Source: Elusimicrobia bacterium HGW-Elusimicrobia-1
GTDB lineage: Bacteria > Elusimicrobiota > Endomicrobiia > PHAN01
DNA: 64,000 nt
Assembly: GCA_002841695.1 (NCBI GenBank)
Contig: PHAN01000016.1
Location: 4,024 to 68,023, forward strand
Direction: 5' to 3'
Shown: positions 1 through 64,000 of the stretch, one piece after another
Numbering within the stretch: position 1 is the first letter of the stretch
Layout: every line of letters begins with the position of its first letter
The notes under the pieces: model-generated
The model's database searches: none
Seen by the model: the letters and a program-made list of their open reading frames with translations, nothing else
Told to the model about the DNA's origin: nothing
Program-made: the position numbers and the translations under genes

Positions 1-51
1 TTTTGAATAATAAAACTTAATTCACGCGTCAATAAAGGCATTGGAGAAATC

Positions 52-1509
52 ATGGACAGAAACCTCGTTGAAAAAGTCACAAAACAAGTTATCGCCGACT
101 ACAGCCGCAAGTCCTCGTCGCCGCGAAAGATTATGGCGGTTTTTATGGGCGGAGACCGTAATCTCGACGATGCGCTGTCGGCCGTTCGCGAAATAGCCCG
201 CGCGGGCAACGAAACCAAAATCCTGATAACCCGCTCCGCCGCCTCCGTGATAGGCGTTGACAGAATCAAAAATACTACCGGCGTTTCCGACGTGATAATC
301 GACGACGGCAAACAGAATTCCGTGGCGCTTTCGTCGTGGCCGGATGCTCTGGTTATAGCCACCCTCACTCTGAACGGTCTTTCCAAAATAGCCAATCTCA
401 TAACCGACACGCTTCACTCCAATATCGTCGTAGGATGTCTTGAAAGACAAGTGCCGGTTATCGCCGCGCGCGACGCGGTTTTCTGCTCCTGCCATCCGGA
501 GCCGTCTTCCGCGAGCGGCCTGGCCAGAAAAGTCGAGTCGATGGTTTACGATCTCAAAAATATGGGCGTAACGGTGACCACCGCCAAAAATCTCGCCCGC
601 GATACGTCCTCGGCGACGGGCGCCCCAATCAAAAAAATTGAAGTTACCGTCGGAACGGCGGGAAAAGTGTTTTCGTACACGCCGCCCGCGGCCGTTGGCC
701 CGGCCGATAATTGTCCTGCTTTTAAGGATGGCGCGGACTGCGCTTCCTGCGGTAAGTGCATTGAGAAAAAACCCGGTTCCGTCGGCGCGGTAATATCGGC
801 CGGCGCCGACCGCGTAAGCGCCAGTGCGGGTACGCTTGCCCCCGGAAAACTCGCCAATTACATCGACCATACTCTCTTGAAAGCCAACGCCACTCAGGAA
901 GAAATCGGCAAACTCTGCGAAGAAGCCGCCAAATATAAGTTCGTTTCCGTTTGCGTGAACCCCGCCTACGTGGCGATGTCCGCGCAGCTTTTGCGCGGCT
1001 CCGGCGTTAAGGTGTGCACGGTAATAGGATTTCCTCTGGGAGCCACAACGCCCACGGTAAAAGCCATCGAGGCCAGAGACGCCATAGCCAACGGAGCCGA
1101 CGAGATAGATATGGTCATAAACGTCGGAGCCCTTAAAAGCGGAAACCATCAGTTGGTTCTTGAAGATATAAAAGCGGTGCGCGAAGCGACGCGCGGCAAA
1201 ATACTCAAAGTCATTCTTGAAACCGCGTATCTCACGCGCGAAGAAAAAATCAAGGCCTGCGAATTATCCAAAGCGGCCGCCGCGGATTTTGTTAAAACTT
1301 CCACCGGCTTCGGCCCGTCGGGCGCGACCGCCGAGGATATAAAACTTATGCGCGACACCGTCGGGCCGTCGATGGGCGTAAAGGCCTCGGGCGGTATTCG
1401 TTCCACCGCCGACGCGACGGCAATGGTCGCCGCGGGCGCCACGCGCATAGGCGCCTCCGCCAGCGTGGCCATAGTGATGGGCAAAGACGCCGGCGCGGGA
1501 AAATATTAA
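52..1509 (+). CDS. deoC: Fusion protein: N-terminal amphipathic helix plus linker, RpiB/LacAB-like Rossmann domain, Cys-rich linker, deoxyribose-phosphate aldolase (DeoC) domain
   Basis: C-terminal ~220 aa carry class I DeoC hallmarks ([47 protein letters not shown]). N-terminal ~150 aa ([43 protein letters not shown]) resemble the RpiB/LacAB (or flavoprotein-like) fold but are degenerate. The linker contains [16 protein letters not shown]. Residues 4-16 ([13 protein letters not shown]) followed by SRKSSSPRK look like a BMC encapsulation peptide. ATG 52 is preceded by GGAGAAATC. Confidence 0.8.
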
Positions 1510-1513
1510 AAGC

Positions 1514-1598
1514 AGTGGCGAGTGGCTAGTGATTAGTGGATAGTAAAGTCAAGAAGTTTTTCTAGCCACTAGCCACTAATCACTAGTCACTAACCACC
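1514..1598. repeat. Inverted element built from tandem heptads (AGTGGNN x4.5 on the left arm, CTARYCA x5 on the right arm) between deoC-fusion stop and BMC-H start
   Basis: Read directly: agtggcg agtggct agtgatt agtggat agt ... ctagcca ctagcca ctaatca ctagtca ctaacca. The arms are roughly reverse-complementary. Related copies occur at 17542-17587, 34186-34219 and 34326-34362. Confidence 0.7.
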
Positions 1599-1613
1599 AT
1601 GGAGGTCGTAAAA

Positions 1614-1895
1614 ATGTCGGAAATCAAAGAAGCGTTGGGTATGATTGAAACCAGAGGGCTCATCGGAATGATTGAGGCCTCTGATGCCATGGTCAAAGCC
1701 GCCAAAGTCCGTCTCGTCGGATATGAAAAGATCGGCGCCGGATTGGTCACCTCTATGGTCAGAGGAGAGGTCGGAGCCGTTCGCGCCGCCGTGGAAGCCG
1801 GAGCCGCCGCCGCCCAGAAAGTCGGCGAACTCGTAAGCGTTCACGTGATACCGCGTCCGCACGAAGACGTTGAAAAAATAATCCCCAACAAATAA
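1614..1895 (+). CDS. Bacterial microcompartment shell protein, BMC-H (PduA/EutM/CcmK family, Pfam00936)
   Basis: Near-canonical BMC-H sequence: [91 protein letters not shown] lies 8 nt upstream of ATG 1614. The ORF track start at 1599 is an in-frame alternative. Confidence 0.92.
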
Positions 1896-1971
1896 ACTTA
1901 CCGCATCGGCGAATGTCCGGCCGCCGTCCGCGTGTCGGCCGGCATCCTTGCGTTCCGGCGGTTTTTCGTAA

Positions 1972-2286
1972 ATGGATAAAAACGACATAGTCGACGTCGT
2001 GGCGGCCGTTCTTTCGTCCGCCCCCGCCCGCTCTTCCGGCGGCGAGCGGCCCGTTACGCCGTTTGGCGAGGCGGCCTCGCGGACGTATAAGTCCGGTGTT
2101 TACGCGTCAGGGTATCTGAAGCCGTTTACGGCGCTCAAAAGCGGTCGGCCTTTTCTGAGCGAGTACGACGTAAAGACAATGCTGAGTTCCAATCCGCGCG
2201 AAATAACGGTTCCCAAAAACGCCATTATCAGTCCGCTTGCCGAAGATCTTATACAGGAGAAAAACGTAAAAATCAATTATGTATGA
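1972..2286 (+). CDS. Hypothetical 104-aa protein with N-terminal encapsulation-peptide-like helix (DIVDVVAAVLSS) plus low-complexity linker; translationally coupled to pilT
   Basis: ORF with an amphipathic N-terminal helix followed by a Pro/Ser/Gly linker (APARSSGGERP). Its stop overlaps the pilT start (ATGTATGA at 2279-2286). No family recognised. Confidence 0.45.
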   Translation: MDKNDIVDVVAAVLSSAPARSSGGERPVTPFGEAASRTYKSGVYASGYLKPFTALKSGRPFLSEYDVKTMLSSNPREITVPKNAIISPLAEDLIQEKNVKINYV

Positions 2287-3355
2287 CGTAAAAAAACTTC
2301 TTGGCGCGATGATCCGCAACAACATATCGGACATCCATCTTAAATCTGATTCCGCGCCCTTAGTAAGAGTCAACGGAGAGCTTGTCACCGCGTCCGAGGA
2401 AAAGATAACGGCTGAAACGATGAAAACAATCGTTGAATCGGTGCTTTTGCCCGATCAGGCCGAGAAGTTTCGCAGGGATTGCGACATAGATTTTGCATAC
2501 TCCGTCGAAGGTCTTTCGCGGTTCCGCGTCAATATGAGCATGGAAAGGGGTAATCCGTCCATTGTTCTTCGAGTTATTCCGACGGAAGTAAAAACCTTTG
2601 AGGAACTCAACCTCCCCGACGAAGCATTCAGAAAACTCGCCAACGAATCCCGCGGGCTCATACTGATAGCGGGAATAACCGGCTCCGGAAAAACAACCAC
2701 TCTCAACGCCATTATCAATCACATCAACGAAAATACGCGCGCGAAGATCGTTACCATAGAAGATCCTATCGAGTATTATCATTTCGACAAAAAATCGTCG
2801 ATCTCGCAGCGCGAAATCGGCCGCGACGCCAAATCGTTTGAGAGCGCGCTGAAATATTCTCTCAGACAGGACCCCGATATCATAGTGCTGGGCGAACTCA
2901 GAGATTCCGAGTCGATGAAAGCCGCCATACTGGCCGCCGAGACCGGGCATCTGGTGCTTTCCACCATCCACACCATAGATACTTCTCAGACGATAGACCG
3001 CATCATCAGTTCTTACCCTCCGCATCTTCAGTCGGGCGTATGCGCCCAACTCGCCTATGTGGTCAAGGGGATAGTGGCACAGCGTCTGGTGCCTTCCAAA
3101 GATTGCTCCGCGCAATACCCCATTTGCGAGATACTTATAGGCACGTCGCTTATAAAAAATATCATCGCGGAGAAAAAGCTCGGCGATATAGCCAAGGCGC
3201 TTGAACAGGGCTCTTTTTACGGTATGCGCACGTTCGACCAGGATATATACAAGCTTTTTACCGAAGGTAAGATTTCGTCGGAAACCGCGTTTGAAAACGC
3301 CACTAACGTAGACGATCTGTCTTTGCGGCTAAAGGGTATAGAGCGAACCTCATAA
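2279..3355 (+). CDS. pilT: PilT-family type IV pilus retraction (twitching motility) ATPase
   Basis: Walker A GITGSGKTT, Asp box, Walker B DIIVLGELRD and His box TIHT are all present. Length 358 aa. N-terminus matches PilT-type (ISDIHLKSDSAPLVRVNGEL). Confidence 0.85.
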   Translation: MYDVKKLLGAMIRNNISDIHLKSDSAPLVRVNGELVTASEEKITAETMKTIVESVLLPDQAEKFRRDCDIDFAYSVEGLSRFRVNMSMERGNPSIVLRVIPTEVKTFEELNLPDEAFRKLANESRGLILIAGITGSGKTTTLNAIINHINENTRAKIVTIEDPIEYYHFDKKSSISQREIGRDAKSFESALKYSLRQDPDIIVLGELRDSESMKAAILAAETGHLVLSTIHTIDTSQTIDRIISSYPPHLQSGVCAQLAYVVKGIVAQRLVPSKDCSAQYPICEILIGTSLIKNIIAEKKLGDIAKALEQGSFYGMRTFDQDIYKLFTEGKISSETAFENATNVDDLSLRLKGIERTS

Positions 3356-3409
3356 AGGGACTTGCCTCCGCCCGCAGAGCCGACATCCGCAGTTGAAAGT
3401 CCGCGATCA

Positions 3410-5275
3410 ATGCTCAAAAAATGGGAATTTATCAGGCAGCCGGCGGAAAAAGATTCATCGCGCTGGCGTCTAAAACTCAAAATCGCCGAGGATGACGTCG
3501 ACAAAATCCTGGGCGAGCTGCCGGGCAATAAGGGAAGGCCGTTTCTGGTCGAGGACGGCGTCTTTGATTTCGGCGCGTATTTTTACAATCTCACGCAAAA
3601 CGACCACGCGGCCATAGCCGAAATACTCAAAAAGAAGTCGCCCGACGGCAAATGCGGCGGTTTTAACGAAGAAACCGAGGACGTTTTCGCTTCTCTGGCC
3701 GCCAAAATCGACGAATCCGCCCGCCTATCGCCGGTTTCTCAGGAATCCGCCAATCGTCCCGCGCCTCCTGCCGCGCCGCCATCCGGCCCACGCAACGGTC
3801 ATCACAACGGTAATAACGTCCCTGCTTCGCAGGCGGGCGCGGATGCTGCGGTCTCGCCGCAGGAAACTTATTCCGGCGCATTTCTCGTGGAGGATATGCC
3901 GCTTAATCCGGAGTATATTTTCGAGCAGTTTGTCGTGGGTTCCAATAATCGCTTTACCCACGCCGCCGCGCTCGCCGTGGCCAAGGCGCCCGGTAAAACT
4001 TACAATCCTTTCTTCATACACGGCGGCGTCGGCCTGGGTAAAACCCATTTGATGCAGTCCATCGGGCATTACGTCAAAAAAAACTTTCCGGATTTGAAGG
4101 TCCTCTATGTCACCACGGAGAAGTTCGTAGGCGACGTCATCGACGCCATAAGCCACGGCGAAAACAACGCTCTGAGGAACTTTTATAAAACCATCGACGT
4201 GCTTCTGGTCGACGATATACAGTCGCTGTCGCAATCCGAATCCATGCAGGACGAATTCTTTCATATTTTCAACCTGTTGCATCAGAATAAAAAACAGATA
4301 GTCATAACCTGCGACCGCCCGCCGAAACTTCTTAATATTCTGGAAGATCGGCTTCGCTCCCGTTTCGAGTGGGGGCTTATTGCCGATATGAAATCTCCCA
4401 CACTGGAAACAAGGGTCGCGATACTTAAGAAAAAAGAAGAAGCCGAGCATCTGGAACTCGACGATAATATACTGCTTTACATCGCTTCCAAGTTGAAATC
4501 CAATATAAGAGAACTCGAAGGTTTCCTGAAAAGAATAACCGCGTATTCCACGCTGACTAAGCAGGAAATCAATATTGCCCTGATAAAAACGCTTATGGCG
4601 GAACTTCTGCCCGGCGAGGAGAATCCGGATATTACCATGGCCGCCGAACAGGCAGCCAAGTCGCCTGTGCCGCAAATGCCGCCGCAGACAATTCCGAGTC
4701 AAAAAATACCCGAACACGATTCGCCCGAGCCGGAGCGTCCGTCTATGGATTCGCTTAGCGAGGCGGACATCAAAATAGTCCCCAAAGGCGTCCAATTTTC
4801 GCCCTCGCCGGCGCACACGATACCGCAGCCGGTTCATCAGCAGCCGTCCGTTCACGCCGCCGCGCACGCGTCATTGGATCCGACACTGCGTCCGGTTGAT
4901 GTGGTGTTCTTTTTTCCGTCGGGGAAAGAGAATGAACTGGCGAAAATAAAAGACAAGTTCGCCGAGGTCATCAAAAAACACAAACTCAAATTTCAACTCG
5001 TTTCCGTATTTGACAAACCATACGAAAATAAGGGCAAGATAAATTACGCCATGTTTACCGAACTCTGCAAGACAAACAAGGTCGGCATCTCCGTGGTGCT
5101 TGCGCCCCCGCCGGATGCGGGCATTCGGGAAGAGGATTTTGTCAATATTCTGGGAGCGATGATGAGCGATGAAAAAATATCTCTTCAACTGGTTCCGTGG
5201 AACGAGATAAACAAGGACTACCGCTATCTCAATCTGGCGTTGGATATAACACTTTCCGGCGCCGACGGCAAGTGA
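3410..5275 (+). CDS. DnaA-like AAA+ protein: DnaA domain III (including the RFEWGL signature) with non-DnaA N-terminal region and a ~230-aa C-terminal extension replacing DNA-binding domain IV
   Basis: NPFFIHGGVGLGKTHLMQSIG (Walker A), VLLVDDIQ (Walker B), RSRFEWGLIADMKSP (DnaA box VII) and ITCDRPP match DnaA domain III. No HTH domain IV sequence is present in any frame. The tail contains a Pro-rich linker and a distinct ~120-aa domain (VVFFFPSGKENELAKIKDKF...). An alternative TTG start exists at 3362. Confidence 0.7.
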   Translation: MLKKWEFIRQPAEKDSSRWRLKLKIAEDDVDKILGELPGNKGRPFLVEDGVFDFGAYFYNLTQNDHAAIAEILKKKSPDGKCGGFNEETEDVFASLAAKIDESARLSPVSQESANRPAPPAAPPSGPRNGHHNGNNVPASQAGADAAVSPQETYSGAFLVEDMPLNPEYIFEQFVVGSNNRFTHAAALAVAKAPGKTYNPFFIHGGVGLGKTHLMQSIGHYVKKNFPDLKVLYVTTEKFVGDVIDAISHGENNALRNFYKTIDVLLVDDIQSLSQSESMQDEFFHIFNLLHQNKKQIVITCDRPPKLLNILEDRLRSRFEWGLIADMKSPTLETRVAILKKKEEAEHLELDDNILLYIASKLKSNIRELEGFLKRITAYSTLTKQEINIALIKTLMAELLPGEENPDITMAAEQAAKSPVPQMPPQTIPSQKIPEHDSPEPERPSMDSLSEADIKIVPKGVQFSPSPAHTIPQPVHQQPSVHAAAHASLDPTLRPVDVVFFFPSGKENELAKIKDKFAEVIKKHKLKFQLVSVFDKPYENKGKINYAMFTELCKTNKVGISVVLAPPPDAGIREEDFVNILGAMMSDEKISLQLVPWNEINKDYRYLNLALDITLSGADGK

Positions 5276-5285
5276 CGCCTCGACG

Positions 5286-6941
5286 ATGAAAAAAACGGGA
5301 TTTTTGCACTCTCTGATTCTTTTTGCTTTCGCCGTGCTGTGGGTCGGCGGCGGTTTGTGGATTACGGTCTGCGCTACGCGTTCCTATGCGGCCGCGCGCG
5401 CCGTATCGGCGGCGAAGTCGGCAGTTTCTTCAGGGACGTCGCGCGGCATATATGAGCATTTCGCATCGGAGAAGACACTGGTCAAGATCGGACGCGTATC
5501 CGCCAAAACGGGCGCGATAGAGAAGCCCGTGACAAAGACCTCGCGTATGCCGGTGGAGTTTTTCTCCGCGGAGTTCGAGGCAGGGGGGGAATATTACAGA
5601 ATGTGGTATGCGGCGGCGTTTTATCTGGATTCGCTCAAGCATAAGATGACGCCGGTGGCAATCGGTTGGGTAGTGTGGCTGTTCGCGGGACTTTTTGCGG
5701 CGCACTGGCTCAACAGAAAACTTTTATTCGATCCATTGGATGCCCTCTCGTCGATCGAATCCTCGCCCGCCAGAATTCCCAAGGCCATCGAGGCCGCCGC
5801 AAGGGCGGTTTTCGACGCGCGATCCCATCTGGCGCTTCATTCGGTGCACTCTTCCGTGTTGCTGCAGGCCGCCAAATCCATATCTTCGCACGTGGACCTC
5901 AATCACGCCGTCTCGCGCATACTCGACATAGTTGTGGAGAAATTCCCCGACACTTCCTGCTCCGTGACGTTTCTCGACGATGACGGTTTCATAAGAATAA
6001 AAAACACCCGCGGGCTTTCCGCCGAGTTTATCAAAAAAATCAAGCTTCGCCGGGGAGAGGGTTTTGCGGGGGAATGCGTTGAAACCAAAAAAACCATAGT
6101 GGTACAGGATACCGATAAGACGTCGAATGCGGCCACCGATAAATTTGTCGCCGGTGAAAACATCAAATCGTTCGTCCACGTTCCCATAGTCGTCGAAAAT
6201 CGCGCCATCGGGACATTCAATATCAACTCGTACAAGAAGGACTATTTTACCCGCGACATTCTCAGCGTGGCCGCCACGCTCAGCGAATATCTGTCCGTGG
6301 CCGTTTCCAACGCCAAACTCTACGAACGTCTGCGAGATTTCAACCGGCGTCTGGAATCGGAAGTGTCCTACACCACCAGCGAATTGCTCAAGACCAACGC
6401 GAAACTGGTGCGTAAAATCAGAACGATGAAGAGCGCCATGGAAATCTTCGGCTATTTTGAATCCGAATCCCCGTCGACCGAAATATTGACGAAAGTATTT
6501 ACCAAAATCCGCGACGTTGTCGGCGCCGATTTTATAGCGTTTGTCACTTGCGACGCGGCTTGCGGACGGTTTAGGCCGCTTTTCAGGGTATCGGGTCTCG
6601 GCGATAACGAAACCGCTTTCGGCCGGACGGAATATGCGCCCGCCGAAGTCCCGCCCGCCGCCGAAGCTTTGGCGTCCGGCCGGCCCGTCATCAAAAATTC
6701 CCCGACGTCCGACGCTAAATGGAAGATAGTTCCGGAAGGCGTATTCATCAAAACGTCGGCGGTTTTTCCCGTTTTTGCCGGAGGAACCGCCGCGGGAGCC
6801 ATAATACTGGCAAATAAAATCGGCGAAGGTTTCGACGACGCCGACGCGGAATTCGCAGTTATGGCGGCTTCCCGTCTGGGCGTTTATATACACTGCGAGT
6901 ACCACTGTCACAAAAAAACGCCCGTTGCGGCGAAAAAATAA
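5286..6941 (+). CDS. Membrane-anchored tandem GAF-domain protein (no recognisable output domain)
   Basis: N-terminal TM helices (LILFAFAVLWVGGGLWITV, VVWLFAGLFAAHWL). The first GAF domain matches typical GAF sequence (...GEGFAGECVETKKTIVVQDTDK...IGTFNINS) and is followed by a second GAF-like region. Confidence 0.6.
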   Translation: MKKTGFLHSLILFAFAVLWVGGGLWITVCATRSYAAARAVSAAKSAVSSGTSRGIYEHFASEKTLVKIGRVSAKTGAIEKPVTKTSRMPVEFFSAEFEAGGEYYRMWYAAAFYLDSLKHKMTPVAIGWVVWLFAGLFAAHWLNRKLLFDPLDALSSIESSPARIPKAIEAAARAVFDARSHLALHSVHSSVLLQAAKSISSHVDLNHAVSRILDIVVEKFPDTSCSVTFLDDDGFIRIKNTRGLSAEFIKKIKLRRGEGFAGECVETKKTIVVQDTDKTSNAATDKFVAGENIKSFVHVPIVVENRAIGTFNINSYKKDYFTRDILSVAATLSEYLSVAVSNAKLYERLRDFNRRLESEVSYTTSELLKTNAKLVRKIRTMKSAMEIFGYFESESPSTEILTKVFTKIRDVVGADFIAFVTCDAACGRFRPLFRVSGLGDNETAFGRTEYAPAEVPPAAEALASGRPVIKNSPTSDAKWKIVPEGVFIKTSAVFPVFAGGTAAGAIILANKIGEGFDDADAEFAVMAASRLGVYIHCEYHCHKKTPVAAKK

Positions 6942-6999
6942 TAATGCCTTGTCGATCCGGCCTCGCGCCGGCGGCGGCAAAAAACACGGAGGTTTTACA

Positions 7000-8178
7000 A
7001 TGCAAATCAGATTAGCCGACAGATTGTCGCGGCTCGGCACCGAAACAGCGTTTGAAGTCCTGGCCAAAGCGAAAGCGCTCGAGGCCAAGGGCAAGGAAAT
7101 GGTGCATCTTGAAATCGGCGAGCCGGATTTCGATACTCCTAAAAATATCCGCGACGCCGCCAAGAAAGCCATCGACGACGGATGGACGCATTACGGGCCG
7201 TCGGCCGGGCTTCCGGAACACCGCGCGGCGATAGCCGAATATATCTCAAAAACCCGCGGCATAAAAGTGCTCCCGGAGGAAGTGGTGGTTACACCCGGCG
7301 CCAAACCCATAATCTTCTACACTATGCTCACGGTGTTGAAACCCCGCGACGAGGTTATCTATCCTAACCCGGGTTTTCCGATATACGAGTCGATGATAAA
7401 ATTCGTCAGCGGCATACCCGTGCCCATTCCCCTGCGCGAAGAAAACGACTTTAACTTCGACATAAAAGAATTCAAAAAACTGGTTACGCCCAACACCAAG
7501 GTCATAATACTCAACTCGCCTCAGAACCCCACGGGCGGAGTTCTTCCCAGAAAAGTTCTCGAGGAGATAGCCGATATAGTTCTTCAGCGCGACGACATCG
7601 TCGTTCTTTCCGACGAGGTTTACTCCCGTATGCTCTACGACGGACAGGAACATTTTTCCATTGCGTCCATACCCGGAATGAAGGACCGCACGATAATAAT
7701 CGACGGATATTCCAAAACCTACGCGATGACGGGCTGGCGCGCGGGTTACGGCGTTATGAACAAGGAATACGCCGGCTGGATGACTAAACTTATGACCAAC
7801 TCCAATTCCTGCACGGCTTCTTTCACGCAGATGGCCTGCATAGAGGCGTTGCGCGGCGACCAGAGCGAGGTCGACAAAATGGTTGCGGAGTTTGCCCGCC
7901 GCAGGGATGTTATGGTCGAAGGATTGAATAAAATCCCCGGCGTGAAATGCAAAAAACCCAAGGGAGCGTTTTACGTGTTCCCGAACTTCAGCGAATTCGG
8001 AATGAAGTCCAAAGAAATGGAAGAGTTCCTGCTGGAAGAGGCCGGCGTGGCCGCGCTTGCGGGAACATCCTTCGGAGATTACGGCGAGGGATACATACGT
8101 TTCTCTTACGCCAATTCCGTGGAGAACATCAAAAAGGCGCTTTCTAAAATAGAAACGGCCCTGAAGCGTCTCCGCTGA
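7000..8178 (+). CDS. Class I/II pyridoxal-phosphate aminotransferase (aspartate aminotransferase-like)
   Basis: AAT-like N-terminus (LSRLGTETAFEVLAKAKALEAKGKEMVHLEIGEPDFDTP). PLP-lysine region YSKTYAMTGWRAGY. GGAGG upstream of ATG 7000. Confidence 0.8.
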   Translation: MQIRLADRLSRLGTETAFEVLAKAKALEAKGKEMVHLEIGEPDFDTPKNIRDAAKKAIDDGWTHYGPSAGLPEHRAAIAEYISKTRGIKVLPEEVVVTPGAKPIIFYTMLTVLKPRDEVIYPNPGFPIYESMIKFVSGIPVPIPLREENDFNFDIKEFKKLVTPNTKVIILNSPQNPTGGVLPRKVLEEIADIVLQRDDIVVLSDEVYSRMLYDGQEHFSIASIPGMKDRTIIIDGYSKTYAMTGWRAGYGVMNKEYAGWMTKLMTNSNSCTASFTQMACIEALRGDQSEVDKMVAEFARRRDVMVEGLNKIPGVKCKKPKGAFYVFPNFSEFGMKSKEMEEFLLEEAGVAALAGTSFGDYGEGYIRFSYANSVENIKKALSKIETALKRLR

Positions 8179-8400
8179 TAAAAAGCATTTGACATCTCGT
8201 CGATAATTTCGTAGAATGTTCGGCTTTCCCCGATAGCCGCCGGGTTGTAGTTCTTCCGGCGGTCCGACGAAAATATCCACGCTTTGCGGATGGGCGTCGC
8301 GGCGCCGCTTCAAATCGCTTTCCCGACACAGTCGTTCCACAATATCAAAAGGAGGTCGGAAACCCTTCCAAAGAAAAAGACGGGGCTTCCGGTAATAACT

Positions 8401-10701
8401 ATGAGTCAGAAAGAAATCGTGAGCGCATCGGCGCTGGCGGCAAAAACATCGTATCCATCCTCGGAAATCGCATCGGCCGAACGGCTATTCGCGGCATATC
8501 GTTCGATAGTCGTAATGCTGTTCAACTTCGTGCAATCGGGCCATCCGGGCGGGTCGATATCGATGGGAAGGCCGCTGCTTAACATTACCCTCAATAAAAA
8601 CACCAAACTCGATATAACGGACCTCGACCGCCCCGACTCCGACATTATAGGTATGGCCGCCGGTCATAAGGCGCTGGGGCTGTATTCATATCTGGGGCTG
8701 CTCTTTGAGATAGTCAAAATAAAAGACCCCAAACTTTTTGAGTCGATAAAACGCAAAATGCGGTTCGAGGACCTTCTGGGCTTCCGCAAAAATCCCGCCA
8801 CCGAACTTCCTCTGATGAAGAAATTCTCTTCCAAGCGGCTCGACGGACATCCCACTCCCGAAACACCGGGCGTAGTGGTGGCTACGGGAGCGTCGGGCGT
8901 GGGTTTCGGCGCCCTGGGCGGATATGCTTTTGCCAAAAAAGAGTATTACGACGCGCCTCCGACGATAAACATTATCGAGGGAGAGGGGGGAATGACTCCC
9001 GGCCGCGTGCACGAGAATCTCGCGCATTTCTGGGCGCTGGACCTTTGGAATCTTATAATTCACGTCGACTGGAACAACGCATCCATCGACGCCGACAATG
9101 TGTGCGCCACGGACAAGTGCCGCGGACAATATGTCAACTGGTCGCCTCACACGCTGGGAGCATTGCACGGCCTCAACGTAGTTTACGTCGAAGACGGACG
9201 CGACCCTTCAAAAGTCCGCGCCGCGCAGGATCACGTATTCGGCGAATTTATGAGCCGGAAAGAATCGCCCAATATGATAGTGTACCGCACGGTGAAGGGC
9301 GAGGGATACTGGGAAGGAAGAAAGTCCCACGGCGCCGGATTCAAGACGGACGCGCCGGAGTATTTCGCCGCGCAGAAAACTTTCGAGGACGCTTTCAACG
9401 TAAAAATGATACCCGCCCCCGAAAAACTGACTCTTGAAACAAGAGAAGAGTATCTTTATAAAAATCTGCTCGTCGTCGAACAGGCGTTGAAATCCGACAC
9501 GAAACTCGTCGACTATGTATTCAACGCGCTGATGTCGTCCCGCGACGCCCTCAATAAAGCCGGCCGCAGGCCCGCGGCAAAAAGCGCCGATATATCGACG
9601 GTTAAGGCGCCGTCCGGCAAGTTCTCGGAAACGAATCCTCCCGCCGAAATCATCCATAAACCCGGTTCCGCGGTTACACTCAGGGAATCGCTCGGCAATA
9701 CGCTTCATTACTTCAACGCTTACACGGGCGGCGGTCTTTACGGCTTCGCGGCCGACCTCGTGGGTTCCACAAGCTTAAATCTTATGTGCGAGGACTTTCA
9801 GAAAAAGGGATTCCTCACCTGCGAAAATCCCTACGCCAAAATAATTCCCACGGGAATTTGCGAAGACGGCGGCTCGTCGCTGATATCGGGCATTTCGGCC
9901 ACCGGACATTATGTGGGAGTGGGAAGTTCGTACGCCACTTTCATGAGCCCCATGGGATTTACGGCCGCGCGGCTTTTTGCCATCGCCTACCAGGCGAAGC
10001 ACGGCGCCGATATGGCTCCGATGATACTGATTAACGCTCACGCGGGTCTTAAAACCGGAGAGGACGGACCGACTCACGCCTGTCCGCAGACCCTTTCTCT
10101 GTGGAAGGGATTTGATAAATTAAACGTGAAAGTTGTCACGCTTACTCCCTGGGATCCCAACGAAATCTGGCCGCTTATGATAGCGGCTCTCAAACTTCGT
10201 CCCGCCGTCATAATTCCTTACGTGACGCGGCCGGCCGAGACGGTTGTCGACAGGGAAAAAATAGGACTTCCTCCCGCCGCCGTCGCCGCCGCCGACGGCA
10301 TATACCGCGCGCGCACCGCTAAAAAATCTTCGAAAACGGTGATATATCAGGGCGCCGAAGTCGGCACGGAACTGCCGGGAGTGCTTGAAGCGCTGGACAA
10401 GGATGATGTTGACGTCAACATTCTCTACGTCGCGAGTTCCGAACTTTTCTCCAATCTTTCCGCCGATAAACGGGAAAAAATACTGCCGGTCGAGTTCAAG
10501 AAAAACGCTATGGCCGTCACCGGTTTTACGATTGATACAATGTACGAATACCTGCTTTCAGAAGAGGGCAGGGCAGCGTCGCTGCATCCTTTCAAGAAAG
10601 GCGTTTTCCTTGGTTCGGGACCGGGTTCGGAAGTGCTCAAACAGGCCGGACTCGACGCCGCTGCGCAAGTCAAAGCCATAAAAGAATTCGTCGGTAAGTG
10701 A
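8401..10701 (+). CDS. Divergent transketolase-family thiamine-diphosphate enzyme (766 aa)
   Basis: Collinear with transketolase: SGHPGGSIS (TK GHPG motif), GEGGMTPGRVHENLAHFWALDLWNLIIHVDWNNASID (TK GDGxxMEG...DNxISID). Carries extra insertions and a longer C-terminus than canonical Tkt. Confidence 0.6.
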   Translation: MSQKEIVSASALAAKTSYPSSEIASAERLFAAYRSIVVMLFNFVQSGHPGGSISMGRPLLNITLNKNTKLDITDLDRPDSDIIGMAAGHKALGLYSYLGLLFEIVKIKDPKLFESIKRKMRFEDLLGFRKNPATELPLMKKFSSKRLDGHPTPETPGVVVATGASGVGFGALGGYAFAKKEYYDAPPTINIIEGEGGMTPGRVHENLAHFWALDLWNLIIHVDWNNASIDADNVCATDKCRGQYVNWSPHTLGALHGLNVVYVEDGRDPSKVRAAQDHVFGEFMSRKESPNMIVYRTVKGEGYWEGRKSHGAGFKTDAPEYFAAQKTFEDAFNVKMIPAPEKLTLETREEYLYKNLLVVEQALKSDTKLVDYVFNALMSSRDALNKAGRRPAAKSADISTVKAPSGKFSETNPPAEIIHKPGSAVTLRESLGNTLHYFNAYTGGGLYGFAADLVGSTSLNLMCEDFQKKGFLTCENPYAKIIPTGICEDGGSSLISGISATGHYVGVGSSYATFMSPMGFTAARLFAIAYQAKHGADMAPMILINAHAGLKTGEDGPTHACPQTLSLWKGFDKLNVKVVTLTPWDPNEIWPLMIAALKLRPAVIIPYVTRPAETVVDREKIGLPPAAVAAADGIYRARTAKKSSKTVIYQGAEVGTELPGVLEALDKDDVDVNILYVASSELFSNLSADKREKILPVEFKKNAMAVTGFTIDTMYEYLLSEEGRAASLHPFKKGVFLGSGPGSEVLKQAGLDAAAQVKAIKEFVGK

Positions 10702-10800
10702 CTATGTCATTCTGAGGAGTCACCTTGCGGGTGACGACGAAGAATCTTGTCTTAATAGATTCTTCGCTTCTCTCAGAATGACGTGATTCGGACAATAATT
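10702..10800. repeat. Nested-palindrome intergenic repeat (MITE/REP-like), related to the copy at 27676-27900
   Basis: gtcattctgagg...ctcagaatgac (11-nt IR), gtcacc/ggtgac and gaagaatct/agattcttc sub-palindromes. A 27-nt block agattcttcgcNNCNctcagaatgacg is shared with 27805-27831. Confidence 0.6.
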
Positions 10801-12510
10801 ATGCAGATAAGCGAACTGATTCGCGCGGCATCCGGAAGCGTCAAGCCGGATTTATGCCTGAAAAACGGCCGGGTCGTCAACGTGCTTTCGGGCGAAATCG
10901 AACGCGCCGATATTCTGGTGCACAAGGGCTATATAGCGGCCGTCGGCGCGCATTTGCCCCGCGCCCGACATTCCATAGATATGGGCGGATCGTTTGTCGC
11001 GCCCGGTTTTATCGACGGTCACGTGCATATAGAGTCGTCGATGATGTCCGTATCCGAGTTCGCCCGCGCCGTGTCGTCGCGCGGTGTGACATCGGTAATC
11101 ACCGACGCCCACGAAATCGCCAACGTTCTTGGCATCGACGGAATAAAGTATATGCTTGAATCGGCAAAATATCAGCCGCTTAATGTATTTTTTATGCTTC
11201 CGTCGTGCGTTCCCGCCACCAAAATGGAAACGGCGGGCGCGCGTTTGTCCGGCTTCGACCTTTATCCGTTTCTTAAAGAAAAGTGGGTGGTCGGCCTGGG
11301 CGAAGTAATGAATTTTCCCGGCGTCATAATGGCCGACGAGGATTTGCTCGACAAAATGAAGATTGCCGCCGGCAAAAGAATCGACGGGCATTCTCCCGGA
11401 CTTTCCGGAGCGGGTCTGGCCGCCTATATAGCATCCGGCATAACGTCGGACCACGAATCCACCACCCTTGCGGAGGCGCGCGAAAAACTTCGCAGAGGAA
11501 TGTACGTAATGGTTCGCGAAGGCACTTCCGAGAAGAATCTCGCATCCCTGATACCTCTTGTCAACGAAAAAAATTACTCGCGCTTTTTCTTTGTTTCCGA
11601 CGACAGACATCCGCACGACCTGGTGAAAGAGGGTTCCATAGATCATCTTGTAAGAAAAGCCGTGTCTCTGGGTCTGGCCCCCCTGACGGCCATAAGAATG
11701 GCCACGATAAACACTGCGGAATACTTCCGTCTTCCGCGCATCGGCGCGCTGGCTCCGGGTTATCAGGCCGACATCGCCGTGTTCGACAGTATGCGCGCAA
11801 TTCGTCCGCGAATGGTTATGCGGCGCGGCGCGGTAGTCGCCAAAGACGGGAAGTTCGTTGCGCGCAAAGTCCGCATCGCGGCCCGTCTCAGAGGTTCGGT
11901 AAATGTGCGATGGCTCGACGCAAAAGATTTCGCGGTGCGCGCCGAGGGAAAGCGCATTAAAGTAATCGAGGTCGTTCCCCATCAAATAGTAACCCGCAAA
12001 AAAATAATGCGCGCAAAGGTCGAAAAAGGCCTGGCCGTTTCCGATACGGCGAACGACGCGCTTAAAATGGTCGTGGTGGAACGGCATCAGGCGTCGGGCG
12101 CAATCGGCAAAGGATTTGTGAAGGGCTTCGGTCTTAAAAGGGGCGCGATAGCCCAGTCCGTCGCGCACGACTCGCATAATATCATAGCGGTCGGCGCCGA
12201 CGACCGGTCCATTTATTCGGCCTGCGTCGACATAGTAAAAATGGGCGGCGGTTTAAGCGTTGCCGACGGCGACAACATTCTTGCGCGTATGCCTCTGCCG
12301 ATAGCCGGACTTATGACCGACGAGCCGCTTGAGTCGGTAGTGACGTCTCTGGAAGAACTGCTTGCCGCGGCGCGAAAACTCGGCTGCGGATTGCCCGATC
12401 CGTTTATGACGCTGTCTTTTATGGCGCTGCCGGTAATACCGGAACTGAAACTGACGGATAAAGGTCTTGTCGACGTAAATAAAATGAAAATTACGGAGCT
12501 TTTCGAATGA
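10801..12510 (+). CDS. ade: Adenine deaminase
   Basis: GFIDGHVHIESSMM metal-binding motif and overall collinearity with Ade (~570 aa). GTG 10783 is an alternative start. Confidence 0.85.
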   Translation: MQISELIRAASGSVKPDLCLKNGRVVNVLSGEIERADILVHKGYIAAVGAHLPRARHSIDMGGSFVAPGFIDGHVHIESSMMSVSEFARAVSSRGVTSVITDAHEIANVLGIDGIKYMLESAKYQPLNVFFMLPSCVPATKMETAGARLSGFDLYPFLKEKWVVGLGEVMNFPGVIMADEDLLDKMKIAAGKRIDGHSPGLSGAGLAAYIASGITSDHESTTLAEAREKLRRGMYVMVREGTSEKNLASLIPLVNEKNYSRFFFVSDDRHPHDLVKEGSIDHLVRKAVSLGLAPLTAIRMATINTAEYFRLPRIGALAPGYQADIAVFDSMRAIRPRMVMRRGAVVAKDGKFVARKVRIAARLRGSVNVRWLDAKDFAVRAEGKRIKVIEVVPHQIVTRKKIMRAKVEKGLAVSDTANDALKMVVVERHQASGAIGKGFVKGFGLKRGAIAQSVAHDSHNIIAVGADDRSIYSACVDIVKMGGGLSVADGDNILARMPLPIAGLMTDEPLESVVTSLEELLAAARKLGCGLPDPFMTLSFMALPVIPELKLTDKGLVDVNKMKITELFE

Positions 12511-13715
12511 CGCGCAAACTCGTCGCGCTTGTCATACTCGATTCATTCGGCGCGGGAGCCCTTCCCGACGCCGCTGAATACGGCGATGCGGGCGCCGACA
12601 CGCTCGGTCACATCGCCGGACAAACCAAGAATTTTAATCTGCCCAATCTGGCGCGGCTGGGACTTTATGAATTGATAGCTCCTTCGGCCCGGCCGGCTTT
12701 TCCGCCCGGAAAAATCACCGGCTGCTACGGCAAAATGGCCGAGGCCTCGGACGGTAAAGACACGCCCATAGGCCACTGGGAGATAACGGGACTTATCACC
12801 GAAAAACCGCTGCCCACTTATCCCGACGGCTTTCCCAAAGAATTAATCGAGCGCTATGAAAAAATCATAGGCGTCAAAACCCTCGGCAATTACGCCGCCT
12901 CCGGCACGGAGATTTTAAAACAACTCGGCGACGAGCATTACAAAACCGGATATCCGATAGTATACACTTCGGCCGACAGCGTTTTTCAGGTGGCCGCGCA
13001 CGAGGATCCCAAAATTTTCGGGCTCAAAAAACTTTACGAAATATGCGAAGCCGTCAGAAAAATGCTGGCGCCTCCGCATAACGTGGGCCGCGTTATCGCG
13101 CGGCCGTTTATCGGCGAGCCGGGGGCGTTTGCGCGCACGTCGAACCGTCACGATTACGCCCTCGACCCCGCCGGCGAGACGCTTCTTGACAAACTCCGGA
13201 AAGCCGGCGTGAGAGTGTCGGCCGTCGGAAAAATATACGACATATTCAACGGTAAAGGCATCGACGAAACCGTTCGCACGCGCGACAACCGCGACGGAAT
13301 GGCGCGAACGCTTGAAGCCGTCCGCAAAGCCGTCGACGGGCCGTCGGGAACCAAAACTTTCGTGTTCACGAATCTGGTCGATTTCGATATGCTCTGGGGA
13401 CATCGCAGAAATGTCGCGGCTTATTACGAGGGGCTTAAGGAGTTCGACGATTTTCTGCCGCGGCTGGAAGATGCTCTCGGCGATGAAGGCGTTCTTCTGA
13501 TAGCGGCCGACCACGGCTGCGACCCCGCCTACGCCGCTCATACCGACCACACCCGCGAACACGTGCCCGTGCTTGTCTCGGGACAAGGCGTTAAGAAAGG
13601 AATAAATCTGGGCGTCCGCAAAACCTTCGCCGACGCCGGGCAGACAATATCCGAATTGTTCGGGGCGGAGCGAACCGCCGCGGGAGTTTCATTCGCCAAG
13701 GAAATAGTTCTTTGA
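12507..13715 (+). CDS. deoB: Phosphopentomutase
   Basis: N-terminus VILDSFGAG, followed by GHWEITG and AADHGCDP motifs typical of DeoB. Its start overlaps the ade stop. Confidence 0.9.
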   Translation: MTRKLVALVILDSFGAGALPDAAEYGDAGADTLGHIAGQTKNFNLPNLARLGLYELIAPSARPAFPPGKITGCYGKMAEASDGKDTPIGHWEITGLITEKPLPTYPDGFPKELIERYEKIIGVKTLGNYAASGTEILKQLGDEHYKTGYPIVYTSADSVFQVAAHEDPKIFGLKKLYEICEAVRKMLAPPHNVGRVIARPFIGEPGAFARTSNRHDYALDPAGETLLDKLRKAGVRVSAVGKIYDIFNGKGIDETVRTRDNRDGMARTLEAVRKAVDGPSGTKTFVFTNLVDFDMLWGHRRNVAAYYEGLKEFDDFLPRLEDALGDEGVLLIAADHGCDPAYAAHTDHTREHVPVLVSGQGVKKGINLGVRKTFADAGQTISELFGAERTAAGVSFAKEIVL

Positions 13716-14746
13716 GCGCTTCCTTGTTACTTATCGTTTTGATAGTTGTTGTCGCGTTGGCGTTCGATTTTACCAATGGATTCAACGACTCCGCCAATAT
13801 TGTGGCGGCCGCCATAATGTCCCGCGCCATAGGACCGTCGACGGCGTTGTTGTTGGCGGCAGTTTCGGAATTCGTGGGAGCGTATTTTTTGGGAACGGCG
13901 GTCGCTTCAACGGTAGGGAAAGGCATCATAGACCCCGCGGGATTTACCGCTTCGGGCGGCGCCGCCGGCGGACTTGCGATTCTTTCGGCGCTGTTCGGCG
14001 CCATAGCGTGGAACGTAACTTCGTTGAGAATGGGAGTGCCGTCGTCGTCTTCGCACGCGCTCATAGGCGGACTTATCGGAGCATTCATAGCACTGGCCGG
14101 ATTTCACAGCGTTTACTGGAACAAGGTCGCGCAGGTAATCTCTATAATGATAATATCGCCTGTCATCGGAATTGCCTCGACTTTTATATTCGCGAAACTC
14201 ACGTTGCTGTTTGCATCGTGGAGTTCTCCGCGCATAAACAAGATATTCCGCAAGTTTCAGATCGTCGCTCTCGTGACACAGGCGCTTGCGCATGGCACCA
14301 ACGACGCGCAGAAGACAATGGGAGTGATAACTTTTGCTTTGATAGCGATGGGCTTTCTTGCCGCGCCCGATGCCGCCGCCGCGCTGGTCGTGCCCAAATG
14401 GGTAACAGCCGCCTGCGCCGCGGCGATAGCGCTTGGAATGGGTTCGGGCGGACGCAAGATAATAAAAACTCTCGGCGGAAAACTTTATAAAATCCGGCCC
14501 GTTCACGGCTTCGCTTCTCAGACGGCTTCGTCATTGATAATCGCGGCGACATCGTTTTTCGGATATCCCATTTCGACGTCGCAGGTCATTTCGTCTTCGG
14601 TGATGGGCGCCGGCGCGGCATTCCGCCCCAAAATGGTCCGGTGGCAGGTCGCAAAGGATATGGGTATGGCGTGGCTCGTAACCATACCGGTGAGCGCCCT
14701 TGTCTCGGCTTTGATTTTTTCGGTCGTCAAAAAGATTTTACTTTAA
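13712..14746 (+). CDS. Inorganic phosphate transporter, PiT family
   Basis: Polytopic membrane protein with PiT signatures (FDFTNGFNDSAN and a second HGTNDAQK repeat). Confidence 0.85.
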   Translation: MSASLLLIVLIVVVALAFDFTNGFNDSANIVAAAIMSRAIGPSTALLLAAVSEFVGAYFLGTAVASTVGKGIIDPAGFTASGGAAGGLAILSALFGAIAWNVTSLRMGVPSSSSHALIGGLIGAFIALAGFHSVYWNKVAQVISIMIISPVIGIASTFIFAKLTLLFASWSSPRINKIFRKFQIVALVTQALAHGTNDAQKTMGVITFALIAMGFLAAPDAAAALVVPKWVTAACAAAIALGMGSGGRKIIKTLGGKLYKIRPVHGFASQTASSLIIAATSFFGYPISTSQVISSSVMGAGAAFRPKMVRWQVAKDMGMAWLVTIPVSALVSALIFSVVKKILL

Positions 14747-14776
14747 CAAAAACCTCGCGGCATAAGGAAGGTTAAC

Positions 14777-15379
14777 ATGTGGCCTTTTAAAAAACGTCCC
14801 GATTTTTTCGATATGCTCGCGGCGCAATCGGCAAAAGTCGAGGAAGGACTGCAGACGCTTGTCGAGTTTATGGATGAACCGTCCAAAGAAAAAGCAAAAA
14901 AAATTAACGATCTTGAGGAAGAGGCGGACGAACTCCGCAGAGTGTTAATCGACGAATTGAACCGCACTTTCGTCACGCCGATAGACCGCGAGGATATATT
15001 CGCCCTGTCGCGCGACATCGACGATTTGATAGATTACGCTAAATCCACCGTCGAGGAAATGACTCTTTTTGAAGTCAAACCGGATATATCCATAAAAAGC
15101 ATGGTCGAAGCTCTTTCCGGCGCGGCGCGCGAGATAAACTTTGCGATGAAAAATCTCAAAGAACGTCCCGGCGTGGCCGAGGAACACATAGTAAGAGCCA
15201 AAAAAATAGAGAATTATGTAGAACATCGTTACAGGGAAGGTTTAGCCGAATTATTTAAGACAAACGACACCATAAATATAATGAAAACACGCGAGATTTA
15301 CCGCCACCTTTCCAACGCGGCCGACCGCGTATCGGACGCCGCCGACGTTATGGGCGATATTCTCGTTAAAACCGCATAA
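14777..15379 (+). CDS. DUF47/PhoU-like phosphate-transport accessory protein (PiT partner)
   Basis: Typical DUF47 N-terminus (FFDMLAAQSAKVEEGLQTLVEFM...EEEADELRR). Conserved pairing immediately downstream of a PiT gene. Confidence 0.75.
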   Translation: MWPFKKRPDFFDMLAAQSAKVEEGLQTLVEFMDEPSKEKAKKINDLEEEADELRRVLIDELNRTFVTPIDREDIFALSRDIDDLIDYAKSTVEEMTLFEVKPDISIKSMVEALSGAAREINFAMKNLKERPGVAEEHIVRAKKIENYVEHRYREGLAELFKTNDTINIMKTREIYRHLSNAADRVSDAADVMGDILVKTA

Positions 15380-15395
15380 AGGGAGACGTAGTAAG

Positions 15396-16214
15396 ATGAC
15401 TATAATTGAAAAACTCAAAGAATCCGAAAATTTTCTTGAGACCAAAACATCCATACGGCCCGAGATAGCGCTGGTTCTGGGCTCAGGTCTCGGCGGCGTG
15501 GTGGATATTATCGGGAACAAAACCGTGATACCTTACAAAGATATACCGCATTTTCCCGTGTCCACCGTTTGCGGACACGCCGGACAGCTCGTATTCGGAA
15601 CGCTCGAAGGCAAGTCGGTCGTGGCTATGCAGGGCCGCGTGCATTTTTACGAAGGGCATCCGATGAGCGTAGTCACCTATCCGATACGCCTGATGAAAAA
15701 ACTCGGCTGTTCCAAATTGATACTGACCTCCGCGGTGGGAGGTATAAACGAGAGCTATGCGCCCGGCGACGCCGTGGTCATAACCGACCATATAAACTTT
15801 ATGGGCACGAATCCTCTTATAGGCGGGCATTGCGACGATTTCGGACAGAGATTCCCGGATATGAGCCGCGTATACTCGTCGCGCCTGGCGGGCATTGCGA
15901 TTGATACCGCCCAAAAAATGAACATCCGCGCCCACGTCGGCGTTTATTTCGCGTCGACCGGCCCGTCATACGAGACACCTTCGGAAGTCAGGGCTTTTGC
16001 CAAACTCGGCGGCGACGTCGTGGGAATGTCGGTTGTGCCGGAAGCCATAGTGGCCAACCAGTCGGGCATTGAACTTCTGTGCCTTTCTTATGTGTCGAAT
16101 ATGGCCAGCGGAATTTCCAAAAAAGGACTCTCTCACGAAGAAGTCATGGAAGTCGGACGTGAGGCCGGCGGCCGCCTGTCTAAACTTATTGCCGCGGTCG
16201 TTAAGTCGGCTTAA
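15396..16214 (+). CDS. Purine nucleoside phosphorylase (trimeric PNP-I family, PunA/DeoD-type II)
   Basis: ALVLGSGLGG phosphate-binding motif, HFYEGH, and VGMSVVPEA. Confidence 0.85.
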   Translation: MTIIEKLKESENFLETKTSIRPEIALVLGSGLGGVVDIIGNKTVIPYKDIPHFPVSTVCGHAGQLVFGTLEGKSVVAMQGRVHFYEGHPMSVVTYPIRLMKKLGCSKLILTSAVGGINESYAPGDAVVITDHINFMGTNPLIGGHCDDFGQRFPDMSRVYSSRLAGIAIDTAQKMNIRAHVGVYFASTGPSYETPSEVRAFAKLGGDVVGMSVVPEAIVANQSGIELLCLSYVSNMASGISKKGLSHEEVMEVGREAGGRLSKLIAAVVKSA

Positions 16215-16229
16215 ACGCGGGAGATATAT

Positions 16230-17540
16230 ATGAGAATATACGACATAATCTATAAGAAGAGAAATAATCTGGAACTTTCCGCCGACGAAATTAAATATAT
16301 CGTCGAGGCGTATACCAAAGGCGACGTCCCCGACTACCAGATGGCGGCCTTTCTTATGGCCGTTTTTATACGGGGGATGGCCGACGCCGAACTGGCCGAA
16401 CTCACGGCCGCTATGACCGAATCCGGCGAGATAATGGATTTGTCCGACATAAAATCGCCCAAAATCGACAAACACTCCACGGGCGGCGTGGGCGACGGCA
16501 TATCGCTGGCGCTGGCGCCCCTTGCGGCCAGTTTCGGCGTGGTCGTGCCTATGATGTCCGGCAGAGGACTGGGGCATACCGGCGGCACTCTGGACAAACT
16601 CGAATCGATACCCGGTTTCAGGGTGGATCTTTCCGCGGGCGATTTCAAAAAGCAACTCGATAAAATAGGCGTCGCGATAATAGGTCAGACGGAAAAAGTC
16701 GCCCCGGCCGACAAAAAAATCTACGCTCTGCGCGATGTCACCGCCACGGTCGACTCCATACCTCTTATAGCCGCTTCCATAATGTCCAAGAAACTCGCCG
16801 AAGGCGCCGATGGTCTTCTGCTCGACGTAAAAACCGGCTCCGGCGCGTTTATGAAAACGCTCGAAGATTCAAAAAAACTAGCCGGAGTTATGGTAGCCAT
16901 AGGCCGCAAGTCCGGTAAAACTATGCGTGCCGTGATTACCGATATGAGCCAACCGCTGGGGAATGCGGTCGGTAATTCGCTTGAAATCGAACAGACGGTT
17001 TCCGTGCTCAAAGGCCGCGGCCCCGAAGATTTCAGCTCGCTTGTCGTAGAACTCGCCGCGCGGATGATAGTGATGGCCGGCGTTTTTGACAAAATTGAAG
17101 ACGCCCGTTCCGCCGCCGCAAAAAATCTTTCGTCGGGCGCCGCGCTTGCAAAATTCGCCGCTATGGTCGAAGCTCAGGGCGGCGACCCCGAAGTGGCCGC
17201 GTCTCCGGATAAAATTCTGCCTCGCTCCAAATTCGCGGAGGACATAAAAATTCCGGGCGGCGGTTATATATCGGAAATTAAGACCGACGACGTCGGCATA
17301 TGTTCTTTGGAACTGGGCGCCGGCCGCGCCAGTAAGGAAGATAAGATAGATTACTCCGCCGGAATAGTCCTGCATAAAAAGGTCGGCGACAAGATATCGT
17401 CCGACGAGGCCGTCGCGACATTTTCGTATAACAAAGCGCGTTCGCCCATTTCGGAAATAAAGAAAAAGTTCGCCGAATGTTTCAAGGTGTCTCAAACGCC
17501 GCCGCAAAAGCCGCGGATGATTCACGACGAGATAAAGTAA
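16230..17540 (+). CDS. pdp: Pyrimidine-nucleoside (thymidine) phosphorylase
   Basis: KHSTGGVGD, a Gly-rich loop and overall Pdp/DeoA collinearity (436 aa). Confidence 0.9.
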   Translation: MRIYDIIYKKRNNLELSADEIKYIVEAYTKGDVPDYQMAAFLMAVFIRGMADAELAELTAAMTESGEIMDLSDIKSPKIDKHSTGGVGDGISLALAPLAASFGVVVPMMSGRGLGHTGGTLDKLESIPGFRVDLSAGDFKKQLDKIGVAIIGQTEKVAPADKKIYALRDVTATVDSIPLIAASIMSKKLAEGADGLLLDVKTGSGAFMKTLEDSKKLAGVMVAIGRKSGKTMRAVITDMSQPLGNAVGNSLEIEQTVSVLKGRGPEDFSSLVVELAARMIVMAGVFDKIEDARSAAAKNLSSGAALAKFAAMVEAQGGDPEVAASPDKILPRSKFAEDIKIPGGGYISEIKTDDVGICSLELGAGRASKEDKIDYSAGIVLHKKVGDKISSDEAVATFSYNKARSPISEIKKKFAECFKVSQTPPQKPRMIHDEIK

Positions 17541-17541
17541 A

Positions 17542-17587
17542 AGTGAATAGTGGTTAGTCTTTTACTATTCACTAACCACTAACCACT
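17542..17587. repeat. Heptad-repeat hairpin element (CACTAAC x2.5 with inverted partner) immediately 5' of recJ
   Basis: agtgaatagtggttagtc tttt actattcactaaccactaaccact. Same module family as 1514-1598. Confidence 0.65.
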
Positions 17588-17603
17588 TGTCCTACACACT
17601 ACA

Positions 17604-19826
17604 ATGACAGATAAATGGCAAGTAGCAGAAATAGACCGTGACAAAGTCAGGGAGTTTTCCCGGGCGCTGGGCATAAAGCCCATAGTCGCCCAACTTCTTC
17701 TTGTCCGCGGTGTCAAAAATCTCAAAGAGGCCGAGGCGTTTCTTAACCCGGATCTGGCCTCTCTGCCCAACCCGTTTCTGCTGCGCGACATGGAAGCGTG
17801 CGTGGAGCGGATACGCAAGGCCATCGCCGCCGGAGAGAAAATCCTCATTTTCGGCGACCGCGACGTCGACGGTATAACATCGGTTTCCATACTTAACAGG
17901 ACGATTAAAACTTTGGGTGCCAAGCACGTTTTCTGGTATATACCTTCGACGGAGGGTTACGGGCTCAACGTGCCTGCCGTCGAGCGATTCAAAAAAGAGC
18001 ACAATATAACTCTCCTTATCACGGTAGATTGCGGCATATCGAACAGAGAAGAGATAAAAATCATCCGCGAAATGGGCATAGACGTAATCGTGACGGATCA
18101 TCACGAACCTCCGGAAAAAATCCCTGAGTGCACGGCGGTGCTCAATCCGAAACTCGCAGGTTCGCAGTATCCGTTCAGGGATCTGGCCGGATGCGCCGTG
18201 GCCTTCAAAGTCGCGCACGCTTTGCTTTTTTCGTACAACCCTTATTATAACGAGGAACTTGTGGCCGTCGACATAGAGACCACGGGGCTTCATCCGCGCT
18301 ATTCGGAAATATGCGAGATAGGCGCGGCCCTTACAAAAAACGGCGGGATAACGGCCACTTTTCAGACGCTGGTAAAAACGAAAAAACCGATCCCCTCGGA
18401 TGTCTCGGCGATTCACGGGATTACCGACGATATGTGCGTTTCGGCGCCGCCTCTTAAAGAGGCGCTCGTGAAACTCGCCGACTTTATCGGATCGAGGCGT
18501 CTGCTCATACACAACGCTCCTTTCGACCTTTCCTTTTTAAGACACGCTTTCAAGGCGGAGTTGCGCAGCTCTCTTGACAACGACTGCATAGACACGCTGA
18601 GGATGTCGCGGCTGCATTTTCCGTTTAAGTCGCACGCGCTTACTTCGCTGGTGTCCGATATGAAAATAAGCGTCAGCGAGCACCACAGGGCGCTTGCCGA
18701 CGCAATGGCCTGCGCGCAGGTATTCTGGCGCCTGCAGGAAATGTCCGATGCGCGGGTAAAATATTTTCTTGAGGACCATCTCGACCTTGTTTCCGTCGGC
18801 ACTCTTGCCGACATAATGCCTCTTGTGGGCGAAAACAGAATTCTCGTAAAGCGCGGACTCGAACTGCTTACCAATTCCAAAAAAGCCGGAGTAAAAGAGA
18901 TTGTCGAAGGCGCGCTGCGCGAGCGGAACACGCTTTCGCTTACGTCAAAATACGTTACGTGGAACATAACGCCGCTCCTTAACGCCGCCGGAAGAATGGG
19001 CAAAGCCGACGTGGCCTGCCGGCTTTTGATGTCGACAAAGACCGACGAGGCGCGCGACCTCTACGGCGAAGTCGTAAAACTGAATCTTGACCGCAAGGAA
19101 TTGCAGACAGTAAACGTAGAAAAATTTTTCTCGAAACTCAAAACACAGTGCGATACCCAAAAAGACAGAATAATAGTCATATCCTCCGACGAAGCCGAGC
19201 ACGGCGTCACGGGAATAGTCGCCTCCAATATCGTCAGGTCGCTCAAAAAACCGGCCATTCTTTTTGTCGTCAAAGACGGTATAGCGCAGGGCGCCGGCCG
19301 CTCTTCCGGAGGTTTCAACCTGCTTGCGGCCGTCGAGCAACTCTCGGGGATGCTGATAAAATACGGCGGACATAAATCCGCCGTCGGGCTTTCTATGAAA
19401 GTCGAAGACGTCGACGAGTTCCGCAGAAGGATAAACGAGATCGCCGCCAAAGAGCCGCCGCCCGTCGAGGAACCGGTGATACTGGTTGATGTCTGCGTTG
19501 CTCCGGAAGACATAACCTCTGATTTCCTCAGGCAGATAGAGCAGCTCGAACCTTTTGGCCTTGAAAATCCGGCTCCGGTCTTCTGGGTCAAAGGCCTCAG
19601 AGTTCAGTCGGTCTCGCGGATGGGCGCCGGCGGTGAGCATTTAAGATTGCGTTTCGCCAAAAACTCAACGGGACTCTCGGCCGTCGGATGGGGACTCGGA
19701 AGTATGAGCGATGACATTTCGCGCTGGGACAGTGTGGACGTCGTCGGTCAAATCGAATCGAATTTCTGGCAGGACAAAGAGTATATGCAGCTGCAGATAA
19801 TGGATATAAGCCCCGCGCCGCTTTGA
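17604..19826 (+). CDS. recJ: RecJ-like single-stranded-DNA exonuclease (DHH/DHHA1) carrying an inserted DnaQ-like DEDDh 3'-5' exonuclease domain
   Basis: DHH motifs (ILIFGDRDVDGITS; LLITVDCGIS; VIVTDHHEP), the RecJ linker (LDLVSVGTLADIMPL) and DHHA1 (GGHKSAVG). Between them lie Exo I VAVDIETTGL, Exo II LLIHNAPFDLSFL and Exo III HHRALADAMA. Confidence 0.8.
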   Translation: MTDKWQVAEIDRDKVREFSRALGIKPIVAQLLLVRGVKNLKEAEAFLNPDLASLPNPFLLRDMEACVERIRKAIAAGEKILIFGDRDVDGITSVSILNRTIKTLGAKHVFWYIPSTEGYGLNVPAVERFKKEHNITLLITVDCGISNREEIKIIREMGIDVIVTDHHEPPEKIPECTAVLNPKLAGSQYPFRDLAGCAVAFKVAHALLFSYNPYYNEELVAVDIETTGLHPRYSEICEIGAALTKNGGITATFQTLVKTKKPIPSDVSAIHGITDDMCVSAPPLKEALVKLADFIGSRRLLIHNAPFDLSFLRHAFKAELRSSLDNDCIDTLRMSRLHFPFKSHALTSLVSDMKISVSEHHRALADAMACAQVFWRLQEMSDARVKYFLEDHLDLVSVGTLADIMPLVGENRILVKRGLELLTNSKKAGVKEIVEGALRERNTLSLTSKYVTWNITPLLNAAGRMGKADVACRLLMSTKTDEARDLYGEVVKLNLDRKELQTVNVEKFFSKLKTQCDTQKDRIIVISSDEAEHGVTGIVASNIVRSLKKPAILFVVKDGIAQGAGRSSGGFNLLAAVEQLSGMLIKYGGHKSAVGLSMKVEDVDEFRRRINEIAAKEPPPVEEPVILVDVCVAPEDITSDFLRQIEQLEPFGLENPAPVFWVKGLRVQSVSRMGAGGEHLRLRFAKNSTGLSAVGWGLGSMSDDISRWDSVDVVGQIESNFWQDKEYMQLQIMDISPAPL

Positions 19827-19859
19827 GCGTCCGGAGAACTACATAAGGAGACACAATCA

Positions 19860-21113
19860 ATGAGTTATGCCGATTTCATTTCCGAACGCCTGTCCGCCGA
19901 CGCGGGTTTTGTCGCCGTCGTATCGAAAATCAAGTCCCTTAAAAAGGGCGACAAAGTGCTGCTGTTCCCGCACGACGATCCCGACGGCCTTACCGCCGGC
20001 GTCATACTCGAAACTCTTATGAAGTCGCGCGGAGCCGACGTCCGCACCGTGATACTTCCGACTTACGAACTCAGCGCCGCGGAACTCGACGCAAATCTTA
20101 AAGGTGAAAAACTGGTCGTCATAGCCGACAAAGGCACCATAGGATATTACGACGACTACACGACCAGGGCCGAAATAATGGTGGTGGACCATCACCCGCC
20201 CCAGAGCGGCGAAATCAAGAAGGCCATAGTGTTTAATCCGTCGGTAAAACAATACACGCAGACATCCACATCGCATATGGCGCACATGCTCGCCGCCGCG
20301 CTTTCATCCGCCGACGCCAGGACGGATTATCTTGCTCTCGTCGGAATGAAAGCCGACTGGGCGATAGAACCCGCCACGGATTTTGTGTGCGAATACTGCA
20401 AGCCGTTTTACGCCGAAGCTGCCCTGAAATATCCCTCGCTGACGGCAAAGGTAAAAGCCGCTCCGACGATGTTCGAGGTAAAACAGCGCGAAGTCACGAC
20501 GCTGCTCAACCAGATAAGCGAGTTCTATTTTGTGCTTTCGGGAGGCGGTTTTCAGTATTATTACGAGCCCCGCCAGAACGAGTTTGCCTACGAAGTGCTC
20601 AAAGCGTCGACCTTCGCGTCGTGGAGCGATTTCGCCGCGTTCCGGTCGTCGCTTTCCGAGAAACTCATAACTTCGGCGATTTACGAGCACTTCCGCGAGG
20701 ACTGGTCGAGTTTGTCCACGCTGTTCGATTATTCCGTCGAGATCGGGACCAAGGGAAATCAAAAAGTGTTTTTCTTCCTGGGTAACGACGTGCGCTGGAT
20801 GCCGATGGCCGGCTCCGTCAAACTTTATGATTTAAAGACCCGTGCCGGCGGAGGCGAAGCGGCCTTCATTATGACGAATCTCGAACCCGGCGGTGGAGTG
20901 CATTTCTCGTTCCGCTCGACGGGCGGCGATATTCATTTGGGAAAACTTGCGAGTTCCACCGCCGAGGCGCTCATAGCCAAATACGGTCAGCGCGGCGTCA
21001 TTTCAGGCGGAGGACATCCGGTCGCCGCCGAATGCAAAACCCGTTCGGCAGGCGTGCCCCTTGCGGAGGCCTTGAAGATATTTTTAGAGACACTGCCGGA
21101 AGCGTTGAAGTGA
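19860..21113 (+). CDS. DHH/DHHA1 phosphoesterase, NrnA-like (oligoribonuclease / pAp phosphatase family)
   Basis: DHH motifs (LLFPHDDPDGLTAG; VVDHHPP) and C-terminal DHHA1 (GGGHPVAAE). No OB or RecJ-specific regions. Confidence 0.75.
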   Translation: MSYADFISERLSADAGFVAVVSKIKSLKKGDKVLLFPHDDPDGLTAGVILETLMKSRGADVRTVILPTYELSAAELDANLKGEKLVVIADKGTIGYYDDYTTRAEIMVVDHHPPQSGEIKKAIVFNPSVKQYTQTSTSHMAHMLAAALSSADARTDYLALVGMKADWAIEPATDFVCEYCKPFYAEAALKYPSLTAKVKAAPTMFEVKQREVTTLLNQISEFYFVLSGGGFQYYYEPRQNEFAYEVLKASTFASWSDFAAFRSSLSEKLITSAIYEHFREDWSSLSTLFDYSVEIGTKGNQKVFFFLGNDVRWMPMAGSVKLYDLKTRAGGGEAAFIMTNLEPGGGVHFSFRSTGGDIHLGKLASSTAEALIAKYGQRGVISGGGHPVAAECKTRSAGVPLAEALKIFLETLPEALK

Positions 21114-21252
21114 AAAATTGAGTCAATTGAAAAATACTCCTTTTTCCCGTATGTCATTTCCGAATGTTGTTATCGGGAATCCATACTGCGGAGGAAACCT
21201 TGAATTTCCGCTTTAGCGGGAATGACGTGACAAGGGTTTTTCAACGGTCTCA
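21114..21252. repeat. Dispersed intergenic repeat (MITE-like), sharing both terminal blocks with 27676-27900
   Basis: 5' block caattgaaaaaRtaYcc (21124-21140 vs 27681-27697). 3' block gaatgacNNNacaaNNNgggtttttcaacggYctca (21218-21252 vs 27844-27879). Confidence 0.65.
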
Positions 21253-21336
21253 AATTAAGAAGTCGGTGAATTTAGCGATGGAAAGCGCCGGACGCCGACA
21301 GCGTCCCGGTGTTTTTCTGATATTTGCGGAGGCAAT

Positions 21337-22212
21337 ATGGCTGACAAAGACAAGCTGCCTGTGGTAAAAATCGGAGTTATAGGCGGCAGCGGAGTGTACG
21401 AAATCGAGGGCATTAAAAACTTAAAGGAATACGATATCCCCACACCCTTCGGGAAAACATCCGACACGATAATCGTCGGAGAACTCGGCGGCGTACCGTG
21501 CGCTTTCCTTCCGCGCCACGGCCGCGGGCATCGCATTTCTCCGTCGGAAGTCAACTCCCGCGCCAACATTTACGCGATGAAAGCGTTCGGTGTGGAAAGA
21601 ATTATCGCCGTGTCGGCGTGCGGCTCGCTCAAAGAGGAAATAGAGCCGGGCGATTTCCTGATACCCGATCAGCTCTTTGACAGAACCCGAGAGCGGCCTC
21701 GCAGTTTTTTCGGCGAGGGAATTGTGGGACACGTCGGTTTCGCGGAGCCGTACTGCAAACAATTAAGCGAATTGCTGTTCGCCAAAAGCAGGGAACTCGG
21801 CATTAAATCGCATCTCGGCGGCACATACGTCTGCATCGAAGGCCCTATGTTCTCGACCAAAGCCGAATCAAAGGTCTGGCGCGGGATGGGATTCTCCATC
21901 GTCGGTATGACCAACCTGCCGGAAGCGCGCCTGGCGCGCGAAGCCGAAATATGCTTCACCACGGTGGGGCTCGTGACCGACTACGACGTTTGGAAAGAAG
22001 GCGAAGAGGTTACCGTCGAGAAGGTGGTCGCCACCATCACCAAAAACGTGGCCAATGTCAAAAAACTTTTGAAGGCGCTCGTCGGAGAAATCAAGCCGGA
22101 ACGCGATTGCGCCTGCAAAGACGCTCTGCGCGGCGCCATAATGACGGCGCCCGAAGCCATAGATAAAAAGACGTCGGAAAAACTCAAACTGATAATAGGC
22201 AAATACATATGA
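21337..22212 (+). CDS. mtnP: 5'-methylthioadenosine / purine nucleoside phosphorylase (MTAP, PNP family 2)
   Basis: VKIGVIGGSG, PRHGRGHRISPSEVN, IIAVSACGSL and GPMFSTKAES. Confidence 0.85.
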   Translation: MADKDKLPVVKIGVIGGSGVYEIEGIKNLKEYDIPTPFGKTSDTIIVGELGGVPCAFLPRHGRGHRISPSEVNSRANIYAMKAFGVERIIAVSACGSLKEEIEPGDFLIPDQLFDRTRERPRSFFGEGIVGHVGFAEPYCKQLSELLFAKSRELGIKSHLGGTYVCIEGPMFSTKAESKVWRGMGFSIVGMTNLPEARLAREAEICFTTVGLVTDYDVWKEGEEVTVEKVVATITKNVANVKKLLKALVGEIKPERDCACKDALRGAIMTAPEAIDKKTSEKLKLIIGKYI

Positions 22213-23174
22213 AAAAAACAGCGTCATCGCCGTCCGCCCGAAAAAAATCGGCCGATTCGTCCATACTGGTAGTCGGTTCCGTGGCGCTCGACAGTGTCAA
22301 GACGCCCTTCGGCGAAGTCAAAGACGCCCTCGGCGGTTCGGCCACATACTTCGGCGTGTCGGCGTCGTACTTCGCGCCGGTAAAACTTGTTGCCGTAGTC
22401 GGAAAGGATTTTCCGTCCAAGCACGTCAAACTGTTGAAGTCCCGCGGAATCGACACGAGCGGTCTGCTCCGCGCGCCGGGCAAGACGTTTCGCTGGAAGG
22501 GCTATTACGAATATGACCTCAACAACGCGCGCACACTCGACACCAAGCTGAATGTCTTTGCCGATTTCAAGCCCGAACTCGACGATGCCGCCCGCGACAG
22601 CCGATATGTGTTTCTGGGCAATATAGACCCCGAAATACAGACGGGAGTTCTTAAAAAAATCAAAAAACCGCGCTTAGTCGGCGCGGACACCATGAACTTC
22701 TGGATAGAGCGCAAACCCGAAGCGCTCAAAGAAATGATACGTTTCGTCGATGTCCTCATAATCAATGAAGGCGAGACCAGAGAGTTCGCCAAGGAGAAAA
22801 ATCTCGTGCGCGCCGCCCGACGGATAATGTCGTGGGGGCCGCGATGGCTCGTCGTAAAACGCGGAGAGTACGGCGCCCTTCTGTTTTCGCAAAGCGAAGT
22901 TTTCGCCGCGCCGGCGTATCCGCTGGAAAATATTTCCGATCCCACGGGCGCGGGCGACAGTTTCGCCGGCGGCTTCATGGGCGCGCTGGCGTCGTCGGGA
23001 ATGTCGGCTTTGTCCGGGAAAATATTCCCGTCGATGGCCTCCGCCGTCGTTTCCGGCAGCGTGATGGCTTCGTTCAATGTGGAATCATTCAGCTTGGGCC
23101 GTCTGGCCAATCTCGACGGAAAAAAGATTGCCGCGAGGTTCGGGGAGTTTATTCGTCTTACGCGATTCGCCTGA
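22209..23174 (+). CDS. PfkB-family carbohydrate/nucleoside kinase (ribokinase/deoxyribokinase/adenosine kinase-like)
   Basis: N-terminal GG motif (ILVVGSVALD...ALGGSATY) and C-terminal DPTGAGDSFAGG anion-hole motif. Its start overlaps the mtnP stop. Confidence 0.8.
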   Translation: MKKTASSPSARKKSADSSILVVGSVALDSVKTPFGEVKDALGGSATYFGVSASYFAPVKLVAVVGKDFPSKHVKLLKSRGIDTSGLLRAPGKTFRWKGYYEYDLNNARTLDTKLNVFADFKPELDDAARDSRYVFLGNIDPEIQTGVLKKIKKPRLVGADTMNFWIERKPEALKEMIRFVDVLIINEGETREFAKEKNLVRAARRIMSWGPRWLVVKRGEYGALLFSQSEVFAAPAYPLENISDPTGAGDSFAGGFMGALASSGMSALSGKIFPSMASAVVSGSVMASFNVESFSLGRLANLDGKKIAARFGEFIRLTRFA

Positions 23175-23233
23175 AAGCCGATCGCCCGGTAAATATCGCC
23201 GCCGCGCATATCGCGGCGCAATGGAGAAAAGTT

Positions 23234-24217
23234 ATGATGAAGATAGGAAGAGATTTCACGAACCTGCTGAACACTTCGTTTCTGACGGAGTCGGAAAGAA
23301 AAGACCTTAAGTCGGGAAAACTTGCCGTGTCGGACATGGACGCGCGCGTGCAGATTCGCGCCAAAGCCGACGTCGTAAACCAGATAAAGGTCGCCAAGGA
23401 AACCGGTCTCGATCATGTGGAGTTAGATGGAGGCGTGCCGAATCCGTACCTTGAGCTTTCGTCGGACAAAATAGCCGAAGCGCGGGAATACGCCGTAAAA
23501 AACGGCATCTCCCTGTCATTTCATCTGCCCTACACTTTCGTGGCGGCGGCAACGGCTTCCTTCCAGGAGTCCGACCGGAAAGTCGCGGTGGAACTTCTGA
23601 AAAAATACATAGACGTGGCCAAAGCGCTGGGATGTAACAACGTTAACATGCATCCGGGCGCAGTGCCTTTTTACCAGGCGGTGGGAGAATACAAAAAAAT
23701 CGTGAAGTCCAGCGTGATAAAATCCCTGGAGGAACTTGTTCCCTACGCGGAGTCGAAAGGTCTTTCCTTCCATATGGAAAACAACACGGCTTTCGATTCG
23801 ATTTGTTTTGAAGTCGCCGAATGTCTGGAAATTATCGACGCCGTCAATAAAAAAGGTTCCAAGGTCAAGTTCTGTTTCGACATAGGTCACTGGTTCACAA
23901 GAGCCGACGTGGGGATGACGATTCCGGAACCTCCCGAAAATATAATGAACGAAATTCCCGCGGGCTATCTCGGGCAGATACATCTCAACGACTACATACC
24001 CGTCATAAAGAAATTTCATCCGCCCCTGCACTACCAGAAGGGTCTTCTGAAAAAAGACAATCTCGTCCGTCTGGCCAAAATGCTCAAAGATAAAGGCGCA
24101 GACCTGATAGTGGTTGAAACGGCCGTAAGAGACGTCGACGAGTTGCTCGCCGCCCGCGAAATAATGGATGCCGAGAGTAAGTTTTTGAGGGACGTGCTTA
24201 AAGAAGCGGGAGTGTAA
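23234..24217 (+). CDS. Sugar-phosphate isomerase/epimerase, xylose-isomerase-like TIM barrel (AP-endonuclease-2 fold)
   Basis: Family-typical segments (HVELDG, NNVNMHPG, FHMENN, FCFDIGHW). ATG 23234 (MMKIGRD) chosen; the ORF-track upstream extension overlaps the PfkB gene. Confidence 0.7.
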   Translation: MMKIGRDFTNLLNTSFLTESERKDLKSGKLAVSDMDARVQIRAKADVVNQIKVAKETGLDHVELDGGVPNPYLELSSDKIAEAREYAVKNGISLSFHLPYTFVAAATASFQESDRKVAVELLKKYIDVAKALGCNNVNMHPGAVPFYQAVGEYKKIVKSSVIKSLEELVPYAESKGLSFHMENNTAFDSICFEVAECLEIIDAVNKKGSKVKFCFDIGHWFTRADVGMTIPEPPENIMNEIPAGYLGQIHLNDYIPVIKKFHPPLHYQKGLLKKDNLVRLAKMLKDKGADLIVVETAVRDVDELLAAREIMDAESKFLRDVLKEAGV

Positions 24218-24282
24218 TGTTTTTGTTTCCGGCGCTTTTTCTTTGGACAAGTAAAAAGAGCGAATAACCAGGAGGATTACGA

Positions 24283-24939
24283 ATGTTCTACATTTTTCTT
24301 ATGGGAAGACCCGGCTGCGGCAAGTCGGAAATTTACCGCCGCGTGGCCGAAGAGCTTAAAAACCGAAAACTCGCGTCGGATTTCCTCAGAGTAGACGATT
24401 TTCCTAAACTCTGGGCCAAGTTTCAGGGCGATGACGCCGCTGACAAAGCCGGCACACCGCGCAAATATTCGCGCGCGACGGCGGACGGCGGTTATCTCGT
24501 CACCAACGACGGAGTATGGGACGAAATCCTCAAAGAAGTCGACGCCGACCTCAAAGACCTTTCGCGGCCCGGACGCGCGATATTCATAGAGTTTTCGCGC
24601 CCGAATTACGTGCATTCGATACTGGAAAATTTTTCCGGAAGCGTGCTCGACACCGGAGTCGTGGTCTACATCGACTGCTCCTTTGAAACCTGCTGGCAGA
24701 GGAACGTCAGACGTCACGAGGCCGCCGTCGCCGCGGGCGGCGACGACCATCTGGTAAGCCGCGAAGAGATGGAAAAAACTTATCTTCACGACGACCGCGA
24801 CGCTCTCGTGAAAAACAACAGGATACCGGTTGTCGTCGTTGATAACGAAAAAGACGGCACCGAGCATCTTGCCGCCGCCACCGCGGCCGTGCTCGCGGAA
24901 ATGGAGAAAATCGTCAAGTCAAGAAAAATAAGCATCTAA
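24283..24939 (+). CDS. P-loop NTPase, putative nucleoside/nucleotide kinase (family not recognised)
   Basis: Walker A at the N-terminus (IFLMGRPGCGKSE). Size (218 aa) and layout are reminiscent of adenylate/shikimate-kinase-like small kinases. Lies between the sugar-phosphate isomerase and add. Confidence 0.5.
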   Translation: MFYIFLMGRPGCGKSEIYRRVAEELKNRKLASDFLRVDDFPKLWAKFQGDDAADKAGTPRKYSRATADGGYLVTNDGVWDEILKEVDADLKDLSRPGRAIFIEFSRPNYVHSILENFSGSVLDTGVVVYIDCSFETCWQRNVRRHEAAVAAGGDDHLVSREEMEKTYLHDDRDALVKNNRIPVVVVDNEKDGTEHLAAATAAVLAEMEKIVKSRKISI

Positions 24940-24951
24940 AAGAGGCGTACA

Positions 24952-25983
24952 ATGATAGACGCAAAAACAGCACACCTGCTTCCCAAGGCCGACCTCCACT
25001 GCCATCTCGACGGTTCCGTGCGCACTTCCACGATCCGCGATCTGGCCGGGAAGGCCGGCGCTAAGCTTCCTGCCGAAGACCTTGCCGAACTGGAAAAATA
25101 CGTCAGGGTGCCCGAAACCTGCCGGTCGTTGACGGAGTTTCTGGCGTGCTTCAACTTTTTCTACGACTTCTTGAAATCGCCGGAAGCCGTCGAAAGGATA
25201 GCTTACGAGCTTGTCGAGGACGCGGCCAAAGAAAACGTGCGTATAATCGAGGTGCGCTTCGCCCCGCCCCTGCAGGAAACCGATAAGTTTTCCGCCGACG
25301 AAGTGGTGCGCCGCGCGCTTGCCGGTCTTGCCGCCGGAGAGAGTGATTTTAAGGTAAAGACGGGAGCCATACTTTGTTTCTATCGGTCGCTTTCCGAGAC
25401 CCGGAACGACGCCACGCTTTCGTCGCTCAAAAAATATTTCGGCAACGGCGTGATAGGCGCGGATCTTGCTGGCGACGAGTCGCGCTATCCGTTTTCGCTC
25501 TACGCGAAATATTTTCGCGCCGCGGTGGATATGAAAGTGCCGCTTACAGCCCACGCCGGCGAAGCCGCCGGGCCCCAGAGCATTAAAGCGGCTCTTGACC
25601 TCGGCGCAAAAAGAATAGGACACGGAACGCGCTTGCGCGAGGATTCCGAATTACTTAAACGGGTTGTCGCCGAGGGCGTGCCGCTTGAAGTGTGCGTCAC
25701 GTCGAACGTTCAGACGCAAACAGTGCCCGATTATTCCGATCATCCGATAAAAAAATACTACGACGCCGGCGTCAAGGTGACGTTAAACACCGACGACCGT
25801 TCCGTATCGGGCATTGATTTGAGCTACGAAGTAAAAAAAATATCCGAGGTCTACGGATTCGACGATAAAGACATAGCCCGCATACTGGAAAACGGATTCG
25901 ATGCGTCGTTTATCGACGAGAAAACAAGAAAAGAAGTTTTATCGCGGGCCTCAAAAGAGATAAAAGAAATACTGAAAATTTAA
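24952..25983 (+). CDS. add: Adenosine deaminase
   Basis: LPKADLHCHLDGS metal-binding start. Also HAGE and the C-terminal ...NTDD region. Confidence 0.9.
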   Translation: MIDAKTAHLLPKADLHCHLDGSVRTSTIRDLAGKAGAKLPAEDLAELEKYVRVPETCRSLTEFLACFNFFYDFLKSPEAVERIAYELVEDAAKENVRIIEVRFAPPLQETDKFSADEVVRRALAGLAAGESDFKVKTGAILCFYRSLSETRNDATLSSLKKYFGNGVIGADLAGDESRYPFSLYAKYFRAAVDMKVPLTAHAGEAAGPQSIKAALDLGAKRIGHGTRLREDSELLKRVVAEGVPLEVCVTSNVQTQTVPDYSDHPIKKYYDAGVKVTLNTDDRSVSGIDLSYEVKKISEVYGFDDKDIARILENGFDASFIDEKTRKEVLSRASKEIKEILKI

Positions 25984-26003
25984 AACGGAGGTTTCAAAAG
26001 TTT

Positions 26004-26399
26004 ATGGATAAAAAATATCAGGAATTGCTCGAAGCCGCAAAAGCCGCCCGCAAAAACTCTTACAGCCCCTATTCAAAGTTTCCCGTGGGAGCGGCTCTCT
26101 TGACGGAAGACGGAAAAATCTTTACCGGCTGCAATGTCGAAAACGCCTCCTACGGTTTGACTAATTGCGCCGAGCGCACCGCGATATTCAAAGCCATTTC
26201 CGAGGGCTCCAAAAAATTCAAGGCCATAGCCATAGTGCTCGACGCTCCCGATTACGGAGCGCCCTGCGGCGCGTGCCGTCAGGTTATATACGAGTTCGGT
26301 CCCAATATCGACGTCATAATGGGCACGGTGTCGGGTAAGTCCGAGGTAAAAAAAATCTCGGAACTTATACCTCTGGCATTCGGACCGGAGAATCTTTGA
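26004..26399 (+). CDS. cdd: Cytidine deaminase
   Basis: CAERTAI and PCGACRQV zinc-binding motifs. Length 131 aa. Confidence 0.92.
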   Translation: MDKKYQELLEAAKAARKNSYSPYSKFPVGAALLTEDGKIFTGCNVENASYGLTNCAERTAIFKAISEGSKKFKAIAIVLDAPDYGAPCGACRQVIYEFGPNIDVIMGTVSGKSEVKKISELIPLAFGPENL

Positions 26400-26494
26400 T
26401 AGAAAAACAGGAGTGTAGCGGCGGGATTGCTATCCCGCAATAATATGCCGCATAGCAATGCGGCCGCTATCATCTCCGCTAAAAAGGAGAAATA

Positions 26495-27673
26495 ATGACG
26501 AGAGAACTCAATCGCCGCAAAGAAACGAACGAGTTGCTTCTGAAACTATCCGCCAAGTACGGACTTCCGAAACTTGAAGCCGTCGTCAAGGACGAAAATT
26601 CCATACTTTTCGGCAAGGACGTGTATGTGTGTCTGCACGACATCGTGGCCGCGTCCATGGAGACCGGGGATACTCTTGAAAATCTGAAAAACGCCAAGAA
26701 TATTTATAACTCGCCGGTGTTCGCCGTCAACGCAGCCAAGGGAGTATTCAGAATACAGAATAAGCCCGACTTTCAGGCGGCTCTCGAACAGATGAAAAAG
26801 TATTCCAATCAGTTCGCGCTGAGCCCGTACGCGGTAATCAATACTTTTCTGGCGGTCATAGCGGCCGGCGTCGCGGGTTTTAATCTCGACGAGCTTTTGA
26901 AAAAAGGCGTGGGACATATCGAAGGGTTCATTGCCCACCAGATACAAAACGCCGCCGGATGGGACGCGAAAAATCTTTCCTCCGTCAACCCCGCTCTGAT
27001 AATGCCCATCGGCGGCGCGGGCACCGGCAAATCGACTTTTTACCGCGAAATGCCCAACGTGCTGAATTTGTCCTGCGACAACGTGCGCTACCTGCTTTTC
27101 AAAGAGTTCGGCCCGTGTTTCGCTTCGTGGGAAAGCACTTTGGCCTGGTGGGTGGTCAATCAGCTGACCGACCTGTATATCGGCAAGGGAATGAGCGTAT
27201 TTTACAACGGCGTAAATACCGATATGGAGTATCGTTCTCCGATAACGATGGAGAACCGCGACCCGCTCTATGCCGGCATTCCGTATAAGATAAAACTTGT
27301 TTACTTCGAGCCGCCCGTGCGTCTCAACGCGGATGAACTTTCGGAGCTTAAAAAAATAAATCTGTGGGCCGCTCCGATAGACGCCGTTGACTTCTCGAAA
27401 CTTTCGCCGAATGTCGCCAAGATAATGGAACTTATCAAGAACAATTATCAGCGCACGCTGTCCCGTACCAAAGAAATATCGGAAGGCAAAAAAACGCAGG
27501 ATCCCTACGATATTCTTTATTCCGTGCCCGCGGCGATAGTTAAGCTGTTCATAGAACAGTCGTTCGACGAGCCCAAAGGCGGCAACGTAATTTTCGTGCC
27601 GCGCCGCGAAATCTCCGACGAGAAAGAACGCGCCGCGTTTTATAAGGAACAAGCCGCAAAAGTGCTGAGATAA
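26495..27673 (+). CDS. Hypothetical two-domain protein: unknown N-terminal ~180 aa plus P-loop kinase-like C-terminal domain
   Basis: Walker A IGGAGTGKST at roughly residue 190. No family assignable from memory. Confidence 0.45.
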   Translation: MTRELNRRKETNELLLKLSAKYGLPKLEAVVKDENSILFGKDVYVCLHDIVAASMETGDTLENLKNAKNIYNSPVFAVNAAKGVFRIQNKPDFQAALEQMKKYSNQFALSPYAVINTFLAVIAAGVAGFNLDELLKKGVGHIEGFIAHQIQNAAGWDAKNLSSVNPALIMPIGGAGTGKSTFYREMPNVLNLSCDNVRYLLFKEFGPCFASWESTLAWWVVNQLTDLYIGKGMSVFYNGVNTDMEYRSPITMENRDPLYAGIPYKIKLVYFEPPVRLNADELSELKKINLWAAPIDAVDFSKLSPNVAKIMELIKNNYQRTLSRTKEISEGKKTQDPYDILYSVPAAIVKLFIEQSFDEPKGGNVIFVPRREISDEKERAAFYKEQAAKVLR

Positions 27674-27675
27674 TT

Positions 27676-27900
27676 TGTGACAATTGAAAAAGTATCCAAA
27701 ATGTCACCCTGAACCCTTCGTTTTTGTCACCCTGAGTGAAACGAAGGGTCTATCTTGTCGTCGAAAGACGAGATTCTTCGCGGAGTTTATCCTGAGGCAT
27801 TATGAGATTCTTCGCTACGCTCAGAATGACGCCGCCGAAGGACCAGAATGACAAATACGGGGTTTTTCAACGGCCTCAGTTTGTGATGACCGCTTTTTTA
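27676..27900. repeat. Composite intergenic repeat carrying blocks shared with 21114-21252 and 10702-10800 plus internal hairpins
   Basis: Internal hairpins cccttcgttt..aaacgaaggg and tcgtcgaaagacga, plus a gtcaccctga duplication. Contains an in-frame ATG (27802) that the ORF track used as an unlikely start for the transporter gene. Confidence 0.6.
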
Positions 27901-27915
27901 CGGGAGATACATAAA

Positions 27916-29955
27916 ATGAAAAGAAAAATGTTATTCGCTTTGGCTTTGGCAGCCGTAATATTTTCGCAGGCATATGCCGCGAAGATAGAAATAGTATCGG
28001 GCAACAAGCAGACCGGTGTCGTCGGAGAAAAAAGCGACGAATCTCTGGTAGTGCGCGTTCTGTCGGATGCGGGCAAGCCGCTGTCCGGTATGCGGGTGAG
28101 TTTCAGAATCGATCAGGAGCCCGGTCAGCCGTACAAAAAAGGACGGAAGGCGGAACTTTCTTCGGCGAGCGCCGCGACGGACAAAAACGGAACGGCGTCC
28201 GTGGACATTATTTTCGGGGAGCCCAAAGCGGGACAGTACGCCGTAACGGCTTTTATCGACGATAAAAATACAGTTCCCGCGGCGTTTGAACTCATGTCCG
28301 TGAAAAGCGGATGGCTGGTAATGGTCGCCCTCGGGGTTTTGGGCGGCCTGGGCGTTTTTCTGTTCGGAATGTTTTTCTTGAACGACTCTCTTCAAAAAGT
28401 CGCCGGCAACAAACTCAAAAACCTGCTGATAATGCTGACCAATAATCCGCTCAAAGGCCTGATGACGGGGCTTGTAGTGACCGGAATAAATCAGTCCTCG
28501 TCGGCCACTACGGTTCTTGAAGTCAGCTTGGTCAGCGTCGGTCTGATGACTTTTTACCAGTCGATGGCCGTCACCGTGGGCGCCGAGATAGGTTCCACGC
28601 TTCTGGCGCAGCTGGTGGCGTTTAAGGTATCTGATTTTGCGGCCATCATCGCCGGTCTCGGCTTTTTTATAACGTTTTTCAGCAAGTCCAAGAAAATCAA
28701 GCAGGTCGGCGATATCATACTGAGTTTCGGCGTGCTTTTTATCGGAATGAAGATAATGTCCGATTCTCTGTCTCCGCTTAAAACTTATCAACCCTTTCTT
28801 GAGTTGATGGAAAACGTCGCCAATCCGATAGTGGGAATTCTCGTCGGACTGGCCTTTACCCTCGTTGTTCAGTCGAGCGGAGCGACTACCGGTATAGTCA
28901 TATCTCTGGCGCTGGCCGGCACCATCACATTGAAACAGGCCATTCCGCTGAATCTCGGCGCTATGGTCGGCACGTGCATTACCGCCATACTCGGCTCCAT
29001 AGGCCGCGGGCGGGAGGGAAAACGCGTGGCGTTTTTCCACGTGCTTCACCAGATTGCGGGCGTCGCCCTGGTATTCCCGTTTATGACGATAATAAACTAT
29101 AAGGGAGCGCCGGCGTGGATACATTTTACGGAATGGTTCACGCTTACGTTTTTCGGCACCACGGACGTCACGCGTCAGATAGCTATGGCGCATACGCTGA
29201 TTTCCGTGTTTAACGCCGTATGGATTCTGCCGATTTTGCGTCCGGCTTACCGGCTTATCAATCTGGTGCTTCCGTCCAAGGAAGAGGAAAAACCTTTCGG
29301 GCCCATTTATCTCGACGAAAATCTTGTGGCGACTCCCGATCTGGCTCTGGTGCAGGTCCGCAAGGAAATAGTCCGCGAGGGCGAGATTGTCGTCGAAATG
29401 CTCAAGGAGACCATAAACGTTTTCGACTGCCGCGAGATAAGATTGTGCGACACGGTCTCCCTGAAGGACATCCGCGTGGACATTTTGCATAATGCGATAG
29501 TGCCTTACCTGACCAGAATAGGCCAGCAGGTGCTCAACGACGAACAATCCAAGGAACAGACGGCGCTTCTGTATATTACCGCGGATGTTGAGGCCGTGGG
29601 CGATATCATAGATAAAAATATTATGCCGCTTGCCCGCAAAAAATTCGAAAACAAACTCTGGTTTTCCGACGAGGGCTGGGAAGACATAATGCAACTGCAT
29701 ACGCGCGTTTTGAAGGTAATCGAACACGCCGTCAGGGCGATACGCGACAACGACAGGGAGTACGCCCAACTCGTCGCCAATTCCAAACCCGAAATCGGCA
29801 GTTACGAAGACGAACTCAGACGCAAGCACATCGCCCGCCTGAACGCGGGTCTCAAGGAATCGCTGGATACGTCCAGTATTCATATAGACCTCATCGATCA
29901 GTTCAAGCGCATCAACTCGCACACGTCGGCGATAGGTTTCGTTATTCTGTCCTGA
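27916..29955 (+). CDS. Na+/phosphate cotransporter (NptA/PhoU-domain type) with N-terminal signal peptide and extracytoplasmic bacterial Ig-like (Big_1-type) domain
   Basis: Signal peptide MKRKMLFALALAAVIFSQAYA. Big-like domain (EIVSGNKQTGVVGEK...ATDKNGTASVDI...GQYAVTA). Two Na/Pi cotransporter repeats (GINQSSSATT; VVQSSGATTG) and C-terminal PhoU-like repeats. Confidence 0.75.
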   Translation: MKRKMLFALALAAVIFSQAYAAKIEIVSGNKQTGVVGEKSDESLVVRVLSDAGKPLSGMRVSFRIDQEPGQPYKKGRKAELSSASAATDKNGTASVDIIFGEPKAGQYAVTAFIDDKNTVPAAFELMSVKSGWLVMVALGVLGGLGVFLFGMFFLNDSLQKVAGNKLKNLLIMLTNNPLKGLMTGLVVTGINQSSSATTVLEVSLVSVGLMTFYQSMAVTVGAEIGSTLLAQLVAFKVSDFAAIIAGLGFFITFFSKSKKIKQVGDIILSFGVLFIGMKIMSDSLSPLKTYQPFLELMENVANPIVGILVGLAFTLVVQSSGATTGIVISLALAGTITLKQAIPLNLGAMVGTCITAILGSIGRGREGKRVAFFHVLHQIAGVALVFPFMTIINYKGAPAWIHFTEWFTLTFFGTTDVTRQIAMAHTLISVFNAVWILPILRPAYRLINLVLPSKEEEKPFGPIYLDENLVATPDLALVQVRKEIVREGEIVVEMLKETINVFDCREIRLCDTVSLKDIRVDILHNAIVPYLTRIGQQVLNDEQSKEQTALLYITADVEAVGDIIDKNIMPLARKKFENKLWFSDEGWEDIMQLHTRVLKVIEHAVRAIRDNDREYAQLVANSKPEIGSYEDELRRKHIARLNAGLKESLDTSSIHIDLIDQFKRINSHTSAIGFVILS

Positions 29956-29991
29956 CGGCCGGTGCGATATTTTGACAAGGAGAAGTAAGTT

Positions 29992-31383
29992 ATGAGCGAA
30001 CAACATCAGCAGCAGCCCGCGCTTTTCAACGAAGACGAACTCTCAAAATTAAAAATCACCAAGGTGATCAAACGCGACGGCCGCATAGTGGCCTTTAACC
30101 GCGGGAAAATCGTCGATTCGATTTTCCGCTCGGCGGTCGACGTGGGCGGCTCTGACCGCGCTCTCGCGGAGTCCCTGGCCGACAAAGTCATAACGCTGAT
30201 GAAACAGATATATCCCATAGCCGCAATGCCGTCCGTCGAGGAAATACAGGATCTGATAGAAAAAGTTCTGGTCGGCAACGCGCATTACCGCACTGCCAAG
30301 GCGTACATTCTTTACCGCGACGAACACAGAAGGTTGCGCGAACATAAAGACGCCAAAATCGTTGTGGAGGACAATGTGCCTTATAAAGTTCTCTGGAGAG
30401 TTTATTCCTGGAATGTGGATCACGGCTGCGACACGACCGAGAATATAGAAAAAACAATCCGCGACGGCAGGTTCCCCGAATTGGTGGCGGCCGCCGAGAA
30501 GCAGTACCACGACAACATAGGCGACGTCGCCGACAGAATACTGGAAAGAGCCGACAAAATAAAACTGGTCATCGTCGCCGGTCCGTCGTCGAGCGGCAAG
30601 ACCACTACGACTCTTAAAATCGGGGAAAAACTCGCCGCAAAAAATCTTTCGTTTGTCTCCATCGGGCTGGATAATTATTTTAAGGACCTCCAAGAGCATC
30701 CCAAGGATGAATACGGCGATTATGATTTTGAGACGCCGGAAGCGCTCGACTTGAAACTCATAAACGAGCATCTCTTTGAATTGATGAAGGGAAAAACCAT
30801 AAAGATGCCCCTGTATGATTTCAAAACGGGCAAGCGCAAACTCAACGCTCAGGAATTCCGTCTGGAAAAAAACCAGATTCTTCTCATTGACTCGCTGCAC
30901 GGTCTTTATCCGGCCATGACGGCGTCGATTCCGCACAACAATAAGTTCAAATTCTACATCGAGGCGCTCTGTCAGATAAAGGATTCAAAGGGCGAGTTTA
31001 TGCGCTGGTGCGATTTAAGAATGCTTCGCCGCATGATCAGAGATTCCTGGCACCGCTCGTACGACCCCGTGCGCACCGTCGGGCACTGGCATTACGTAAG
31101 GCGTTCCGAAAAGCGTCACATTGTGCCTTTCATAAATAAATCGGATTATATTTTTAACGGGTCGCTTCCTTACGAACTTCCGCTTCACAAGAAATATCTT
31201 TTCAAATACTTTGATTCGATACTCGGCGCTTATAAGGACGATCCCAAAAAGATAGACGCCTACATCCGCGCCAAGCGCGTTTACGATATATTATCGGAAT
31301 TCAAAACGGATCCCGACGACACTTGCGTCCCCGACAATTCTCTGATGAGAGAGTTTATAGGCGGCAGTAAGTACAGCTACTGA
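29992..31383 (+). CDS. ATP-cone domain fused to uridine kinase/phosphoribulokinase-family nucleoside kinase
   Basis: N-terminal ATP-cone (KVIKRDGRIVAFNRGKIVDSIFRSAVDVG). PRK-family P-loop VIVAGPSSSGKTTT. Downstream LIDSLHGLY region typical of Udk. Confidence 0.7.
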   Translation: MSEQHQQQPALFNEDELSKLKITKVIKRDGRIVAFNRGKIVDSIFRSAVDVGGSDRALAESLADKVITLMKQIYPIAAMPSVEEIQDLIEKVLVGNAHYRTAKAYILYRDEHRRLREHKDAKIVVEDNVPYKVLWRVYSWNVDHGCDTTENIEKTIRDGRFPELVAAAEKQYHDNIGDVADRILERADKIKLVIVAGPSSSGKTTTTLKIGEKLAAKNLSFVSIGLDNYFKDLQEHPKDEYGDYDFETPEALDLKLINEHLFELMKGKTIKMPLYDFKTGKRKLNAQEFRLEKNQILLIDSLHGLYPAMTASIPHNNKFKFYIEALCQIKDSKGEFMRWCDLRMLRRMIRDSWHRSYDPVRTVGHWHYVRRSEKRHIVPFINKSDYIFNGSLPYELPLHKKYLFKYFDSILGAYKDDPKKIDAYIRAKRVYDILSEFKTDPDDTCVPDNSLMREFIGGSKYSY

Positions 31384-31454
31384 AAAAACCCGACGGCGTA
31401 ACAATATCCGCCCGCGATTCGTCTAATGCGCGGGCGGGCCGTAACGGCTTCTAT

Positions 31455-32474
31455 ATGCTCAGTGTAAGAGAGACGATCGAGGAGCGTGAAAAGACACTTG
31501 CGCCGCAGGCGCAGCTGTCCGGTAAAACCCGCGGTCGGGCATTAAGCGAAGACGAATGCCCCGTGCGCACCGTGTATCAGCGGGATCGCGACCGCATTCT
31601 CCACTCTCTGGCTTTCAGGAAACTCAAGCAGAAGACGAACGTGTTTCTGTCGACGACAGGCGAACAATTCCGCACACGACTTACCCATACGCTTGAAGTT
31701 TCCGCCATAGCCCGTACGATTGCCCAGGCGCTTAACCTTAATTCCGACCTCGCCGAGGCCGTAGCCCTCGGACACGACCTGGGGCACACGCCTTTCGGTC
31801 ACGCCGGCGAGGATGTCATAAAAAAAATCGATCCGGAATTTCATCACGCCCGACAATCGGTAAGGGTAGCCGAATTTTTCGAGAAAGAAGGCAAAGGGCT
31901 TAATCTGACGGTTGAGGTTCTCGACGGAATTCTTAAACACACGAAAGGCAAAAAAAAGATAAGCGAATTCGACGGCAACGGACTTTACGGCAAACCTCTT
32001 ACTCTTGAGGGTATGATAGTGCAATACGCCGACTGGGTCGCCTACATCAATCACGACCTTGATGACGCTATGCATATGGGACTTGTTTCTGAAAGCGATG
32101 TTCCGTCGTCCGTGGCAAAAACTCTGGGAACACGTCATTCGCGTCGCGTTAACACGATGGTTCAGGACATAGTGGAGTGTTCGGCCGGCCTCGAAGTCAT
32201 TAAGATGAGCGCCGGAGTCCTTGCGGCCACGGAAGAACTCAGAGATTTTTTATACCGCGACGTGTATCCGCGCCCGGAAGTTCTGGGAGCGGAAAATCAG
32301 TCCGAGCGGGTTATTGATTTCTTGACGGAAGGATTGACAAAACGTCCCGATATTATATATAAGGAATACCCTTGGTATCCGAGGGAAATACCGCTAAATT
32401 CGGCCGTAATCGATTTTGTCTGCGCCCTCACCGACAACGCCGCGCTGGCTCTTTACGGGGAGTTAAAAAAATGA
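31455..32474 (+). CDS. dgt: dGTP triphosphohydrolase-like HD-domain protein
   Basis: VYQRDRDRILHS, FRTRLTHTLEV, LGHDLGHTPFGH, and the Dgt-like subfamily length. Confidence 0.8.
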   Translation: MLSVRETIEEREKTLAPQAQLSGKTRGRALSEDECPVRTVYQRDRDRILHSLAFRKLKQKTNVFLSTTGEQFRTRLTHTLEVSAIARTIAQALNLNSDLAEAVALGHDLGHTPFGHAGEDVIKKIDPEFHHARQSVRVAEFFEKEGKGLNLTVEVLDGILKHTKGKKKISEFDGNGLYGKPLTLEGMIVQYADWVAYINHDLDDAMHMGLVSESDVPSSVAKTLGTRHSRRVNTMVQDIVECSAGLEVIKMSAGVLAATEELRDFLYRDVYPRPEVLGAENQSERVIDFLTEGLTKRPDIIYKEYPWYPREIPLNSAVIDFVCALTDNAALALYGELKK

Positions 32475-32698
32475 AATGCTACGTCGACCGTATCGAAGAC
32501 GGCAAGTACGCGGTGATAAATGTGACGGGCGGCGGCGAGATGATAATTCCCGTGAAGCAGTTCAAGTTCAAAATCCGCGAGGGGATGCATCTTGACGCGG
32601 ATTTCCGTTGCGACAAAAAATCCGAGCGCGCAACTCTCGACAGAGTAAAAAAACTTCAGGCCGAACTTTTGGCGCGTTCCGGTAAAAAAAACAAATGA
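32471..32698 (+). CDS. DUF3006-like small protein
   Basis: 75 aa. MKCYVDRIEDGKYAVI..GGG pattern typical of DUF3006. Start overlaps the dgt stop. Confidence 0.5.
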   Translation: MKCYVDRIEDGKYAVINVTGGGEMIIPVKQFKFKIREGMHLDADFRCDKKSERATLDRVKKLQAELLARSGKKNK

Positions 32699-34185
32699 TA
32701 AAAAGAGCTTCCGTTATTCTGGCGGCACTCGCCGTCGCGGCGCAAATAGCCGTTGCCTCCGACGACATCAAGATATGGTTCTCGAATCCGGACTCATCTT
32801 TGCCAAGCCCTCTTTCGCACGATACTTCCAAAAGAATAGACGCGGCGCTCTATGATTTCATAGATTCGGCTCAGAGCGGAACCACCGTCTACGTCGCCAT
32901 TTTTGAAATGAATCTCGACGGCTCCGGCGATGCCTCGGCGCTTAAAAACATAAAAGGCCTGCTTAACTCCAAAAGCGCCGACGGCGTCGCAATTTATGTC
33001 GTCGGGCACTCCACTGTAACTCTTGCCGGTCTCACTTTCCCGACTACGGTCTACCGCGCCGCTTACGAGGGCGAAGGCACCGAGGGTTCCGGCGGCCTCA
33101 TGCACAACAAGTTCGTCGTGCTGAAGGATTCCGCCGTCTGGACGGGGTCGTACAATTTTACTCTCAGCGCGACTTTGCAGCAGGACAACAACGCCGCGGA
33201 GATATTCTCGCCGGAACTGGCCGGGGTTTTCGAGACGGAATTCATCAATATGTACGGGCCGCTTGCCGTCGCTTCCAAAAAATTCGGCGACATTAAAACG
33301 TCTTCGGCGTCGGCGGCCGGCACAAACGTAAACGGCAGTTCCGTCACTATGCGCGACGGCACCGTCGTAAAAGTTTATTTCAACCCCTACACGACTCCGC
33401 AGACGGTAGCCGCGGCCATCGAAAGCGAAATCGCGCCGTCGCCTGTTTCGGGTATACCCGCGCCCGCGGAAAGCGTCGGTTTTGCCGCGGCGTGGTTTTC
33501 CAGAACGTCGATATCCGAAGCCATGAAAGAGGCGCTCGCGGCCGATGCCGGTCTTGATATATCAGGAATAATGGACGATCAGAGCAGCAATACGTCGAAT
33601 TTCTGGAGTTTGAAGACATCGACGATAAATGTCGTGTGGGACTCGCGCCGCTCGTCATTCGGGCGGGGGCTTATGCACCATAAATTTATTTTTATCGACC
33701 CGCGACGCTTAAACGGCCGTGTCGTTACCGGTTCGGCCAACTGGTCCAACTCAGGCGCGACTTCCGACGGCAACGACAACGACGAAAACATCGTCATAAT
33801 ATACAACTCTTCCGTAAGCGGTAAATATTACGACGAGTTCCGCAGAATGTTCGCGCTGACGGGTCAGGTTTCGGCGGGCGCCGTGGCAAAGGCCGTCGAC
33901 AACGTCATAATGTATCCGAGTCCCGCGCGGGCTTCCGCGGCTATAGGTTTCGATATCTCGGCGGTCGTCGAGAAAATCACCATCAAGATATACACGCTTT
34001 CGGGCGAATTGGCGCGGTCCATTACCCCTGAAACATATTATCCCGGGTTTTACAACGAGGTCGTCTGGAACCTGAAAAATTCCACGGGGCAGCGTGTCGC
34101 GCCCGGTCTTTATTTCATAAAAGTCGAAGCCGAAACTCCCGACGGAAAGTTTTTCGCGCTCAAAAAAGCCGCGGTGGGGAAGTGA
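32695..34185 (+). CDS. Secreted phospholipase-D-family (HKD) nuclease with C-terminal T9SS-type (Por_Secre_tail-like) sorting domain
   Basis: Signal peptide. Two HKD motifs (HNKFVVLKD...GSYNFT and HHKFIFID...GSANWS). C-terminal ~85 aa match the T9SS CTD consensus (YPSP...IKIYTLSGELARSI...VWNLKNSTGQRVAPGLYFIKVEA). Confidence 0.8.
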   Translation: MIKRASVILAALAVAAQIAVASDDIKIWFSNPDSSLPSPLSHDTSKRIDAALYDFIDSAQSGTTVYVAIFEMNLDGSGDASALKNIKGLLNSKSADGVAIYVVGHSTVTLAGLTFPTTVYRAAYEGEGTEGSGGLMHNKFVVLKDSAVWTGSYNFTLSATLQQDNNAAEIFSPELAGVFETEFINMYGPLAVASKKFGDIKTSSASAAGTNVNGSSVTMRDGTVVKVYFNPYTTPQTVAAAIESEIAPSPVSGIPAPAESVGFAAAWFSRTSISEAMKEALAADAGLDISGIMDDQSSNTSNFWSLKTSTINVVWDSRRSSFGRGLMHHKFIFIDPRRLNGRVVTGSANWSNSGATSDGNDNDENIVIIYNSSVSGKYYDEFRRMFALTGQVSAGAVAKAVDNVIMYPSPARASAAIGFDISAVVEKITIKIYTLSGELARSITPETYYPGFYNEVVWNLKNSTGQRVAPGLYFIKVEAETPDGKFFALKKAAVGK

Positions 34186-34219
34186 TGGTGATTAGTGGCG
34201 AGTGGTTAGTGATTAGTAA
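34186..34219. repeat. Heptad-repeat element copy (gtgatt agtggcg agtggtt agtgatt agtaaat) 5' of the outer-membrane protein gene
   Basis: Shares gtggcgagtggYtagtgattagt with 1514-1544. Its inverted partner lies at 34326-34362. Confidence 0.65.
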
Positions 34220-34235
34220 ATAAAACGGATAGCAT

Positions 34236-35207
34236 ATGAGCAAATTGTGTCTTTCGAGCAGTGTTCCGACGGCGCCCCGCGGACGAGGATGGCTCCTGCG
34301 ACGGATTGCCCTTGTCCTTGCCTTTACTATCCACTATCCACTCGCCACTAACCACTTACTATACGCCGCCGGTTCGTCCGCCGGAGAGTTTCTTAAAATA
34401 ATTCCCGGCGTCCGCGCCGCGGGTATGGCCGGGACTTTTACCGCTCTTGCCGACGATAAAGCGGCATTGTATTACAACCCTGCCGGACTTTCGCAGCTTC
34501 GCTGGAACGAGGCGTCGCTGTCCTATAACAGGTGGATAATCGACACTTCTCTGACGTCGCTGACCTACGGGCACACATTCGGCGTCAACGGCTCGGCGGC
34601 CGTCGGGTTTACCTATTACGATTCGGGCGATATAGAAAAACGCGGCGACACCAAAGACGCCGAGGGCAGTTTCAGGCATACCGGATTGGCCGCCCGCGCC
34701 GCTTACGGCAATGAATTTTTTGAAGGCGTGTCGCTCGGCATGGCGGTAAAATACGCCGCGGAGACGCTCGACGGCGATTCCACCGGCGCCATCGGCTTCG
34801 ACGCCGGAGTTCATTATAAGACCATTCTTGATTTCGGCGAAACATCTTTCGGCGCCGCCGCGCAGAACATCGGCTCCAAGATGTGGGAACAATATGATAT
34901 GCCTTTGCTTATTCGCGCCGGCGTCGCGCTAAAACCATCGAAAGATTTTCTTACGCTGGCCGCCGAATACGTCGCGCCTCAGGCGGGGATACCGTATATG
35001 GGGGTGGGTATGGAAATCACCCCCGGCGATTTGTCGCTGCGCGCGGGTTATAGGGCCGGCGTCTCCGACGTGTCGGGTCTTTCGGCCATCACGCTGGGAT
35101 TCGGTTACAGATATACGCAGGATTACGACTATCTGTTTAATTACGCCTTCTCGACGCAGGGCGACCTCGGCCTTATGCACAGGGTCGAAGTCGCAATGGC
35201 ATTCTGA
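34236..35207 (+). CDS. Outer-membrane beta-barrel protein (FadL/PorV- or PorP/SprF-like, uncertain)
   Basis: Signal peptide. Contains a YYNPAGL motif. Alternating beta-strand pattern with a C-terminal aromatic residue (MAF). Immediately downstream of the T9SS-CTD nuclease. Confidence 0.45.
   Translation: MSKLCLSSSVPTAPRGRGWLLRRIALVLAFTIHYPLATNHLLYAAGSSAGEFLKIIPGVRAAGMAGTFTALADDKAALYYNPAGLSQLRWNEASLSYNRWIIDTSLTSLTYGHTFGVNGSAAVGFTYYDSGDIEKRGDTKDAEGSFRHTGLAARAAYGNEFFEGVSLGMAVKYAAETLDGDSTGAIGFDAGVHYKTILDFGETSFGAAAQNIGSKMWEQYDMPLLIRAGVALKPSKDFLTLAAEYVAPQAGIPYMGVGMEITPGDLSLRAGYRAGVSDVSGLSAITLGFGYRYTQDYDYLFNYAFSTQGDLGLMHRVEVAMAF
34326..34362. repeat. Inverted heptad-repeat element copy (actatcc actatcc actcgcc actaacc act) inside the 5' coding region (signal peptide) of the outer-membrane protein gene
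   Basis: Approximately the reverse complement of 34186-34219 and 1514-1544. The two copies flank the RBS and start codon at 34236. Confidence 0.6.
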
Positions 35208-35224
35208 TAAAAGGTCGTTGGCCG

Positions 35225-36115
35225 ATGAAAAGACAAATAAAACATTATCGATATTCGGCGCTCATGCGCTTCTTATCCATTTTCGCGGCGCTGTCGCTGC
35301 GATGCGGCGCGGCCTTTGCCGACACATCGATACTGAAGGTTCATTTTCTCGACGTCGGACAGGGGGATTGCTCTCTCATTCAGACGCCCGGAGGAAAAAC
35401 TCTGTTGGTGGACGGCGGGCCCGAAGACGACTACTTCGACGCCGGCCGCGAAATTATTGTTCCGTATCTTAAAAAACTCGGCATCAAAAAAATAGACGCG
35501 ATATTTGTTTCGCACGCTCATCGCGATCATATAGGCGGCATTCCCGAAATAATAAAAAACTTCGAGGTAGGCGCTGTTTACGATACCGGCTACGCATATC
35601 CTTCGCCGATTTATGAAAAGCTCCTCCGGCAGATAAACGCCAATAAGATAACTTACATACAGGCGCGCGCCGACACCAAAGCGGTAATAGACCCGGACGT
35701 GGAAATAAAGATTCTGGCCCCCCCGAAGAAGCTTCCGTGGGACGATCCGAACAATAATTCCATGGTGGTACGGCTTTCGTACAAAGAAATCTCGTTTCTG
35801 TTTACCGGCGACATCGAGGCGGACGCCGAGGATTCTCTCGTCAGAATTTATCGCTACGGCCTGGAATCCAACATACTGAAAGTCGCGCACCACGGCTCCA
35901 AAACATCATCCGCCGATTATTTTCTGGAAGCGGTTAATCCCGAGGCCGCGGTCATACAAGTCGGACGCCGCAACCGTTTCCGGCATCCCAGCCCGTCTAC
36001 CGTCAAAAAATTAAAAGATTTCGGGATGAACGTCTACCGGAACGACATCGACGGCACCGTCGTCGTCGATACCGACGGTCATGTCTTTGAAGTCAAAAAA
36101 CTCGGGTTTCAGTAA
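35225..36115 (+). CDS. Secreted ComEC-type metallo-beta-lactamase-fold protein (putative nuclease), paralog 1
   Basis: Signal peptide. FLDVGQGDCSLIQTP start typical of the ComEC MBL domain. HAHRDHIGG metal motif. Also VAHHGS. Confidence 0.75.
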   Translation: MKRQIKHYRYSALMRFLSIFAALSLRCGAAFADTSILKVHFLDVGQGDCSLIQTPGGKTLLVDGGPEDDYFDAGREIIVPYLKKLGIKKIDAIFVSHAHRDHIGGIPEIIKNFEVGAVYDTGYAYPSPIYEKLLRQINANKITYIQARADTKAVIDPDVEIKILAPPKKLPWDDPNNNSMVVRLSYKEISFLFTGDIEADAEDSLVRIYRYGLESNILKVAHHGSKTSSADYFLEAVNPEAAVIQVGRRNRFRHPSPSTVKKLKDFGMNVYRNDIDGTVVVDTDGHVFEVKKLGFQ

Positions 36116-36137
36116 TCCTGCGGCACAATAAATATCC

Positions 36138-37070
36138 ATGATTGTAAAAAAAACAGCACGATTGTCGGCTGCGCTTTTTTTTGCCGTTTTACTGACGGGC
36201 TGCGCAACCGCTCCGAAGCGCGCAACTCGCCTCTTTGTCGCGCCTGCCGATTACATATCGGGCGACACCGACATCAAAATACATATGATAGACGTCGGCC
36301 AGGGCGATTCCATCCTTATACAGACGCCCAACGGACGCAATATGCTCATAGACGCCGGAGGCGTGCCTTCGTTTATGGGCGGGAATACCGATACCGGCCG
36401 CGAATACGTCATTCCGTTTTTACAGCGGCATTTGCGCCGGGGATTTACTCTGGACGCGGTTATAATGTCGCACCCGCACGCGGACCATATAGGCGGTATG
36501 CCGACGGTGCTGGAGAATGTGAAAGTCCGCAAGGTATACGATTCCGGCTACGCCCGCGGCGACAGCGAATACGGAAAGTGTCTTGAAATTATCAAGCGCA
36601 AGAATATCGACTACGAGGTCGTCTCCGCCGGAGACGTCATAGAACTTGACCCCGACCTGGAAATAACCGTGCTTTCGCCGCCGTCGGGCATATCATTCGA
36701 GGGCGCTAACAACAATTCCGTGGTAGTGCGGATAAAATACAAGGATTTTGTGACGATATTGACGGGCGACGCCGAGGTCGAAGCCGAGAACTATATGGTC
36801 CCAAGTTTTCGCGGCGGACTTCAGGCCAGCTTGCTTAAGGTCGGTCATCACGGGTCGCGCACTTCTTCCACGCCGGGATTTATAAACGCGCTGATTCCGG
36901 AAGTAGCCCTGATACCATGCGGGAGAAACAACCGTTTCGGTCACCCTCATTCCGAAACCGTTTCGCGTCTGAGAGGGGCCGATACATATGTTTATCGCAG
37001 CGATTACGACGGCGATGTCACCGTTACTTCCAACGGATTCAGTTTCACCGTCCGGACTTCGCGCAGATAA
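36138..37070 (+). CDS. Lipoprotein ComEC-type metallo-beta-lactamase-fold protein (putative nuclease), paralog 2
   Basis: Lipobox LLTGC. Also IDVGQGDSILIQTP, HPHADHIGG and VGHHGS. Confidence 0.75.
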   Translation: MIVKKTARLSAALFFAVLLTGCATAPKRATRLFVAPADYISGDTDIKIHMIDVGQGDSILIQTPNGRNMLIDAGGVPSFMGGNTDTGREYVIPFLQRHLRRGFTLDAVIMSHPHADHIGGMPTVLENVKVRKVYDSGYARGDSEYGKCLEIIKRKNIDYEVVSAGDVIELDPDLEITVLSPPSGISFEGANNNSVVVRIKYKDFVTILTGDAEVEAENYMVPSFRGGLQASLLKVGHHGSRTSSTPGFINALIPEVALIPCGRNNRFGHPHSETVSRLRGADTYVYRSDYDGDVTVTSNGFSFTVRTSRR

Positions 37071-37083
37071 TCAAAAAAAAACC

Positions 37084-37112
37084 TTGAATTCGCGCGTGGA
37101 TTTGTGTATAAT
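37084..37112 (+). promoter_or_regulatory. Consensus-like sigma70 promoter (TTGAAT-N17-TATAAT with extended TGTG) upstream of HIT-rpsU-nif3-dnaG-rpoD
   Basis: ttgaat tcgcgcgtggatttgtg tataat, read directly. Confidence 0.55.
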
Positions 37113-37181
37113 CAATCCCTGTTGAGTTTCGCATAATCAGTTGACATTTTGTCTCTGCCGTAATCGGCGGTTTTACCCGCG

Positions 37182-37520
37182 ATGGACTGTGTTTTCTGCA
37201 AAATAGCTTCGGGAGTATTGCCGTCATCCAAGGTCTACGAGGATGACAAAGTGTTCGCTTTCAGGGACATAACTCCTCAGGCGCCCGTGCATATACTGAT
37301 AGTGCCGCGCCGACATATCGAGGGTCTTGATTCATTGAGCGATACCGACGCTGATGTCTCCGCCGCCATACTTGCGGCCGCAAAAAAAATTGCCGCCGCG
37401 GAGGGCCTTAAAAACGGATGGCGGCTGGTCTCAAATTGCGGTCCCGATGCCGGTCAGGCCGTGGCTCATCTTCATTTTCATCTTCTCGGAGGACGCAAGT
37501 TTTTGTGGCCCCCGGGTTAA
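37182..37520 (+). CDS. HIT-family (histidine triad) nucleotide hydrolase
   Basis: CVFCKI, plus the HLHFHLLGG histidine triad. Confidence 0.85.
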   Translation: MDCVFCKIASGVLPSSKVYEDDKVFAFRDITPQAPVHILIVPRRHIEGLDSLSDTDADVSAAILAAAKKIAAAEGLKNGWRLVSNCGPDAGQAVAHLHFHLLGGRKFLWPPG

Positions 37521-37565
37521 AAATACAAGCAATAAATATACCAATGAAAGGTGGTGTTATCATTA

Positions 37566-37832
37566 ATGGTTAACGTTGTCGTCCGTCAGGGCGAAACTAT
37601 CGAAGAGGCGTTGCGCCGTTTCAAGCGCGAGTGCGAAAAGCACGGAGTTCTTCAGGAAATCAAAAGAAGAGAGTACTACAAACCTCCCAGCGTCGTCAAA
37701 AAAGAGAAAAATAACGAGATAAAAAGAAAGCTCCGCAGGAGAGCGTTCAAAGCGGCCAATCAGCGCAAGCGCCGCTTGCGCGTTGTGCGCCGGCCGGGCT
37801 CCCGCCCGCCGAGTCGTCCGTCGTCCAGATAA
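37566..37832 (+). CDS. rpsU: 30S ribosomal protein S21 (with basic C-terminal extension)
   Basis: MVNVVVRQGETIEEALRRFKRECEKHGVLQEIKRREYYKPPS. RBS AAAGGTGG lies 11 nt upstream. Confidence 0.85.
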   Translation: MVNVVVRQGETIEEALRRFKRECEKHGVLQEIKRREYYKPPSVVKKEKNNEIKRKLRRRAFKAANQRKRRLRVVRRPGSRPPSRPSSR

Positions 37833-37875
37833 TCGAGGGGAAAACTTCGTTTATTTCGTTAAAAAGGAAACTTGC

Positions 37876-38835
37876 ATGGCTTCATTAAAAGAGATATACC
37901 GCGCCGCCGTGGACGCAGGCATAAAAGCCGACCCGCGCGGCGAGGAGTTTGTCCGGCGCGAGTTGGCGCGCGAAAAGGAAAAATTCGAGAAGCTTTCGGA
38001 TATCGAAAAGTCCGAGTTCGACCGCGAAAAACTCGAAAATCCCTACTCCGACACCCGCATCCTCAACGATCCGTCCGGCGCCGGCATAAAAACCGCGCTG
38101 ACGGGCATAGATATGGAAGCGCCGGAGATACTTCTGTTCGACGCGCTCAAAAGGAAAGGTCGCTCGATAGACGCCGTAATCGGGCATCATCCCGAAGGCC
38201 GCGCGTACGCCAGGTTCTACGAAGTCATGAAGATGCAGGCCGACATTTTTTCGGCTGCGGGCGTGCCTATAAATATAGTCGAAGGCCTTACCGCCGAAAG
38301 AATGTCGGAAGTCGCGCGCAGGGTGGCGCCCGCCAACCATGAGCGCGCCGTCGACGCCGCCAAGTTGATGGATGTGCCGTTTATGTGCGTCCACACTCCG
38401 GCCGACAATCACGTCGCCTCGCACCTTTCGCGGCTCTTCGCCGAGAAGAAGCCCGAATTCCTCGACGACGTAATCAAAATACTCAAGGACATCCCCGAAT
38501 ATAAAATAGCCGTGGAGGCCGGTTCGGGGCCATTTATACTTGTCGGCGAAAAATCCCGCCGCGCCGGACGCGTCATAGTGGATATGACGGGCGGCACCGA
38601 GGGCTCAAAGGACATATTCGATTCACTGGCCACATCGGGCGTCGGAACCGTCGTCGCCATGCATTTGAGCGAAGATCATTACAAAAAAGCCAAGGAAAAC
38701 CGCGTAAACGTGGTTGTGGCCGGACATATATCCTCGGACAATCTGGGGCTTAATCTACTCTTCGACGCGCTTAAACTTCGCGGGATCGAGCTTGATACGG
38801 TTCCCTGCTCCGGTTTCCGTCGAGTCAACCGTTAA
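37876..38835 (+). CDS. NIF3 (NGG1p-interacting factor 3)-like dinuclear-metal-centre protein (YqfO/YbgI family)
   Basis: GHHPE..., HTPADN, and the overall NIF3 layout. Conserved position upstream of dnaG. Confidence 0.65.
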   Translation: MASLKEIYRAAVDAGIKADPRGEEFVRRELAREKEKFEKLSDIEKSEFDREKLENPYSDTRILNDPSGAGIKTALTGIDMEAPEILLFDALKRKGRSIDAVIGHHPEGRAYARFYEVMKMQADIFSAAGVPINIVEGLTAERMSEVARRVAPANHERAVDAAKLMDVPFMCVHTPADNHVASHLSRLFAEKKPEFLDDVIKILKDIPEYKIAVEAGSGPFILVGEKSRRAGRVIVDMTGGTEGSKDIFDSLATSGVGTVVAMHLSEDHYKKAKENRVNVVVAGHISSDNLGLNLLFDALKLRGIELDTVPCSGFRRVNR

Positions 38836-38891
38836 TTTTTGTACTTAATGCAAGCGCCGGTTCGACACCGCGCGTCCGCCCCTTTTTTTGT

Positions 38892-40733
38892 ATGGCCATC
38901 CCCTCAAAAACCATCGAAGACATAAAAGCGAAAGCCGATATAGTGGCCGTTATCGAGAAGTATCTGCCGGAGCTTAAAAAATCCGGACGCAACTATCGTG
39001 CGCGTTGTCCTTTCCATAACGAAAAAACCCCCTCGTTTTTCGTCAATCCCGACAAAGGGATGTACCATTGTTTCGGCTGCGGAGCCAATGGCGACGTGTT
39101 CAAGTTCGTGCAGGAATACGAAAAAATATCCTGGCCGGAGGCCGTGCGAAAAATTGCCGCCGACGTCGGCATATCCGTGCGCGACGAGTACGAAAACTCG
39201 GCCGCCGCCGCCGAAGACCGTCGTCTTTACGAGGCGCTCGAGCGCGCCGCGAGCCATTACAAAAAAACTCTTTTTGAAACGTACGCGGGCAAAAACGCGC
39301 TCGAATATCTTAAAGGCCGTTCGATTACCCTCGATACTATAGAACGTTTCGGCATAGGTTTTTCCCAGGGCGACGCCGTCCATGCGCTGGCCAAAGAGGG
39401 AATAACCGCCGAGCAGCTTGCAAAGGCGGGCCTGTCCCGCGACGGCGACGGAAGGACGTTCGAATACATGAGCGGGCGGCTGGTTTTTCCCATCAGAGAC
39501 GCGCGCGGAAGAATAGTGGCTTTCGGAGGCCGTTCGCTGGACGATACCCGTCAGCCGAAATACCTCAACACTCCCGAAACGCGCATTTACATAAAGGGAC
39601 GTCATCTGTACGGTTTTTTTGAGGGTTCCGAGCGCATAAAAAAATCAGCCGAGATAATAATTGTCGAAGGTTATGTCGACGTGGTTGCGTCGCACCAGTA
39701 CGGCCTTCCTAACGCGGTTTCCTGTCTGGGCACCGCTTTTACGGAATACCACGCCGCGCTCGTCGGGCGTTTCGTAAAAAAAACGGCTCTGATATTCGAT
39801 CCGGATAAAGCGGGACTTACCGCGGCTGTCCGCGCGGCGGAACATCTTATAAATACCGAGACGGAGTTTTACGTGGTCACTCTGCCCGATAAGACCGACC
39901 CTGACGAATATATAATTAAAAACGGAGCCAGGGAATTTGTCGACTACATCAGGCGCAGCAAAAAAAACTTTTTCGATTTTCACTGCGATTATCTTGCGGC
40001 CAAGCACGGCGCGGCTACGCCGCTTGAAAAACTCGCCTGTCTTAAAGAAATTTTCCCCAACGTGTCGCGCATAAAAAGCCCGCTGATCGCTCAGGAGACG
40101 CTCAAAATCGTCTCCCAGAAACTGGGAATTGACCTTAATATTGTGGCCGCCGAATACTCCATCGCGCTTAAAAAACTCGGCGGACATTCCGGCAATCGTT
40201 TTCAAACTTCGGAGCGGGTATATCCGTCGAGAGCGCCGTCGGAGCCCGCGCGGGCTCACGCCGCAAAAACTTCGTCAAGACCGCTTTCGGGCGAGGAGAC
40301 GCTTATTTCGGTGCTCTTGCGCAGTCCCGAGCGTTCCGCCGATTTCAGTCAGGAGATGTTTCTGGAACAAGGGTGTCTGTCCGTCTGGAAAAAGATCCGC
40401 GAAGATTATACGCATCGCGGCAAAATCGACGCCGCGGCCATAGCCGCCTCTTTGCCCGACGACGCAAAGGAATGGTTCTCTTCTCTGGCCGTCCGCGAAA
40501 TAAATCTTTCCGTGCACGAATGCGTCGAAAGAATCCACGGCGAAATGTCCGAGGCGCTGCTGCGCAAAAGATTGAAAGCGCTTGAGCCCGAGGTGCTCGC
40601 TTCGCTTGTCGGCGGTCGCCCAGATGCGGCCAAATGCGAGGAATACCAGTCGATACTGCGTCGTCTCAAAAATCCGCGCCCGCCGCGCGGCGCGGTCGAA
40701 AATGCCGCCGAGGTCAGCCCCGCCAGACGCTAA
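38892..40733 (+). CDS. dnaG: DNA primase
   Basis: Zinc ribbon CPFHNEKTPSFFVNPDKGMYHCFGCGANGD. TOPRIM motifs (IVEGYVDV; DPDKAG). Confidence 0.92.
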   Translation: MAIPSKTIEDIKAKADIVAVIEKYLPELKKSGRNYRARCPFHNEKTPSFFVNPDKGMYHCFGCGANGDVFKFVQEYEKISWPEAVRKIAADVGISVRDEYENSAAAAEDRRLYEALERAASHYKKTLFETYAGKNALEYLKGRSITLDTIERFGIGFSQGDAVHALAKEGITAEQLAKAGLSRDGDGRTFEYMSGRLVFPIRDARGRIVAFGGRSLDDTRQPKYLNTPETRIYIKGRHLYGFFEGSERIKKSAEIIIVEGYVDVVASHQYGLPNAVSCLGTAFTEYHAALVGRFVKKTALIFDPDKAGLTAAVRAAEHLINTETEFYVVTLPDKTDPDEYIIKNGAREFVDYIRRSKKNFFDFHCDYLAAKHGAATPLEKLACLKEIFPNVSRIKSPLIAQETLKIVSQKLGIDLNIVAAEYSIALKKLGGHSGNRFQTSERVYPSRAPSEPARAHAAKTSSRPLSGEETLISVLLRSPERSADFSQEMFLEQGCLSVWKKIREDYTHRGKIDAAAIAASLPDDAKEWFSSLAVREINLSVHECVERIHGEMSEALLRKRLKALEPEVLASLVGGRPDAAKCEEYQSILRRLKNPRPPRGAVENAAEVSPARR

Positions 40734-40747
40734 AAGGATAAAAATAA

Positions 40748-42472
40748 ATGTCTAAAAAAATACTTAAAAACATAGTAGAGTACGCCAAATCGCAGGGTTC
40801 GCGGATAACTTACGAAGACCTGAATTCGCGCATACCGCCCGAATATTTTTCAAAGGATTTCTACGACAGTTTGCTCGATGTCCTTAAGTCGTCCGGTATA
40901 ACCGTTGCCGACAAAAATGAGGAGCATCAAGGCGAGTCCCACGAAGCCGCCGTCGAGCATCATAAGGCCGAGCTGGCCAGCGCGATAGAAAAAGAGGCGC
41001 TGGAAAATCCCGTAAGAATTTACCTTCGTGAAACCGCCAAGACGCCTCTTCTGACATGGGAAGAAGAAATCGACCTTGCCCGCCGCATTCGCGATAACGA
41101 GAGAAAACTCGAGTTGATGATTCTCTCCTCGCCGATCATTTTCAAAGAAATCAAAAACTGGGCCACCCTTATCGACCAGGATGAAATGACCGAGAAAGAG
41201 CTTATGCAGCGCGGCCGCAAATCCGAGGGTCAGCTCGCCTATATGCGCCGCAAAATCCGCAAGGTCGTCAATTCCATCAACGCTTCGGAGCGTGTGCTCA
41301 ATCGTCTGATAGAAGAGGCGGCGTCAAAAAATTTAAGCGTCCGCGCCAGAGAGAGCATAACGGCCCAAAAAGAGGCCGCCAAGCTTAAACTTCTCAATCA
41401 GATAATTTCGCTTAATCTCAACCAGAATAAAATAAAACGCCTGACCAATAAAATAAAAACTCTTGCCGAAAAGGGAATGGAGTTGAGACGGCATTTGGAC
41501 GCGGTGGAGCGGCGCATAAAAATTAGTTTGTCTGATCTTAAAAATATATACGCCAAGTTGATGCGTCGCAAGATTTCGTCCCGCGATTTTGCGGCCAAGA
41601 CGCATATCAGCTCCGCCCTGGCCGAAAAAACTTTAACCAATAACGCCGAATATATCGCGAGTTTCAAGGATTTCGAGTCGGCTCTGCCGATGCCGGTTGC
41701 GGATCTTTTCTATATGAAGGAACGCATAGAAGTTCTCGAAAAACAGATCCACGACGATAAATCCAAACTTATCAGCGCGAACCTCCGCCTGGTGGTGTCT
41801 ATAGCCAAAAAATACATAAATCAAAGTCCTCTTGAACTCGCCGATCTTATACAAGAGGGAAACCACGGGCTTATGCGCGCCGTCGAAAAGTTTGAATGGA
41901 AAAGGGGATTTAAATTCTCGACATACGCCACATGGTGGATAAGACAGTCCATAAACAGGGCAATAGCCGATCACGGCCGCACAATACGCATACCCGTGCA
42001 TAAAAAAGAGATGATTTCCAAGATTTCTAAAATTCGGCGGAAGTACCAGCAGGAACATGCCCGCGACCCGCTTATAGCCGAATACGCCAAACACCTGCAT
42101 CTGGGCGCGGCGGAAACCCGCGAGATACTTTCGCTTATGCAGGAGCCCATATCCACCGCGACTCCCGTCGACGACGACGAATCGTCGCGTATAGAGGATC
42201 TCATCGAGGATCAGAACTCGCTTTCGCCTTCCAAGGCGCTTTATCAGATGCGTTTGCGCATAGCCATAGAAAAAATACTCTCCACCCTGCACGCCCGCGA
42301 AGCCGAAATCATCAGAATGAGATTCGGACTTGACGGGGGACATCAGCGCACACTTGAAGAAGTCGGTCAGGCGTTTAACATAACGAGAGAGCGTGTGCGC
42401 CAGATAGAAGCAAAGGTCCTGCGCAAACTCAAACATCCCTCCCGCAGCAAGCATCTCAGAGAGTATATTTAA
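40748..42472 (+). CDS. rpoD: RNA polymerase primary sigma factor
   Basis: Region 2 ([37 protein letters not shown]). Regions 3 and 4 ([27 protein letters not shown]). Confidence 0.92.
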
Positions 42473-42495
42473 CCCTATCTCCTGCCCCCGCCTCT

Positions 42496-42525
42496 TTGAC
42501 TGCCCCCGCCCCATTTTGCTACAAT
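42496..42525 (+). promoter_or_regulatory. sigma70-type promoter (TTGACT-N18-TACAAT) for the tRNA-Met gene
   Basis: ttgact gcccccgccccattttgc tacaat. Ends ~16 nt before the tRNA 5' end. Confidence 0.55.
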
Positions 42526-42541
42526 CTCCTTTCGAGTAATT

Positions 42542-42615
42542 GGGCCCGTAGCTCAGTTGGTTAGAGCAGACGACTCATAATCGTCGGGTCGTGGGTTCGA
42601 GTCCTACCGGGCCCA
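42542..42615 (+). tRNA. tRNA-Met (anticodon CAT; elongator type, could alternatively be tRNA-Ile2 if lysidinylated); CCA not encoded
   Basis: Cloverleaf read by hand. Acceptor gggcccg/cgggccc. D-arm gctcagttggttagagc. Anticodon stem gacga/tcgtc with loop ctCATaa. T-arm gtgggttcgagtcctac. G1-C72 rules out the initiator. Confidence 0.8.
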
Positions 42616-42698
42616 AACTTAATGCGGCAGAGTTGAACAGGCGGGGGTAAGGCGCAAAAAACCTTAACCGTCGTTTACTGCTGTCCGTTTTTCTCGTC

Positions 42699-42773
42699 GG
42701 ACGGTTAGCTCAGCGGTAGAGCATTGCACTCACATTGCAAGGGCCGCAGGTTCAAATCCTGCACCGTCCACCA
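42699..42773 (+). tRNA. tRNA-Val (anticodon CAC), CCA encoded
   Basis: Acceptor ggacggt/accgtcc. D-arm gctcagcggtagagc. Anticodon stem ttgca/tgcaa with loop ctCACat. T-arm gcaggttcaaatcctgc. Ends with 3' cca. Confidence 0.8.
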
Positions 42774-42828
42774 GATGTCTGCCCGCGCCGCTAAATTATG
42801 CGGCGTATAAAATAATGTCGCCAAAATA

Positions 42829-43578
42829 ATGTCAATAGTATCGGACACACTTGCAAAATTGATTAAACTTCAGGCGCTGGATGCGGAAGCGGCGCGTCTG
42901 GCGTGCGCGCTTGAGGGTATCCCCGCGCGCAAGAAAAGTGTCGAAGACGCGCTGGCGGCGAGTAAAAGGGAATTCGACGAAAAACAAAATCTCGCGCGGC
43001 GTTTGCAACTCGATCTTAAAAACAAGAACGCCGAACTTGAGGCGGCCGAAGCCGCCGTGCAGAAACACACCGCCGAACTTAACACCGTAAAAAGTAACCA
43101 GGCGTATCGGGCGTTGCTCGACGAGATCGAGGAAGCCAAGAGGCGTTCGTCGGAAATAGAAGACGCCATACTCAAAATCCTCGATTCCGCAGACAGGGAA
43201 AACAAGGCGGCGCTCGCCGCTTCGGCCGTAATAAAAAAGATGGAAGCCGATGCCGCGTCCGAGTTATCCGGAATCGACGAGGAAACGCGCAAAATTGAGT
43301 CGGAGTCGTCCGGTTTGCGCGCTCAAAGAGAAGCCGCGGCGGCCGAAGTCGATCCGAGATTCTTGAGCATTTACACTCATATGCTATCGGCCAAAGGCGG
43401 AATGGCGATAGCTAAGCTTGAGGGCTCCGGTTGCGGCGGTTGTCATATGAAACTGTCCGTGCAGAACATAAACGAGCTTGAGCGCGTGTACAGCGCGGGT
43501 TCGCAGTCGGTCGAACTTGTTCGCTGCGAAAATTGTTCCAGAATACTTTACTCGGAAAAATATTCAAAGCGGAGTTGA
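42829..43578 (+). CDS. Coiled-coil protein with C-terminal C4 zinc-ribbon (DUF164/zf-RING_7-like)
   Basis: Long heptad-rich region ending in CGGCHMKLS...CENCSRIL. Confidence 0.6.
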   Translation: MSIVSDTLAKLIKLQALDAEAARLACALEGIPARKKSVEDALAASKREFDEKQNLARRLQLDLKNKNAELEAAEAAVQKHTAELNTVKSNQAYRALLDEIEEAKRRSSEIEDAILKILDSADRENKAALAASAVIKKMEADAASELSGIDEETRKIESESSGLRAQREAAAAEVDPRFLSIYTHMLSAKGGMAIAKLEGSGCGGCHMKLSVQNINELERVYSAGSQSVELVRCENCSRILYSEKYSKRS

Positions 43579-43604
43579 TGGTTTGATGTGCCCGTTCTTT
43601 TATA

Positions 43605-44050
43605 AATAACGGCTCGCCGCGCGTCGGCGTGTCGCCCCGTCCCGCTTTTCCCGCGATAAATCGCGGGAAAAGCGGGGCGGGGAGGAACTTCCGGACTCTC
43701 GTCCTTCCGCCTCGTTTATTCGGGGACGGGGGAACAGGTAGCGGGTAATTCCCGTCGTCCCGCCTTGGCGGGGCAGAGGTGCGAACAGAAACGGCACGCG
43801 GCGAAAGTCGCGGGCCGCCCCGGCGTCAAGACCCGGGGCGAGACGCTCCATAAGCGCGCGAACGCATTAATTTGTGTGCGCGCGGACAAAGAGCGGATGA
43901 AACGGCTAAATCCTTACCCGAGAGCAAGGCCGAACATGGTGGGCCGCTTGACCCCGCCGGTAACGACGGGGCTTAGAGTAATGACACGCGTTCCGCCGCA
44001 GTATGGCGGGATACGAAATCCGGAGTATAGACGCGCGGCAGGTCGTCAAA
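43605..44050 (+). ncRNA. rnpB: Putative RNase P RNA (bacterial type A-like), boundaries approximate
   Basis: Non-coding, highly structured GC-rich segment. P2 is gccgcgcgtc (43616-25) paired with gacgcgcggc (44030-39). P3 is a 16-bp hairpin at 43641-43676. It is followed by GGAGGAAcuUCCGGAcuc (P4 5' strand, cf. universal AGGAAAGUCCGGGCUC) and later aAAUCCGGAGua (P4 3' strand). The segment GAUGAAACGGCUAAAUCCUUACCCGAGAGCAAGGCCGAACAUGGUGGG (43896-43943) closely parallels E. coli ACGGUAAACUCCACCCGGAGCAAGGCCAAAUAGGGG. P4 shows unusual deviations from consensus. Confidence 0.6.
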
Positions 44051-44066
44051 TACAGGGGGCGGCAAA

Positions 44067-44387
44067 ATGGATATCGCGGCTCTTATCAAGCATCGTATTT
44101 ACACATACGCCGAGTTTGCCAGGTACATTTTCGGCAGAGTGACCGGCAGTCGCTCGGCCGACAGGGAAAATAATTACTGGGGATATATCGCCTCCCTGAC
44201 CGAACATCGCCGCAAGAAGTGCCCCCACGCGTCTCTTCGGAAAATTTCTTCTACGAAATTTTTTTGCGAGAAATGCGGCGCCGAAGTCCGCTACATCCGC
44301 GAAGAACTCTCTATCGCGGCCGAAATTACGACGGTGCTTCTTGCCGCCGCGTTGGTTTACAAAATCCTCAAAAAACCCCGCTCGTAA
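44067..44387 (+). CDS. Hypothetical small protein with zinc-ribbon-like CPH...CEKCG motif and C-terminal transmembrane helix
   Basis: ORF of 106 aa. Hydrophobic tail IAAEITTVLLAAALVYKIL. Confidence 0.35.
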   Translation: MDIAALIKHRIYTYAEFARYIFGRVTGSRSADRENNYWGYIASLTEHRRKKCPHASLRKISSTKFFCEKCGAEVRYIREELSIAAEITTVLLAAALVYKILKKPRS

Positions 44388-44466
44388 AACAACCGACCCG
44401 CCTGAGTTTATTGACCCGCCGACACTTGACAAGGTCTCCGCTATTTTGTACACTTATCGGGAAACG

Positions 44467-44490
44467 GTGGATAAAAGTGGCGGAAAGTGT
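44467..44490 (+). promoter_or_regulatory. Putative MraZ operator: three GTGG/GTGT direct repeats at 10-nt spacing upstream of mraZ
   Basis: GTGGataaaaGTGGcggaaaGTGT. Matches the known MraZ-binding architecture (direct repeats one helical turn apart). A candidate promoter TTGACA-N17-TACACT lies just upstream (about 44428-44456). Confidence 0.5.
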
Positions 44491-44522
44491 TGATTTTCCG
44501 CATCTTCCGCGGGAGTCCGTCG

Positions 44523-44948
44523 ATGTATGTCGGCTATTTCCTTCACGCAGTAGACAAAAAAAATCGAATATTCATACCTTACCGCTTCCGCTCCGGAAAA
44601 AACAATTACGTCCTTTCGCGCGGTCTGGAAAAATGCCTTTGGCTTTTCGATTCTCCGCGCTGGTCGCAAATCCTCGATAAATTTGAAAATCTCTCCTGGC
44701 AGGACAAATCCAAACAGAGGGCTTTTAAAAGAACGCTTCTGGCCGGCGCCGTCGAGTGCGGTATGGACTCGCAGGGCCGTCTGATAATCCCATCGCATCT
44801 TATGGAGTACGCGGGCATCAGGAAAGAGTCGTCGGTAATCGGCATGGGCGACCGCATAGAGATATGGGACAGCGCCGTCTGGAAGAAATACTCCACGGGC
44901 TTCGGCGAAAAATCTTTTGCGGCGCTGGCTGAGAAACTGGATATATAG
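44523..44948 (+). CDS. mraZ: Transcriptional regulator MraZ
   Basis: Two DXXXR-type repeats (HAVDKKNRIFIP; GMDSQGRLIIP). ATG 44523 chosen so that the operator repeats remain upstream. Confidence 0.85.
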   Translation: MYVGYFLHAVDKKNRIFIPYRFRSGKNNYVLSRGLEKCLWLFDSPRWSQILDKFENLSWQDKSKQRAFKRTLLAGAVECGMDSQGRLIIPSHLMEYAGIRKESSVIGMGDRIEIWDSAVWKKYSTGFGEKSFAALAEKLDI

Positions 44949-45818
44949 ATGAAGCACATCCCGGTGCTCGTCGAAGAAATCGTGAATTTCCTGTCCCCCG
45001 TCACGGGCGGATTTTACGTAGACGCTACCCTGGGGACGGGCGGACACTCAAGAAGGATACTTGAATCCTGCCCCGACGCGCGGGTGACGGGAATGGACGT
45101 AGACCCGGCGGCGGTGGCGCTGGCCGTCGAGAATCTCAAAGATTTCGGCGGCAGATTTACCGCCGTGACCGACAATTACAGAAACATCGCCGCGGTTACG
45201 GAGCGATTCGGCAAAGCCGACGGCATACTGGCCGATCTGGGGATGTCGTCGCTGCAGCTCGACGACCCGTCGCGCGGGTTTTCGTTCGGCGCGGACGGCG
45301 TCCTCGATATGAGAATGTCGCCGCGGCTTCCGTTGACTGCCGCCGACGTCGTGAATAAATTCCCCGCCGACGAGCTTGAAAGAATATTCCGCGAGTACGG
45401 CGACGAAAGATACGCGCGACGGATAGCCGGTGCGGTCGCCTCGGAAAGAAAATCGCGCGCGTTTTGCGGCGCGGCGGATTTTGCGGCTTTTGTGGCTTCT
45501 AAGGCGCCGCGCGGCCGCGGGGGAATACATCCGGCCACGCGGGTTTTTCAGGCGCTCAGGATATACGTCAACTCGGAACTGGATAATCTCGACGCCCTGC
45601 TGGCGGCCGCTCCCGCCGCGCTCAAATCCGGAGGGCGTTTGGCGGTGATAAGTTTTCACTCGAAAGAGGACGGCGCCGTTAAAAGAGCTTTTAAGTCGAT
45701 GGCGGCCGACGGAACCGCGCGTTTGCTGACCAAGAAGCCCGTGAGGCCGTCGGACGGTGAGATTGCGTCCAACCCGCGCAGTCGCTCGGCTAAGCTGAGA
45801 GTAATGGAAAAAATATGA
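44949..45818 (+). CDS. rsmH: 16S rRNA (cytosine1402-N4)-methyltransferase
   Basis: HIPVLVEEIV..DATLGTGGHS, plus the C-terminal region typical of MraW. Confidence 0.9.
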   Translation: MKHIPVLVEEIVNFLSPVTGGFYVDATLGTGGHSRRILESCPDARVTGMDVDPAAVALAVENLKDFGGRFTAVTDNYRNIAAVTERFGKADGILADLGMSSLQLDDPSRGFSFGADGVLDMRMSPRLPLTAADVVNKFPADELERIFREYGDERYARRIAGAVASERKSRAFCGAADFAAFVASKAPRGRGGIHPATRVFQALRIYVNSELDNLDALLAAAPAALKSGGRLAVISFHSKEDGAVKRAFKSMAADGTARLLTKKPVRPSDGEIASNPRSRSAKLRVMEKI

Positions 45819-45840
45819 TATCTCGGGCGGTATTCTTTGA

Positions 45841-46095
45841 ATGAAAGAAAAAGTAACAGGGCTGGCTTTGGTTTTTCTGTTTCTGGGCGTGATAGTTTGG
45901 CAAAGCGTCTCAGTCGACAGAAATCGTTATATCCTGCGGGAGTATTTCGCGCGCAGAGACGAGCTTTCCGCGATAAACCAAAAATATTTTTTGCGCCTTA
46001 AAAGCATTATGTCGTCGGAAGCGATGATGCGCTACGCCTCAGGAAAAAAATATCGCTTCGCCTCCGCGAGCGATATAATCATAGCGGAACAATGA
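45841..46095 (+). CDS. ftsL: Cell division protein FtsL-like (single TM helix, small)
   Basis: 84 aa. TM helix LALVFLFLGVIVW. Conserved position between rsmH and ftsI. Confidence 0.6.
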   Translation: MKEKVTGLALVFLFLGVIVWQSVSVDRNRYILREYFARRDELSAINQKYFLRLKSIMSSEAMMRYASGKKYRFASASDIIIAEQ

Positions 46096-47753
46096 CAAAA
46101 AAGAGATTCGCCGGGATATTTATCGGAGTTTGCGCGGCATGGCTGCTCGTCGCCGCCCGTCTTTTTATGTTGCAGATTTGGTCTCCGCCCGACGGGTGCG
46201 ATGGATTCGCTCCCAAAGAGACGGTCGAAAACGGCCCGCGCGGAACCATTTATGATCGCAACGGCGAGGTCCTTGTGATGAGTCGCAAGATGACAGGGCT
46301 TTTTATGGACGCCAAGCTTGTCGAAGAGTCCGGCGGCGTTTCCTCGCTTTACGAAAGAATCAGATCTGTTTCTTCGATGAGCAAAAGCGAACTTGCCCGC
46401 ATGGCCGCCACAAAAAGAAGATACATACCGCTGGACATCGAGTTTCCCGCCGATGAAATCGCGGCGATAAGGTCCTTGAATATTCCGGGGATAGGCATGG
46501 AAGAGCGGGTGAGGCGGGTATATCCCGAGGGCGAACTCGCCAGAGAACTTCTGGGCATATGCGGCACACACGCTAAAACCGGCGCCGAGCTTGCCTTCGA
46601 CGGCCAGTTGAGCGGCCACGCCGTGCGGGTAAGAAAGCAGCGCGACGGCGCGGGCAGAAGCATTCCCGAAGATTTTTATTTTGAAGAAGTATCCCGCGGC
46701 GCCGACGTTTATTTGACGATAGACAAAAACATACAGCATATAGCCGAGCGGGCCGCCGCGGAATCCATGGAAGCGACAGGGGCCGCGGGGGTCGTCATCA
46801 TCGTGCAGAATCCTGTCGACGGGGAAATACTGGCGGCCGCCACCCGACGGAAAACGCCGTCGGCCAGAATATCTCCCATTGCCGAGGTGTTCGAGCCGGG
46901 CTCGACGTTCAAGATATTTACGTACGCGCTGGCTTTTGCCGAGGGCGCCATCAAGGATGACGAACTGATATTTTGTGAAAACGGAAAGTATAAAATTTAT
47001 GACAAATACATCGGCGACCACGAAAAAAAGGGGACGTTGACCGTGCGCGAGGCCTTCGCTTTTTCGTCAAATATCGCCTGCGCAAAAATATCGCAGCGCA
47101 TTTCCGTCGACAAAATCAGGACGTCCGTAAGAAATTTCGGTTTCGGCGCGCAATCGGGCATCAAGCTGCCCGGCGAAGAGAAAGGTCTTATGCCCCGTAA
47201 ATGGGACCCGTTTACGACCGCGACGGTTTCATTCGGACAGGGTATCGGAGTTACGCCCATACAGCTTGCCAACGCATATTCGTCTATAGCAAACGGCGGA
47301 TGGCTTCTGGAGCCCAGGATAGAAAAAAAAATTGTGTCGGCCGACGGGCGGCGCAGGGCGCAGGAAAGCGGCCGCACCGTCGTGCGGCGCGTTGCCGACG
47401 ACAAAACAGTCGCGGCTCTTAAGGAAATGCTGGGAGATGTGGTCAGTTACGGCACGGGACAGCACAGCGCGGTGCCGGGTTACAACATAGGCGGCAAGAC
47501 CGGCACGGCACAGAAAATCGACGTCGCCACGGGACGCTATTCTAAAAAACATTATGTGTCCTCTTTCTGCGGGATAGTGCCTCTGGAAGATCCGCGGCTT
47601 ACTGTTTTTGTAATGGTAGATTCGCCGGCCAAGGGCGATTACTGGGGTTCCACCGTCGCGGCGCCGGTATTCGCCAGAGTGGCGGGCGCCGCCGCCGCGT
47701 ATATGAGGATACCGCCGTCGCCTTCCGGCGCGAAGCTGGCTTCGATCAAATGA
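46092..47753 (+). CDS. ftsI: Penicillin-binding protein (FtsI/PBP3-type transpeptidase)
   Basis: SxxK (GSTFKI), SxN (SSN) and KTGT motifs. N-terminal TM helix plus dimerisation domain. Confidence 0.88.
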   Translation: MTKKRFAGIFIGVCAAWLLVAARLFMLQIWSPPDGCDGFAPKETVENGPRGTIYDRNGEVLVMSRKMTGLFMDAKLVEESGGVSSLYERIRSVSSMSKSELARMAATKRRYIPLDIEFPADEIAAIRSLNIPGIGMEERVRRVYPEGELARELLGICGTHAKTGAELAFDGQLSGHAVRVRKQRDGAGRSIPEDFYFEEVSRGADVYLTIDKNIQHIAERAAAESMEATGAAGVVIIVQNPVDGEILAAATRRKTPSARISPIAEVFEPGSTFKIFTYALAFAEGAIKDDELIFCENGKYKIYDKYIGDHEKKGTLTVREAFAFSSNIACAKISQRISVDKIRTSVRNFGFGAQSGIKLPGEEKGLMPRKWDPFTTATVSFGQGIGVTPIQLANAYSSIANGGWLLEPRIEKKIVSADGRRRAQESGRTVVRRVADDKTVAALKEMLGDVVSYGTGQHSAVPGYNIGGKTGTAQKIDVATGRYSKKHYVSSFCGIVPLEDPRLTVFVMVDSPAKGDYWGSTVAAPVFARVAGAAAAYMRIPPSPSGAKLASIK

Positions 47754-49243
47754 AACTTTCAGAACTGCTTGCAAATATCCCCGGAATAAACGCGGAACAT
47801 AACAATATCCCCGATGTGGAGATATCGGGCGTCCGCACGGATTCAAGAAAGACGCGCCGCGGCGATCTTTTTGTGGCGCTCGATGGAGCCCGCGCGAAGG
47901 GCGCGGATTTTGCGTCCGCGGCGTTTGCCGCCGGAGCCGTCGCGGCCCTCGTTCCCGCGACGAGCGGTCTTGCCCCCGAAGGCAAAATAATAACGGCCGC
48001 CGACATCAACGCCGCCGTCGCCGCGATAACTTCGCGGTTTTTCGGAAATCCTTCCGCGAAAATGCAAGTGATAGGCGTGACGGGCACCAACGGCAAAACC
48101 ACTTTCACTTATCTTATGGAAGCGATATCTTCCCGCGTCAAAAAAACAGGCGTTATAGGCACAATAAATTATCGCTACGGCGGAAAAATTTTCCCGGCGC
48201 CCAACACGACGCCGTTTGCCGGCGATCTTGCCGAACTTTTGGCGAATATGAAGTCGCGCGGGGTCAAGACCGTCGTTATGGAGGTGTCGAGCCATTCGCT
48301 TTCGCAGCGCCGCGTCGACGGTGTGGAGTTCGACTGCGCCGTGTTCACCAATCTCACGCAGGATCATCTGGACTATCACGGAGATATGCAGAGTTATTTT
48401 GAAGCCAAGAAGCGCCTGTTCGCGGACTTGATGGCCAAGAGTCCGAAAAAGAATAAAACCTGCGTGGTCAATATCGACGATGAATGGGGGGGGAAACTCG
48501 CGCAGTCGATTGCTTCCATCGAGGGCGGCGCGCGGATTGTGACTTGTTCCGCGCAAGGTTCCGCCGACGCGCGGATGTCTGACTTGCGTATGAGCCCGCG
48601 AGGCGCCGCTTTTACGTGCGAGATATCGGGGCTCAAACATAAATTCGAGACGCAATTGATAGGGAGATATAATATTTCCAACGCTTTTCTGGCGGCGGTC
48701 GCGGCGCTGTCCTGCGGGTTTTCCGCGTCCGACGTCAAAAAGGGCATATCAGCCCTGAAGCGCATTCCCGGACGTCTGGAAACTATTCATGCCAGAAAAG
48801 GTTTTACAGTCGTCATAGATTACGCGCACACTCCCGACGCCTTATCCAAAGTGATAGGCACTCTGCGGGATCTTCGACCCGGCCGTCTGATAACCGTTTT
48901 CGGATGCGGCGGCGACCGCGACAGAACCAAGCGTCCCATGATGGGCGCCGCCGCCGCGGAGGGCAGCGACTTAGTCGTGGTGACGTCGGATAATCCCCGC
49001 ACGGAGGATCCGCATAAAATAATTCTGGATATCGAGATAGGCATAAAAAAAACCGGCGCTTCAAATTACAGCATAATAATGGACAGAAAAGAGGCCATCG
49101 GCTATGCCATAGGAGCCGCCCGTCCGCGGGATATTGTGCTTCTTGCGGGCAAGGGCCACGAAACCTGCCAGATAATAGGCGAAGAAAAAATACCGTTCAG
49201 CGATTATGACGTCGCCGTCGAGGCAATTAAAAACCGCGCATGA
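47750..49243 (+). CDS. murE: UDP-N-acetylmuramoyl-L-alanyl-D-glutamate--2,6-diaminopimelate ligase
   Basis: GVTGTNGKTT. DNPR motif present (DNPRTEDP), consistent with meso-DAP specificity. Mur ligase layout. Confidence 0.88.
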   Translation: MKLSELLANIPGINAEHNNIPDVEISGVRTDSRKTRRGDLFVALDGARAKGADFASAAFAAGAVAALVPATSGLAPEGKIITAADINAAVAAITSRFFGNPSAKMQVIGVTGTNGKTTFTYLMEAISSRVKKTGVIGTINYRYGGKIFPAPNTTPFAGDLAELLANMKSRGVKTVVMEVSSHSLSQRRVDGVEFDCAVFTNLTQDHLDYHGDMQSYFEAKKRLFADLMAKSPKKNKTCVVNIDDEWGGKLAQSIASIEGGARIVTCSAQGSADARMSDLRMSPRGAAFTCEISGLKHKFETQLIGRYNISNAFLAAVAALSCGFSASDVKKGISALKRIPGRLETIHARKGFTVVIDYAHTPDALSKVIGTLRDLRPGRLITVFGCGGDRDRTKRPMMGAAAAEGSDLVVVTSDNPRTEDPHKIILDIEIGIKKTGASNYSIIMDRKEAIGYAIGAARPRDIVLLAGKGHETCQIIGEEKIPFSDYDVAVEAIKNRA

Positions 49244-50661
49244 ATACGACTCGTCTGATGGATTTCGTCAAAATTGTCGGAGGCGTGTTTATCAGCGGCG
49301 ACCCGCACGAGTGCTTCCGCTCGGTTTCCGTGGATACGCGCACTCTGGCCGCCGGCGATTGTTATTTCGCGCTGGTCGGCCCGGTTCACGACGGACACGA
49401 TTTTATAAAAGAGGCGGTTTCAAAAAACGCCGGAGTAATAGTGTTTTCCCGCGGCGATATAACCCTCTCCGAAAACAAAATATCCCTGGGCATCCCCGCG
49501 CTTATAAAAGTTGACGACACTCTTAAGGCGCTCGGAGATTACGCGGCGGCTTCCAGACGGGAGTTTGACGCGCGAGTGGCTGTCGTAGCCGGTTCCAACG
49601 GCAAGACGACGGTAAAAAATATGCTTTCAGACATTCTGACTCTCGAAGGCAATACTCATAAGAGTCCTTCTAATTACAATAATCTGGTGGGATTGCCGTT
49701 ATCTATACTGGGCGCGTCCGGCGACGAAAAATTTGTCGTGCTTGAGGCGGGCATATCGGTGCGCGGAGAGATGGAGCGGCTGGGAAAAATCGCCTCTCCG
49801 GACGTCGCGATTTTAACAAACATAGGGGCCGAGCATCTTGCCGGTTTCGGCGATATGGAAGGAGTTCTGCGGGAAGAGACCAAACTGCTCGATTCGCTGC
49901 GGCCGGGAGGCGTGGCCGCGCTTAACATCGACGACGAACGCCTGTCGGGCGTTTCGCGCACACTGAAAAAATCGGTTATACGTTATTCGGTTCGTTCAAT
50001 GCCCGGCGCCGACATTTCGGCGGCGTCGGTGACCGTCTCTCCGGACGGTGTGGAATTTATAATGGATTATGCCGGCGAGGCGCTGGATATAAATCTTCGA
50101 GTCAACGGGGTTTTCAATGTTTCAAACGCTCTTGCCGCCGCCTCCGCGGCCAAGGCCTTCGGGGCGCCGGCCGAAAAAGTTAAAGCGGGTCTTGACGGCT
50201 TTGCTCCGGTGGCGGGCAGGATGCAGAAGTTGAAACTGCCGAACGGCGGAGTCATAATAAATGACGCGTATAACGCAAACCCGGATTCTATGAGGGCGGC
50301 TCTTGCGGCTTTCTGCGAGGCATATCCCCAGTGTTCAAAAATTTTCGTGCTCGGCGATATGCTTGAAACCGGCGCGGCCGAAACCAAAGAACACGAAGCG
50401 CTCGCCGACTTCATAATGACGCTGCCCTTCGACGAGGTGTTGCTTGTCGGAGAAAGAATGCGCCATGCGCTGCGACGCATGAAAACTCTGCATCCTCCGG
50501 CGCCCGTACGCCATTTTGCTTCCGTGCGCGAATTATCGGAAGAATTGCGCGACCCCAAATACACGTCCGGCTCTTCGGCCGTGTTTTTTAAAGCGTCGCA
50601 TTCAATCGGACTTTCTGAGCCGGCAACGCAGTTATATGCGGATCATTCCCGCGAAATATAG
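49240..50661 (+). CDS. murF: UDP-N-acetylmuramoyl-tripeptide--D-alanyl-D-alanine ligase
   Basis: GSNGKTT P-loop. Mur ligase middle and C-terminal domains. Conserved gene order. Confidence 0.88.
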   Translation: MNTTRLMDFVKIVGGVFISGDPHECFRSVSVDTRTLAAGDCYFALVGPVHDGHDFIKEAVSKNAGVIVFSRGDITLSENKISLGIPALIKVDDTLKALGDYAAASRREFDARVAVVAGSNGKTTVKNMLSDILTLEGNTHKSPSNYNNLVGLPLSILGASGDEKFVVLEAGISVRGEMERLGKIASPDVAILTNIGAEHLAGFGDMEGVLREETKLLDSLRPGGVAALNIDDERLSGVSRTLKKSVIRYSVRSMPGADISAASVTVSPDGVEFIMDYAGEALDINLRVNGVFNVSNALAAASAAKAFGAPAEKVKAGLDGFAPVAGRMQKLKLPNGGVIINDAYNANPDSMRAALAAFCEAYPQCSKIFVLGDMLETGAAETKEHEALADFIMTLPFDEVLLVGERMRHALRRMKTLHPPAPVRHFASVRELSEELRDPKYTSGSSAVFFKASHSIGLSEPATQLYADHSREI

Positions 50662-50679
50662 GTATTCAAGGAGCCGCGG

Positions 50680-51765
50680 ATGCTTTATCATTTACTGTTC
50701 GGTTTAAGGAACATCTTTTCGCCGCTTAATATTTTCCAGTATATAACCTTCCGTGCTTTCGGCGCCATATTTACGTCTTTCATCCTGACGATTATTCTGA
50801 CCAATCTTATGGTCGCGTATATGAAGCGCCGCATGATTACGCAGCCGATAAGAGACGACGGTCCCGCCACGCATCACGCCAAGCAAGGCACCCCGACAAT
50901 GGGCGGAATAGCCATACTTGTTTCCATGGCGGTTACTACCGCGCTTTGGGCGCGACTTGATAACAGGTTCATACTCTGGCTTCTTGGCGGTGTTATATTT
51001 TTGGGGATGCTGGGCTTTGCCGACGACTATCTTAAACACGTCAAGAAAAATTCGCGGGGACTGTCCGCGTCAAAAAAACTTGCAGGGCAGATTGTTCTGG
51101 CCGTATCCGTGGCGCTCTACCTGAGGCAATATCCGGCGGCGGCGGCTTTTGCCGACACCATCAACATTCCGTATCTTAAAGACGCCTACATAGGCCTCGG
51201 CGCGCTTTATGCGGCGTTTGTCGTATTCGTCATTCTCGGCGCGTCCAACGGCGTAAACTTTACCGACGGGCTCGACGGTCTGGCCATAGGCAATCTTGTG
51301 GTGGCGGCTTTCACTTTTTCGATTTTCGCTTATCTGGCCGGCAATGTGCGTTTTGCGCAGTATCTTAAAATAATTTATGTGCCGGGAGCGGGCGAAATAA
51401 CGGTTTATCTGGCGGCTATGCTCGGCACCGGTCTGGGTTTTTTATGGTACAACACGCATCCCGCGCAGATATTCATGGGCGATACCGGTTCGCTTTTTCT
51501 TGGCGGCGGATTGGGCATGGTGGCGGTTTTCATAAAACAGGAACTGCTTCTGGTTATTATCGGAGGTGTTTTCGTGGCCGAAGTTTTATCCGTGATACTG
51601 CAGGTGCAGTATTTTAAAAGAACGGGCAAAAGAATTTTCCGCATGGCGCCGCTGCACCATCATTATGAACTCGGCGGGTTATCCGAACCCAAAATAACCG
51701 TAAGATTCATAATAATTTCGATAGTGCTTTCTCTGGTGGCGCTCGCTTCGTTAAAATTGCGTTGA
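50680..51765 (+). CDS. mraY: Phospho-N-acetylmuramoyl-pentapeptide transferase
   Basis: Polytopic protein. KxGTPTMGG, NGVNFTDGLDGLA and the HHH motif (APLHHHYE). Confidence 0.92.
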   Translation: MLYHLLFGLRNIFSPLNIFQYITFRAFGAIFTSFILTIILTNLMVAYMKRRMITQPIRDDGPATHHAKQGTPTMGGIAILVSMAVTTALWARLDNRFILWLLGGVIFLGMLGFADDYLKHVKKNSRGLSASKKLAGQIVLAVSVALYLRQYPAAAAFADTINIPYLKDAYIGLGALYAAFVVFVILGASNGVNFTDGLDGLAIGNLVVAAFTFSIFAYLAGNVRFAQYLKIIYVPGAGEITVYLAAMLGTGLGFLWYNTHPAQIFMGDTGSLFLGGGLGMVAVFIKQELLLVIIGGVFVAEVLSVILQVQYFKRTGKRIFRMAPLHHHYELGGLSEPKITVRFIIISIVLSLVALASLKLR

Positions 51766-51766
51766 T

Positions 51767-53095
51767 ATGAAAATAGGAATAATGGGTTTCGGCTTAACCG
51801 GAGCGGCGGTTGCGCAATTCGCTCTGGATTCCGGATGCGATGTTTTCGTGTCCGAATCGCGGGCTTCCTCGCCGCTTGCTCTTGATCCGTCGCTGCGCCG
51901 AAAAAAAACTTTCGGCGCGGAATTCGGCGGGCATACCGCCAAGCTTCTTGACGCCGATCTGATAGTCAAAAGTCCCGGCATCCGTTCCGACGAGAAAATT
52001 CTTCTGTCGGCCGCAAAAAAGGGAATTCCGGTCACGGGGGAACTTGATTTCGTGTTCGCGCGGATTCCCCGTCCCGCAAAAGTAGTGGCTATAACCGGCA
52101 CCAACGGCAAGACCACGGTCACGGCGCTTGCGGGCGCGATACTCAAAAAGAAATTTCCGAGAGTATTCGTTTGCGGCAATATAGGGCTGCCTCTTGCGGC
52201 GGTGGCAAAAAAAATCGGTCCGAGGGACGCGCTTGTTCTTGAGGTTTCAAGCTATCAGCTCGAGGATGCCCGGTTTTTTCGTCCGGATGTGTCCGTGATA
52301 CTCAATGTGACTCCCGATCACCTGGAACATCACGGCAATATGAGCGCGTACGCGGCCGCAAAGAGCAGAATATTTTTGAATCAGCGTCCTGATGACCGCT
52401 GCGTACTCAACTTTGACGACAAAATCTGCCGTCATCTTGCGGCCAAGGCGCCGTGCAAAAAAGTATTTTTCAGCGTTCGCCGCAAACTTTCCCGCGGGGC
52501 TTATTATGACGACGGTGTGTTTAATCTGAATCTGTCGGGCCGCGCGGAAAAAATAAAACTGAATCTGGCGATTCCGGGCGAGCACAACATATCCAACGCT
52601 CTGGCGGCTTTCGCCGCGTGTCGTTTGGCCGGCGCCGGTGTGGCTCAGATAAAATCCGCCGGCTCGAAATTCAATGGCGTGGAACATCGCATAGAGTCCG
52701 TCGCGGTAAAAAAAGGAGTCGGATATATCAACGATTCCAAGGCCACCAATGTATCTTCCGTCGAAGTGGCGCTCAAAGCGCTGCCCGTCGGCATTTGGCT
52801 GATTATGGGCGGACGCGATAAGGGATCGCCTTACGCGCCGCTGCTGCCGCTCATACGGAAAAAAGTAAAGGGTATATTTCTGATAGGAGAGGCCGCCGTC
52901 AGGATAGGCGCCGAGCTTCGCGGTTCCGCCGCGGTATATTTCAGCGGAGATTTGAAAACGGCCGTTTCGTCGGCCGCTAAAAAGGCGCAAGCCGGCGATA
53001 TCGTTTTACTGTCGCCCGCGTGTTCGTCGTACGACCAGTTCGAAAATTTCGAGCGTCGCGGAGAGGCCTTCAAAAAAATCGTGGGGGCTCTCTGA
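51767..53095 (+). CDS. murD: UDP-N-acetylmuramoylalanine--D-glutamate ligase
   Basis: ITGTNGKTT. MurD layout and conserved gene order. Confidence 0.88.
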   Translation: MKIGIMGFGLTGAAVAQFALDSGCDVFVSESRASSPLALDPSLRRKKTFGAEFGGHTAKLLDADLIVKSPGIRSDEKILLSAAKKGIPVTGELDFVFARIPRPAKVVAITGTNGKTTVTALAGAILKKKFPRVFVCGNIGLPLAAVAKKIGPRDALVLEVSSYQLEDARFFRPDVSVILNVTPDHLEHHGNMSAYAAAKSRIFLNQRPDDRCVLNFDDKICRHLAAKAPCKKVFFSVRRKLSRGAYYDDGVFNLNLSGRAEKIKLNLAIPGEHNISNALAAFAACRLAGAGVAQIKSAGSKFNGVEHRIESVAVKKGVGYINDSKATNVSSVEVALKALPVGIWLIMGGRDKGSPYAPLLPLIRKKVKGIFLIGEAAVRIGAELRGSAAVYFSGDLKTAVSSAAKKAQAGDIVLLSPACSSYDQFENFERRGEAFKKIVGAL

Positions 53096-53111
53096 TTCCG
53101 GGCGTTTCGGT

Positions 53112-54257
53112 TTGATGAAGATATTTATTATGAATAAAATCCAGCGCACCGACACAAAACTGCTTCTGGCCGTGACGGCTCTGGCGCTTTTCGGGGCTGT
53201 GATGGTGCTATCGGCCAGTATGCTTCTGGCGTTTAAGCGCTTCAACGCGCCTTACAGTTTTTTCTTCAAACATCTTATGTGGATGACCGTCGGTTTCGGA
53301 TGTCTCTGGTCGGCGGTGCACATAAAAACGGCTTTCGTCAGAAAATACGCCCGATGGTTTTACATCGGCATGACGGCCATGCTGGGCGGAGTTTTGCTTT
53401 TCGGCCGCGAAATAAACGGGGCAAAGCGATGGTTTGATCTTGGTTTTACGACCTTTCAGCCGTCGGAAGCCATGAAAGTGGCTATGATAATATTTCTGGC
53501 CGATTACCTTGACAGAAAAAAAAGCCGTCTTAAAACACCCGCCGGTTTCGCGCAGCTGGCGGCGCTTGTGGCAGTGCCGCTCGGTCTTATACTCGTGCAG
53601 CCCGACCTCGGCGGCGCGATAGTAATCGTCTGCGTGGCGCTGGCGATGTTTTTTCTGGCCGGCGTCAAATTGCGATATCTTGCCGCGGCGGGTTTGATTT
53701 GCGTCGCGATAGGCGCTTCGGCGATAGCCGTTACGCCTTACCGTCTCGCCAGGGTCAAAAACTTCGCCGCGACGGCCTTGTCGCCGTCGCGTGGATCCAA
53801 AACTCCGAGCGGCCCCGCCGAAGTCGAAAGTCAGCAGGGCGCCGCTCTTGCCGCGCTTGCCCGCGGCGGATGGCTTGGCGCCGGGCCGGGCTCGAGCCGT
53901 CTGAAAGTGTTCTATCTGCCGGAGCCGCACACGGATTTCGTTTTCGCGGTAATAGGCGAAGAGTTCGGCTATCTGGGCGCCATAGTCGTAATAGGTCTGT
54001 TTTTTGCGGTTTTTGCGCGAGGTCTGAGGGCCGCTTCCCTGAGCAACGATATGTTTGTGTCGCTGGCGTCGGCCGGCATAACGATCTATTTTACCGTGCA
54101 GGCGCTGTTTCACATAAGCGTCAGCTGCGGGCTTCTGCCGACAAAAGGTCTGACTCTTCCGTTTATATCCTTCGGCGGGAGTTCGCTGGTCGTAACGCTC
54201 GCCGCCGCGGGTATGCTGCTTAATTTTTCGTCGGGAAAGGGAGAACGCGCGCGATGA
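53112..54257 (+). CDS. ftsW: Peptidoglycan glycosyltransferase FtsW (SEDS family)
   Basis: Ten-TM SEDS layout with conserved PSE motif (QPSEAMK), ...TDFVFAVIGEE... and a conserved C-terminal region. Confidence 0.88.
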   Translation: MMKIFIMNKIQRTDTKLLLAVTALALFGAVMVLSASMLLAFKRFNAPYSFFFKHLMWMTVGFGCLWSAVHIKTAFVRKYARWFYIGMTAMLGGVLLFGREINGAKRWFDLGFTTFQPSEAMKVAMIIFLADYLDRKKSRLKTPAGFAQLAALVAVPLGLILVQPDLGGAIVIVCVALAMFFLAGVKLRYLAAAGLICVAIGASAIAVTPYRLARVKNFAATALSPSRGSKTPSGPAEVESQQGAALAALARGGWLGAGPGSSRLKVFYLPEPHTDFVFAVIGEEFGYLGAIVVIGLFFAVFARGLRAASLSNDMFVSLASAGITIYFTVQALFHISVSCGLLPTKGLTLPFISFGGSSLVVTLAAAGMLLNFSSGKGERAR

Positions 54258-55333
54258 AAAACATAAAGGTTCTTATAGCCGCCGGCGGCACGGGCGGACA
54301 TCTTTATCCGGGGATAGCTTTGGCCTCGGAGTTGATTTCACGCGGATGCGAAGTTTCGTTTGCCGTAAAAAATGACGATCTCGGCAAGGATATACTTTCC
54401 GAGCTTAAAATAGATTACGATTGCGTCGTCGCCCATCCTTTTCCGCGCCGCTCGCCGTCGGCGCTGGCGGTTTTTGCCGCAGTCAACTTAGCCGGTATAA
54501 TCTCGGCGGTACGGCTGCTTAGGCGCCGCCGTCCGTCCGTGGTGGCGGGAATGGGCGCTTACGTCTCTTTTCCGGTTATCGCGGCCGCGCGTTTGTCGGG
54601 CATACCGACGATCATACACGAGCAAAACTCCGTGCCGGGCCTCGCCAATAAAGCGCTGTCGTATATCGCGGACAAAATAGCGATCAGTTTTCCGTCGTCG
54701 GAGGTTTTCTTCAAAAAAGCCAAAACGGTCGTGACCGGGAATCCCGTTCGCGGGGCCATATCCTCGGCGGAAAGAAACCTTCGCAAATTCGATCTCGAAG
54801 ACGGCAAGCGCGCGATTCTTATTTTCGGCGGAAGCCAGGGCGCCTCCGCAATAAATTCCGCGGCCATCGGAGCGTTGCGGCATCTCGAAGAGTTTAAGTC
54901 GAGAATACAGTTTCTGCATCTTACCGGCGAAGCCGATTATTTCCGTGTAAAAGAGGCCTACGCCGCTTCCGGATTCCGCGCGGCGGTGTACCCGTATCTC
55001 AGGGAAATGGGAACCGTGTACGCATCCTCGGACATTGCCGTGTGCCGAGCAGGAGCCACCACCATAGCCGAACTGGCCGCCACGGGACTTCCGGCGATAC
55101 TGGTTCCGTATAAACGCGCAACGGCGGATCATCAGACGAAAAACGCTCAAGCCCACATCGCCGCCGGATACGCGGCCGAAATCATCTCCGAAGACGACCT
55201 GAATCCCGGGATACTCGCCAAGAAACTGAGCGAATCCGCGCTTAATCCCGTCGGAAGGCGCCGCGCCGCTCCGCACGGATCGGCGGCGTCCGACCTCGCC
55301 GCAGTCGTACTGTCGCTGGCCGCCTCCCGCTGA
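54254..55333 (+). CDS. murG: UDP-N-acetylglucosamine--N-acetylmuramyl-(pentapeptide) pyrophosphoryl-undecaprenol N-acetylglucosamine transferase
   Basis: AAGGTGGHLYPG, GGSQGA, and GT-B layout. Confidence 0.9.
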   Translation: MKNIKVLIAAGGTGGHLYPGIALASELISRGCEVSFAVKNDDLGKDILSELKIDYDCVVAHPFPRRSPSALAVFAAVNLAGIISAVRLLRRRRPSVVAGMGAYVSFPVIAAARLSGIPTIIHEQNSVPGLANKALSYIADKIAISFPSSEVFFKKAKTVVTGNPVRGAISSAERNLRKFDLEDGKRAILIFGGSQGASAINSAAIGALRHLEEFKSRIQFLHLTGEADYFRVKEAYAASGFRAAVYPYLREMGTVYASSDIAVCRAGATTIAELAATGLPAILVPYKRATADHQTKNAQAHIAAGYAAEIISEDDLNPGILAKKLSESALNPVGRRRAAPHGSAASDLAAVVLSLAASR

Positions 55334-55446
55334 AAATAGCGTTCAAACATGCAATAATTCCGACGCTTTTTTTACGGAATCCCGGGCATAATTTGCTATT
55401 ATCTTCCGTGCGACGGACCATCCGCCAACCGAAAGGAATTCCCTTA

Positions 55447-56193
55447 ATGAAAAAACGAACGATACTCGTGACCAACGACGACGGCATTCACGGCGCCGGT
55501 TTGCGGCCTTTGGTGTCCGAACTTAAAAAAATAGGCAGGGTAATAGCCATCGTTCCTGATCAGGAACGCTCCGGCATGAGCCATTCCATAACCCTGCATA
55601 AACCGTTATGGATAAGAAAGGTCGATGACGATTTTTATATGACCACGGGAACTCCCGTCGACTGCGTGCGATTTTCGATACTGCATATGTTCAAGAAAAA
55701 AATCGACATGGTCGTTTCGGGCATAAACACGGGGCCGAATCTGGGCGAGGACGTCATATACTCCGGCACCGTCGCCGGCGCCCGCGAAGGAGCGCTTCTG
55801 GGCAAACCGTCGCTGGCGGTATCTCTGTCTGATCTCGGCAATATCAATTTCCGCGACGCGGCGATATTCGCGAGGCATTTGGCCGAAAAAGTTTTCGCCC
55901 AAGGCATTCCTGACGATATTTATCTGAATGTGAACTATCCCAAAGTGAAGCGGGGGGTGGAAGTTACCACCCTGGGCAAGCGGGTTTACGACGAGAAAAT
56001 ATTGACTCGCCGCGATCCGCGCGGCGGAACTTATTTCTGGCTGTCCGGCAAGATACTCAAAAGCAAGTTCGTAAAAGGCACCGACACCGGAGCCGTCGAT
56101 CGCGGCCGCGTTTCCATCACGCCTCTGCGCATTGAGACGGCGAATCCCGCAATATACGGCGAAACCGCAAAGTGGCTGAAAGATTTAAGCTGA
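55447..56193 (+). CDS. surE: 5'/3'-nucleotidase SurE
   Basis: ILVTNDDGIHGAGL and SGINxGPN motifs. ATG 55447. Confidence 0.88.
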   Translation: MKKRTILVTNDDGIHGAGLRPLVSELKKIGRVIAIVPDQERSGMSHSITLHKPLWIRKVDDDFYMTTGTPVDCVRFSILHMFKKKIDMVVSGINTGPNLGEDVIYSGTVAGAREGALLGKPSLAVSLSDLGNINFRDAAIFARHLAEKVFAQGIPDDIYLNVNYPKVKRGVEVTTLGKRVYDEKILTRRDPRGGTYFWLSGKILKSKFVKGTDTGAVDRGRVSITPLRIETANPAIYGETAKWLKDLS

Positions 56194-58199
56194 TATCGCC
56201 GTTTGCGCCCGCCGGCGACCAGCCGGGGGCTATAGACGCTCTCGCCGACGGAGTCCGTTCCGGCAAGAAGCACAACCTTTTGCTCGGCGTTACCGGCGCC
56301 GGCAAAACTTTCGTAATTGCTTCCGTCATAGAAAAACTCCAGAAACCCGCCCTGATAATCTCGCCCAATAAAATTCTGGCCGCGCAGCTTTACGCGGAAT
56401 TCAAGAAATTCTTTCCCGAAAACGCCGTAGAATATTTCATCTCGTACTACGATTACTACCAGCCCGAAGCGTATATTCCTCGGACGGATACTTTCATAGA
56501 AAAGGACTCCGCCGTCAACGAACATATCGACCGGCTCCGTCTGAAAGCCACGTCTTCGCTGATGTCGCGCAGGGACGTTATCGTAGTGGCGTCGGTATCC
56601 TGCATTTACAATCTGGGCTCTCCCGAGGACTACAAAAAATTCTCGGTTCTCGTCGAAAAAGGGGCGTCCAAGGGCATCGGGGATCTTCTGCGGGAACTTG
56701 TGGCCGTGCAGTATGCCAGAAATGATTTTGAGCCGTCCAGAGGGCATTTCCGCGTGAAAGGCGATATCGTCGACGTGTTTCCGGCATATCTGGAAACGGG
56801 CGTCAGGATTGAGTTTTTCGGCGATATCATCGAGAGCGTATCCGAAATAAATCCTCTTACCTCCGAACGTCTGCGCCCGCTTGAAAAAATCTATATATAT
56901 CCGGCCAAGCACTTTTTGACCGAGCCGCAGAAAATCTTGGACGCCGTTTCTGTAATCGAGGCCGAGCTCTCCGTGCGCGTAAAATATCTTGAGTCGATAG
57001 GAAAACTCGTCGAAGCGCAGCGTATCGCCCAGCGCACCCGTTACGATATGGAAATGCTCAAAGAGACGGGTTTTTGTCACGGCGTCGAGAACTATTCGAG
57101 GCACCTTTCGGGACGCCCGTCGGGCGCCCGCCCGGAATGCCTGATGGATTACTTCGGCGAAGATTTTCTCGTCGTAATCGATGAATCGCATCTTACGGTT
57201 CCGCAGATAAGGGGAATGCACGAAGGCGACCGCGCCCGAAAGACCACCCTTGTCGATTTCGGATTTCGTCTGCCGTCCGCGCTCGATAATCGCCCCCTGA
57301 GATTCGACGAATTCGAGTCGATGGTCAAGACCGCGCTTTACGCGAGCGCGACGCCGGGCGAATACGAAATATCACGTTCGGGATCGCCTGCCGAGCTTGT
57401 CATACGTCCGACGGGACTGGTCGATCCCGATGTGGAGATAAGGCCGTCGGAACGCCAGGTAATGGACGTCTCGTCGGAAATAGAGAAACTTTCGCCTCGC
57501 GGCCGCATCATAGTAAACACTCTTACAAAAAAAACCGCCGAGGATTTCGCCGCATGGCTCGACGAAAAGAAAATCCGCGCCAAGTATCTTCATTCCGGCA
57601 TCCCCGCTCTCGACAGAATCGCCATAATAAAAGATTTCCGTCTCGGAAAATTCGACGTTCTCGTCGGCGTGAACCTTCTGCGCGAGGGCCTGGATATGCC
57701 GGAGGTTCTCCTTGTGGCTGTGTTCGACGCCGACAAAGAAGGTTTTCTCAGGAGCGAAAGGACTCTTATACAGATAGCCGGACGCGCGGCACGGAATCTC
57801 GAAGGCAGAATAATACTCTACGCGTCTTCCGTCACGGATTCTATGCGGCGCGCGCTCGACGAAATGTCCCGCCGCCGCGTAAAGCAGCTGGAGCATAACA
57901 GAGTCCACGGAATAACACCGCGCACCATAATAAAAGCTGTCGACGATCTGGAAGAATTCGAGCGCATCGCCCGACGGGAATCGCTTGCCGTGGTTGTGGG
58001 GGAATCCGCGGCCGAATATATGTCCGGAGATAAACTGCCTTCCTACATAGCGCAGTTGGAGGAAGAAATGCTGCGCGCCGCCGACCAGCTGGATTTTGAA
58101 CTCGCCGCCGCGCTGCGCGACAAGATAGCGGAACTTAAAGAGATGTCAGCGGCGGCCGCCTTGCCTAAAAACTCCGCGCCGCGCCGGCGGAAAAAATGA
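56172..58199 (+). CDS. uvrB: Excinuclease ABC subunit B
   Basis: GDQPGAIDAL, GVTGAGKT, a helicase motif set and the C-terminal UvrB/UvrC interaction helix (LAAALRDKIAELK). Confidence 0.92.
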   Translation: MAERFKLISPFAPAGDQPGAIDALADGVRSGKKHNLLLGVTGAGKTFVIASVIEKLQKPALIISPNKILAAQLYAEFKKFFPENAVEYFISYYDYYQPEAYIPRTDTFIEKDSAVNEHIDRLRLKATSSLMSRRDVIVVASVSCIYNLGSPEDYKKFSVLVEKGASKGIGDLLRELVAVQYARNDFEPSRGHFRVKGDIVDVFPAYLETGVRIEFFGDIIESVSEINPLTSERLRPLEKIYIYPAKHFLTEPQKILDAVSVIEAELSVRVKYLESIGKLVEAQRIAQRTRYDMEMLKETGFCHGVENYSRHLSGRPSGARPECLMDYFGEDFLVVIDESHLTVPQIRGMHEGDRARKTTLVDFGFRLPSALDNRPLRFDEFESMVKTALYASATPGEYEISRSGSPAELVIRPTGLVDPDVEIRPSERQVMDVSSEIEKLSPRGRIIVNTLTKKTAEDFAAWLDEKKIRAKYLHSGIPALDRIAIIKDFRLGKFDVLVGVNLLREGLDMPEVLLVAVFDADKEGFLRSERTLIQIAGRAARNLEGRIILYASSVTDSMRRALDEMSRRRVKQLEHNRVHGITPRTIIKAVDDLEEFERIARRESLAVVVGESAAEYMSGDKLPSYIAQLEEEMLRAADQLDFELAAALRDKIAELKEMSAAAALPKNSAPRRRKK

Positions 58200-58214
58200 T
58201 AGAATACGTTTCGT

Positions 58215-59045
58215 ATGCGAATAAATAAAATAATTTCCGCGGCCTTGACGGAAGACAGAGCGTTCAGCGACGCCACTTGCGCGCTTTTGCCGCCCCGCGC
58301 TGCGAAAGCCGGGGCCATTGCCGTGATGACGGCCCGCGAGACAGGAGTGGTCTGCGGTCTCGGTGTCGCCGCCGGTGTTTTTCGCGCGACGTCCCGCCGC
58401 GTCCGTGTCGAAATTCTTGTCCCCGACGGAAAAAAGGTCGCGCGCGGCGAAGTACTTCTTAAAGCGCGCGGGCCGCTTCGGGCGCTTCTTGCCGCCGAAA
58501 GAACCGCTTTGAATTTCGCCGGACGGCTTTCGGGAATCGCCACGCTCACCGCGCGATTCGTCGAGGCCGCGCGCGGAACCCGCGCCCGCATATTCGACAC
58601 GCGCAAAACGACTCCGTGTCTCAGGGAACTCGAAAAGTCCGCCGTCCGGGCCGGAGGCGGCCGCAATCATCGGATGAATCTTGCGGATATGATTCTGGTC
58701 AAGGACAACCACTTGGCGGTCGTTCCGGACCCGCTCCTGTGGGTTAAAGCCGCCCGCCGTCGTCGGAAACAAATCGAAATAGAGTGCGACTCCATAACTC
58801 GGCTTCCCGCCGTCGCGGCCGCCGCGCCGGACATTATCCTGCTCGACAATATGAAGCCGCCGGTTCTGCGACGGGCGATAGCTTATATAAGGAAATTCCG
58901 CCCGTCCGCGCAAATTGAGGTGTCGGGCGGAGTGAATATTAAAACTGTCCGCGGGATAGCGCGGCTCGGACCGGACAGAATTTCCGTCGGAGCGCTCACG
59001 CATTCGGCGCCGTCGCTGGATCTGTCGCTTGAAATAAAGAGTTAA
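58215..59045 (+). CDS. nadC: Nicotinate-nucleotide pyrophosphorylase (quinolinate phosphoribosyltransferase)
   Basis: Segments RTALNFA, DTRKTTP, GGGxNHR, ILLDNM and EVSGG. Confidence 0.85.
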   Translation: MRINKIISAALTEDRAFSDATCALLPPRAAKAGAIAVMTARETGVVCGLGVAAGVFRATSRRVRVEILVPDGKKVARGEVLLKARGPLRALLAAERTALNFAGRLSGIATLTARFVEAARGTRARIFDTRKTTPCLRELEKSAVRAGGGRNHRMNLADMILVKDNHLAVVPDPLLWVKAARRRRKQIEIECDSITRLPAVAAAAPDIILLDNMKPPVLRRAIAYIRKFRPSAQIEVSGGVNIKTVRGIARLGPDRISVGALTHSAPSLDLSLEIKS

Positions 59046-59058
59046 AAAATTCTCGTTT

Positions 59059-60042
59059 ATGCCGGATTCAGTCAGAAAAAAAATATTCCGCGAACTTAAA
59101 AAGGGCGCTCTGGTGTCAGGCGAAGCCCTTGCCGGGGCCATCGGCGTGTCCCGGGCGGACGTCAACAAACATATAAAAAAACTCCGTGAAATGGGCTGCG
59201 ATATTCACGCGGCCAGAAAGTCGGGCTACATTATGAAATCCGGCCCGGATAAAATCACATTCGATAATCTCGAACTGGCGCTTTCCGACGATATTCCGGG
59301 ATTGTGTTTCGTCAATCTGACCAAAACGGATTCCACGCAGACGCGCGTCAAGGCGCTGGCCGAGAAGGGCTCCGCCGAATGGCTTGTCGTTCGCGCCGGC
59401 GAGCAGACCGCCGCCTACGGCCGGCTCCGCCGCCGCTGGGAATCTTCTCCGGGCGGTCTGTGGTTCTCAGTGTTGCTCAGGCCAAATATGGCTCCGTCCG
59501 CCGCGCCCGCGTTTTCGCCCGCGTTTTCCCTTGCGGTTCGCGCGGCGGTGGAGCGCGCGAGCGGAGTTAAATGTTACGTTAAATGGCCCAACGACGTGCT
59601 TGCGAAAAACCGCTCCGGCGAGTTCGTTAAAATCGCGGGGATAATAACCGAGATATCGGCCGATTCGCAGAAAATACACTGGCTGGCCGTCGGATGCGGG
59701 CTCAATGTTTCAAACAAAGTTCCGTCGGGCGCGCTGTTCGCGGCCTCGTCTCTTCTTGAAGCGGGCGCGCCGCCGTCCGTCGAGCCCGCGCGGATTCTGG
59801 CCGGGATACTCGCGGCAGCCAAAGACGTTTACGACAGGTACTCTCGCGGCGGCTTCGCGCAGTTCGTCCGCGAGTATGACACATACAACGCCCTGGGCGG
59901 CCGCGCCGTCGCGGCGGAAACTTTCGACGGAGAGACGGAAGGCGCGGTAAAAGGCGTCGACAACGAGGGGCGGTTGATTCTTGAAACATCGTCGGGGTTA
60001 AAGACCATAACGGCGGGCGACGTCACCATCAAAAAGGCGTGA
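59059..60042 (+). CDS. birA: Bifunctional biotin--[acetyl-CoA-carboxylase] ligase / biotin operon repressor
   Basis: N-terminal HTH (VSGEALAGAIGVSRADVNKHIKKLREMG). Catalytic GRxGRxW-type region (GRLRRRWESSPG). C-terminal SH3-like domain. Confidence 0.85.
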   Translation: MPDSVRKKIFRELKKGALVSGEALAGAIGVSRADVNKHIKKLREMGCDIHAARKSGYIMKSGPDKITFDNLELALSDDIPGLCFVNLTKTDSTQTRVKALAEKGSAEWLVVRAGEQTAAYGRLRRRWESSPGGLWFSVLLRPNMAPSAAPAFSPAFSLAVRAAVERASGVKCYVKWPNDVLAKNRSGEFVKIAGIITEISADSQKIHWLAVGCGLNVSNKVPSGALFAASSLLEAGAPPSVEPARILAGILAAAKDVYDRYSRGGFAQFVREYDTYNALGGRAVAAETFDGETEGAVKGVDNEGRLILETSSGLKTITAGDVTIKKA

Positions 60043-60089
60043 CGGCATTCCGGCTTCCGTCGCGATATTTTATAACGGAGACCAAAACA

Positions 60090-60728
60090 ATGGATGAACA
60101 CGTAATCTGGTGGAGAAAGAAAATACTTGCGCGGACGGCTAAGGCGCTGGAGGCCAACGGTTTTACCGCGGTCGCAGCCGACACGCTCAAAGATGCCGCG
60201 TCGTTTGCGGCCGATGCGGTTCCTGCCGGCTCGACGGTGGGGTTGGGCGGGTCTATGAGCGTGCGGGAACTGGGCCTGGCCGAAATGCTCTCGTCCCGCG
60301 GTCACGGCATAATAATGCCTCTTGCGGGAATGAGCCGCGAAGACGCTCTGGCCAAAAGGCGCGCGGCGCTTTCGGCGGACGTATATCTGGCGTCGCCGCA
60401 GGCGGTTACCGTCGACGGAAAACTTATTTTCGTGGACATGCACGCAAACAGGACGGCGGCCGTAAGCTTCGGGCCGTCGAAAGTGGTGCTGGTCGCGGGA
60501 TTCAACAAAATCGCCTTCGATGAGGCGGCGGGTATTTTCCGCGCCAGAAACGTCGCCGCGCCCATAAACGTAAGGCGTCTCGGGCGAAAAACCCCGTGCG
60601 CTGAAACCGGACTTTGTTCCGACTGCGACTCCGAGGGGCGTATATGCAGGGTGGTCGAGGTAATACTTAAAAAACCCGGCTCGACGGAAATATGCGTTGT
60701 TTTGTGCGCGCAAGATTTGGGCTATTGA
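60090..60728 (+). CDS. LUD-domain protein (LutC/YkgG-like lactate-utilisation family)
   Basis: Rossmann-like LUD layout (VGLGGSMS...ADVYLASPQAVTVDGKLIFVD...VLVAGFNK). Cys cluster near the C-terminus. An alternative upstream start exists at 60039. Confidence 0.55.
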   Translation: MDEHVIWWRKKILARTAKALEANGFTAVAADTLKDAASFAADAVPAGSTVGLGGSMSVRELGLAEMLSSRGHGIIMPLAGMSREDALAKRRAALSADVYLASPQAVTVDGKLIFVDMHANRTAAVSFGPSKVVLVAGFNKIAFDEAAGIFRARNVAAPINVRRLGRKTPCAETGLCSDCDSEGRICRVVEVILKKPGSTEICVVLCAQDLGY

Positions 60729-60822
60729 TTTGACACGACAAGTATAAATAAGTAGAATTGTGCGCAATAGAAAAAAAATGCCGGTCGTATTCCGGTCGGC
60801 GTAAAAAACGAGGAGGCCTGCA

Positions 60823-61005
60823 ATGGCTGAAGTTCTGGTAGTGGTCAGCAAGATCAAAAAGATGGTCAAAGAGTCCGATTTGAGAACCGGCGGAGATTAC
60901 ATCGATAAGCTTTCCGAAAAAGTCGATGCCATCGTCAAGGCGTCGGTCGAAAAAGTGAAAGCCGAAGGCGGTAAAAAAACCCTCGGAGCCGAGGATATAA
61001 TCTGA
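60823..61005 (+). CDS. Bacterial histone-fold protein (DUF1931/HBb-like, single 60-aa histone fold)
   Basis: MAEVLVVVSKIKKM...IDKLSEKVDAIVKASVEKVKAEGGKKTLGAEDII parallels archaeal HMfB (...IASEAVKLAKHAGRKTIKAEDIE) including the GRKT-x3-ED signature. Good RBS AGGAGG upstream. Confidence 0.6.
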   Translation: MAEVLVVVSKIKKMVKESDLRTGGDYIDKLSEKVDAIVKASVEKVKAEGGKKTLGAEDII

Positions 61006-61055
61006 AAAAGAGCCGTCCGACGGAAATCGCCGCGGGGGTAAGGCCCCCGCCGTCG

Positions 61056-62297
61056 GTGACGTTTGAAAGCGCCGCGCGGCTGATAACCTCGACCGTCCGG
61101 CGCCGGCTGCGCCCGTCGGGGGAAGTCGTGCGTCTTGAGGCCGCGCTCGGCCGCGCCGCAGCCAAAGACATCCGCGCGCGTATGCCGTCGCCGCCGTTCG
61201 ACAACTCCGCGATGGACGGATACGCCGTCCGCTCGCGCGATGTCCGTCGGGCCGTCGCGCGGCTTAAGGTCGTGGAAGTGATACCCGCGGGCAGAACGCC
61301 GTCTGAAAAAATCGGCCGTTGCGAGTGCGCCCGCATAATGACCGGCTCCCGCGCGCCCGCCGGCGCCGACGCCGTGGTAATGAGGGAAAACGCGTCGGCC
61401 GAAGCCGGCGGTTTCGTCACAATACTGCGCTCGGTCCGTCGGGGAGAAAACCTGCGCTTCGCGGGCGAGGACGTAAAAAAGGGCGCGTTGCTTATACCCA
61501 AAGGTTCGCTTCTGGGGCCCGCCGAACTTGGCCTTGCGGCCTCGCAAGGTCTTAAATCCGCGGCCGTTCTGCGGCGTCCCGTCGTAGGTTTTTTTACGAC
61601 CGGCGACGAAGTTGTAATGCCGGGCCGTCGGCTTAAATCTTCCCTGATATACAACGCCAACCGCTACACGCTGGGAGCGGCCATCGCCGAATCGGGTTGC
61701 TCGCCTCTCTACGCGGGGCATCTTTCCGACGATGAGCGTTCCGCGGCTTCCGCCATATCGTCGGCCGTCGCGCGCTGCGACGCGCTCATTACCTGCGGCG
61801 GAGTTTCCATGGGCGACTTCGATATAGTAAAAAAATCCCTGCGGCGTCTCGGCGCGAAATTTATTTTTGAAAGAATAGAAATGAAACCCGGGCGTCCGAC
61901 GGGTTTCGCGTTGTTGAGGGGCAAACCGGTTTTTACGCTTCCCGGAAACGTTGTGTCGTCTTTACTGTCCTACGAACTCTTGGTCTCGCCGCATCTTTCG
62001 CCGCACGGAAGCGGATTCGGACGTGTCTCCCGCGCCGTATCCGGTTTCACATACTCCAAAAACGATTCCCGCCGCCACTTTCTGCGGGTCAACGTGGAAA
62101 GCGACGACTCTCTCGTCCCGTCGGCGCGTTTGACCGGCGCTCAGGGTTCGGGCATTTTAAGCTCAATGTCCGGCTATGACGCGCTGGCCGTAATACTCGA
62201 AGGCCGCGTCTCTATACGGCGCGGATCGATAATTAAAATAATATCCCGCCGCCCGAAATTATCCCGAACCGTTACCACGCGCGGTTCCCGCAGGTGA
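61056..62297 (+). CDS. moeA: Molybdopterin molybdotransferase
   Basis: PPFDNSAMDGYAV. MoeA domain layout with GGVSMGDFD in the MoCF-biosynthesis domain. GTG start. Confidence 0.85.
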   Translation: MTFESAARLITSTVRRRLRPSGEVVRLEAALGRAAAKDIRARMPSPPFDNSAMDGYAVRSRDVRRAVARLKVVEVIPAGRTPSEKIGRCECARIMTGSRAPAGADAVVMRENASAEAGGFVTILRSVRRGENLRFAGEDVKKGALLIPKGSLLGPAELGLAASQGLKSAAVLRRPVVGFFTTGDEVVMPGRRLKSSLIYNANRYTLGAAIAESGCSPLYAGHLSDDERSAASAISSAVARCDALITCGGVSMGDFDIVKKSLRRLGAKFIFERIEMKPGRPTGFALLRGKPVFTLPGNVVSSLLSYELLVSPHLSPHGSGFGRVSRAVSGFTYSKNDSRRHFLRVNVESDDSLVPSARLTGAQGSGILSSMSGYDALAVILEGRVSIRRGSIIKIISRRPKLSRTVTTRGSRR

Positions 62298-62668
62298 AAA
62301 CAAAATTCAATATCTTCGACGCCCTGCTGGCCGTCGTTCTGGCCGCGGCGGCGTTTTTTTTATTTTTTTACGGAAGCGCGCGCTGGTCGGGAGGGCGGTC
62401 CGGCGGTCTTTTTGTCAGGGTGTTGTCCGGATCCGACGAAATCCGCTCCGCTCCTCTTGACGTTGACCGTATAATAAAAATCCGCGACGGCTTTACCGTC
62501 AAAATAGAAAAATCGCGGGTTTCCGTGCTTTCGTCCGACTGCCCCAAAAAAATTTGCGAGCATTCGGGAAGCATCTCCCGCGCCGGAGATTCTATCGTAT
62601 GCGCGCCGAATAAAATCGCCGTGACAATAGTCGCGAAAGACATAAATTATGACGCAGTCACAAAATAA
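62294..62668 (+). CDS. NusG domain II-containing (DUF1312) membrane-anchored protein
   Basis: TM helix followed by an ICEHSGSI...GDSIVCAPNKIAVTI pattern typical of NusG_II. Usual partner of Gx transporter genes. Confidence 0.6.
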   Translation: MKTKFNIFDALLAVVLAAAAFFLFFYGSARWSGGRSGGLFVRVLSGSDEIRSAPLDVDRIIKIRDGFTVKIEKSRVSVLSSDCPKKICEHSGSISRAGDSIVCAPNKIAVTIVAKDINYDAVTK

Positions 62669-63686
62669 GCCATTGTCGTCCGACGACAAAATCATCAATC
62701 TGGCCGCCGCCGGCGCCGCCATTCAGGCGGCCGAGTCGCTCATCCCCCTGCCCGTCCCGGGGGTAAAGCCGGGGCTTGCCAACGTCGCCACGCTGTCGGC
62801 CATAGAGGGGATGAACTTTGCCGACGCGTTTCTTGTCGCGCTGTGCCGTCCCGTGGCCGCGTCTTTTCTGACCGGCACATTTTTATCGCCCGCTTTCATA
62901 ATAAGTTTCGCGGCCTCGCCCGCCTCTTTTCTGGCGATGTCCCTGGCCGCCCGCGCCGGCGTTTTTTCGACTTACGGCGTCAGTATGGCCGGAGCCGTGG
63001 CGCACAACGCCGCGCAGCTTGCCGCGGTATATTTTTTGTTCGCCGGCGCGCTGAACATCTTCCGGCTGCTTCCGCTGCTCGTGATTGCGGGGGCGGTCAG
63101 CGGCGTGTTGACGGGCGCCGTTGCCGCGGCGGTCTTTTCGCGTTCCCGCGACGGCGAACCGGCGGAAGCGCGCGGAACGCCGTCGGAGGCGGCGGCCGCG
63201 CCGCCGGTTTCCTGGCGACGGCTTGCCGCCGCGCTGACGATTGTCGCGGTAAGTTTTTTTGTCGACAGGTGGGACGCGCTTGCCGCCGCCGGCGCGCTGT
63301 TCGTGCCGGCGGTATTTATAGGCGGTGGAATTGGCCTGTCGCGGCGCTATGCGCGATTCGCTCCGGCCGCCGCGGTTTTTTTCGCGCTGCCGTATTTATT
63401 GGGATCGGGTCTTTCGGTCGCCCTGACTTCGGGATTAAGAATAATTCTGGTTTTTCAGGCGTCCGCGTGGCTGTTTAAAAAAAACCCCGCCGGCTCTCTG
63501 CCCGAGATAAAAAATCGCGCGTTTGCAATATTTCCGTTGAGCGCATTCGCAAGGGCTTGGCGGATAACGGGGCGGGCGATATCGCTTGCCCCCGACGTCG
63601 CATCCGCGCTTGCCGCGGGAGATTCCGGGCCGGACAAAGAGGGATTTTTTCGACGGGCGGCTAAAATTCTTTCCGTGGGACGCTGA
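62649..63686 (+). CDS. Gx transporter family protein (heptaprenyl diphosphate synthase component I-like, Hpre_diP_synt_I)
   Basis: Polytopic membrane protein. Conserved pairing with the upstream NusG_II gene. Confidence 0.55.
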   Translation: MTQSQNKPLSSDDKIINLAAAGAAIQAAESLIPLPVPGVKPGLANVATLSAIEGMNFADAFLVALCRPVAASFLTGTFLSPAFIISFAASPASFLAMSLAARAGVFSTYGVSMAGAVAHNAAQLAAVYFLFAGALNIFRLLPLLVIAGAVSGVLTGAVAAAVFSRSRDGEPAEARGTPSEAAAAPPVSWRRLAAALTIVAVSFFVDRWDALAAAGALFVPAVFIGGGIGLSRRYARFAPAAAVFFALPYLLGSGLSVALTSGLRIILVFQASAWLFKKNPAGSLPEIKNRAFAIFPLSAFARAWRITGRAISLAPDVASALAAGDSGPDKEGFFRRAAKILSVGR

Positions 63687-63703
63687 TTCCGCCCGCCATT
63701 TCT

Positions 63704-64000
63704 TCAGTAGGTAAAAGGGATTGTTTTGAGCCCCGCAGTTTTGTGTATCCCGCCCCGTTTATCGACGATAACGCATTCCGCGCCTTCGATTTTTTCTATC
63801 AGCGCGATACCGCGTTTCGCCCCCAGCACGAACACAGCCGTCGACAGAGCGTCGGCGGTAAGGCAGTCGTCGGCGATTATACTGACCGATATTACGCCCT
63901 CGGCGGGAAAACCCGTGAACGGGTCGATGATATGATGGTACCTGCGTCCGTCGAGTTCCCTGAATCTTTCGTAGTCGCCGCTGGTCGCCACCGCCTTGTC
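63704..64000 (-). CDS. apbE: FAD:protein FMN transferase ApbE, C-terminal part (gene runs off the window end)
   Basis: YHHIIDPFTGFP and C-terminal ApbE-like sequence on the minus strand. The N-terminus lies beyond 64000. Confidence 0.7.
   Translation of the reverse strand, partial: DKAVATSGDYERFRELDGRRYHHIIDPFTGFPAEGVISVSIIADDCLTADALSTAVFVLGAKRGIALIEKIEGAECVIVDKRGGIHKTAGLKTIPFTY

Follow-up and report, generated by a model that had tools for sequence, protein, structure and literature searches.

A DNA-degrading role for sugar-phosphate-utilising (SPU) microcompartments has been proposed since 2014, and their processing of deoxyribose-5-phosphate derived from DNA is the standard published hypothesis (PMC4207490, PMC8217296, PMC9324843, PMC12747264). 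A preliminary description of the locus studied here held SPU loci to be known only from genome surveys, whereas work of 2024 (PMC11585597) purified and assayed the SPU deoxyribose-5-phosphate aldolase (DERA) along with RPI. The catalogue of Sutter et al. (2021), in the entries available to us, records HGW-Elusimicrobia-1 as 'SPU1 (main)' with the BMC-T gene CVU77_03345, and counts a few SPU1 loci as split.

The DNA analysed (the window, 64 kb) comes from Elusimicrobia bacterium HGW-Elusimicrobia-1, an uncultured groundwater organism; the protein encoded at 52-1509 is 100% identical to an entry named for it. Protein domains were assigned by Pfam and NCBIfam profile scans, and signal peptides were judged by eye. 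We read positions 52-2286 as a distal half that has become detached from the SPU1 locus of this organism, followed by accessory genes and by transcription units that supply substrate, and put the probability of this at roughly 0.7. The SPU1 type is already catalogued and the stretch is not a new kind of system; the locus supports the published idea that SPU organelles burn DNA-derived deoxyribose.

The aldolase half and the main half of the locus

The distal half encodes the signature aldolase, a single shell protein and a small protein associated with BMCs:
52-1509, + strand: SPU-type DERA (Pfam DeoC and Flavoprotein)
1599-1895, + strand: BMC-H shell protein, KAAK/PRPH interface type (Pfam BMC, 100.8 bits)
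1972-2286, + strand: 104-aa protein conserved after BMC-H, without Pfam match

DERA has an N-terminal helix (aa 3-20), a flavoprotein-like Rossmann domain (aa 26-189), a linker with TAGKVF and CxxCGxC motifs and a TIM barrel (aa 264-480). It matches the solved DERA 5dbu with 286 bits, its AF2 model has a pLDDT of 86, and the catalytic residues are intact, D353, K415 and K444 being invariant in the family alignment. The layout agrees with the definition of SPU-type DERA by an N-terminal helix and extension (PMC11585597) and supports its assignment as the microcompartment aldolase; the flavoprotein-DERA fusion had already been noted in earlier literature. The N-termini had been likened to encapsulation peptides, a likeness that a simple test does not bear out, the N-terminal helices being no more amphipathic than shuffled controls. 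BMC-H is 80-86% identical to the DERA-adjacent BMC-H in three related loci (L006, L008, L012) and by this measure is the orthologue of the shell protein encoded after DERA where the SPU1 locus is complete; its motif type is described in the supplement of Sutter et al. (2021). The 104-aa protein, found 3' of BMC-H in 12 SPU1-type loci, has a C-terminus weakly like a eut-operon family (TIGR02536 eut_hyp, 32 bits, under cut-off).

The window is not a microcompartment locus complete in itself. BMC-H is its only shell gene, and tblastn with a full SPU1 protein set found no BMC-P, BMC-T, AldDh, PTAC, TIM, PduS or RpiB in it. The 10 kb upstream, where BMC-P and aldehyde dehydrogenase had been anticipated, contain neither of these and no BMC-T, PTAC or RpiB. 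In relatives, a complete SPU1 locus (TIM-PTAC-BMC-H-BMC-P-AldDh-PduS-BMC-T-RpiBx2-BMC-Px2) lies directly upstream of the orthologous DERA and the downstream order is the same; in the clade of the window, Memo/AMMECR1 is found just upstream of DERA on the opposite strand. The sister MAG GCA_041694835.1 has the two on separate contigs, JBGFRZ010000045 bearing the main locus and JBGFRZ010000084 the DERA half. Because of this arrangement and the catalogue listing, we regard the SPU1 locus as split in this clade, with the rest of the shell and core genes elsewhere in the HGW-Elusimicrobia-1 genome, where the main locus is known through its BMC-T record in the catalogue and through the sister MAG. 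The expectation of further BMC components in the genome was therefore borne out, within what the catalogue entry covers. (For comparison with the BMC-T tag, the PLD gene of the window is CVU77_07795.)

Accessory genes behind the half-locus

Four genes separate the half-locus from the nucleoside genes:
2279-3355, + strand: PilT/PilU-family hexameric ATPase (TIGR01420, 415 bits, above the cut-off of 319)
3410-5275 (start could be 3362), + strand: DnaA-type AAA+ ATPase (in Pfam, Bac_DnaA only)
5286-6941, + strand: membrane-anchored double-GAF sensor (Pfam GAF_2 and GAF; N-terminal hydrophobic segment)
6925-8178, + strand: class I/II (aspartate-type) aminotransferase (Pfam Aminotran_1_2, 242 bits)

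The PilT-type ATPase occupies the same position in ten related loci (L008, L012, L016, L022, L023, L026, L028, L029, L046, L050). The DnaA-type protein lacks DnaA domains I and IV and has instead novel, conserved domains at its N-terminus (~90 aa) and C-terminus (~130 aa); its TIGR00362 match is limited to positions 99-347, and its match to DnaA 8btg (400 bits) to domain III. The C-terminal domain has 79 matches among 1.84 billion representative proteins, and full-length family members carry the DnaA ATPase domain in 10/10 cases and DnaA_C in 0/10. This rare ATPase family without DNA-binding domain and the PilT-type ATPase, both conserved within SPU1-type loci, are possibly the novelties of the system. 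The double-GAF protein is likely a regulator; its position is taken by a GAF-HisKA-HATPase protein and a response regulator in L058 and by a response regulator in L006. Orthologues of the aminotransferase adjoin SPU loci in L006, L012, L058 and L043-L045.

Nucleoside, phosphate and putative nuclease genes

The remaining genes of the locus are:
8284-10701, + strand: divergent transketolase-like protein (Pfam Transketolase_N and Transket_pyr)
10783-12510, + strand: adenine deaminase, Ade (Pfam Adenine_deam_C, 225 bits, and Amidohydro_1)
12507-13715, + strand: phosphopentomutase, DeoB (NF003766, 503 bits, above the cut-off of 256)
13712-14746, + strand: PiT-family phosphate transporter (Pfam PHO4, 272 bits)
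14777-15379, + strand: DUF47/PhoU-like partner of PiT (Pfam PhoU_div, 71.6 bits)
15396-16214, + strand: purine nucleoside phosphorylase (PNP), PunA type (NF006054, 357 bits)
16230-17540, + strand: pyrimidine-nucleoside phosphorylase, Pdp (Pfam Glycos_transf_3, Glycos_trans_3N, PYNP_C)
17604-19826, + strand: RecJ 5'-3' ssDNA exonuclease (TIGR00644, 543 bits)
19860-21113, + strand: DHH/DHHA1 phosphoesterase, RecJ- or NrnA-like, weakly assigned (Pfam DHH, 32 bits)
21337-22212, + strand: MTAP-family nucleoside phosphorylase (TIGR01694, 314 bits, above the cut-off of 275)
22209-23174, + strand: PfkB sugar or nucleoside kinase, no specific family
23171-24217, + strand: xylose-isomerase-like TIM barrel, no specific family
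24283-24939, + strand: AAA_18 P-loop kinase-like protein
24952-25983, + strand: adenosine deaminase, Add (Pfam A_deaminase, 295 bits)
26004-26399, + strand: cytidine deaminase, Cdd (Pfam dCMP_cyt_deam_1, 78 bits)
26495-27673, + strand: 392-aa P-loop protein (GGAGTGKST), no Pfam or NCBIfam match at threshold
27802-29955, + strand: Na/Pi cotransporter with C-terminal PhoU repeats (Pfam Na_Pi_cotrans, 197 bits, and PhoU)
29992-31383, + strand: ATP-cone/uridine-kinase fusion (Pfam ATP-cone and PRK)
31455-32474, + strand: dGTP triphosphohydrolase-type HD protein (NF002327, 411 bits, above the cut-off of 393)
32695-34185, + strand: exported PLD-superfamily putative nuclease with two HKD motifs and a T9SS-type C-terminal domain (Pfam PLDc_2 and FlgD_ig)
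34236-35207, + strand: PorV/PorQ-family outer-membrane beta-barrel (NF033709, 147 bits, above the cut-off of 90)
35225-36115, + strand: exported stand-alone ComEC/Rec2-type MBL-fold protein (TIGR00361)
36138-37070, + strand: second such exported protein, with lipobox (TIGR00361)

The transketolase-like protein, whose true start is probably near 8395 to judge from an N-terminal alignment, scores far under the NCBIfam transketolase cut-offs. RecJ contains an insert (aa 214-385) that is a DnaQ-like DEDDh 3'-5' exonuclease domain (Pfam RNase_T). The preliminary description listed it as a RecJ-exonuclease fusion; PF00929 is carried by most Elusimicrobia RecJ homologues, and by this count the protein is the usual RecJ form of the phylum, not peculiar to the locus. 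For the DHH protein, DHHA1 is under cut-off and the NCBIfam archaeal RecJ model well under it. The Na/Pi cotransporter has an internal start at ~27916, followed by a signal peptide and an Ig-like periplasmic domain (Big_1, 25.5 bits, under cut-off). The ATP-cone/uridine kinase and the dGTPase-type HD protein are salvage or nucleotide-pool enzymes.

Signal peptides are also seen on the PLD protein, the barrel and both MBL proteins, whose TIGR00361 matches (155 and 162 bits) cover only positions ~440-663 of the model. The PLD protein has weak NucT, PorU and PorZ matches and its homologues carry Por_Secre_tail; its tentative assignment as a nuclease stands on NucT and Zucchini-type matches far under cut-off.

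The genes named in the preliminary description were all recovered by the scans at 1-37070 on the + strand. A single pathway does not emerge from them: several are unassigned or of salvage or housekeeping type, neither a transporter for nucleosides or nucleotides nor a 5'-nucleotidase is encoded in the locus (SurE is located at 55393-56193, among housekeeping genes), and 7/30 genes had been left out (2279-3355, 3410-5275, 5286-6941, 6925-8178, 24283-24939, 26495-27673, 29992-31383), none of them an obvious fit to the pathway.

From the domain identities, signal peptides, split-locus architecture and conserved synteny we infer the enzymatic and transport steps, the encapsulation of DERA and co-regulation. 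The accessory genes would be followed by units that feed the compartment its substrate. Extracellular or periplasmic DNA would be cut by the PLD-type nuclease, probably held at the surface by its T9SS-type tail and the adjacent PorV/PorQ-like barrel, and by the two exported MBL proteins, and PiT/DUF47, together with the Na/Pi transporter, would take up the phosphate set free. Cytoplasmic trimming of ssDNA and oligonucleotides may fall to RecJ/DEDDh and the DHH protein; Ade, Add and Cdd would deaminate bases and nucleosides; PNP, the MTAP-like enzyme and Pdp would phosphorolyse nucleosides to (deoxy)ribose-1-phosphate, and DeoB would convert this to the 5-phosphate. Deoxyribose-5-phosphate would then enter the compartment, and ribose-5-phosphate would pass through the transketolase-like enzyme into the pentose-phosphate pathway. 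The DERA substrate is exactly what DeoB and the nucleoside phosphorylases yield.

Rather than catabolism of DNA for carbon or energy, the main purpose could be to scavenge phosphorus and bases and to salvage nucleotides, the compartment merely detoxifying a deoxyribose by-product, which we consider possible but unlikely; the same holds for its corollary that nucleases and importers harvest phosphate while nucleotide pools are kept in balance by kinases and dGTPase. Such a purpose would fit the pair of phosphate importers with their PhoU-type regulators, the salvage enzymes (ATP-cone/uridine kinase, dGTPase, PfkB kinase, P-loop kinase-like proteins) and the prominence of PiT/DUF47, the module that adjoins SPU loci in the largest number of cases (four: both genes upstream of the SPU loci in L034 and L046, DUF47 without PiT detected in L021 and L026). 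However, three deaminases and three phosphorylases, with DeoB, DERA and the transketolase-like protein, make up a full sugar route to central metabolism, and AldDh and PTAC in SPU main loci conserve energy from acetaldehyde; scavenging is, moreover, compatible with deoxyribose catabolism and does not exclude it.

Synteny and transcription units

Other Elusimicrobia also have the block aminotransferase-TK-Ade-DeoB-PiT-DUF47-PNP-RecJ-Pdp in synteny with SPU1. Nucleoside block and SPU1 occur together in L056 (on one contig with L012), L058 (on one contig with L019) and L057; Ade is syntenic in L006, L012, L056, L057 and L058, and the core downstream block still trails SPU1 at RecJ identities down to 44%. 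The block stops after Pdp in L058, and PiT/DUF47 is relocated in L057, where the 392-aa P-loop protein has an orthologue (68% identity) in the same position. Elsewhere, MTAP-like, TIM barrel and AAA_18 genes immediately precede the SPU loci in L043-L045, and PLD/MBL adjoins the SPU locus in L008; among the lineages with such abutting modules are UBP18-type MAGs and one MAG for whose DERA the nearest relative bears the label Bacteroidales. The co-conservation expected of the locus therefore holds for the aminotransferase-to-Pdp core; the distal part of 1-37070, as compared here, is not conserved as a block. Core synteny and the modules abutting SPU loci elsewhere lend good support to a functional tie between the DERA neighbourhood and nucleoside and nucleic-acid or DNA breakdown.

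The common strand had been adduced as evidence of unity and is uninformative, because nearly all main ORFs scanned across the 64 kb lie on the + strand, S21-DnaG-RpoD and the dcw cluster included. Four intergenic gaps exceed 200 bp, a promoter-like site (11/12 positions) stands at 8189-8217 before the transketolase-like gene and a terminator-like site at 21290-21306; these point to some five transcription units instead of a single one, with promoter and terminator counts near chance and operon signals correspondingly weak. A riboswitch search found none.

Such borders, the uniform orientation, the general Elusimicrobia form of RecJ, the ordinary salvage or repair character of RecJ, dGTPase, uridine kinase, Cdd and Add, and distal modules that differ among relatives would also suit a mosaic of independent operons, in which a satellite BMC fragment has come by chance to lie beside such genes and phosphate transporters. 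The PLD-PorV-MBL-MBL block, a conserved module in itself, recurs in L117 beside HIT-S21-DnaG-RpoD, on an 11-kb contig without BMC genes. We nevertheless hold a chance assembly to be improbable, given the persistence of the core block behind SPU1 at low RecJ identity, the different modules that abut SPU loci in different lineages and the match of DeoB and phosphorylase product to DERA substrate. That DERA and BMC-H are the decaying remnant of a lost compartment, with DERA now acting unconfined in the cytosol, or on sheets of BMC-H, and no aldehyde sequestration, is suggested by the lone shell gene, the lack of core enzymes within 10 kb upstream and the replacement of the ancestral upstream half by unrelated genes, but is very improbable given the main locus catalogued for this organism, the intact one kept on another contig in the sister MAG, the conserved DERA extension and catalytic residues, and DERA, BMC-H, 104-aa, PilT-like and DnaA-like genes that are intact and syntenic across relatives at 76% DERA identity.

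Most PLD relatives found stand in unrelated contexts; the neighbours of more distant PLD homologues are HhH proteins of ComEA-like type, a pilin and a prepilin peptidase.

Half of a split SPU1 locus

The window carries only half of an organelle locus; the other half lies elsewhere in the genome. We used the SPU definition of PMC11585597: an extended DERA, an acylating aldehyde dehydrogenase (AldDh), at least three BMC-P, and BMC-H together with at least one BMC-T. All SPU DERAs are described as carrying an N-terminal extension of a helix and two short strands (Dwyer, Sutter and Kerfeld, 2024; PMC11585597), and the window DERA, which fits this extension, is clearly of the microcompartment type. 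Its assignment to the DeoC family (Pfam) is accompanied, in an alignment of 30 homologues, by invariance of the catalytic Asp/Lys/Lys (D353, K415 and K444), by conservation of the N-terminal helix and of the TAGKVF and CxxCGxC linker and, in the long forms, by a flavoprotein-like domain of ~165 residues after the helix. The barrel matches solved DERAs with 286 bits. In the AF2 model (pLDDT 86) a helix (residues 3–20) and a Rossmann-like domain (26–189) precede the TIM barrel, and two short strands are placed at 198–208 with low confidence. Exactly one shell gene is present in the window, a BMC-H (1599–1895) with the KAAK and PRPH interface motifs.

In the preliminary description DeoC is apparently encapsulated in a microcompartment; the DERA/BMC-H half of the locus is present here, but the locus is not self-contained. 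A tblastn search of the window with a complete SPU1 protein set identifies no BMC-P, BMC-T, AldDh, PTAC, TIM, PduS or RpiB. PF03319 is absent from the scanned ORFs, and the three BMC-P paralogues yield a single spurious match of 31 residues inside dnaG; the BMC-P genes would be expected at the main locus. No acylating aldehyde dehydrogenase is found in the window or in the 10 kb upstream. BMC-P, AldDh and PduL were looked for upstream of position 1, where identical contigs have only unrelated genes: a giant fn3 protein, a TPR protein, DUF2341 and, on the opposite strand, Memo/AMMECR1.

Related genomes contain the complete arrangement. Orthologous DERAs 51–60% identical to that of the window are found in three homologous loci (L006, L008 and L012), where they are preceded by BMC-P, AldDh, a PduS-like protein, BMC-T, two RpiB and two further BMC-P; TIM, PTAC and BMC-H additionally head this array in L006 and L012, and two small proteins precede the last BMC-P pair in L008 and L012. 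Downstream of DERA all three have BMC-H and a ~100-aa protein, then a PilT-like protein (L008, L012) or an FTCD_C protein (L006), then a DnaA-like protein. The locus L016 (DERA 58%) has the same order from BMC-H onward by tblastn. Of the relatives whose upstream sequence is available, L011 is the closest (DERA 76% identical); it has Memo/AMMECR1 directly before DERA, the arrangement also found upstream of the window; in L009 and L010 (also 76%) DERA is at the contig start. Scanning genomes with the AldDh of L012 as the seed revealed a second contig, JBGFRZ010000045, of the assembly to which L011 belongs (GCA_041694835.1), with the order TIM-PTAC-BMC-H-BMC-P-AldDh-PduS-BMC-T-RpiB-RpiB. Since these main-locus genes are on another contig of the sister MAG, the locus has been split, not lost, in the clade of the window.

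An SPU1 main locus is catalogued for this genome. SPU1 is defined by an Elusimicrobia host, by TIM and PTAC, by a locus that is sometimes split in two and by two BMC-H paralogues with KAAK/PRPH and KAA(N/D)/PQPH interfaces (Sutter 2021, Supplementary Data 2; PMC8217296). That supplement lists HGW-Elusimicrobia-1 itself, with the BMC-T CVU77_03345 (182 aa) labelled ‘SPU1 (main)’, and it is by this label alone that the main locus of the genome is known here. The window DERA and PLD proteins are 100% identical to NCBI proteins named ‘Elusimicrobia bacterium HGW-Elusimicrobia-1’; the PLD protein has the locus tag CVU77_07795, and the main half is ~890 locus tags from the window half. Host name, split state and, of the two BMC-H paralogues, the KAAK/PRPH one agree with the subtype, TIM and PTAC being present in the relatives and on a sister contig (L015). 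Taken together, the gene order of the relatives, the split in the sister MAG and the catalogue entry show that the window contains the distal half of a catalogued SPU1 locus.

Encapsulation-peptide-like N-termini had also been proposed. Hydrophobic moments of the N-terminal helices of DERA and of the 104-aa protein that follows BMC-H are not above those of shuffled controls (fraction of shuffles equal to or exceeding the observed value, 0.34 and 0.37 respectively), and the proposal of amphipathic encapsulation peptides has no statistical support. An encapsulated transketolase was likewise rejected; its apparent N-terminal extension is an artefact of the longest-ORF start, orthologues begin near MSQKEIV, and the additional residues are internal.

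Nucleoside, nuclease and phosphate genes adjoining SPU1

Nearly all genes named in the preliminary description were confirmed by Pfam and NCBIfam scans.

Features of window 1–37070, with the supporting match
52–1509, + strand: DERA (Pfam DeoC)
1599–1895, + strand: BMC-H (Pfam BMC)
2279–3355, + strand: PilT/PilU-family ATPase (415 bits)
3410–5275, + strand: DnaA-type AAA+ protein (domain III match)
8284–10701, + strand: divergent transketolase-like protein (Pfam/NCBIfam)
17604–19826, + strand: RecJ with inserted DEDDh exonuclease (Pfam/NCBIfam)
29992–31383, + strand: fusion of ATP-cone and uridine kinase/PRK-family domains
32695–35207, + strand: PLD-superfamily protein and PorV/PorQ-family barrel (Pfam/NCBIfam)
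Adenine deaminase (Ade), PiT, DUF47, PunA-type PNP and pyrimidine nucleoside phosphorylase (Pdp) (Pfam/NCBIfam)
Phosphopentomutase, DeoB (NCBIfam, 503 bits)
DHH/DHHA1 protein (weak assignment)
MTAP-family phosphorylase, PfkB kinase and xylose-isomerase-like TIM barrel (Pfam/NCBIfam)
Adenosine deaminase (Add) and cytidine deaminase (Cdd) (Pfam)
Na/Pi cotransporter (PhoU repeats; Ig-like match weak)
dGTPase-type HD protein (NCBIfam)
Two ComEC-type MBL proteins (match restricted to the C-terminal MBL domain of ComEC/Rec2)

Seven genes had been omitted: the PilT/PilU-family ATPase, the DnaA-type AAA+ protein, a membrane-anchored double-GAF protein, an aspartate-type aminotransferase, an AAA_18 P-loop protein, a 392-aa P-loop protein and the ATP-cone/uridine kinase fusion. 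In the last of these, the domain combination points to allosteric regulation by ATP or dATP of the phosphorylation of nucleosides. Signal peptides, judged by eye, are present in the PLD protein, the barrel, the Na/Pi transporter and the two MBL proteins, one of which also has a lipobox. Across Elusimicrobia, RecJ usually has such a DEDDh insert, DnaQ-like and placed in the DHH domain (PF00929 occurs in most of the top 120 homologues), and for the PfkB and TIM-barrel pair all NCBIfam matches are far under the cut-off and assign no specific function.

Beyond 37.1 kb lie housekeeping genes (HIT, S21, DnaG, RpoD, two tRNAs, MraZ and the dcw cluster, SurE, UvrB, NadC). Because nearly all main ORFs scanned across the 64 kb, these included, are on the + strand, co-orientation is uninformative on operon membership, and the earlier same-strand argument for a single unit loses its force. 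Intergenic gaps of >200 bp occur at four sites, between the aminotransferase and the transketolase-like gene, where a promoter-like site matches 11/12 positions, between the DHH and MTAP-like genes, where there is a terminator-like hairpin, between the 392-aa protein and the Na/Pi cotransporter, and between the HD and PLD genes. Promoter and terminator scans gave totals near chance, with only three module-border sites noteworthy; about five transcription units in 1–37070, at 52–8178, 8284–21113, 21337–27673, 27802–32474 and 32695–37070, is the most reasonable reading. Rfam at gathering thresholds returns the two tRNAs only, and as a search of 1–37200 at E ≤ 0.1 gave zero matches, there is no riboswitch.

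Conserved synteny links the core of the downstream cluster to the compartment. In L006 and L012 the DnaA-like gene is followed by the aminotransferase, transketolase, Ade and DeoB, and the L012 contig continues with PiT, DUF47, PNP, RecJ and Pdp. On the 168-kb contig of another SPU1-bearing relative (L019) the same block lies ~10 kb past the SPU1 locus, after a GAF histidine kinase and a response regulator, and stops at Pdp, with unrelated genes beyond. The nucleoside-cluster contig of the sister MAG (L057) carries, in order, Ade, DeoB, PNP, Pdp, RecJ, DHH, MTAP-like, PfkB, TIM barrel, AAA_18, Add, Cdd, the 392-aa protein, PiT and DUF47, which is the order of the window apart from a restriction–modification insertion and the relocated PiT pair. 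In other lineages further modules adjoin SPU loci: L034 and L046 have PiT/DUF47 upstream of the locus, L021 and L026 gave a match to DUF47 only, and three UBP18-type MAGs have MTAP-like, TIM-barrel and AAA_18 genes upstream and the aminotransferase downstream. In L008 the PLD gene and one MBL gene are upstream of the SPU locus, and the dcw cluster also follows. The insertion in L057 (2093–3836), at the boundary of Ade and DeoB, consists of a DNA methyltransferase and an R.HinP1I-type restriction enzyme.

Two ATPases within SPU1-type loci

The DnaA-type, PilT-type and 104-aa genes occupy the same position in most SPU1-type loci with enough downstream sequence. The PilT/PilU-family ATPase, a genuine member of its family, is conserved in at least 10 SPU1-type loci between the BMC-H/104-aa genes on one side and the DnaA-like gene on the other, and no other pilus genes are found near it. 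Members of the DnaA-like family are inside SPU1-type microcompartment loci in the loci examined.

DnaA-like family members, in the coordinates of each locus
3410–5275: window
12836–15028: L006
14260–16164: L008
14009–15874: L012

The DnaA-type protein consists of a conserved N-domain of ~90 aa, a low-complexity linker, domain III, a P/Q-rich linker and a conserved C-domain of ~130 aa. Domain III matches B. subtilis DnaA with 400 bits and the match to DnaA is confined to it; Bac_DnaA_C is absent from the window protein, and among full-length family members the DnaA ATPase is present in 10/10 and DnaA_C in 0/10. The C-domain has 79 matches in 1.84 billion representative proteins, all of them C-terminal. 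The family is thus rare, its N- and C-domains occurring in about 80 sequence clusters only, and neither domain matches Pfam or PDB sequences. For the C-domain, relaxed Pfam searches, PDB profile searches and hhalign with BMC-H gave nothing, and a single-sequence AF2 model failed (pLDDT 46.8).

The DnaA initiator is composed of domain I, the AAA+ domain III and the DNA-binding domain IV, and its gene usually lies beside oriC with DnaA boxes. A true initiator next to oriC is rejected here, because DnaA boxes form no cluster in the window and the protein lacks domain IV; the cumulative GC skew of 1–64000 has only a shallow minimum at ~8–12 kb. For the DnaA-type protein the candidate roles we rate likeliest are a link to DNA uptake or handling and an AAA+ chaperone of the cargo. 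It is a tentative proposal, and one that we consider rather unlikely, that both ATPases and the 104-aa protein, whose genes keep their place between the DERA/BMC-H pair and the nucleoside cluster, are integral, undescribed components of the SPU1 organelle. On this view an ATP-powered machine might connect DNA uptake by pili, or the handling of ssDNA, with the compartment, or the AAA+ protein might serve the aldolase cargo as a chaperone, activase or positioning factor. The two ATPases may signal an unrecognized link of DNA handling with the organelle.

A proposed route from DNA to the compartment, and known systems

The mechanism by which DNA would feed the compartment is mostly inferred. The putative exported PLD and ComEC-type MBL nucleases would cut DNA outside the cytoplasm, and the freed phosphate would enter the cell via the two phosphate importers. 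Intracellular ssDNA and oligonucleotides would be trimmed by RecJ/DEDDh and the DHH protein, and three deaminases and three phosphorylases would then give (deoxy)ribose-1-phosphate, which DeoB would convert to the 5-phosphate. DERA within the SPU1 compartment would produce glyceraldehyde-3-phosphate and acetaldehyde, the latter being handled by AldDh and PTAC of the main locus; ribose-5-phosphate would pass to the transketolase-like enzyme. Of the pathway from DNA to central metabolism in the preliminary description, synteny bears out the core linkage, but the locus has neither a nucleoside transporter nor a 5′-nucleotidase and the nuclease call for PLD is weak. The functional interpretation is reasonable and now better supported. 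SurE (5′/3′-nucleotidase; 55393–56193), the sole nucleotidase candidate of the window, has dcw and repair genes as neighbours and is not part of the proposed locus.

The system belongs to a known, catalogued kind. The SPU type received its name in 2014 with a view to DNA catabolism (PMC4207490) and was expanded in 2021 to seven subtypes that probably metabolize DNA degradation products (PMC8217296); its biochemistry was studied in 2024 (PMC11585597), and MAG descriptions use ‘BMC involved in DNA degradation’ (PMC9324843). In a 2025 preprint, Hodarchaeales SPU-type compartments have flavoprotein–DERA fusions, as here, and are given a DNA-as-nutrient role (PMC12747264). Because the SPU type, its proposed role in DNA degradation and the flavoprotein–DERA fusion have all been published, in a literature running from 2014 to 2025, the novelty originally claimed for the locus is largely not upheld. 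The main groundwater Elusimicrobia survey mentions neither microcompartments nor nucleosides. What the present analysis contributes is evidence that SPU1 and the feeder pathway are physically linked in a conserved manner. The searchable text of PMC8217296 and PMC11585597 does not discuss the PilT- and DnaA-type ATPases or the long nucleoside, nuclease and phosphate extension; PilT, DnaA and nucleases in SPU loci go unmentioned in the searchable SPU texts.

The classical deo operon of E. coli and Bacillus comprises deoC, thymidine or pyrimidine nucleoside phosphorylase, deoB and purine nucleoside phosphorylase. The window resembles it in clustering DERA, Pdp, DeoB and PNP activities, together with Cdd and Add-type deaminases. 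Unlike the operon, it has a DERA with an encapsulation-type extension and a shell gene, adds exported putative nucleases, two phosphate importers, a transketolase-like enzyme and ATPases, and is without a nucleoside permease of the NupC or NupG type. The Hodarchaeales system differs in being archaeal, in being linked to DNA through K/R-rich tails of vertex proteins and, to judge from its description, in having feeder enzymes spread genome-wide instead of clustered with the locus (PMC12747264). DNA-foraging Ca. Izemoplasma of marine sediments share extracellular nucleases, nucleoside catabolism, DERA and aldehyde handling, and a microcompartment has been postulated for one DNA-degrading genome; they belong to another phylum and use other nuclease families, and no clustered super-locus is described in the text consulted (10.1101/528695).

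SPU compartments belong to the most widespread types of bacterial microcompartment, and the proposal of DNA-derived deoxyribose-5-phosphate as their substrate has so far been based mainly on in-locus enzymes. In Elusimicrobia, SPU1 adjoins the genes that make this substrate (nucleoside phosphorylases, phosphopentomutase and deaminases) and in some genomes also exported nucleases and phosphate importers. This linkage provides independent genomic support for the DNA-deoxyribose hypothesis and a defined, testable gene set. The preliminary observation is largely real; most of its value lies in the evidence from synteny and in the pair of conserved ATPases.

Assignment of the PLD protein as a nuclease, made from sequence, is weak. 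Distant homologues (34–36%) in L118 (10001–18823) and L119 (10001–18574) stand beside two ComEA-like HhH (HHH_3) proteins, a type IV pilin-like protein and a prepilin peptidase; these neighbours suggest a DNA-binding or uptake context for the family and are consistent with a DNA substrate. A metagenome scan with PLD returned mostly relatives of 25–33% identity without cluster genes, too distant to inform.

A type IX secretion cargo is marked by a Sec signal peptide and an Ig-like sorting domain at its C-terminus, in a genome that encodes the T9SS machinery. The C-terminal ~90 aa of the PLD protein match FlgD_ig and the C-termini of PorU/PorZ and are T9SS C-terminal-domain-like; homologues carry PF18962 (Por_Secre_tail), the protein itself has a signal peptide, and the PorV/PorQ-family barrel is adjacent. 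To our knowledge Elusimicrobia have not been associated with type IX secretion. The PLD-PorV-MBL-MBL block recurs in a further homologous locus, L117 (PLD 44% identity), beside HIT-S21-DnaG-RpoD. There too, at 1483–3943, a T9SS-type cargo C-terminal domain is found next to a PorV/PorQ-family barrel, as at 32695–35207 of the window.

Follow-up and report, generated by a model that had tools for sequence, protein, structure and literature searches.

Sugar-phosphate-utilising (SPU) systems are one of the most widespread types of microcompartment (BMC), and experiments on them have been confined to the aldolase DERA and the RPI of SPU6. In SPU systems, DERA is the signature enzyme and carries an N-terminal extension which is missing in non-BMC DERAs. 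The SPU6 enzyme, whose extension comprises about 70 residues, was shown to be active, while in SPU3 an accessory Rossmann-type protein, RPI, is fused N-terminally to DERA in a chimera whose accessory partner was proposed to serve packaging rather than catalysis (Dwyer, Sutter & Kerfeld 2024, PMC11585597). For SPU1, the catalog of Sutter et al. 2021 (PMC8217296) leaves the extensions of the pfam01791 proteins unnamed and states that they “do not resemble EPs” (encapsulation peptides). Outside the SPU types, the PF02441 “flavoproteins” (PvmL of PVM and those of EUT2, GRM and BUF loci) and the TIGR02536 proteins combine an HFCD-type fold with an N-terminal EP, and the HMM set of Sutter contains EP models for the PF02441 proteins of PVM, GRM1B, GRM2, BUF1B and EUT2A/B/C/E/I.

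Here we analysed a 64-kb stretch of DNA (the window) from HGW-Elusimicrobia-1. The best explanation overall, which we consider very likely, is that its first 2.3 kb are a satellite module of an SPU1-type BMC of this organism. Our finding is largely accounted for by existing knowledge, since the SPU system itself is already known; the undescribed part is the extension on DERA, which consists of an EP, an HFCD-like domain and a Cys motif. Like the SPU DERAs described so far, ORF1 of the window is a signature enzyme with an N-terminal extension, and like the SPU3 chimera it carries an accessory Rossmann-type protein N-terminal to DERA. However, its partner is PF02441/HFCD-like instead of a PF02502 RPI and coexists with separate RPI genes, its extension is much longer (about 260 residues), and its conserved 4-Cys motif goes unmentioned in PMC11585597. 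Whereas the SPU1 catalog gives the extensions no name, that of ORF1 can be divided into an EP-like helix, a domain of HFCD fold and the 4-Cys motif. ORF1 shares the HFCD-type fold and the N-terminal EP with the PF02441/TIGR02536 proteins, but in contrast to these its domain is joined to DERA, and a separate small protein, ORF3, bears the tail domain.

Organization of the SPU1-type locus

In keeping with the definition of SPU loci (PMC11585597), a DERA with a BMC-specific N-terminal extension stands beside a shell gene in the window, and HGW-Elusimicrobia-1 as a genome holds the SPU set (RPI PF02502, AldDH, BMC-P triplet, BMC-H and BMC-T). A tblastn search with 16 SPU proteins revealed no other shell gene and no AldDH, PTAC, PduS or RPI gene in the 64-kb window or the 10 kb upstream. 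The first-pass annotation of this DNA had placed the rest of the locus beyond the upstream edge of the window. Instead, a Memo/AMMECR1 gene on the opposite strand lies upstream of ORF1, with surface-protein genes beyond it, and the main locus (L078/L077) belongs to the same MAG but to a different contig. It encodes a second BMC-H, three BMC-P, BMC-T, AldDH, PTAC, PduS and two RPI; hence the further shell and vertex genes on which that annotation had made its reading depend do exist elsewhere in the genome. L078/L077 come from the same two samples as the window, carry the same heptad barcode and correlate with it in tetranucleotide usage (r = 0.965). Moreover, the BMC-T, the BMC-H and two BMC-P of the main locus are exactly the NCBI proteins PKN01982, PKN01974, PKN01990 and PKN01975 of HGW-Elusimicrobia-1.

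Organism group and gene set are the same as for the SPU1 locus in Supplementary Data 2 of Sutter et al. 2021 (PMC8217296). Both have the same charge-complementary BMC-H pair (KAAK/PRPH in the window, KAAN/PQP in the main locus), and the BMC-P triplet, the PduS/PduT pair, AldDH, PTAC and TIM are also common to the two. The same study lists BMC-T CVU77_03345 of HGW-Elusimicrobia-1 as “SPU1 (main)” and reports that a small number of SPU1 loci consist of two separate parts. Compared with the cataloged locus, the triad of DERA, BMC-H and ORF3 is a detached part in HGW-Elusimicrobia-1. Relatives carry a single contiguous locus of the order TIM-PTAC-BMC-H-BMC-P-AldDH-PduS-BMC-T-RPIx2-...-BMC-Px2-[HFCD-DERA]-BMC-H-ORF3-like, while in the clade of the window Memo/AMMECR1 takes the place of the main-locus genes as upstream neighbour. 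The sister genome GCA_041694835.1 has its main locus on contig 45 and its satellite on contig 84, and in metagenome 3300002733 the main locus ends after BMC-P3 (L076) with the satellite separate (L011); overall, the split arrangement is kept in at least four genomes. The satellite would have arisen when an originally contiguous locus broke immediately upstream of DERA. A breakpoint at an origin of replication (DnaA-like gene, strand switch) was also considered and rejected, the GC skew being without a switch.

As only a single shell gene is present from 10 kb upstream to the end of the 64 kb, and as toxin-antitoxin, secretin-like and lipoprotein genes interrupt the main locus, the module could also be a decaying remnant, i.e. 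an orphan shell gene and an aldolase left in the cytosol after loss of the compartment. We regard this as highly improbable, since the same MAG carries the intact main-locus genes listed above, ORF1 and ORF3 still have their EPs and the split is conserved among the genomes mentioned. Furthermore, the window BMC-H is 86–91% identical at the amino acid level to its clade relatives with a dN of 0.06–0.09 at saturated dS, which indicates strong purifying selection.

Architecture of the DERA fusion

ORF1 (52–1509; like all genes and protein features located below, on the forward strand) encodes 485 aa, is named MAG deoxyribose-phosphate aldolase, HGW-Elusimicrobia-1 by NCBI and represents the SPU1 signature enzyme. 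According to HMM matches and an AF2 model, it comprises, from N- to C-terminus, an EP-like helix, an HFCD-like domain, a flexible interdomain linker (residues 191–215, 622–696; pLDDT below 50 at residues 193–215 of the full-length model), the 4-Cys motif and a complete DERA. The DERA (DeoC) TIM-barrel spans residues 262–480 (835–1491); TIGR00126 deoC matches residues 267–475 with 294.6 bits (curated cutoff 117.3) and Pfam DeoC (PF01791) matches with an E-value of 7.8e-19 and 68.6 bits against a threshold of 23.8. D353, K386 and K415, which by motif we take to be the counterparts of D102, K167 and K201 of E. coli DERA, are unchanged throughout the alignment of 66 ORF1 homologs. The complete DeoC aldolase of the first-pass annotation is thus borne out, and with its catalytic residues intact the DERA is predicted to be active. 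The encapsulation, the oligomeric state and any flavin or metal content of ORF1 are likewise matters of prediction.

The EP-like amphipathic helix (residues 3–20) and the short linker behind it (residues 21–25) occupy positions 58–126. Structure prediction of this region, which had been suggested together with the original proposal of an EP-like N-terminus, returned a helix at residues 3–20 with a pLDDT of about 80–93, and dozens of ORF1 homologs keep the motif LVExITxEV..R(L/Y) ahead of a linker of about 5–40 residues; both agree with that proposal. The N-terminus therefore shows the terminal helix and the poorly conserved linker of an EP. The amphipathicity statistic is weak: the hydrophobic moment of residues 4–17 is 0.43, a value similar to those of Pdu EPs and reached by 9% of shuffles. 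In HGW-Elusimicrobia-1, the pattern is common to the N-termini of ORF1, ORF3, AldDH and PTAC. In addition, the fusion is split in locus L015 into two genes for EP plus HFCD-like domain (188 aa) and for EP plus Cys motif plus DERA (332 aa), and each product is headed by its own copy of the peptide. The predicted function of the peptide is probably to target ORF1 to the lumen, a reading which conflicts with the statement of Sutter et al. on SPU1 extensions.

The N-terminal domain is HFCD-like and not RpiB-like in profile and fold comparisons

Residues 26–190 (127–621) are assigned by HMM, profile and fold to a degenerate HFCD/UbiX-type flavoprotein-fold domain. The Flavoprotein HMM (PF02441), which the first-pass annotation had listed as one to try, scores over its gathering threshold, consistent with a fold of this kind, and a PDB profile search returned HFCD proteins alone, plus one spurious designed repeat protein. 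Judged by sequence, the domain is also related to the BMC-associated TIGR02536 proteins: it aligns by hhalign to a full-length TIGR02536-like protein of 202 aa with a probability of 96.5%, while the TIGR02536 model itself gives ORF1 15.4 bits, far under its cutoff of 152.6.

Of the original description, a degenerate RpiB/LacAB-like Rossmann domain fused to DeoC, the degenerate and probably non-catalytic nature stands (Ser stands in for the catalytic His), whereas the RpiB/LacAB likeness does not. A degenerate RpiB/LacAB isomerase would resemble the RPI-DERA chimeras of SPU3 loci, as RPI-DERA fusions are known in SPU3 and Marinimicrobia, and the sequence FMGGDRNL looks superficially like the GSDHAG/GSDHSG loop after strand 1 of RpiB, with the RPIs of HGW-Elusimicrobia-1 itself carrying GSDHSG and GSDHAG. 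However, ORF1 has no PF02502 match at E ≤ 0.1, profile-profile comparison of the N-domain with 11 SPU RPIs by hhalign yields a probability of 0.2%, RpiB is absent from its PDB profile matches and from the top lists of the fold search, and separate RPI genes are present beside the fusion in fusion-bearing loci. The reading is thus already refuted by profile and fold comparisons, and we give it practically no chance.

The GGDRNL sequence (residues 33–38, nt 148–165) lies right behind beta-strand 1 of the HFCD-like domain, and its GGDR takes up the place of the canonical phosphate loop. In HFCD enzymes, a TGS-type loop contacts the FMN phosphate. In the alignment with dipicolinate synthase B, the GGD loop of ORF1 falls on the TGS loop and has an acidic residue at the position of the Ser, which is suggestive, although not proof, of a loss of FMN binding. 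Likewise, Ser90 aligns with the His of SpaF and, in AtHAL3a, with the residue that precedes I91, the catalytic His90, and the position varies within the ORF1 family. In the alignment to these two proteins, the catalytic His before the PASANT-type motif is absent from the ORF1 N-domain. On the other hand, GGDR, N108, K112, D119 and D141 are strongly conserved, which is more what one would expect of a domain with a defined ligand or interface than of a plain scaffold, and the domain may have a cofactor-binding role.

Possible roles of the N-terminal domain and the 4-Cys motif

The motif C-P-x7-C-x2-C-G-x-C (712–759) lies in the N-terminal extension of DERA, in a region of moderate pLDDT (53–71). 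The conserved Cys motif reported for ORF1 is confirmed by our alignments: C221, C230, C233 and C236 are each at least 90% conserved or invariant among 60–66 full-length homologs, and variants of the motif are seen in other SPU DERAs. It constitutes a putative metal or Fe-S site.

With somewhat less than even confidence, we favour the idea that the N-domain of 165 residues is a catalytically dead HFCD-fold module which acts as an oligomerising scaffold for docking to shell or core. Other BMC loci encode domains of this kind as separate “flavoproteins” with an EP, and the replacement of the catalytic His by Ser, the GGD loop and the TIGR02536-like alignment support such a role. Since proteins of the HFCD family form obligate trimers and DERA is dimeric, cargo could be cross-linked by the fusion, or DERA could be held beneath a shell tile. 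In a 2026 complex atlas, a Listeria TIGR02536 protein is predicted as a trimer stacked on a EutL trimer.

A different role, which we consider rather doubtful, is that of an active redox module with flavin in the N-domain and Fe-S at the 4-Cys motif, which together with PduS/PduT would recycle NAD+/NADH or carry electrons through the shell, DERA being physically attached to the module. The Pfam Flavoprotein match over threshold argues for such a module, as does C-P...C-x2-C-G-x-C, which we liken to half of a [4Fe-4S] ferredoxin site; moreover, the main locus carries PduS and a PduT-type BMC-T, and the conserved GGDR, N108, K112, D119 and D141 suggest a ligand site. Flavin-binding Pfams including PF02441 also recur in BMC loci (Axen et al. 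2014). However, the HFCD catalytic His is a Ser in ORF1 at a position that is not conserved in the family, an acidic residue takes the place of the Ser in the dipicolinate synthase B loop, ORF1 has no Fer4 Pfam match, and many SPU1 DERAs lack both the N-domain and the Cys pattern of ORF1. DERA chemistry, furthermore, requires no redox cofactor.

It is unlikely, but of broader consequence if true, that EP and HFCD-like domain form a dedicated shell-docking adaptor whose trimer stacks on a three-fold-symmetric BMC-T or BMC-H tile. DERA with its metal or Fe-S site would then be held directly under the pore, and deoxyribose-5-phosphate would be cleaved on entry. In Eut, Grm, Pvm and Buf compartments, the stand-alone PF02441/TIGR02536 proteins would play the same adaptor role for other cargo, so that a widely distributed but uncharacterised group of BMC proteins would gain a function.

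The BMC-H gene, the intercistronic hairpin and ORF3

The second gene of the module (1614–1895; 93 aa, PKN00948.1) encodes a canonical BMC-H shell hexamer, as originally noted, and is PduA/EutM-like: Pfam BMC (PF00936) matches as a single domain with an E-value of 4e-29 and 100.8 bits against 24.5, and the EutM model scores 137 bits. The ORF list places its start at 1599, but a Shine-Dalgarno sequence GGAGG at 1601–1605, 8 nt 5′ of the start codon, and all gene calls favour the ATG at 1614. Its canonical edge Lys (KAAK) and PRPH (IPRPH) motifs mark it as the KAAK/PRPH partner in the charge-complementary BMC-H pair of SPU1. No terminator is apparent 3′ of the gene at 1900–1965, where the fold is no better than that of shuffles.

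The spacer between ORF1 and BMC-H contains a hairpin (1514–1597) of inverted arrays of the 7-nt repeats GTGGCTA/GTGATTA, which is followed by CCATGGAGG. Its folding energy of -43.8 kcal/mol (z = -7.2) was reached by none of 200 shuffles, and a repeat scan showed a period of 7. The structured heptad-repeat element described earlier therefore exists, but it does not belong to the BMC module as such: copies of this repeat are dispersed over the genome, and one of them by chance lies in this spacer. Such a stable stem, ending 3 nt 5′ of the BMC-H Shine-Dalgarno sequence, might be taken for a dedicated regulator of the DERA to BMC-H ratio via mRNA processing, stabilisation or attenuation, all the more since the spacers of L013 and L006 hold long heptad-repeat hairpins of other repeat units. 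We judge this improbable, as copies of the same unit occur in unrelated intergenic spacers of the window (17543–17587 and 34186–34357) as well as in L001 (4027–4194 and 9449–9537) and L078 (18787–18814), two long copies share a core of ~110 nt like a MITE, and L014, L012, L008 and L016 have no hairpin in the DERA/BMC-H spacer. Moreover, the stem is not followed by a T-run, a terminator scan gives no call, and neither hairpin type has a family in Rfam. Known comparators for the dispersed repeat are the STRR heptanucleotide tandem repeats of cyanobacteria and palindromic elements of the REP/MITE type; like them, it is intergenic, built of tandem 7-nt units and hairpin-forming. Unlike these, the arrays occur in inverted pairs, some of them around the conserved ~110-nt core, and the repeat units vary between related genomes.

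ORF3 (1972–2286) follows BMC-H in nearly all SPU1-type loci examined and is a small EP-bearing accessory protein of 104 aa with an EP-like helix, a variable linker and a conserved C-terminal domain of ~45 aa. No Pfam or PDB relative was found for it. The C-terminal domain shares homology with the tail at the C-terminus of TIGR02536 proteins (hhalign probability 95.6%), and opposite ends of the TIGR02536-like 202-aa protein are matched by the N-domain of ORF1 and this C-domain of ORF3; the TIGR02536 model gives ORF3 32.4 bits (cutoff 152.6) and is matched by 34 of 44 ORF3 relatives. We considered a “split TIGR02536” with ORF3 and the HFCD-like domain as obligate partners, but rejected it: ORF3 is also present in SPU loci without the domain, so that co-occurrence does not support a dedicated partnership. 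In its layout, a small protein with an N-terminal signal-sequence-like helix and no enzymatic signature, ORF3 resembles PduM, a low-abundance structural protein of Pdu compartments (PMC12108088). A TIGR02536-like relative is faintly similar to the C-terminus of PduM (E 0.004–0.008), whereas ORF3 shows no significant direct similarity to it and Pfam PDU_like is matched by 1 of 44 family members (E 0.095).

Pathway context and implications

The DERA/BMC-H/ORF3 module heads a ~35-kb nucleoside-scavenging island. Genes at 8284–17540 encode a transketolase, an adenine deaminase, the phosphopentomutase DeoB (12507–13715), a phosphate transporter, a PhoU-like protein and two nucleoside phosphorylases, one for purine nucleosides (15396–16214) and one for pyrimidine nucleosides (16230–17540), a context suited to supplying deoxyribose-5-phosphate. 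[quoted passage not shown] AldDH and PTAC of the distal main locus would then convert acetaldehyde via acetyl-CoA to acetyl-phosphate, and the BMC-H of the window would supply one of the two charge-complementary SPU1 shell hexamers.

Overall, our analysis corrects the annotation of this locus, in which ORF1 is not an RPI fusion and the BMC-H is not an isolated shell gene. The DERA of the SPU1 lineage carries a recognisable targeting peptide, a flavoprotein-fold domain that is apparently dead and a cluster of conserved Cys, and the same HFCD-like domain also occurs as a separate EP-tagged protein. These parts, together with the separate form, provide concrete constructs for testing cargo packaging in SPU compartments. 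They also connect SPU systems with the puzzling “flavoprotein” accessory proteins seen in Eut, Grm and Pvm compartments.

The DERA fusion and its neighbours are a satellite of a catalogued SPU1 locus

The fusion gene, BMC-H shell gene and small ORF at the start of the window form a satellite module of a sugar-phosphate-utilising microcompartment (SPU1) that is known and has been catalogued before. The first-pass annotation had guessed that the rest of the locus lay upstream, which is wrong: a Memo/AMMECR1 gene lies directly upstream on the opposite strand, and tblastn with SPU proteins found no other shell gene in the 10 kb before the window or in the 64 kb of the window itself. Its expectation of more shell genes elsewhere in the genome was borne out. 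The aldehyde dehydrogenase (AldDH) P0237, which comes from the two JGI samples that also contain the window protein, belongs to a main locus on other contigs (L078/L077) with the order TIM-PTAC-...-BMC-H-BMC-P-AldDH-(toxin-antitoxin insert)-PduS-BMC-T-RPI-RPI-TPR-lipoprotein-BMC-P-BMC-P, whose BMC-T, BMC-H and two BMC-P are exactly the NCBI proteins PKN01982, PKN01974, PKN01990 and PKN01975 of HGW-Elusimicrobia-1. L078 also resembles the window in tetranucleotide composition (r = 0.965) and carries the same genome-specific heptad repeat. The BMC-T of this genome (CVU77_03345) was entered as 'SPU1 (main)' in the 2021 catalog, which also records a small number of SPU1 loci as divided into two parts (PMC8217296).

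In four relatives with 44-62% identity (L006, L008, L009, L016) the locus is unbroken, in the order TIM-PTAC-BMC-H-BMC-P-AldDH-PduS-BMC-T-RPI(x2)-...-BMC-P-BMC-P-[HFCD-DERA]-BMC-H-small ORF, and is followed in L006 and L016 by aminotransferase, transketolase, adenine deaminase and DeoB genes. The closest relatives, L013 and L014 (74-76% identity), share the upstream Memo/AMMECR1 gene; the sequences of L012 and L011 begin just before DERA. In the sister genome GCA_041694835.1 the main locus is on contig 45 and the satellite on contig 84. In metagenome 3300002733 the main locus, on a 221-kb contig (L076), stops after the third BMC-P and is followed by HD and TGT genes, and the satellite is on a separate contig (L011).

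Seemingly unrelated genes interrupt the main locus on L078 at 7322-9155, 11539-14031, 16024-16493 and 17399-18459. They include a secretin-like gene, a ParE-type pair, a TPR protein and a lipobox lipoprotein, with signal peptides, and, between AldDH and PduS, two MNT/HEPN toxin-antitoxin pairs with an HSDR_N protein; the shell and enzyme genes are still intact. In the sister genome (L019, 11402-18195) about 6.8 kb separates AldDH from PduS and includes, at 11913-11999, a duplicated 29-aa fragment of the AldDH C-terminus (86% identical).

The aldolase carries an HFCD-like domain and a cysteine motif

ORF1 (52-1509, plus strand; 485 aa) begins 51 nt into the window and is 100% identical to a database entry from the MAG 'Elusimicrobia bacterium HGW-Elusimicrobia-1'. 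Residues 267-475 form a complete deoxyribose-phosphate aldolase (TIGR00126, 294.6 bits against a cutoff of 117.3; Pfam DeoC also matched). The feature noted in the first-pass annotation is real.

The N-terminal domain, previously assigned to RpiB, is instead HFCD-like, as both fold and profile searches show. Pfam 'Flavoprotein' (PF02441), one of the HMMs that the first-pass annotation proposed to search, covers residues 41-138 (E 4.7e-9; 36.5 bits, gathering score 22.7); LacAB_rpiB gave no Pfam match in ORF1 even at E 0.1, and the profile-profile probability against eleven SPU RPI proteins was 0.2%. Modelled with AlphaFold2 from an alignment of 60 sequences, residues 1-270 comprise a helix at 3-20, a short linker and a Rossmann-type alpha/beta domain at 26-190 (pLDDT about 97-98). 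In Foldseek the top 50 PDB matches were all PF02441 proteins, with E-values from about 5e-8, namely UbiX, PPC decarboxylase/HAL3, the cysteine decarboxylases SpaF/TvaF/MrsD and CoaBC. A PDB search with a profile of 16 N-domains returned HFCD proteins only, apart from one spurious designed repeat protein.

As had been suspected, the domain is degenerate. Ser90 aligns with the catalytic His of SpaF. The alignment with AtHAL3a, whose catalytic His is His90, begins at I91 of that protein, immediately after Ser90. Past strand 1 the loop sequence is GGD(R), against TGS in dipicolinate synthase B. Judged by these residues, the domain looks catalytically dead as an HFCD enzyme. Even so, GGDR, N108, K112, D119 and D141 hardly vary within the family, so that some specific interface or ligand is probably preserved. 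Because HFCD proteins are obligate trimers and a trimer stack of TIGR02536 and EutL has been predicted, we favour a scaffold or shell-docking role, which we infer only.

In the full-length model confidence is high for the HFCD-like and DERA domains, low for the disordered linker between them (193-215, pLDDT < 50) and moderate for the cysteine region (pLDDT 53-71). In homolog alignments each of the four cysteines of this region, C221/C230/C233/C236 (C-P-x7-C-x2-C-G-x-C), is invariant or at least 90% conserved, and the CxxCGxC core and spacing recall half a [4Fe-4S] ferredoxin site. SPU1 DERAs without the HFCD domain have other Cys/His patterns, among them a conserved H-T-x3-5-C-P-H-C ... C-x-P-x-K-x-C (L025, L026, L030, L032, L043, L054, L058, L059), or none at all; in a third group (L027, L033, L065-L070) an acidic stretch that contains His is found instead. 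The putative metal site thus differs between lineages. The 2021 catalog notes Cys-rich, BMC-specific extensions on other cargo enzymes (PMC8217296).

Putative encapsulation peptides, a split-gene relative and ORF3

The proposed encapsulation peptide (EP) holds up. Dozens of full-length ORF1 homologs begin with about 17 residues of the pattern xxxLVExITxEVxxR(L/Y), followed by a Pro/Ala/Ser/Gly-rich linker of very variable length and then strand 1, which is how BMC encapsulation peptides are built. AldDH, PTAC and ORF3 of the same genome have N-terminal peptides of the same pattern. In L015 (GCA_022707085.1) the fusion is present as two adjacent genes, one of 188 aa (EP and HFCD-like domain) and one of 332 aa (EP, Cys motif and DERA), whose start peptides, MDKGLVEEIVREVVSRYSKK and MEKELVEKIVKEVVSRYSKK, are near-identical. 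The hydrophobic moment of the ORF1 helix (0.43, reached by 9% of shuffles) is a weak statistic taken alone. According to Sutter et al. the extensions of SPU1 DERAs 'do not resemble EPs' (PMC8217296); on the comparative evidence we disagree and read the N-terminus as EP-like.

ORF3 (1972-2286; 104 aa) opens with an EP-like peptide, MDKNDIVDVVAAVLSS, which a variable linker joins to a conserved C-terminal domain of about 45 residues. Its family comprises 66 representatives, all small, at E <= 1e-3 among 1.84 billion proteins, and no relative was found in Pfam or the PDB. TIGR02536 is matched by 34 of 44 family members (best E 1.8e-9), the window protein matching the C-terminal end of the model (positions 162-204 of 207). 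In another SPU locus (L009), a TIGR02536-like protein of 202 aa can be aligned through its residues 4-155 with the ORF1 N-domain (probability 96.5%) and through its residues 159-202 with ORF3 (95.6%). Almost every SPU1-type locus examined has an ORF3 homolog after its DERA and BMC-H genes, whether or not the HFCD domain is present; a dedicated partnership with that domain is therefore not supported, and ORF3 is best read as a general SPU accessory protein. In the literature searched we found no description of the SPU1 DERA extension as EP, HFCD fold and four-Cys motif, of its split-gene counterpart, of its relation to TIGR02536-type proteins or of the ORF3 family.

The BMC-H gene and the heptad-repeat hairpin

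The gene after ORF1 encodes a BMC-H protein (Pfam BMC, E 4e-29; EutM model, 137 bits). It starts at ATG 1614, not 1599, behind a GGAGG at 1601-1605, and is 93 aa long in every gene call, including NCBI PKN00948.1. Edge motifs are KAAK/PRPH here and KAAN/PQP in the main-locus BMC-H, and the two form the charge-complementary pair described for SPU1 (PMC8217296). The gene is under strong purifying selection (dN 0.06-0.09, dS saturated). Downstream of one DERA protein (P0003) seen in two assemblies, BMC-H is intact with 93 aa in L012 (1616-1897) and reduced to its last ~28 codons in L011 (1865-1948); the difference reflects an assembly artefact or else a deletion at strain level.

Between ORF1 and BMC-H (spacer 1510-1613) lies a stem-loop of inverted arrays of 7-nt units (-43.8 kcal/mol, z -7.2). 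The same GTGGTTA-like units recur in the window at 17543-17587 and 34186-34357, upstream of it at L001 4027-4194 and 9449-9537, and inside the main locus at L078 18787-18814; two long copies share a MITE-like core of ~110 nt. Related genomes have heptad hairpins with quite different units (GGACAGA, GTAAGTT, GAATAGC, TTACATC), found twice in the DERA/BMC-H spacer (L013, L006); other relatives (L014, L012, L008, L016) have none at that position. No T-run follows the 1514-1597 stem and Rfam has no match for the hairpin. The hairpin is a copy of a dispersed intergenic palindrome family, reminiscent of cyanobacterial STRR heptamer repeats, and an effect on the DERA to BMC-H ratio is unproven.

Downstream genes and physiological context

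Directly downstream are genes for a PilT-family ATPase (2279-3355; TIGR01420, 415 bits) and a DnaA-like AAA+ protein (3362-5275). The latter's match to the DnaA model is confined to positions 99-347 of 437, so that the protein lacks DNA-binding domain IV; it carries a different C-terminus of ~200 aa. In L006, L008 and L011-L016 the DERA/BMC-H/ORF3 triad has the DnaA-like gene downstream of it, with the PilT-like gene also present in L008, L011-L014 and L016 but not in L006 and L015. Within the PilT-like gene, a sub-threshold glutamine riboswitch match (2561-2611; 25.6 bits, gathering score 35, E 0.017) is probably due to chance.

A run of plus-strand genes of about 26 kb (8284-34185) is devoted to nucleoside, nucleotide and DNA scavenging. 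Genes downstream of the module encode transketolase, adenine deaminase, phosphopentomutase (503 bits), phosphate transporters, two purine-type and one pyrimidine nucleoside phosphorylase, a PfkB kinase, adenosine deaminase, an ATP-cone uridine-kinase-like protein, a dGTPase-like HD protein, a RecJ-like exonuclease with an RNase_T domain (17604-19826, plus strand) and a PLD-type nuclease with a FlgD Ig-like domain. This gene set fits the published proposal that SPU compartments catabolise deoxyribose-5-phosphate derived from DNA.

Follow-up and report, generated by a model that had tools for sequence, protein, structure and literature searches.

Inverted heptad arrays at three gene junctions of an Elusimicrobiota genome: a version of the G-rich heptameric intergenic repeats of bacteria

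Three gene junctions in the window, the 64-kb stretch of DNA that was analysed as a whole, carry short arrays of 7-nt units, each followed by an array of the complementary sequence. The question raised by this locus is what such paired arrays are and why they are found where they are. A sequence-only reading had described them as heptad-repeat inverted elements placed in front of three start codons and had offered three explanations: RNA structures that sequester the ribosome-binding site, a binding array for a protein, or a small mobile element.

Arrays of AGTGRNN units followed by complementary NNYCACT arrays occur at exactly three sites within the 64-kb window. The core motif AGTGGNNAGTG is matched 10 times in the window against an expectation of 0.08, and none of the shuffled sequences reached 10. 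A looser three-unit pattern has 16 matches against 0.17 expected, and all 16 are inside the three elements. Tandem Repeats Finder (TRF) reports a period of 7 at the same three sites. Each arm contains 3-5 units with the core AGTG(G/A), and the arms of the inverted repeats are 23-34 nt long and 83-88% complementary. Element lengths range from 46 to 180 nt, with 85, 52 and 180 nt for elements 1, 2 and 3. The existence of three non-random, hairpin-forming inverted sites is thereby confirmed, and their reported AT-richness holds as well (GC 0.35-0.44 in the elements and 0.54 in the window). The unit had been written AGTGGNN; the 7-nt repeat is real, but its fifth base is either G or A, hence AGTGRNN. 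The view that these are not helical-repeat operators is supported. The density of three elements in the 64-kb window can be set beside 19 arrays in 176 kb of related genomes. The DNA is from an Elusimicrobiota MAG; the flavoprotein-DeoC fusion protein encoded in the window shares 100% identity with one from 'Elusimicrobia bacterium HGW-Elusimicrobia-1', and the closest relatives of the organism carry the label Endomicrobiia.

Element 1 lies on the forward strand, as do the other two, at the junction of a flavoprotein-DeoC fusion gene and a BMC-H shell gene (52-1895). The fusion gene is the ORF 52-1509, for which locus L132 has a database gene call and Pfam families, and it ends with the stop codon TAA at 1507-1509 (+). 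After a gap of 4 nt the G-rich arm, AGTGGCG AGTGGCT AGTGATT AGTGGAT AGTAAAG, extends over 1514-1548 (+), as seen in the sequence, the pattern scans and the inverted-repeat analysis. It is followed by a loop region at 1549-1557 (+), placed by the predicted fold, and by the C-rich arm (TTTTCT) AGCCACT AGCCACT AATCACT AGTCACT AACCACC at 1558-1598 (+), found in the sequence, by TRF and as an inverted repeat. The start region of BMC-H (1601-1616, +) comes 2 nt after the end of the element. Its Shine-Dalgarno (SD) sequence GGAGG at 1601-1605 is separated by 8 nt from the ATG at 1614, and in the sequence both are outside the stem. The product read from this ATG has 93 aa and matches the record.

Element 2 is situated between the genes for thymidine phosphorylase and RecJ. 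Its G-rich arm, AGTAAA AGTGAAT AGTGGTT AGT (17536-17558, +; pattern scan and inverted repeat), and its C-rich arm, ACTATTC ACTAACC ACTAACC ACT (17564-17587, +; sequence, TRF and inverted repeat), begin at the upstream gene itself: the stop codon TAA of thymidine phosphorylase, 17538-17540, is within the first, degenerate unit, and the gap is 0. The element ends 16 nt before the recJ ATG at 17604, where no SD is visible.

Element 3 connects the gene of a PLD-like T9SS protein with a PorV-like gene. The G-rich arm, AGTGAT GGTGATT AGTGGCG AGTGGTT AGTGATT AGTAAAT (34181-34221, +; pattern scan and inverted repeat), again has the upstream stop codon, TGA 34183-34185, within its first, degenerate unit (gap 0), and it ends 14 nt before the PorV-like ATG at 34236. 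The 'loop' of about 100 nt (34222-34322, +; sequence and fold) contains this ATG and the N-region of the signal peptide. The C-rich arm, TTT ACTATCC ACTATCC ACTCGCC ACTAACC ACTTACT (34323-34360, +), is inside the PorV-like coding sequence and encodes FTIHYPLATNHLL, residues 30-42 of the signal peptide. The earlier description was correct in placing one arm of this pair in the signal-peptide codons.

The genes around the elements have features of their own. A run of nucleoside and pentose catabolism genes occupies about 8500-27700 of the window and encodes transketolase, adenine deaminase, phosphopentomutase, two purine nucleoside phosphorylases, thymidine phosphorylase, a PfkB kinase, adenosine deaminase and cytidine deaminase. 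Together with DeoC and BMC-H, these genes look like the setting of a sugar-phosphate- or deoxyribose-utilising microcompartment. The recJ gene (17604-19826) codes for a DHH/DHHA1/RecJ_OB fusion with an internal RNase_T-type exonuclease domain, and the RecJ and RNase_T fusion architecture is common to many Elusimicrobiota homologues. At 2279-5275 the gene of a PilT-like T2SSE ATPase precedes that of a DnaA-family AAA protein, an order conserved in relatives; the AAA protein has long low-complexity, proline-rich N-terminal and central regions.

All three elements begin in intergenic DNA, which makes up 5.7% of the window, and one arm reaches into the signal-peptide coding sequence. Each takes up its spacer except for the last 15 nt or so in front of the next start. 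Because 56 of the 57 gene junctions in the window are co-directional, a start-proximal position between co-directional genes is expected here for anything intergenic. The emphasis that had been put on the position 5' of start codons is consequently not borne out; the relation to the upstream stop codon is the stronger rule.

The predicted RNA folds are stable. Element 1 gives a hairpin of -44.1 kcal/mol (z -6.8; z -7.2 for the DNA fold), element 2 one of -19.5 kcal/mol (z -3.0; DNA fold z -5.6), and element 3 a long-range hairpin of -79.7 kcal/mol (z -6.1). Structure prediction, which had been suggested as a check on regulatory leaders, thus returned the stable hairpins (z -3 to -7) without the pairing that sequestration requires: in the predicted folds of all three elements the SD sequences and start codons are outside the heptad stems. 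An Rfam search with gathering and E-value thresholds found no family at the elements, giving only two tRNAs elsewhere and one chance miRNA match. Scans for sigma-70 promoters and intrinsic terminators found nothing in the elements, nor was a U-tract or an alternative structure found at them. Sense and antisense hairpin energies do not differ (7 versus 8, p = 0.84). The proposal of attenuators that sequester the ribosome-binding site, and with it any leader or riboswitch of this kind, is not supported, given the unpaired start regions, the absence of an Rfam match, of a U-tract and of an alternative structure, and the occurrence of orthologous junctions without the element: the recJ element is missing in a relative with 98% identical RecJ and the BMC-H element in most relatives. 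The three elements are not conserved, gene-specific switches, and in annotation such elements should not be taken for conserved riboswitch-like leaders.

Intrinsic terminators, defined by a GC-rich hairpin with a U-tract, are excluded by the same scans. A related idea is that the elements are 'I-shaped', factor-independent terminators lacking the U-tract, or bidirectional insulators between transcription units. The hairpins are stable and directly follow stop codons, and a G-rich 5' arm with a C-rich 3' arm resembles the stems of terminators. In Xanthomonas, transcripts start or stop more often at heptad repeats capable of forming G-quadruplexes (G4) than at control repeats (PMC4692102). Against this, none of the three elements has a U-tract, and the start codon of element 3 is inside the hairpin. 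Moreover, BMC-H, recJ and PorV keep only about 15 nt before their starts, where no promoter fits or was found, and termination at the elements would therefore silence these three genes. Termination is highly improbable as the role of the elements.

The same junctions in relatives show how the elements change. At the thymidine phosphorylase-recJ junction element 2 is identical in three samples of the species, and it is absent in relatives whose RecJ is 98%, 85%, 70% and 60% identical. In the nearest of these (SRR4188643, L128:9874-10000) an unrelated spacer of 127 nt is found in the place of element 2; this spacer has two small GC-rich hairpins and a purine-rich stretch with a period of about 7 nt (GAGATTA TGAGATT GAGAGATTAGG). 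This seems to be a junction at which spacers are replaced especially often. No strain polymorphism was found at elements 1 and 2, all contigs of the same species being identical. At the DeoC fusion-BMC-H junction four relatives have a short spacer with a plain SD and no heptads, and the related MAG GCA_041694835.1 has an inverted heptad hairpin of another family, with GAGGACA-type against CTCTC-type units. In the locus L214:1770-1870 (JGI 3300002733) a run of N directly follows the SD at this junction, within the BMC-H gene start, and may be an assembly break.

At the junction of the PLD-like and PorV genes, the most distant relative has a 17-nt spacer without heptads, and in GCA_041694835.1 about ten GCTATTC units are located inside the signal-peptide codons. 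A long-range hairpin around the PorV start codon is present in three species, each with its own unit: the arms are AGTGG/CCACT in the window, AGTGA/TCACT in L004 and AGTAAAT/ATTTAC in L125, and pairing is kept in each. Between species, arm identity at this junction is 0.47-0.73 against 0.78-0.89 for the flanking coding sequence. The arms therefore evolve faster than their surroundings and yet change jointly. When arms were exchanged between species, only those of the window were clearly self-matched; the arms of L004 and L125 are cross-compatible. Generally, the number and sequence of units vary among close relatives, and at the same junctions the elements turn over much faster than the flanking genes. 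The PorV-like gene of L125 (GCA_030018875.1) also contains, at 3690-3790, a GC-rich palindromic element of about 95 nt, bounded by the terminal inverted repeats GTCATTGCGAGGAGC...GCTCGCAATGAC. This in-frame insertion falls in the signal-peptide region, downstream of the start codon and upstream of the C-rich heptad arm, and enlarges the loop of the long-range hairpin to about 250 nt.

GCA_041694835.1 is rich in heptads, and arrays are present at about a quarter of its junctions. Its families are GCTATTC, ACTCTCA, GAGGTCA/GAGAACA, CTCTCAC and GTGGCTC/AGCCACC, with sites at L126:59-128 and 984-1156, at L131:4011-4822, 6529-6614, 14600-14684 and 17752-17876, and at L215:3870-3989 and 8465-8533. 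In PorV and in a Lactamase_B protein, the hydrophobic part of the signal peptide is encoded by such arrays. Two dispersed composite families have a constant part. One is represented by three copies of ...CGCTTTCCGCTTT..CATTTTATTCTCTCACCTCTCACC, and the other by two copies, in opposite orientations, of the hairpin (GTGGCTC)n-GTTTCCTCC-(AGCCACC)n. Heptad elements can thus extend into signal-peptide codons and reshape the N-termini of proteins.

Composite families of this kind bear on the third of the original proposals, a small mobile element, which at the three junctions would be a non-autonomous, MITE-like or REP-like insertion mobilised in trans by a transposase. Arrays in GCA_041694835.1 do belong to dispersed elements with a constant segment in 2-3 copies, presence and absence vary among close relatives, the termini are inverted repeats, and the palindrome in the signal-peptide region of L125 is a true MITE. 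The copies in the window are of a different kind. They have no common constant core or loop, their arms are variable-number tandem units, their lengths of 85, 52 and 180 nt differ, and no target-site duplication is visible at any of them. A MITE has a constant internal sequence and shared termini; only the heptad is common to these three, and no direct repeat flanks them. With tandem heptad arms and no GTAG-type head they are not REP or BIME sequences either, and the database Pfam gene calls for the covered parts of the window include no transposase. The orthologous PorV element, finally, evolved in place. The small mobile element was accordingly not upheld for the window, and a transposed origin is quite unlikely.

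The placement of heptads was examined further by scanning one genome per species for four AGTGG-type units, which yielded at least 120 loci in at least 15 phyla; the loci listed are mainly from Acidobacteriota, Planctomycetota, Chloroflexota, Cyanobacteria, Verrucomicrobiota and Bacteroidota. Gene positions were taken from a self-trained codon-usage gene caller, which matched the database gene calls on L004. Certain genomes are characterised by heptad arrays: the sampled genomes contain 281 of them in 839 kb, and unrelated control loci 2 in 781 kb. The order of the arms is nearly invariant. Among the loci listed, the AGTG array comes first in 22 of 22 inverted pairs, and in pairs of other heptad families the G-rich arm comes first in 20 cases against 4; the window agrees in all three elements. 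Apparent AGTG-type exceptions to this order are neighbouring tandem copies of a triplicated hairpin. In Plectonema radiosum NIES-515 (L043:6390-6714) a 126-bp heptad hairpin unit, composed of an AGGGAGT-type G-arm, an 8-nt loop and a C-arm, is tandemly triplicated. The inverted order could have arisen from two leaders of divergent genes, but this is rejected, as the inverted pairs among the loci listed are mostly between co-directional genes.

A strong positional rule holds across genomes: the G-rich arm begins at the upstream stop codon. Among the loci listed, arrays of G-rich sense are at a median of 4.5 nt from the upstream stop, 37 of 54 being within 15 nt, and arrays of C-rich sense are at a median of 100 nt, with 6 of 44 within 15 nt (p = 1e-7). 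Arrays of C-rich sense have only a weak tendency to lie near start codons; in the same loci 13 of 35 are within 30 nt of one, compared with 7 of 45 among arrays of G-rich sense. Single, unpaired arrays among the loci listed follow the stop-codon rule as well. Stop codons carried in the frames of the units themselves cannot explain the rule, because the GGGAATC family, which has no stop in any frame, also obeys it. Polar growth of the arrays is without support, since no gradient of unit decay runs along them: unit identity to the consensus is alike at both ends (5.86 and 5.91 of 7), and the flanks of the arrays have no residual periodicity. A shuffling test for mirror order of unit variants between the arms had no power, the arrays being too uniform.

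The diversity of units is also relevant to the second proposal, a binding array. Its partner could be a protein that recognises a 7-nt register in RNA or single-stranded DNA, in the manner of HutP, or the ribosome, by base pairing. HutP binds UAG-N4-UAG-N4-UAG, and in HutP and TRAP sites NAG triplets recur at a fixed spacing within the 5' arm of a terminator. The G-arms of the window read (U/G)AG-N4 repeated 3-5 times, so that, like these sites, they present (U/G)AG with a spacing of 7 nt on the 5' side of a hairpin. The period is strictly 7 nt with a conserved core of 4-5 nt, and the units GUGAUC and GUGGUC are complementary to GAUCAC in the 3' sequence of 16S rRNA. Unlike HutP and TRAP sites, the elements have no U-tract terminator, and the heptads of other genomes do not conserve NAG. 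Binders of the S1, Csp or CsrA type have been suggested for another heptamer repeat, TAACTGA (MacGregor 2015, PMC4679880). A single shared binder is nevertheless unlikely, because the heptads of other genomes contain CAG, GAG or AAG, or have another sequence altogether, and follow the same rules of placement; units also drift rapidly between sister species. A binding array is, on balance, improbable, to about the same degree as transposition.

The explanation best fitting these results, which we hold to be about evenly balanced between right and wrong, is that the elements are self-expanding repeat DNA and that the intercistronic hairpin is a by-product. Slipped-strand mispairing in steps of 7 nt would create and alter the arrays at the level of DNA, and the likeness of the two arms would be kept by intrastrand template switching or gene conversion. 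Slippage is inferred as the origin; all contigs of the same species carry identical copies, and no slippage was seen directly. Repeat DNA of this sort would turn over much faster than the flanking genes and would extend from the stop codon until some 15 nt short of the following start, with a permissive segment of one signal peptide in addition, as is observed; it would persist only where it is harmless. Since the arrays are inside operons they are expected to be transcribed, and from either strand the transcript is predicted to fold into a long hairpin between two cistrons. Such a hairpin would lie in the path of the ribosome terminating on the upstream gene, and may have a modest effect on the stability of the 3' end of the upstream cistron and on the access of ribosomes to the downstream cistron.

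The alternative closest to the evidence is that the hairpin itself is selected: starting in the footprint of the terminating ribosome, it would couple or insulate translation, stabilise the mRNA or be processed by RNase III, and so set the expression ratio of the two cistrons. The layout of stop codon, at most 10 nt, hairpin, at most 20 nt and start codon is found in all three elements of the window and, among the loci listed, in roughly half the co-directional pairs of other phyla. The predicted stems are very stable, the Xanthomonas repeats of this class are transcribed (PMC4692102), and the PorV hairpin was retained in three species despite change of both arms. This persistence with co-varying arms would also be the product expected of selection for pairing. 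A hairpin made from other heptads is found at the DeoC-BMC-H junction of a second lineage, but it is not significant because about a quarter of the junctions of that heptad-rich genome carry arrays. A DNA-level process is favoured over a selected RNA switch since the recJ element is missing where RecJ is 98% identical, the SD sequence and start codon are unpaired in the stems, sense stems are no more stable than antisense stems, and single arrays, which lack a partner, follow the stop-codon rule too. For the Xanthomonas and Nostoc repeats, Rehm et al. saw no connection with regulation (PMC4692102). Selection of the hairpin is a possibility to be taken seriously, though we consider it rather unlikely.

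Self-expanding repeat DNA, the preferred explanation, does not by itself account for everything. The strict G-arm-first order and the contact with the stop codon are unexplained by a neutral DNA process, and selection at the RNA level could be responsible for them; the retention of the PorV hairpin in three species is likewise unaccounted for by such a process. In a more far-reaching reading, inverted heptad arrays of fixed polarity, with the G-rich arm beginning at the upstream stop codon and the C-rich arm ending at the next start, might form a general, unrecognised intercistronic class, present in at least 15 phyla, built from any heptad, kept by selection for pairing and acting on the terminating ribosome or the transcript. 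The proposal is speculative and has only a small probability of being right. If it were true, the possible actions would be translation coupling, shielding of a C-rich stretch on which Rho is loaded, and protection of 3' ends, and the quadruplex idea put forward for Xanthomonas and Nostoc would be a special case of a broader rule.

Several described systems resemble the elements in part. The REP and BIME sequences of Enterobacteria and Pseudomonas are intergenic, imperfect palindromes located just past stop codons in operons; they are transcribed and can stabilise the upstream mRNA. A REP is one palindrome of 20-40 nt that carries a conserved GTAG-type head and owes its mobility to a RAYT transposase. 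The elements share with them the intergenic, stop-adjoining position of inverted structures within operons, but their arms are tandem heptads lacking such a head. Like the cyanobacterial STRR and the long simple sequence repeats (SSRs) of 5-11 nt (Mazel 1990, Mrazek 2007), they consist of 7-nt units over-represented in the non-coding DNA of particular genomes; the definition of those repeats, however, covers tandem arrays generally and includes neither the architecture of inverted pairs nor rules of placement. A general excess of heptanucleotide repeats, and the idea of polymerase slippage, are attributed to Mrazek 2007 in the accounts of PMC4692102 and PMC4679880.

The TAACTGA direct repeats of marine Beggiatoaceae, Cyanobacteria and Bacteroidetes (MacGregor 2015, PMC4679880) are found just upstream of start codons, have strain-specific indels in steps of 7 nt and are missing in close relatives; a post-transcriptional role was proposed for them but not shown (PMC4679880). 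The window arrays are similar in being intergenic heptamer arrays near starts that are absent from close relatives. The TAACTGA repeats, in contrast, comprise 169 direct sets and 1 inverted set and overlap the expected ribosome-binding site in forward orientation (PMC4679880), whereas the window arrays are inverted pairs whose firmest rule concerns the upstream stop codon.

The closest match is to the repeats described by Rehm et al. (2015, PLoS One; PMC4692102), GGGAATC in Xanthomonas and GGGGA(C/T)T in Nostoc. These are 89-93% intergenic, mostly between co-directional ORFs; the neighbouring ORF on the 5' side is 28 nt away, much nearer than the downstream ORF at 160 nt. They occupy the coding strand and either overlap the stop codon or come within 50 bp of it, form 70-75 convergent inverted pairs per genome, are mostly transcribed and differ between sister species; no function was found for them, and G-quadruplexes were proposed (PMC4692102). 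The elements of the window agree in being tandem 7-nt units with a conserved core and variable positions, in their intergenic position between co-directional ORFs with the G-rich coding strand adjoining or overlapping the stop codon, and in their convergent inverted pairs able to form stem-loops. As in that class, the number and sequence of units differ between sister species and there is no link to gene function. Genomes with repeats of that class typically have tens to hundreds of copies, to be set against three elements in the 64 kb analysed here. They differ in the unit AGTGRNN, in the phylum, Elusimicrobiota, and in having one arm inside a coding sequence. The quadruplex-forming subset has four or more G-tracts of at least three G; AGTGRNN has runs of GG at most, and the quadruplex explanation for this reason does not apply here. 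From the agreement with the rules of Rehm et al. it follows that the window elements belong to the described class.

Among the long simple repeats of bacteria, heptameric ones are the commonest. Rules known from quadruplex-capable heptads, namely a G-rich strand at the stop codon, convergent pairs and fast turnover, also apply to heptads that cannot form quadruplexes, both in this genome of a candidate phylum and in many phyla. The rules are therefore argued to follow from the process that generates 7-nt repeats or from hairpin formation, and not from quadruplexes. The three elements represent in Elusimicrobiota the STRR-like, G-rich heptameric intergenic repeats of Xanthomonas, Nostoc and other bacteria, and what they add to that class is a unit incapable of forming a quadruplex, a new phylum and an arm within a coding sequence.
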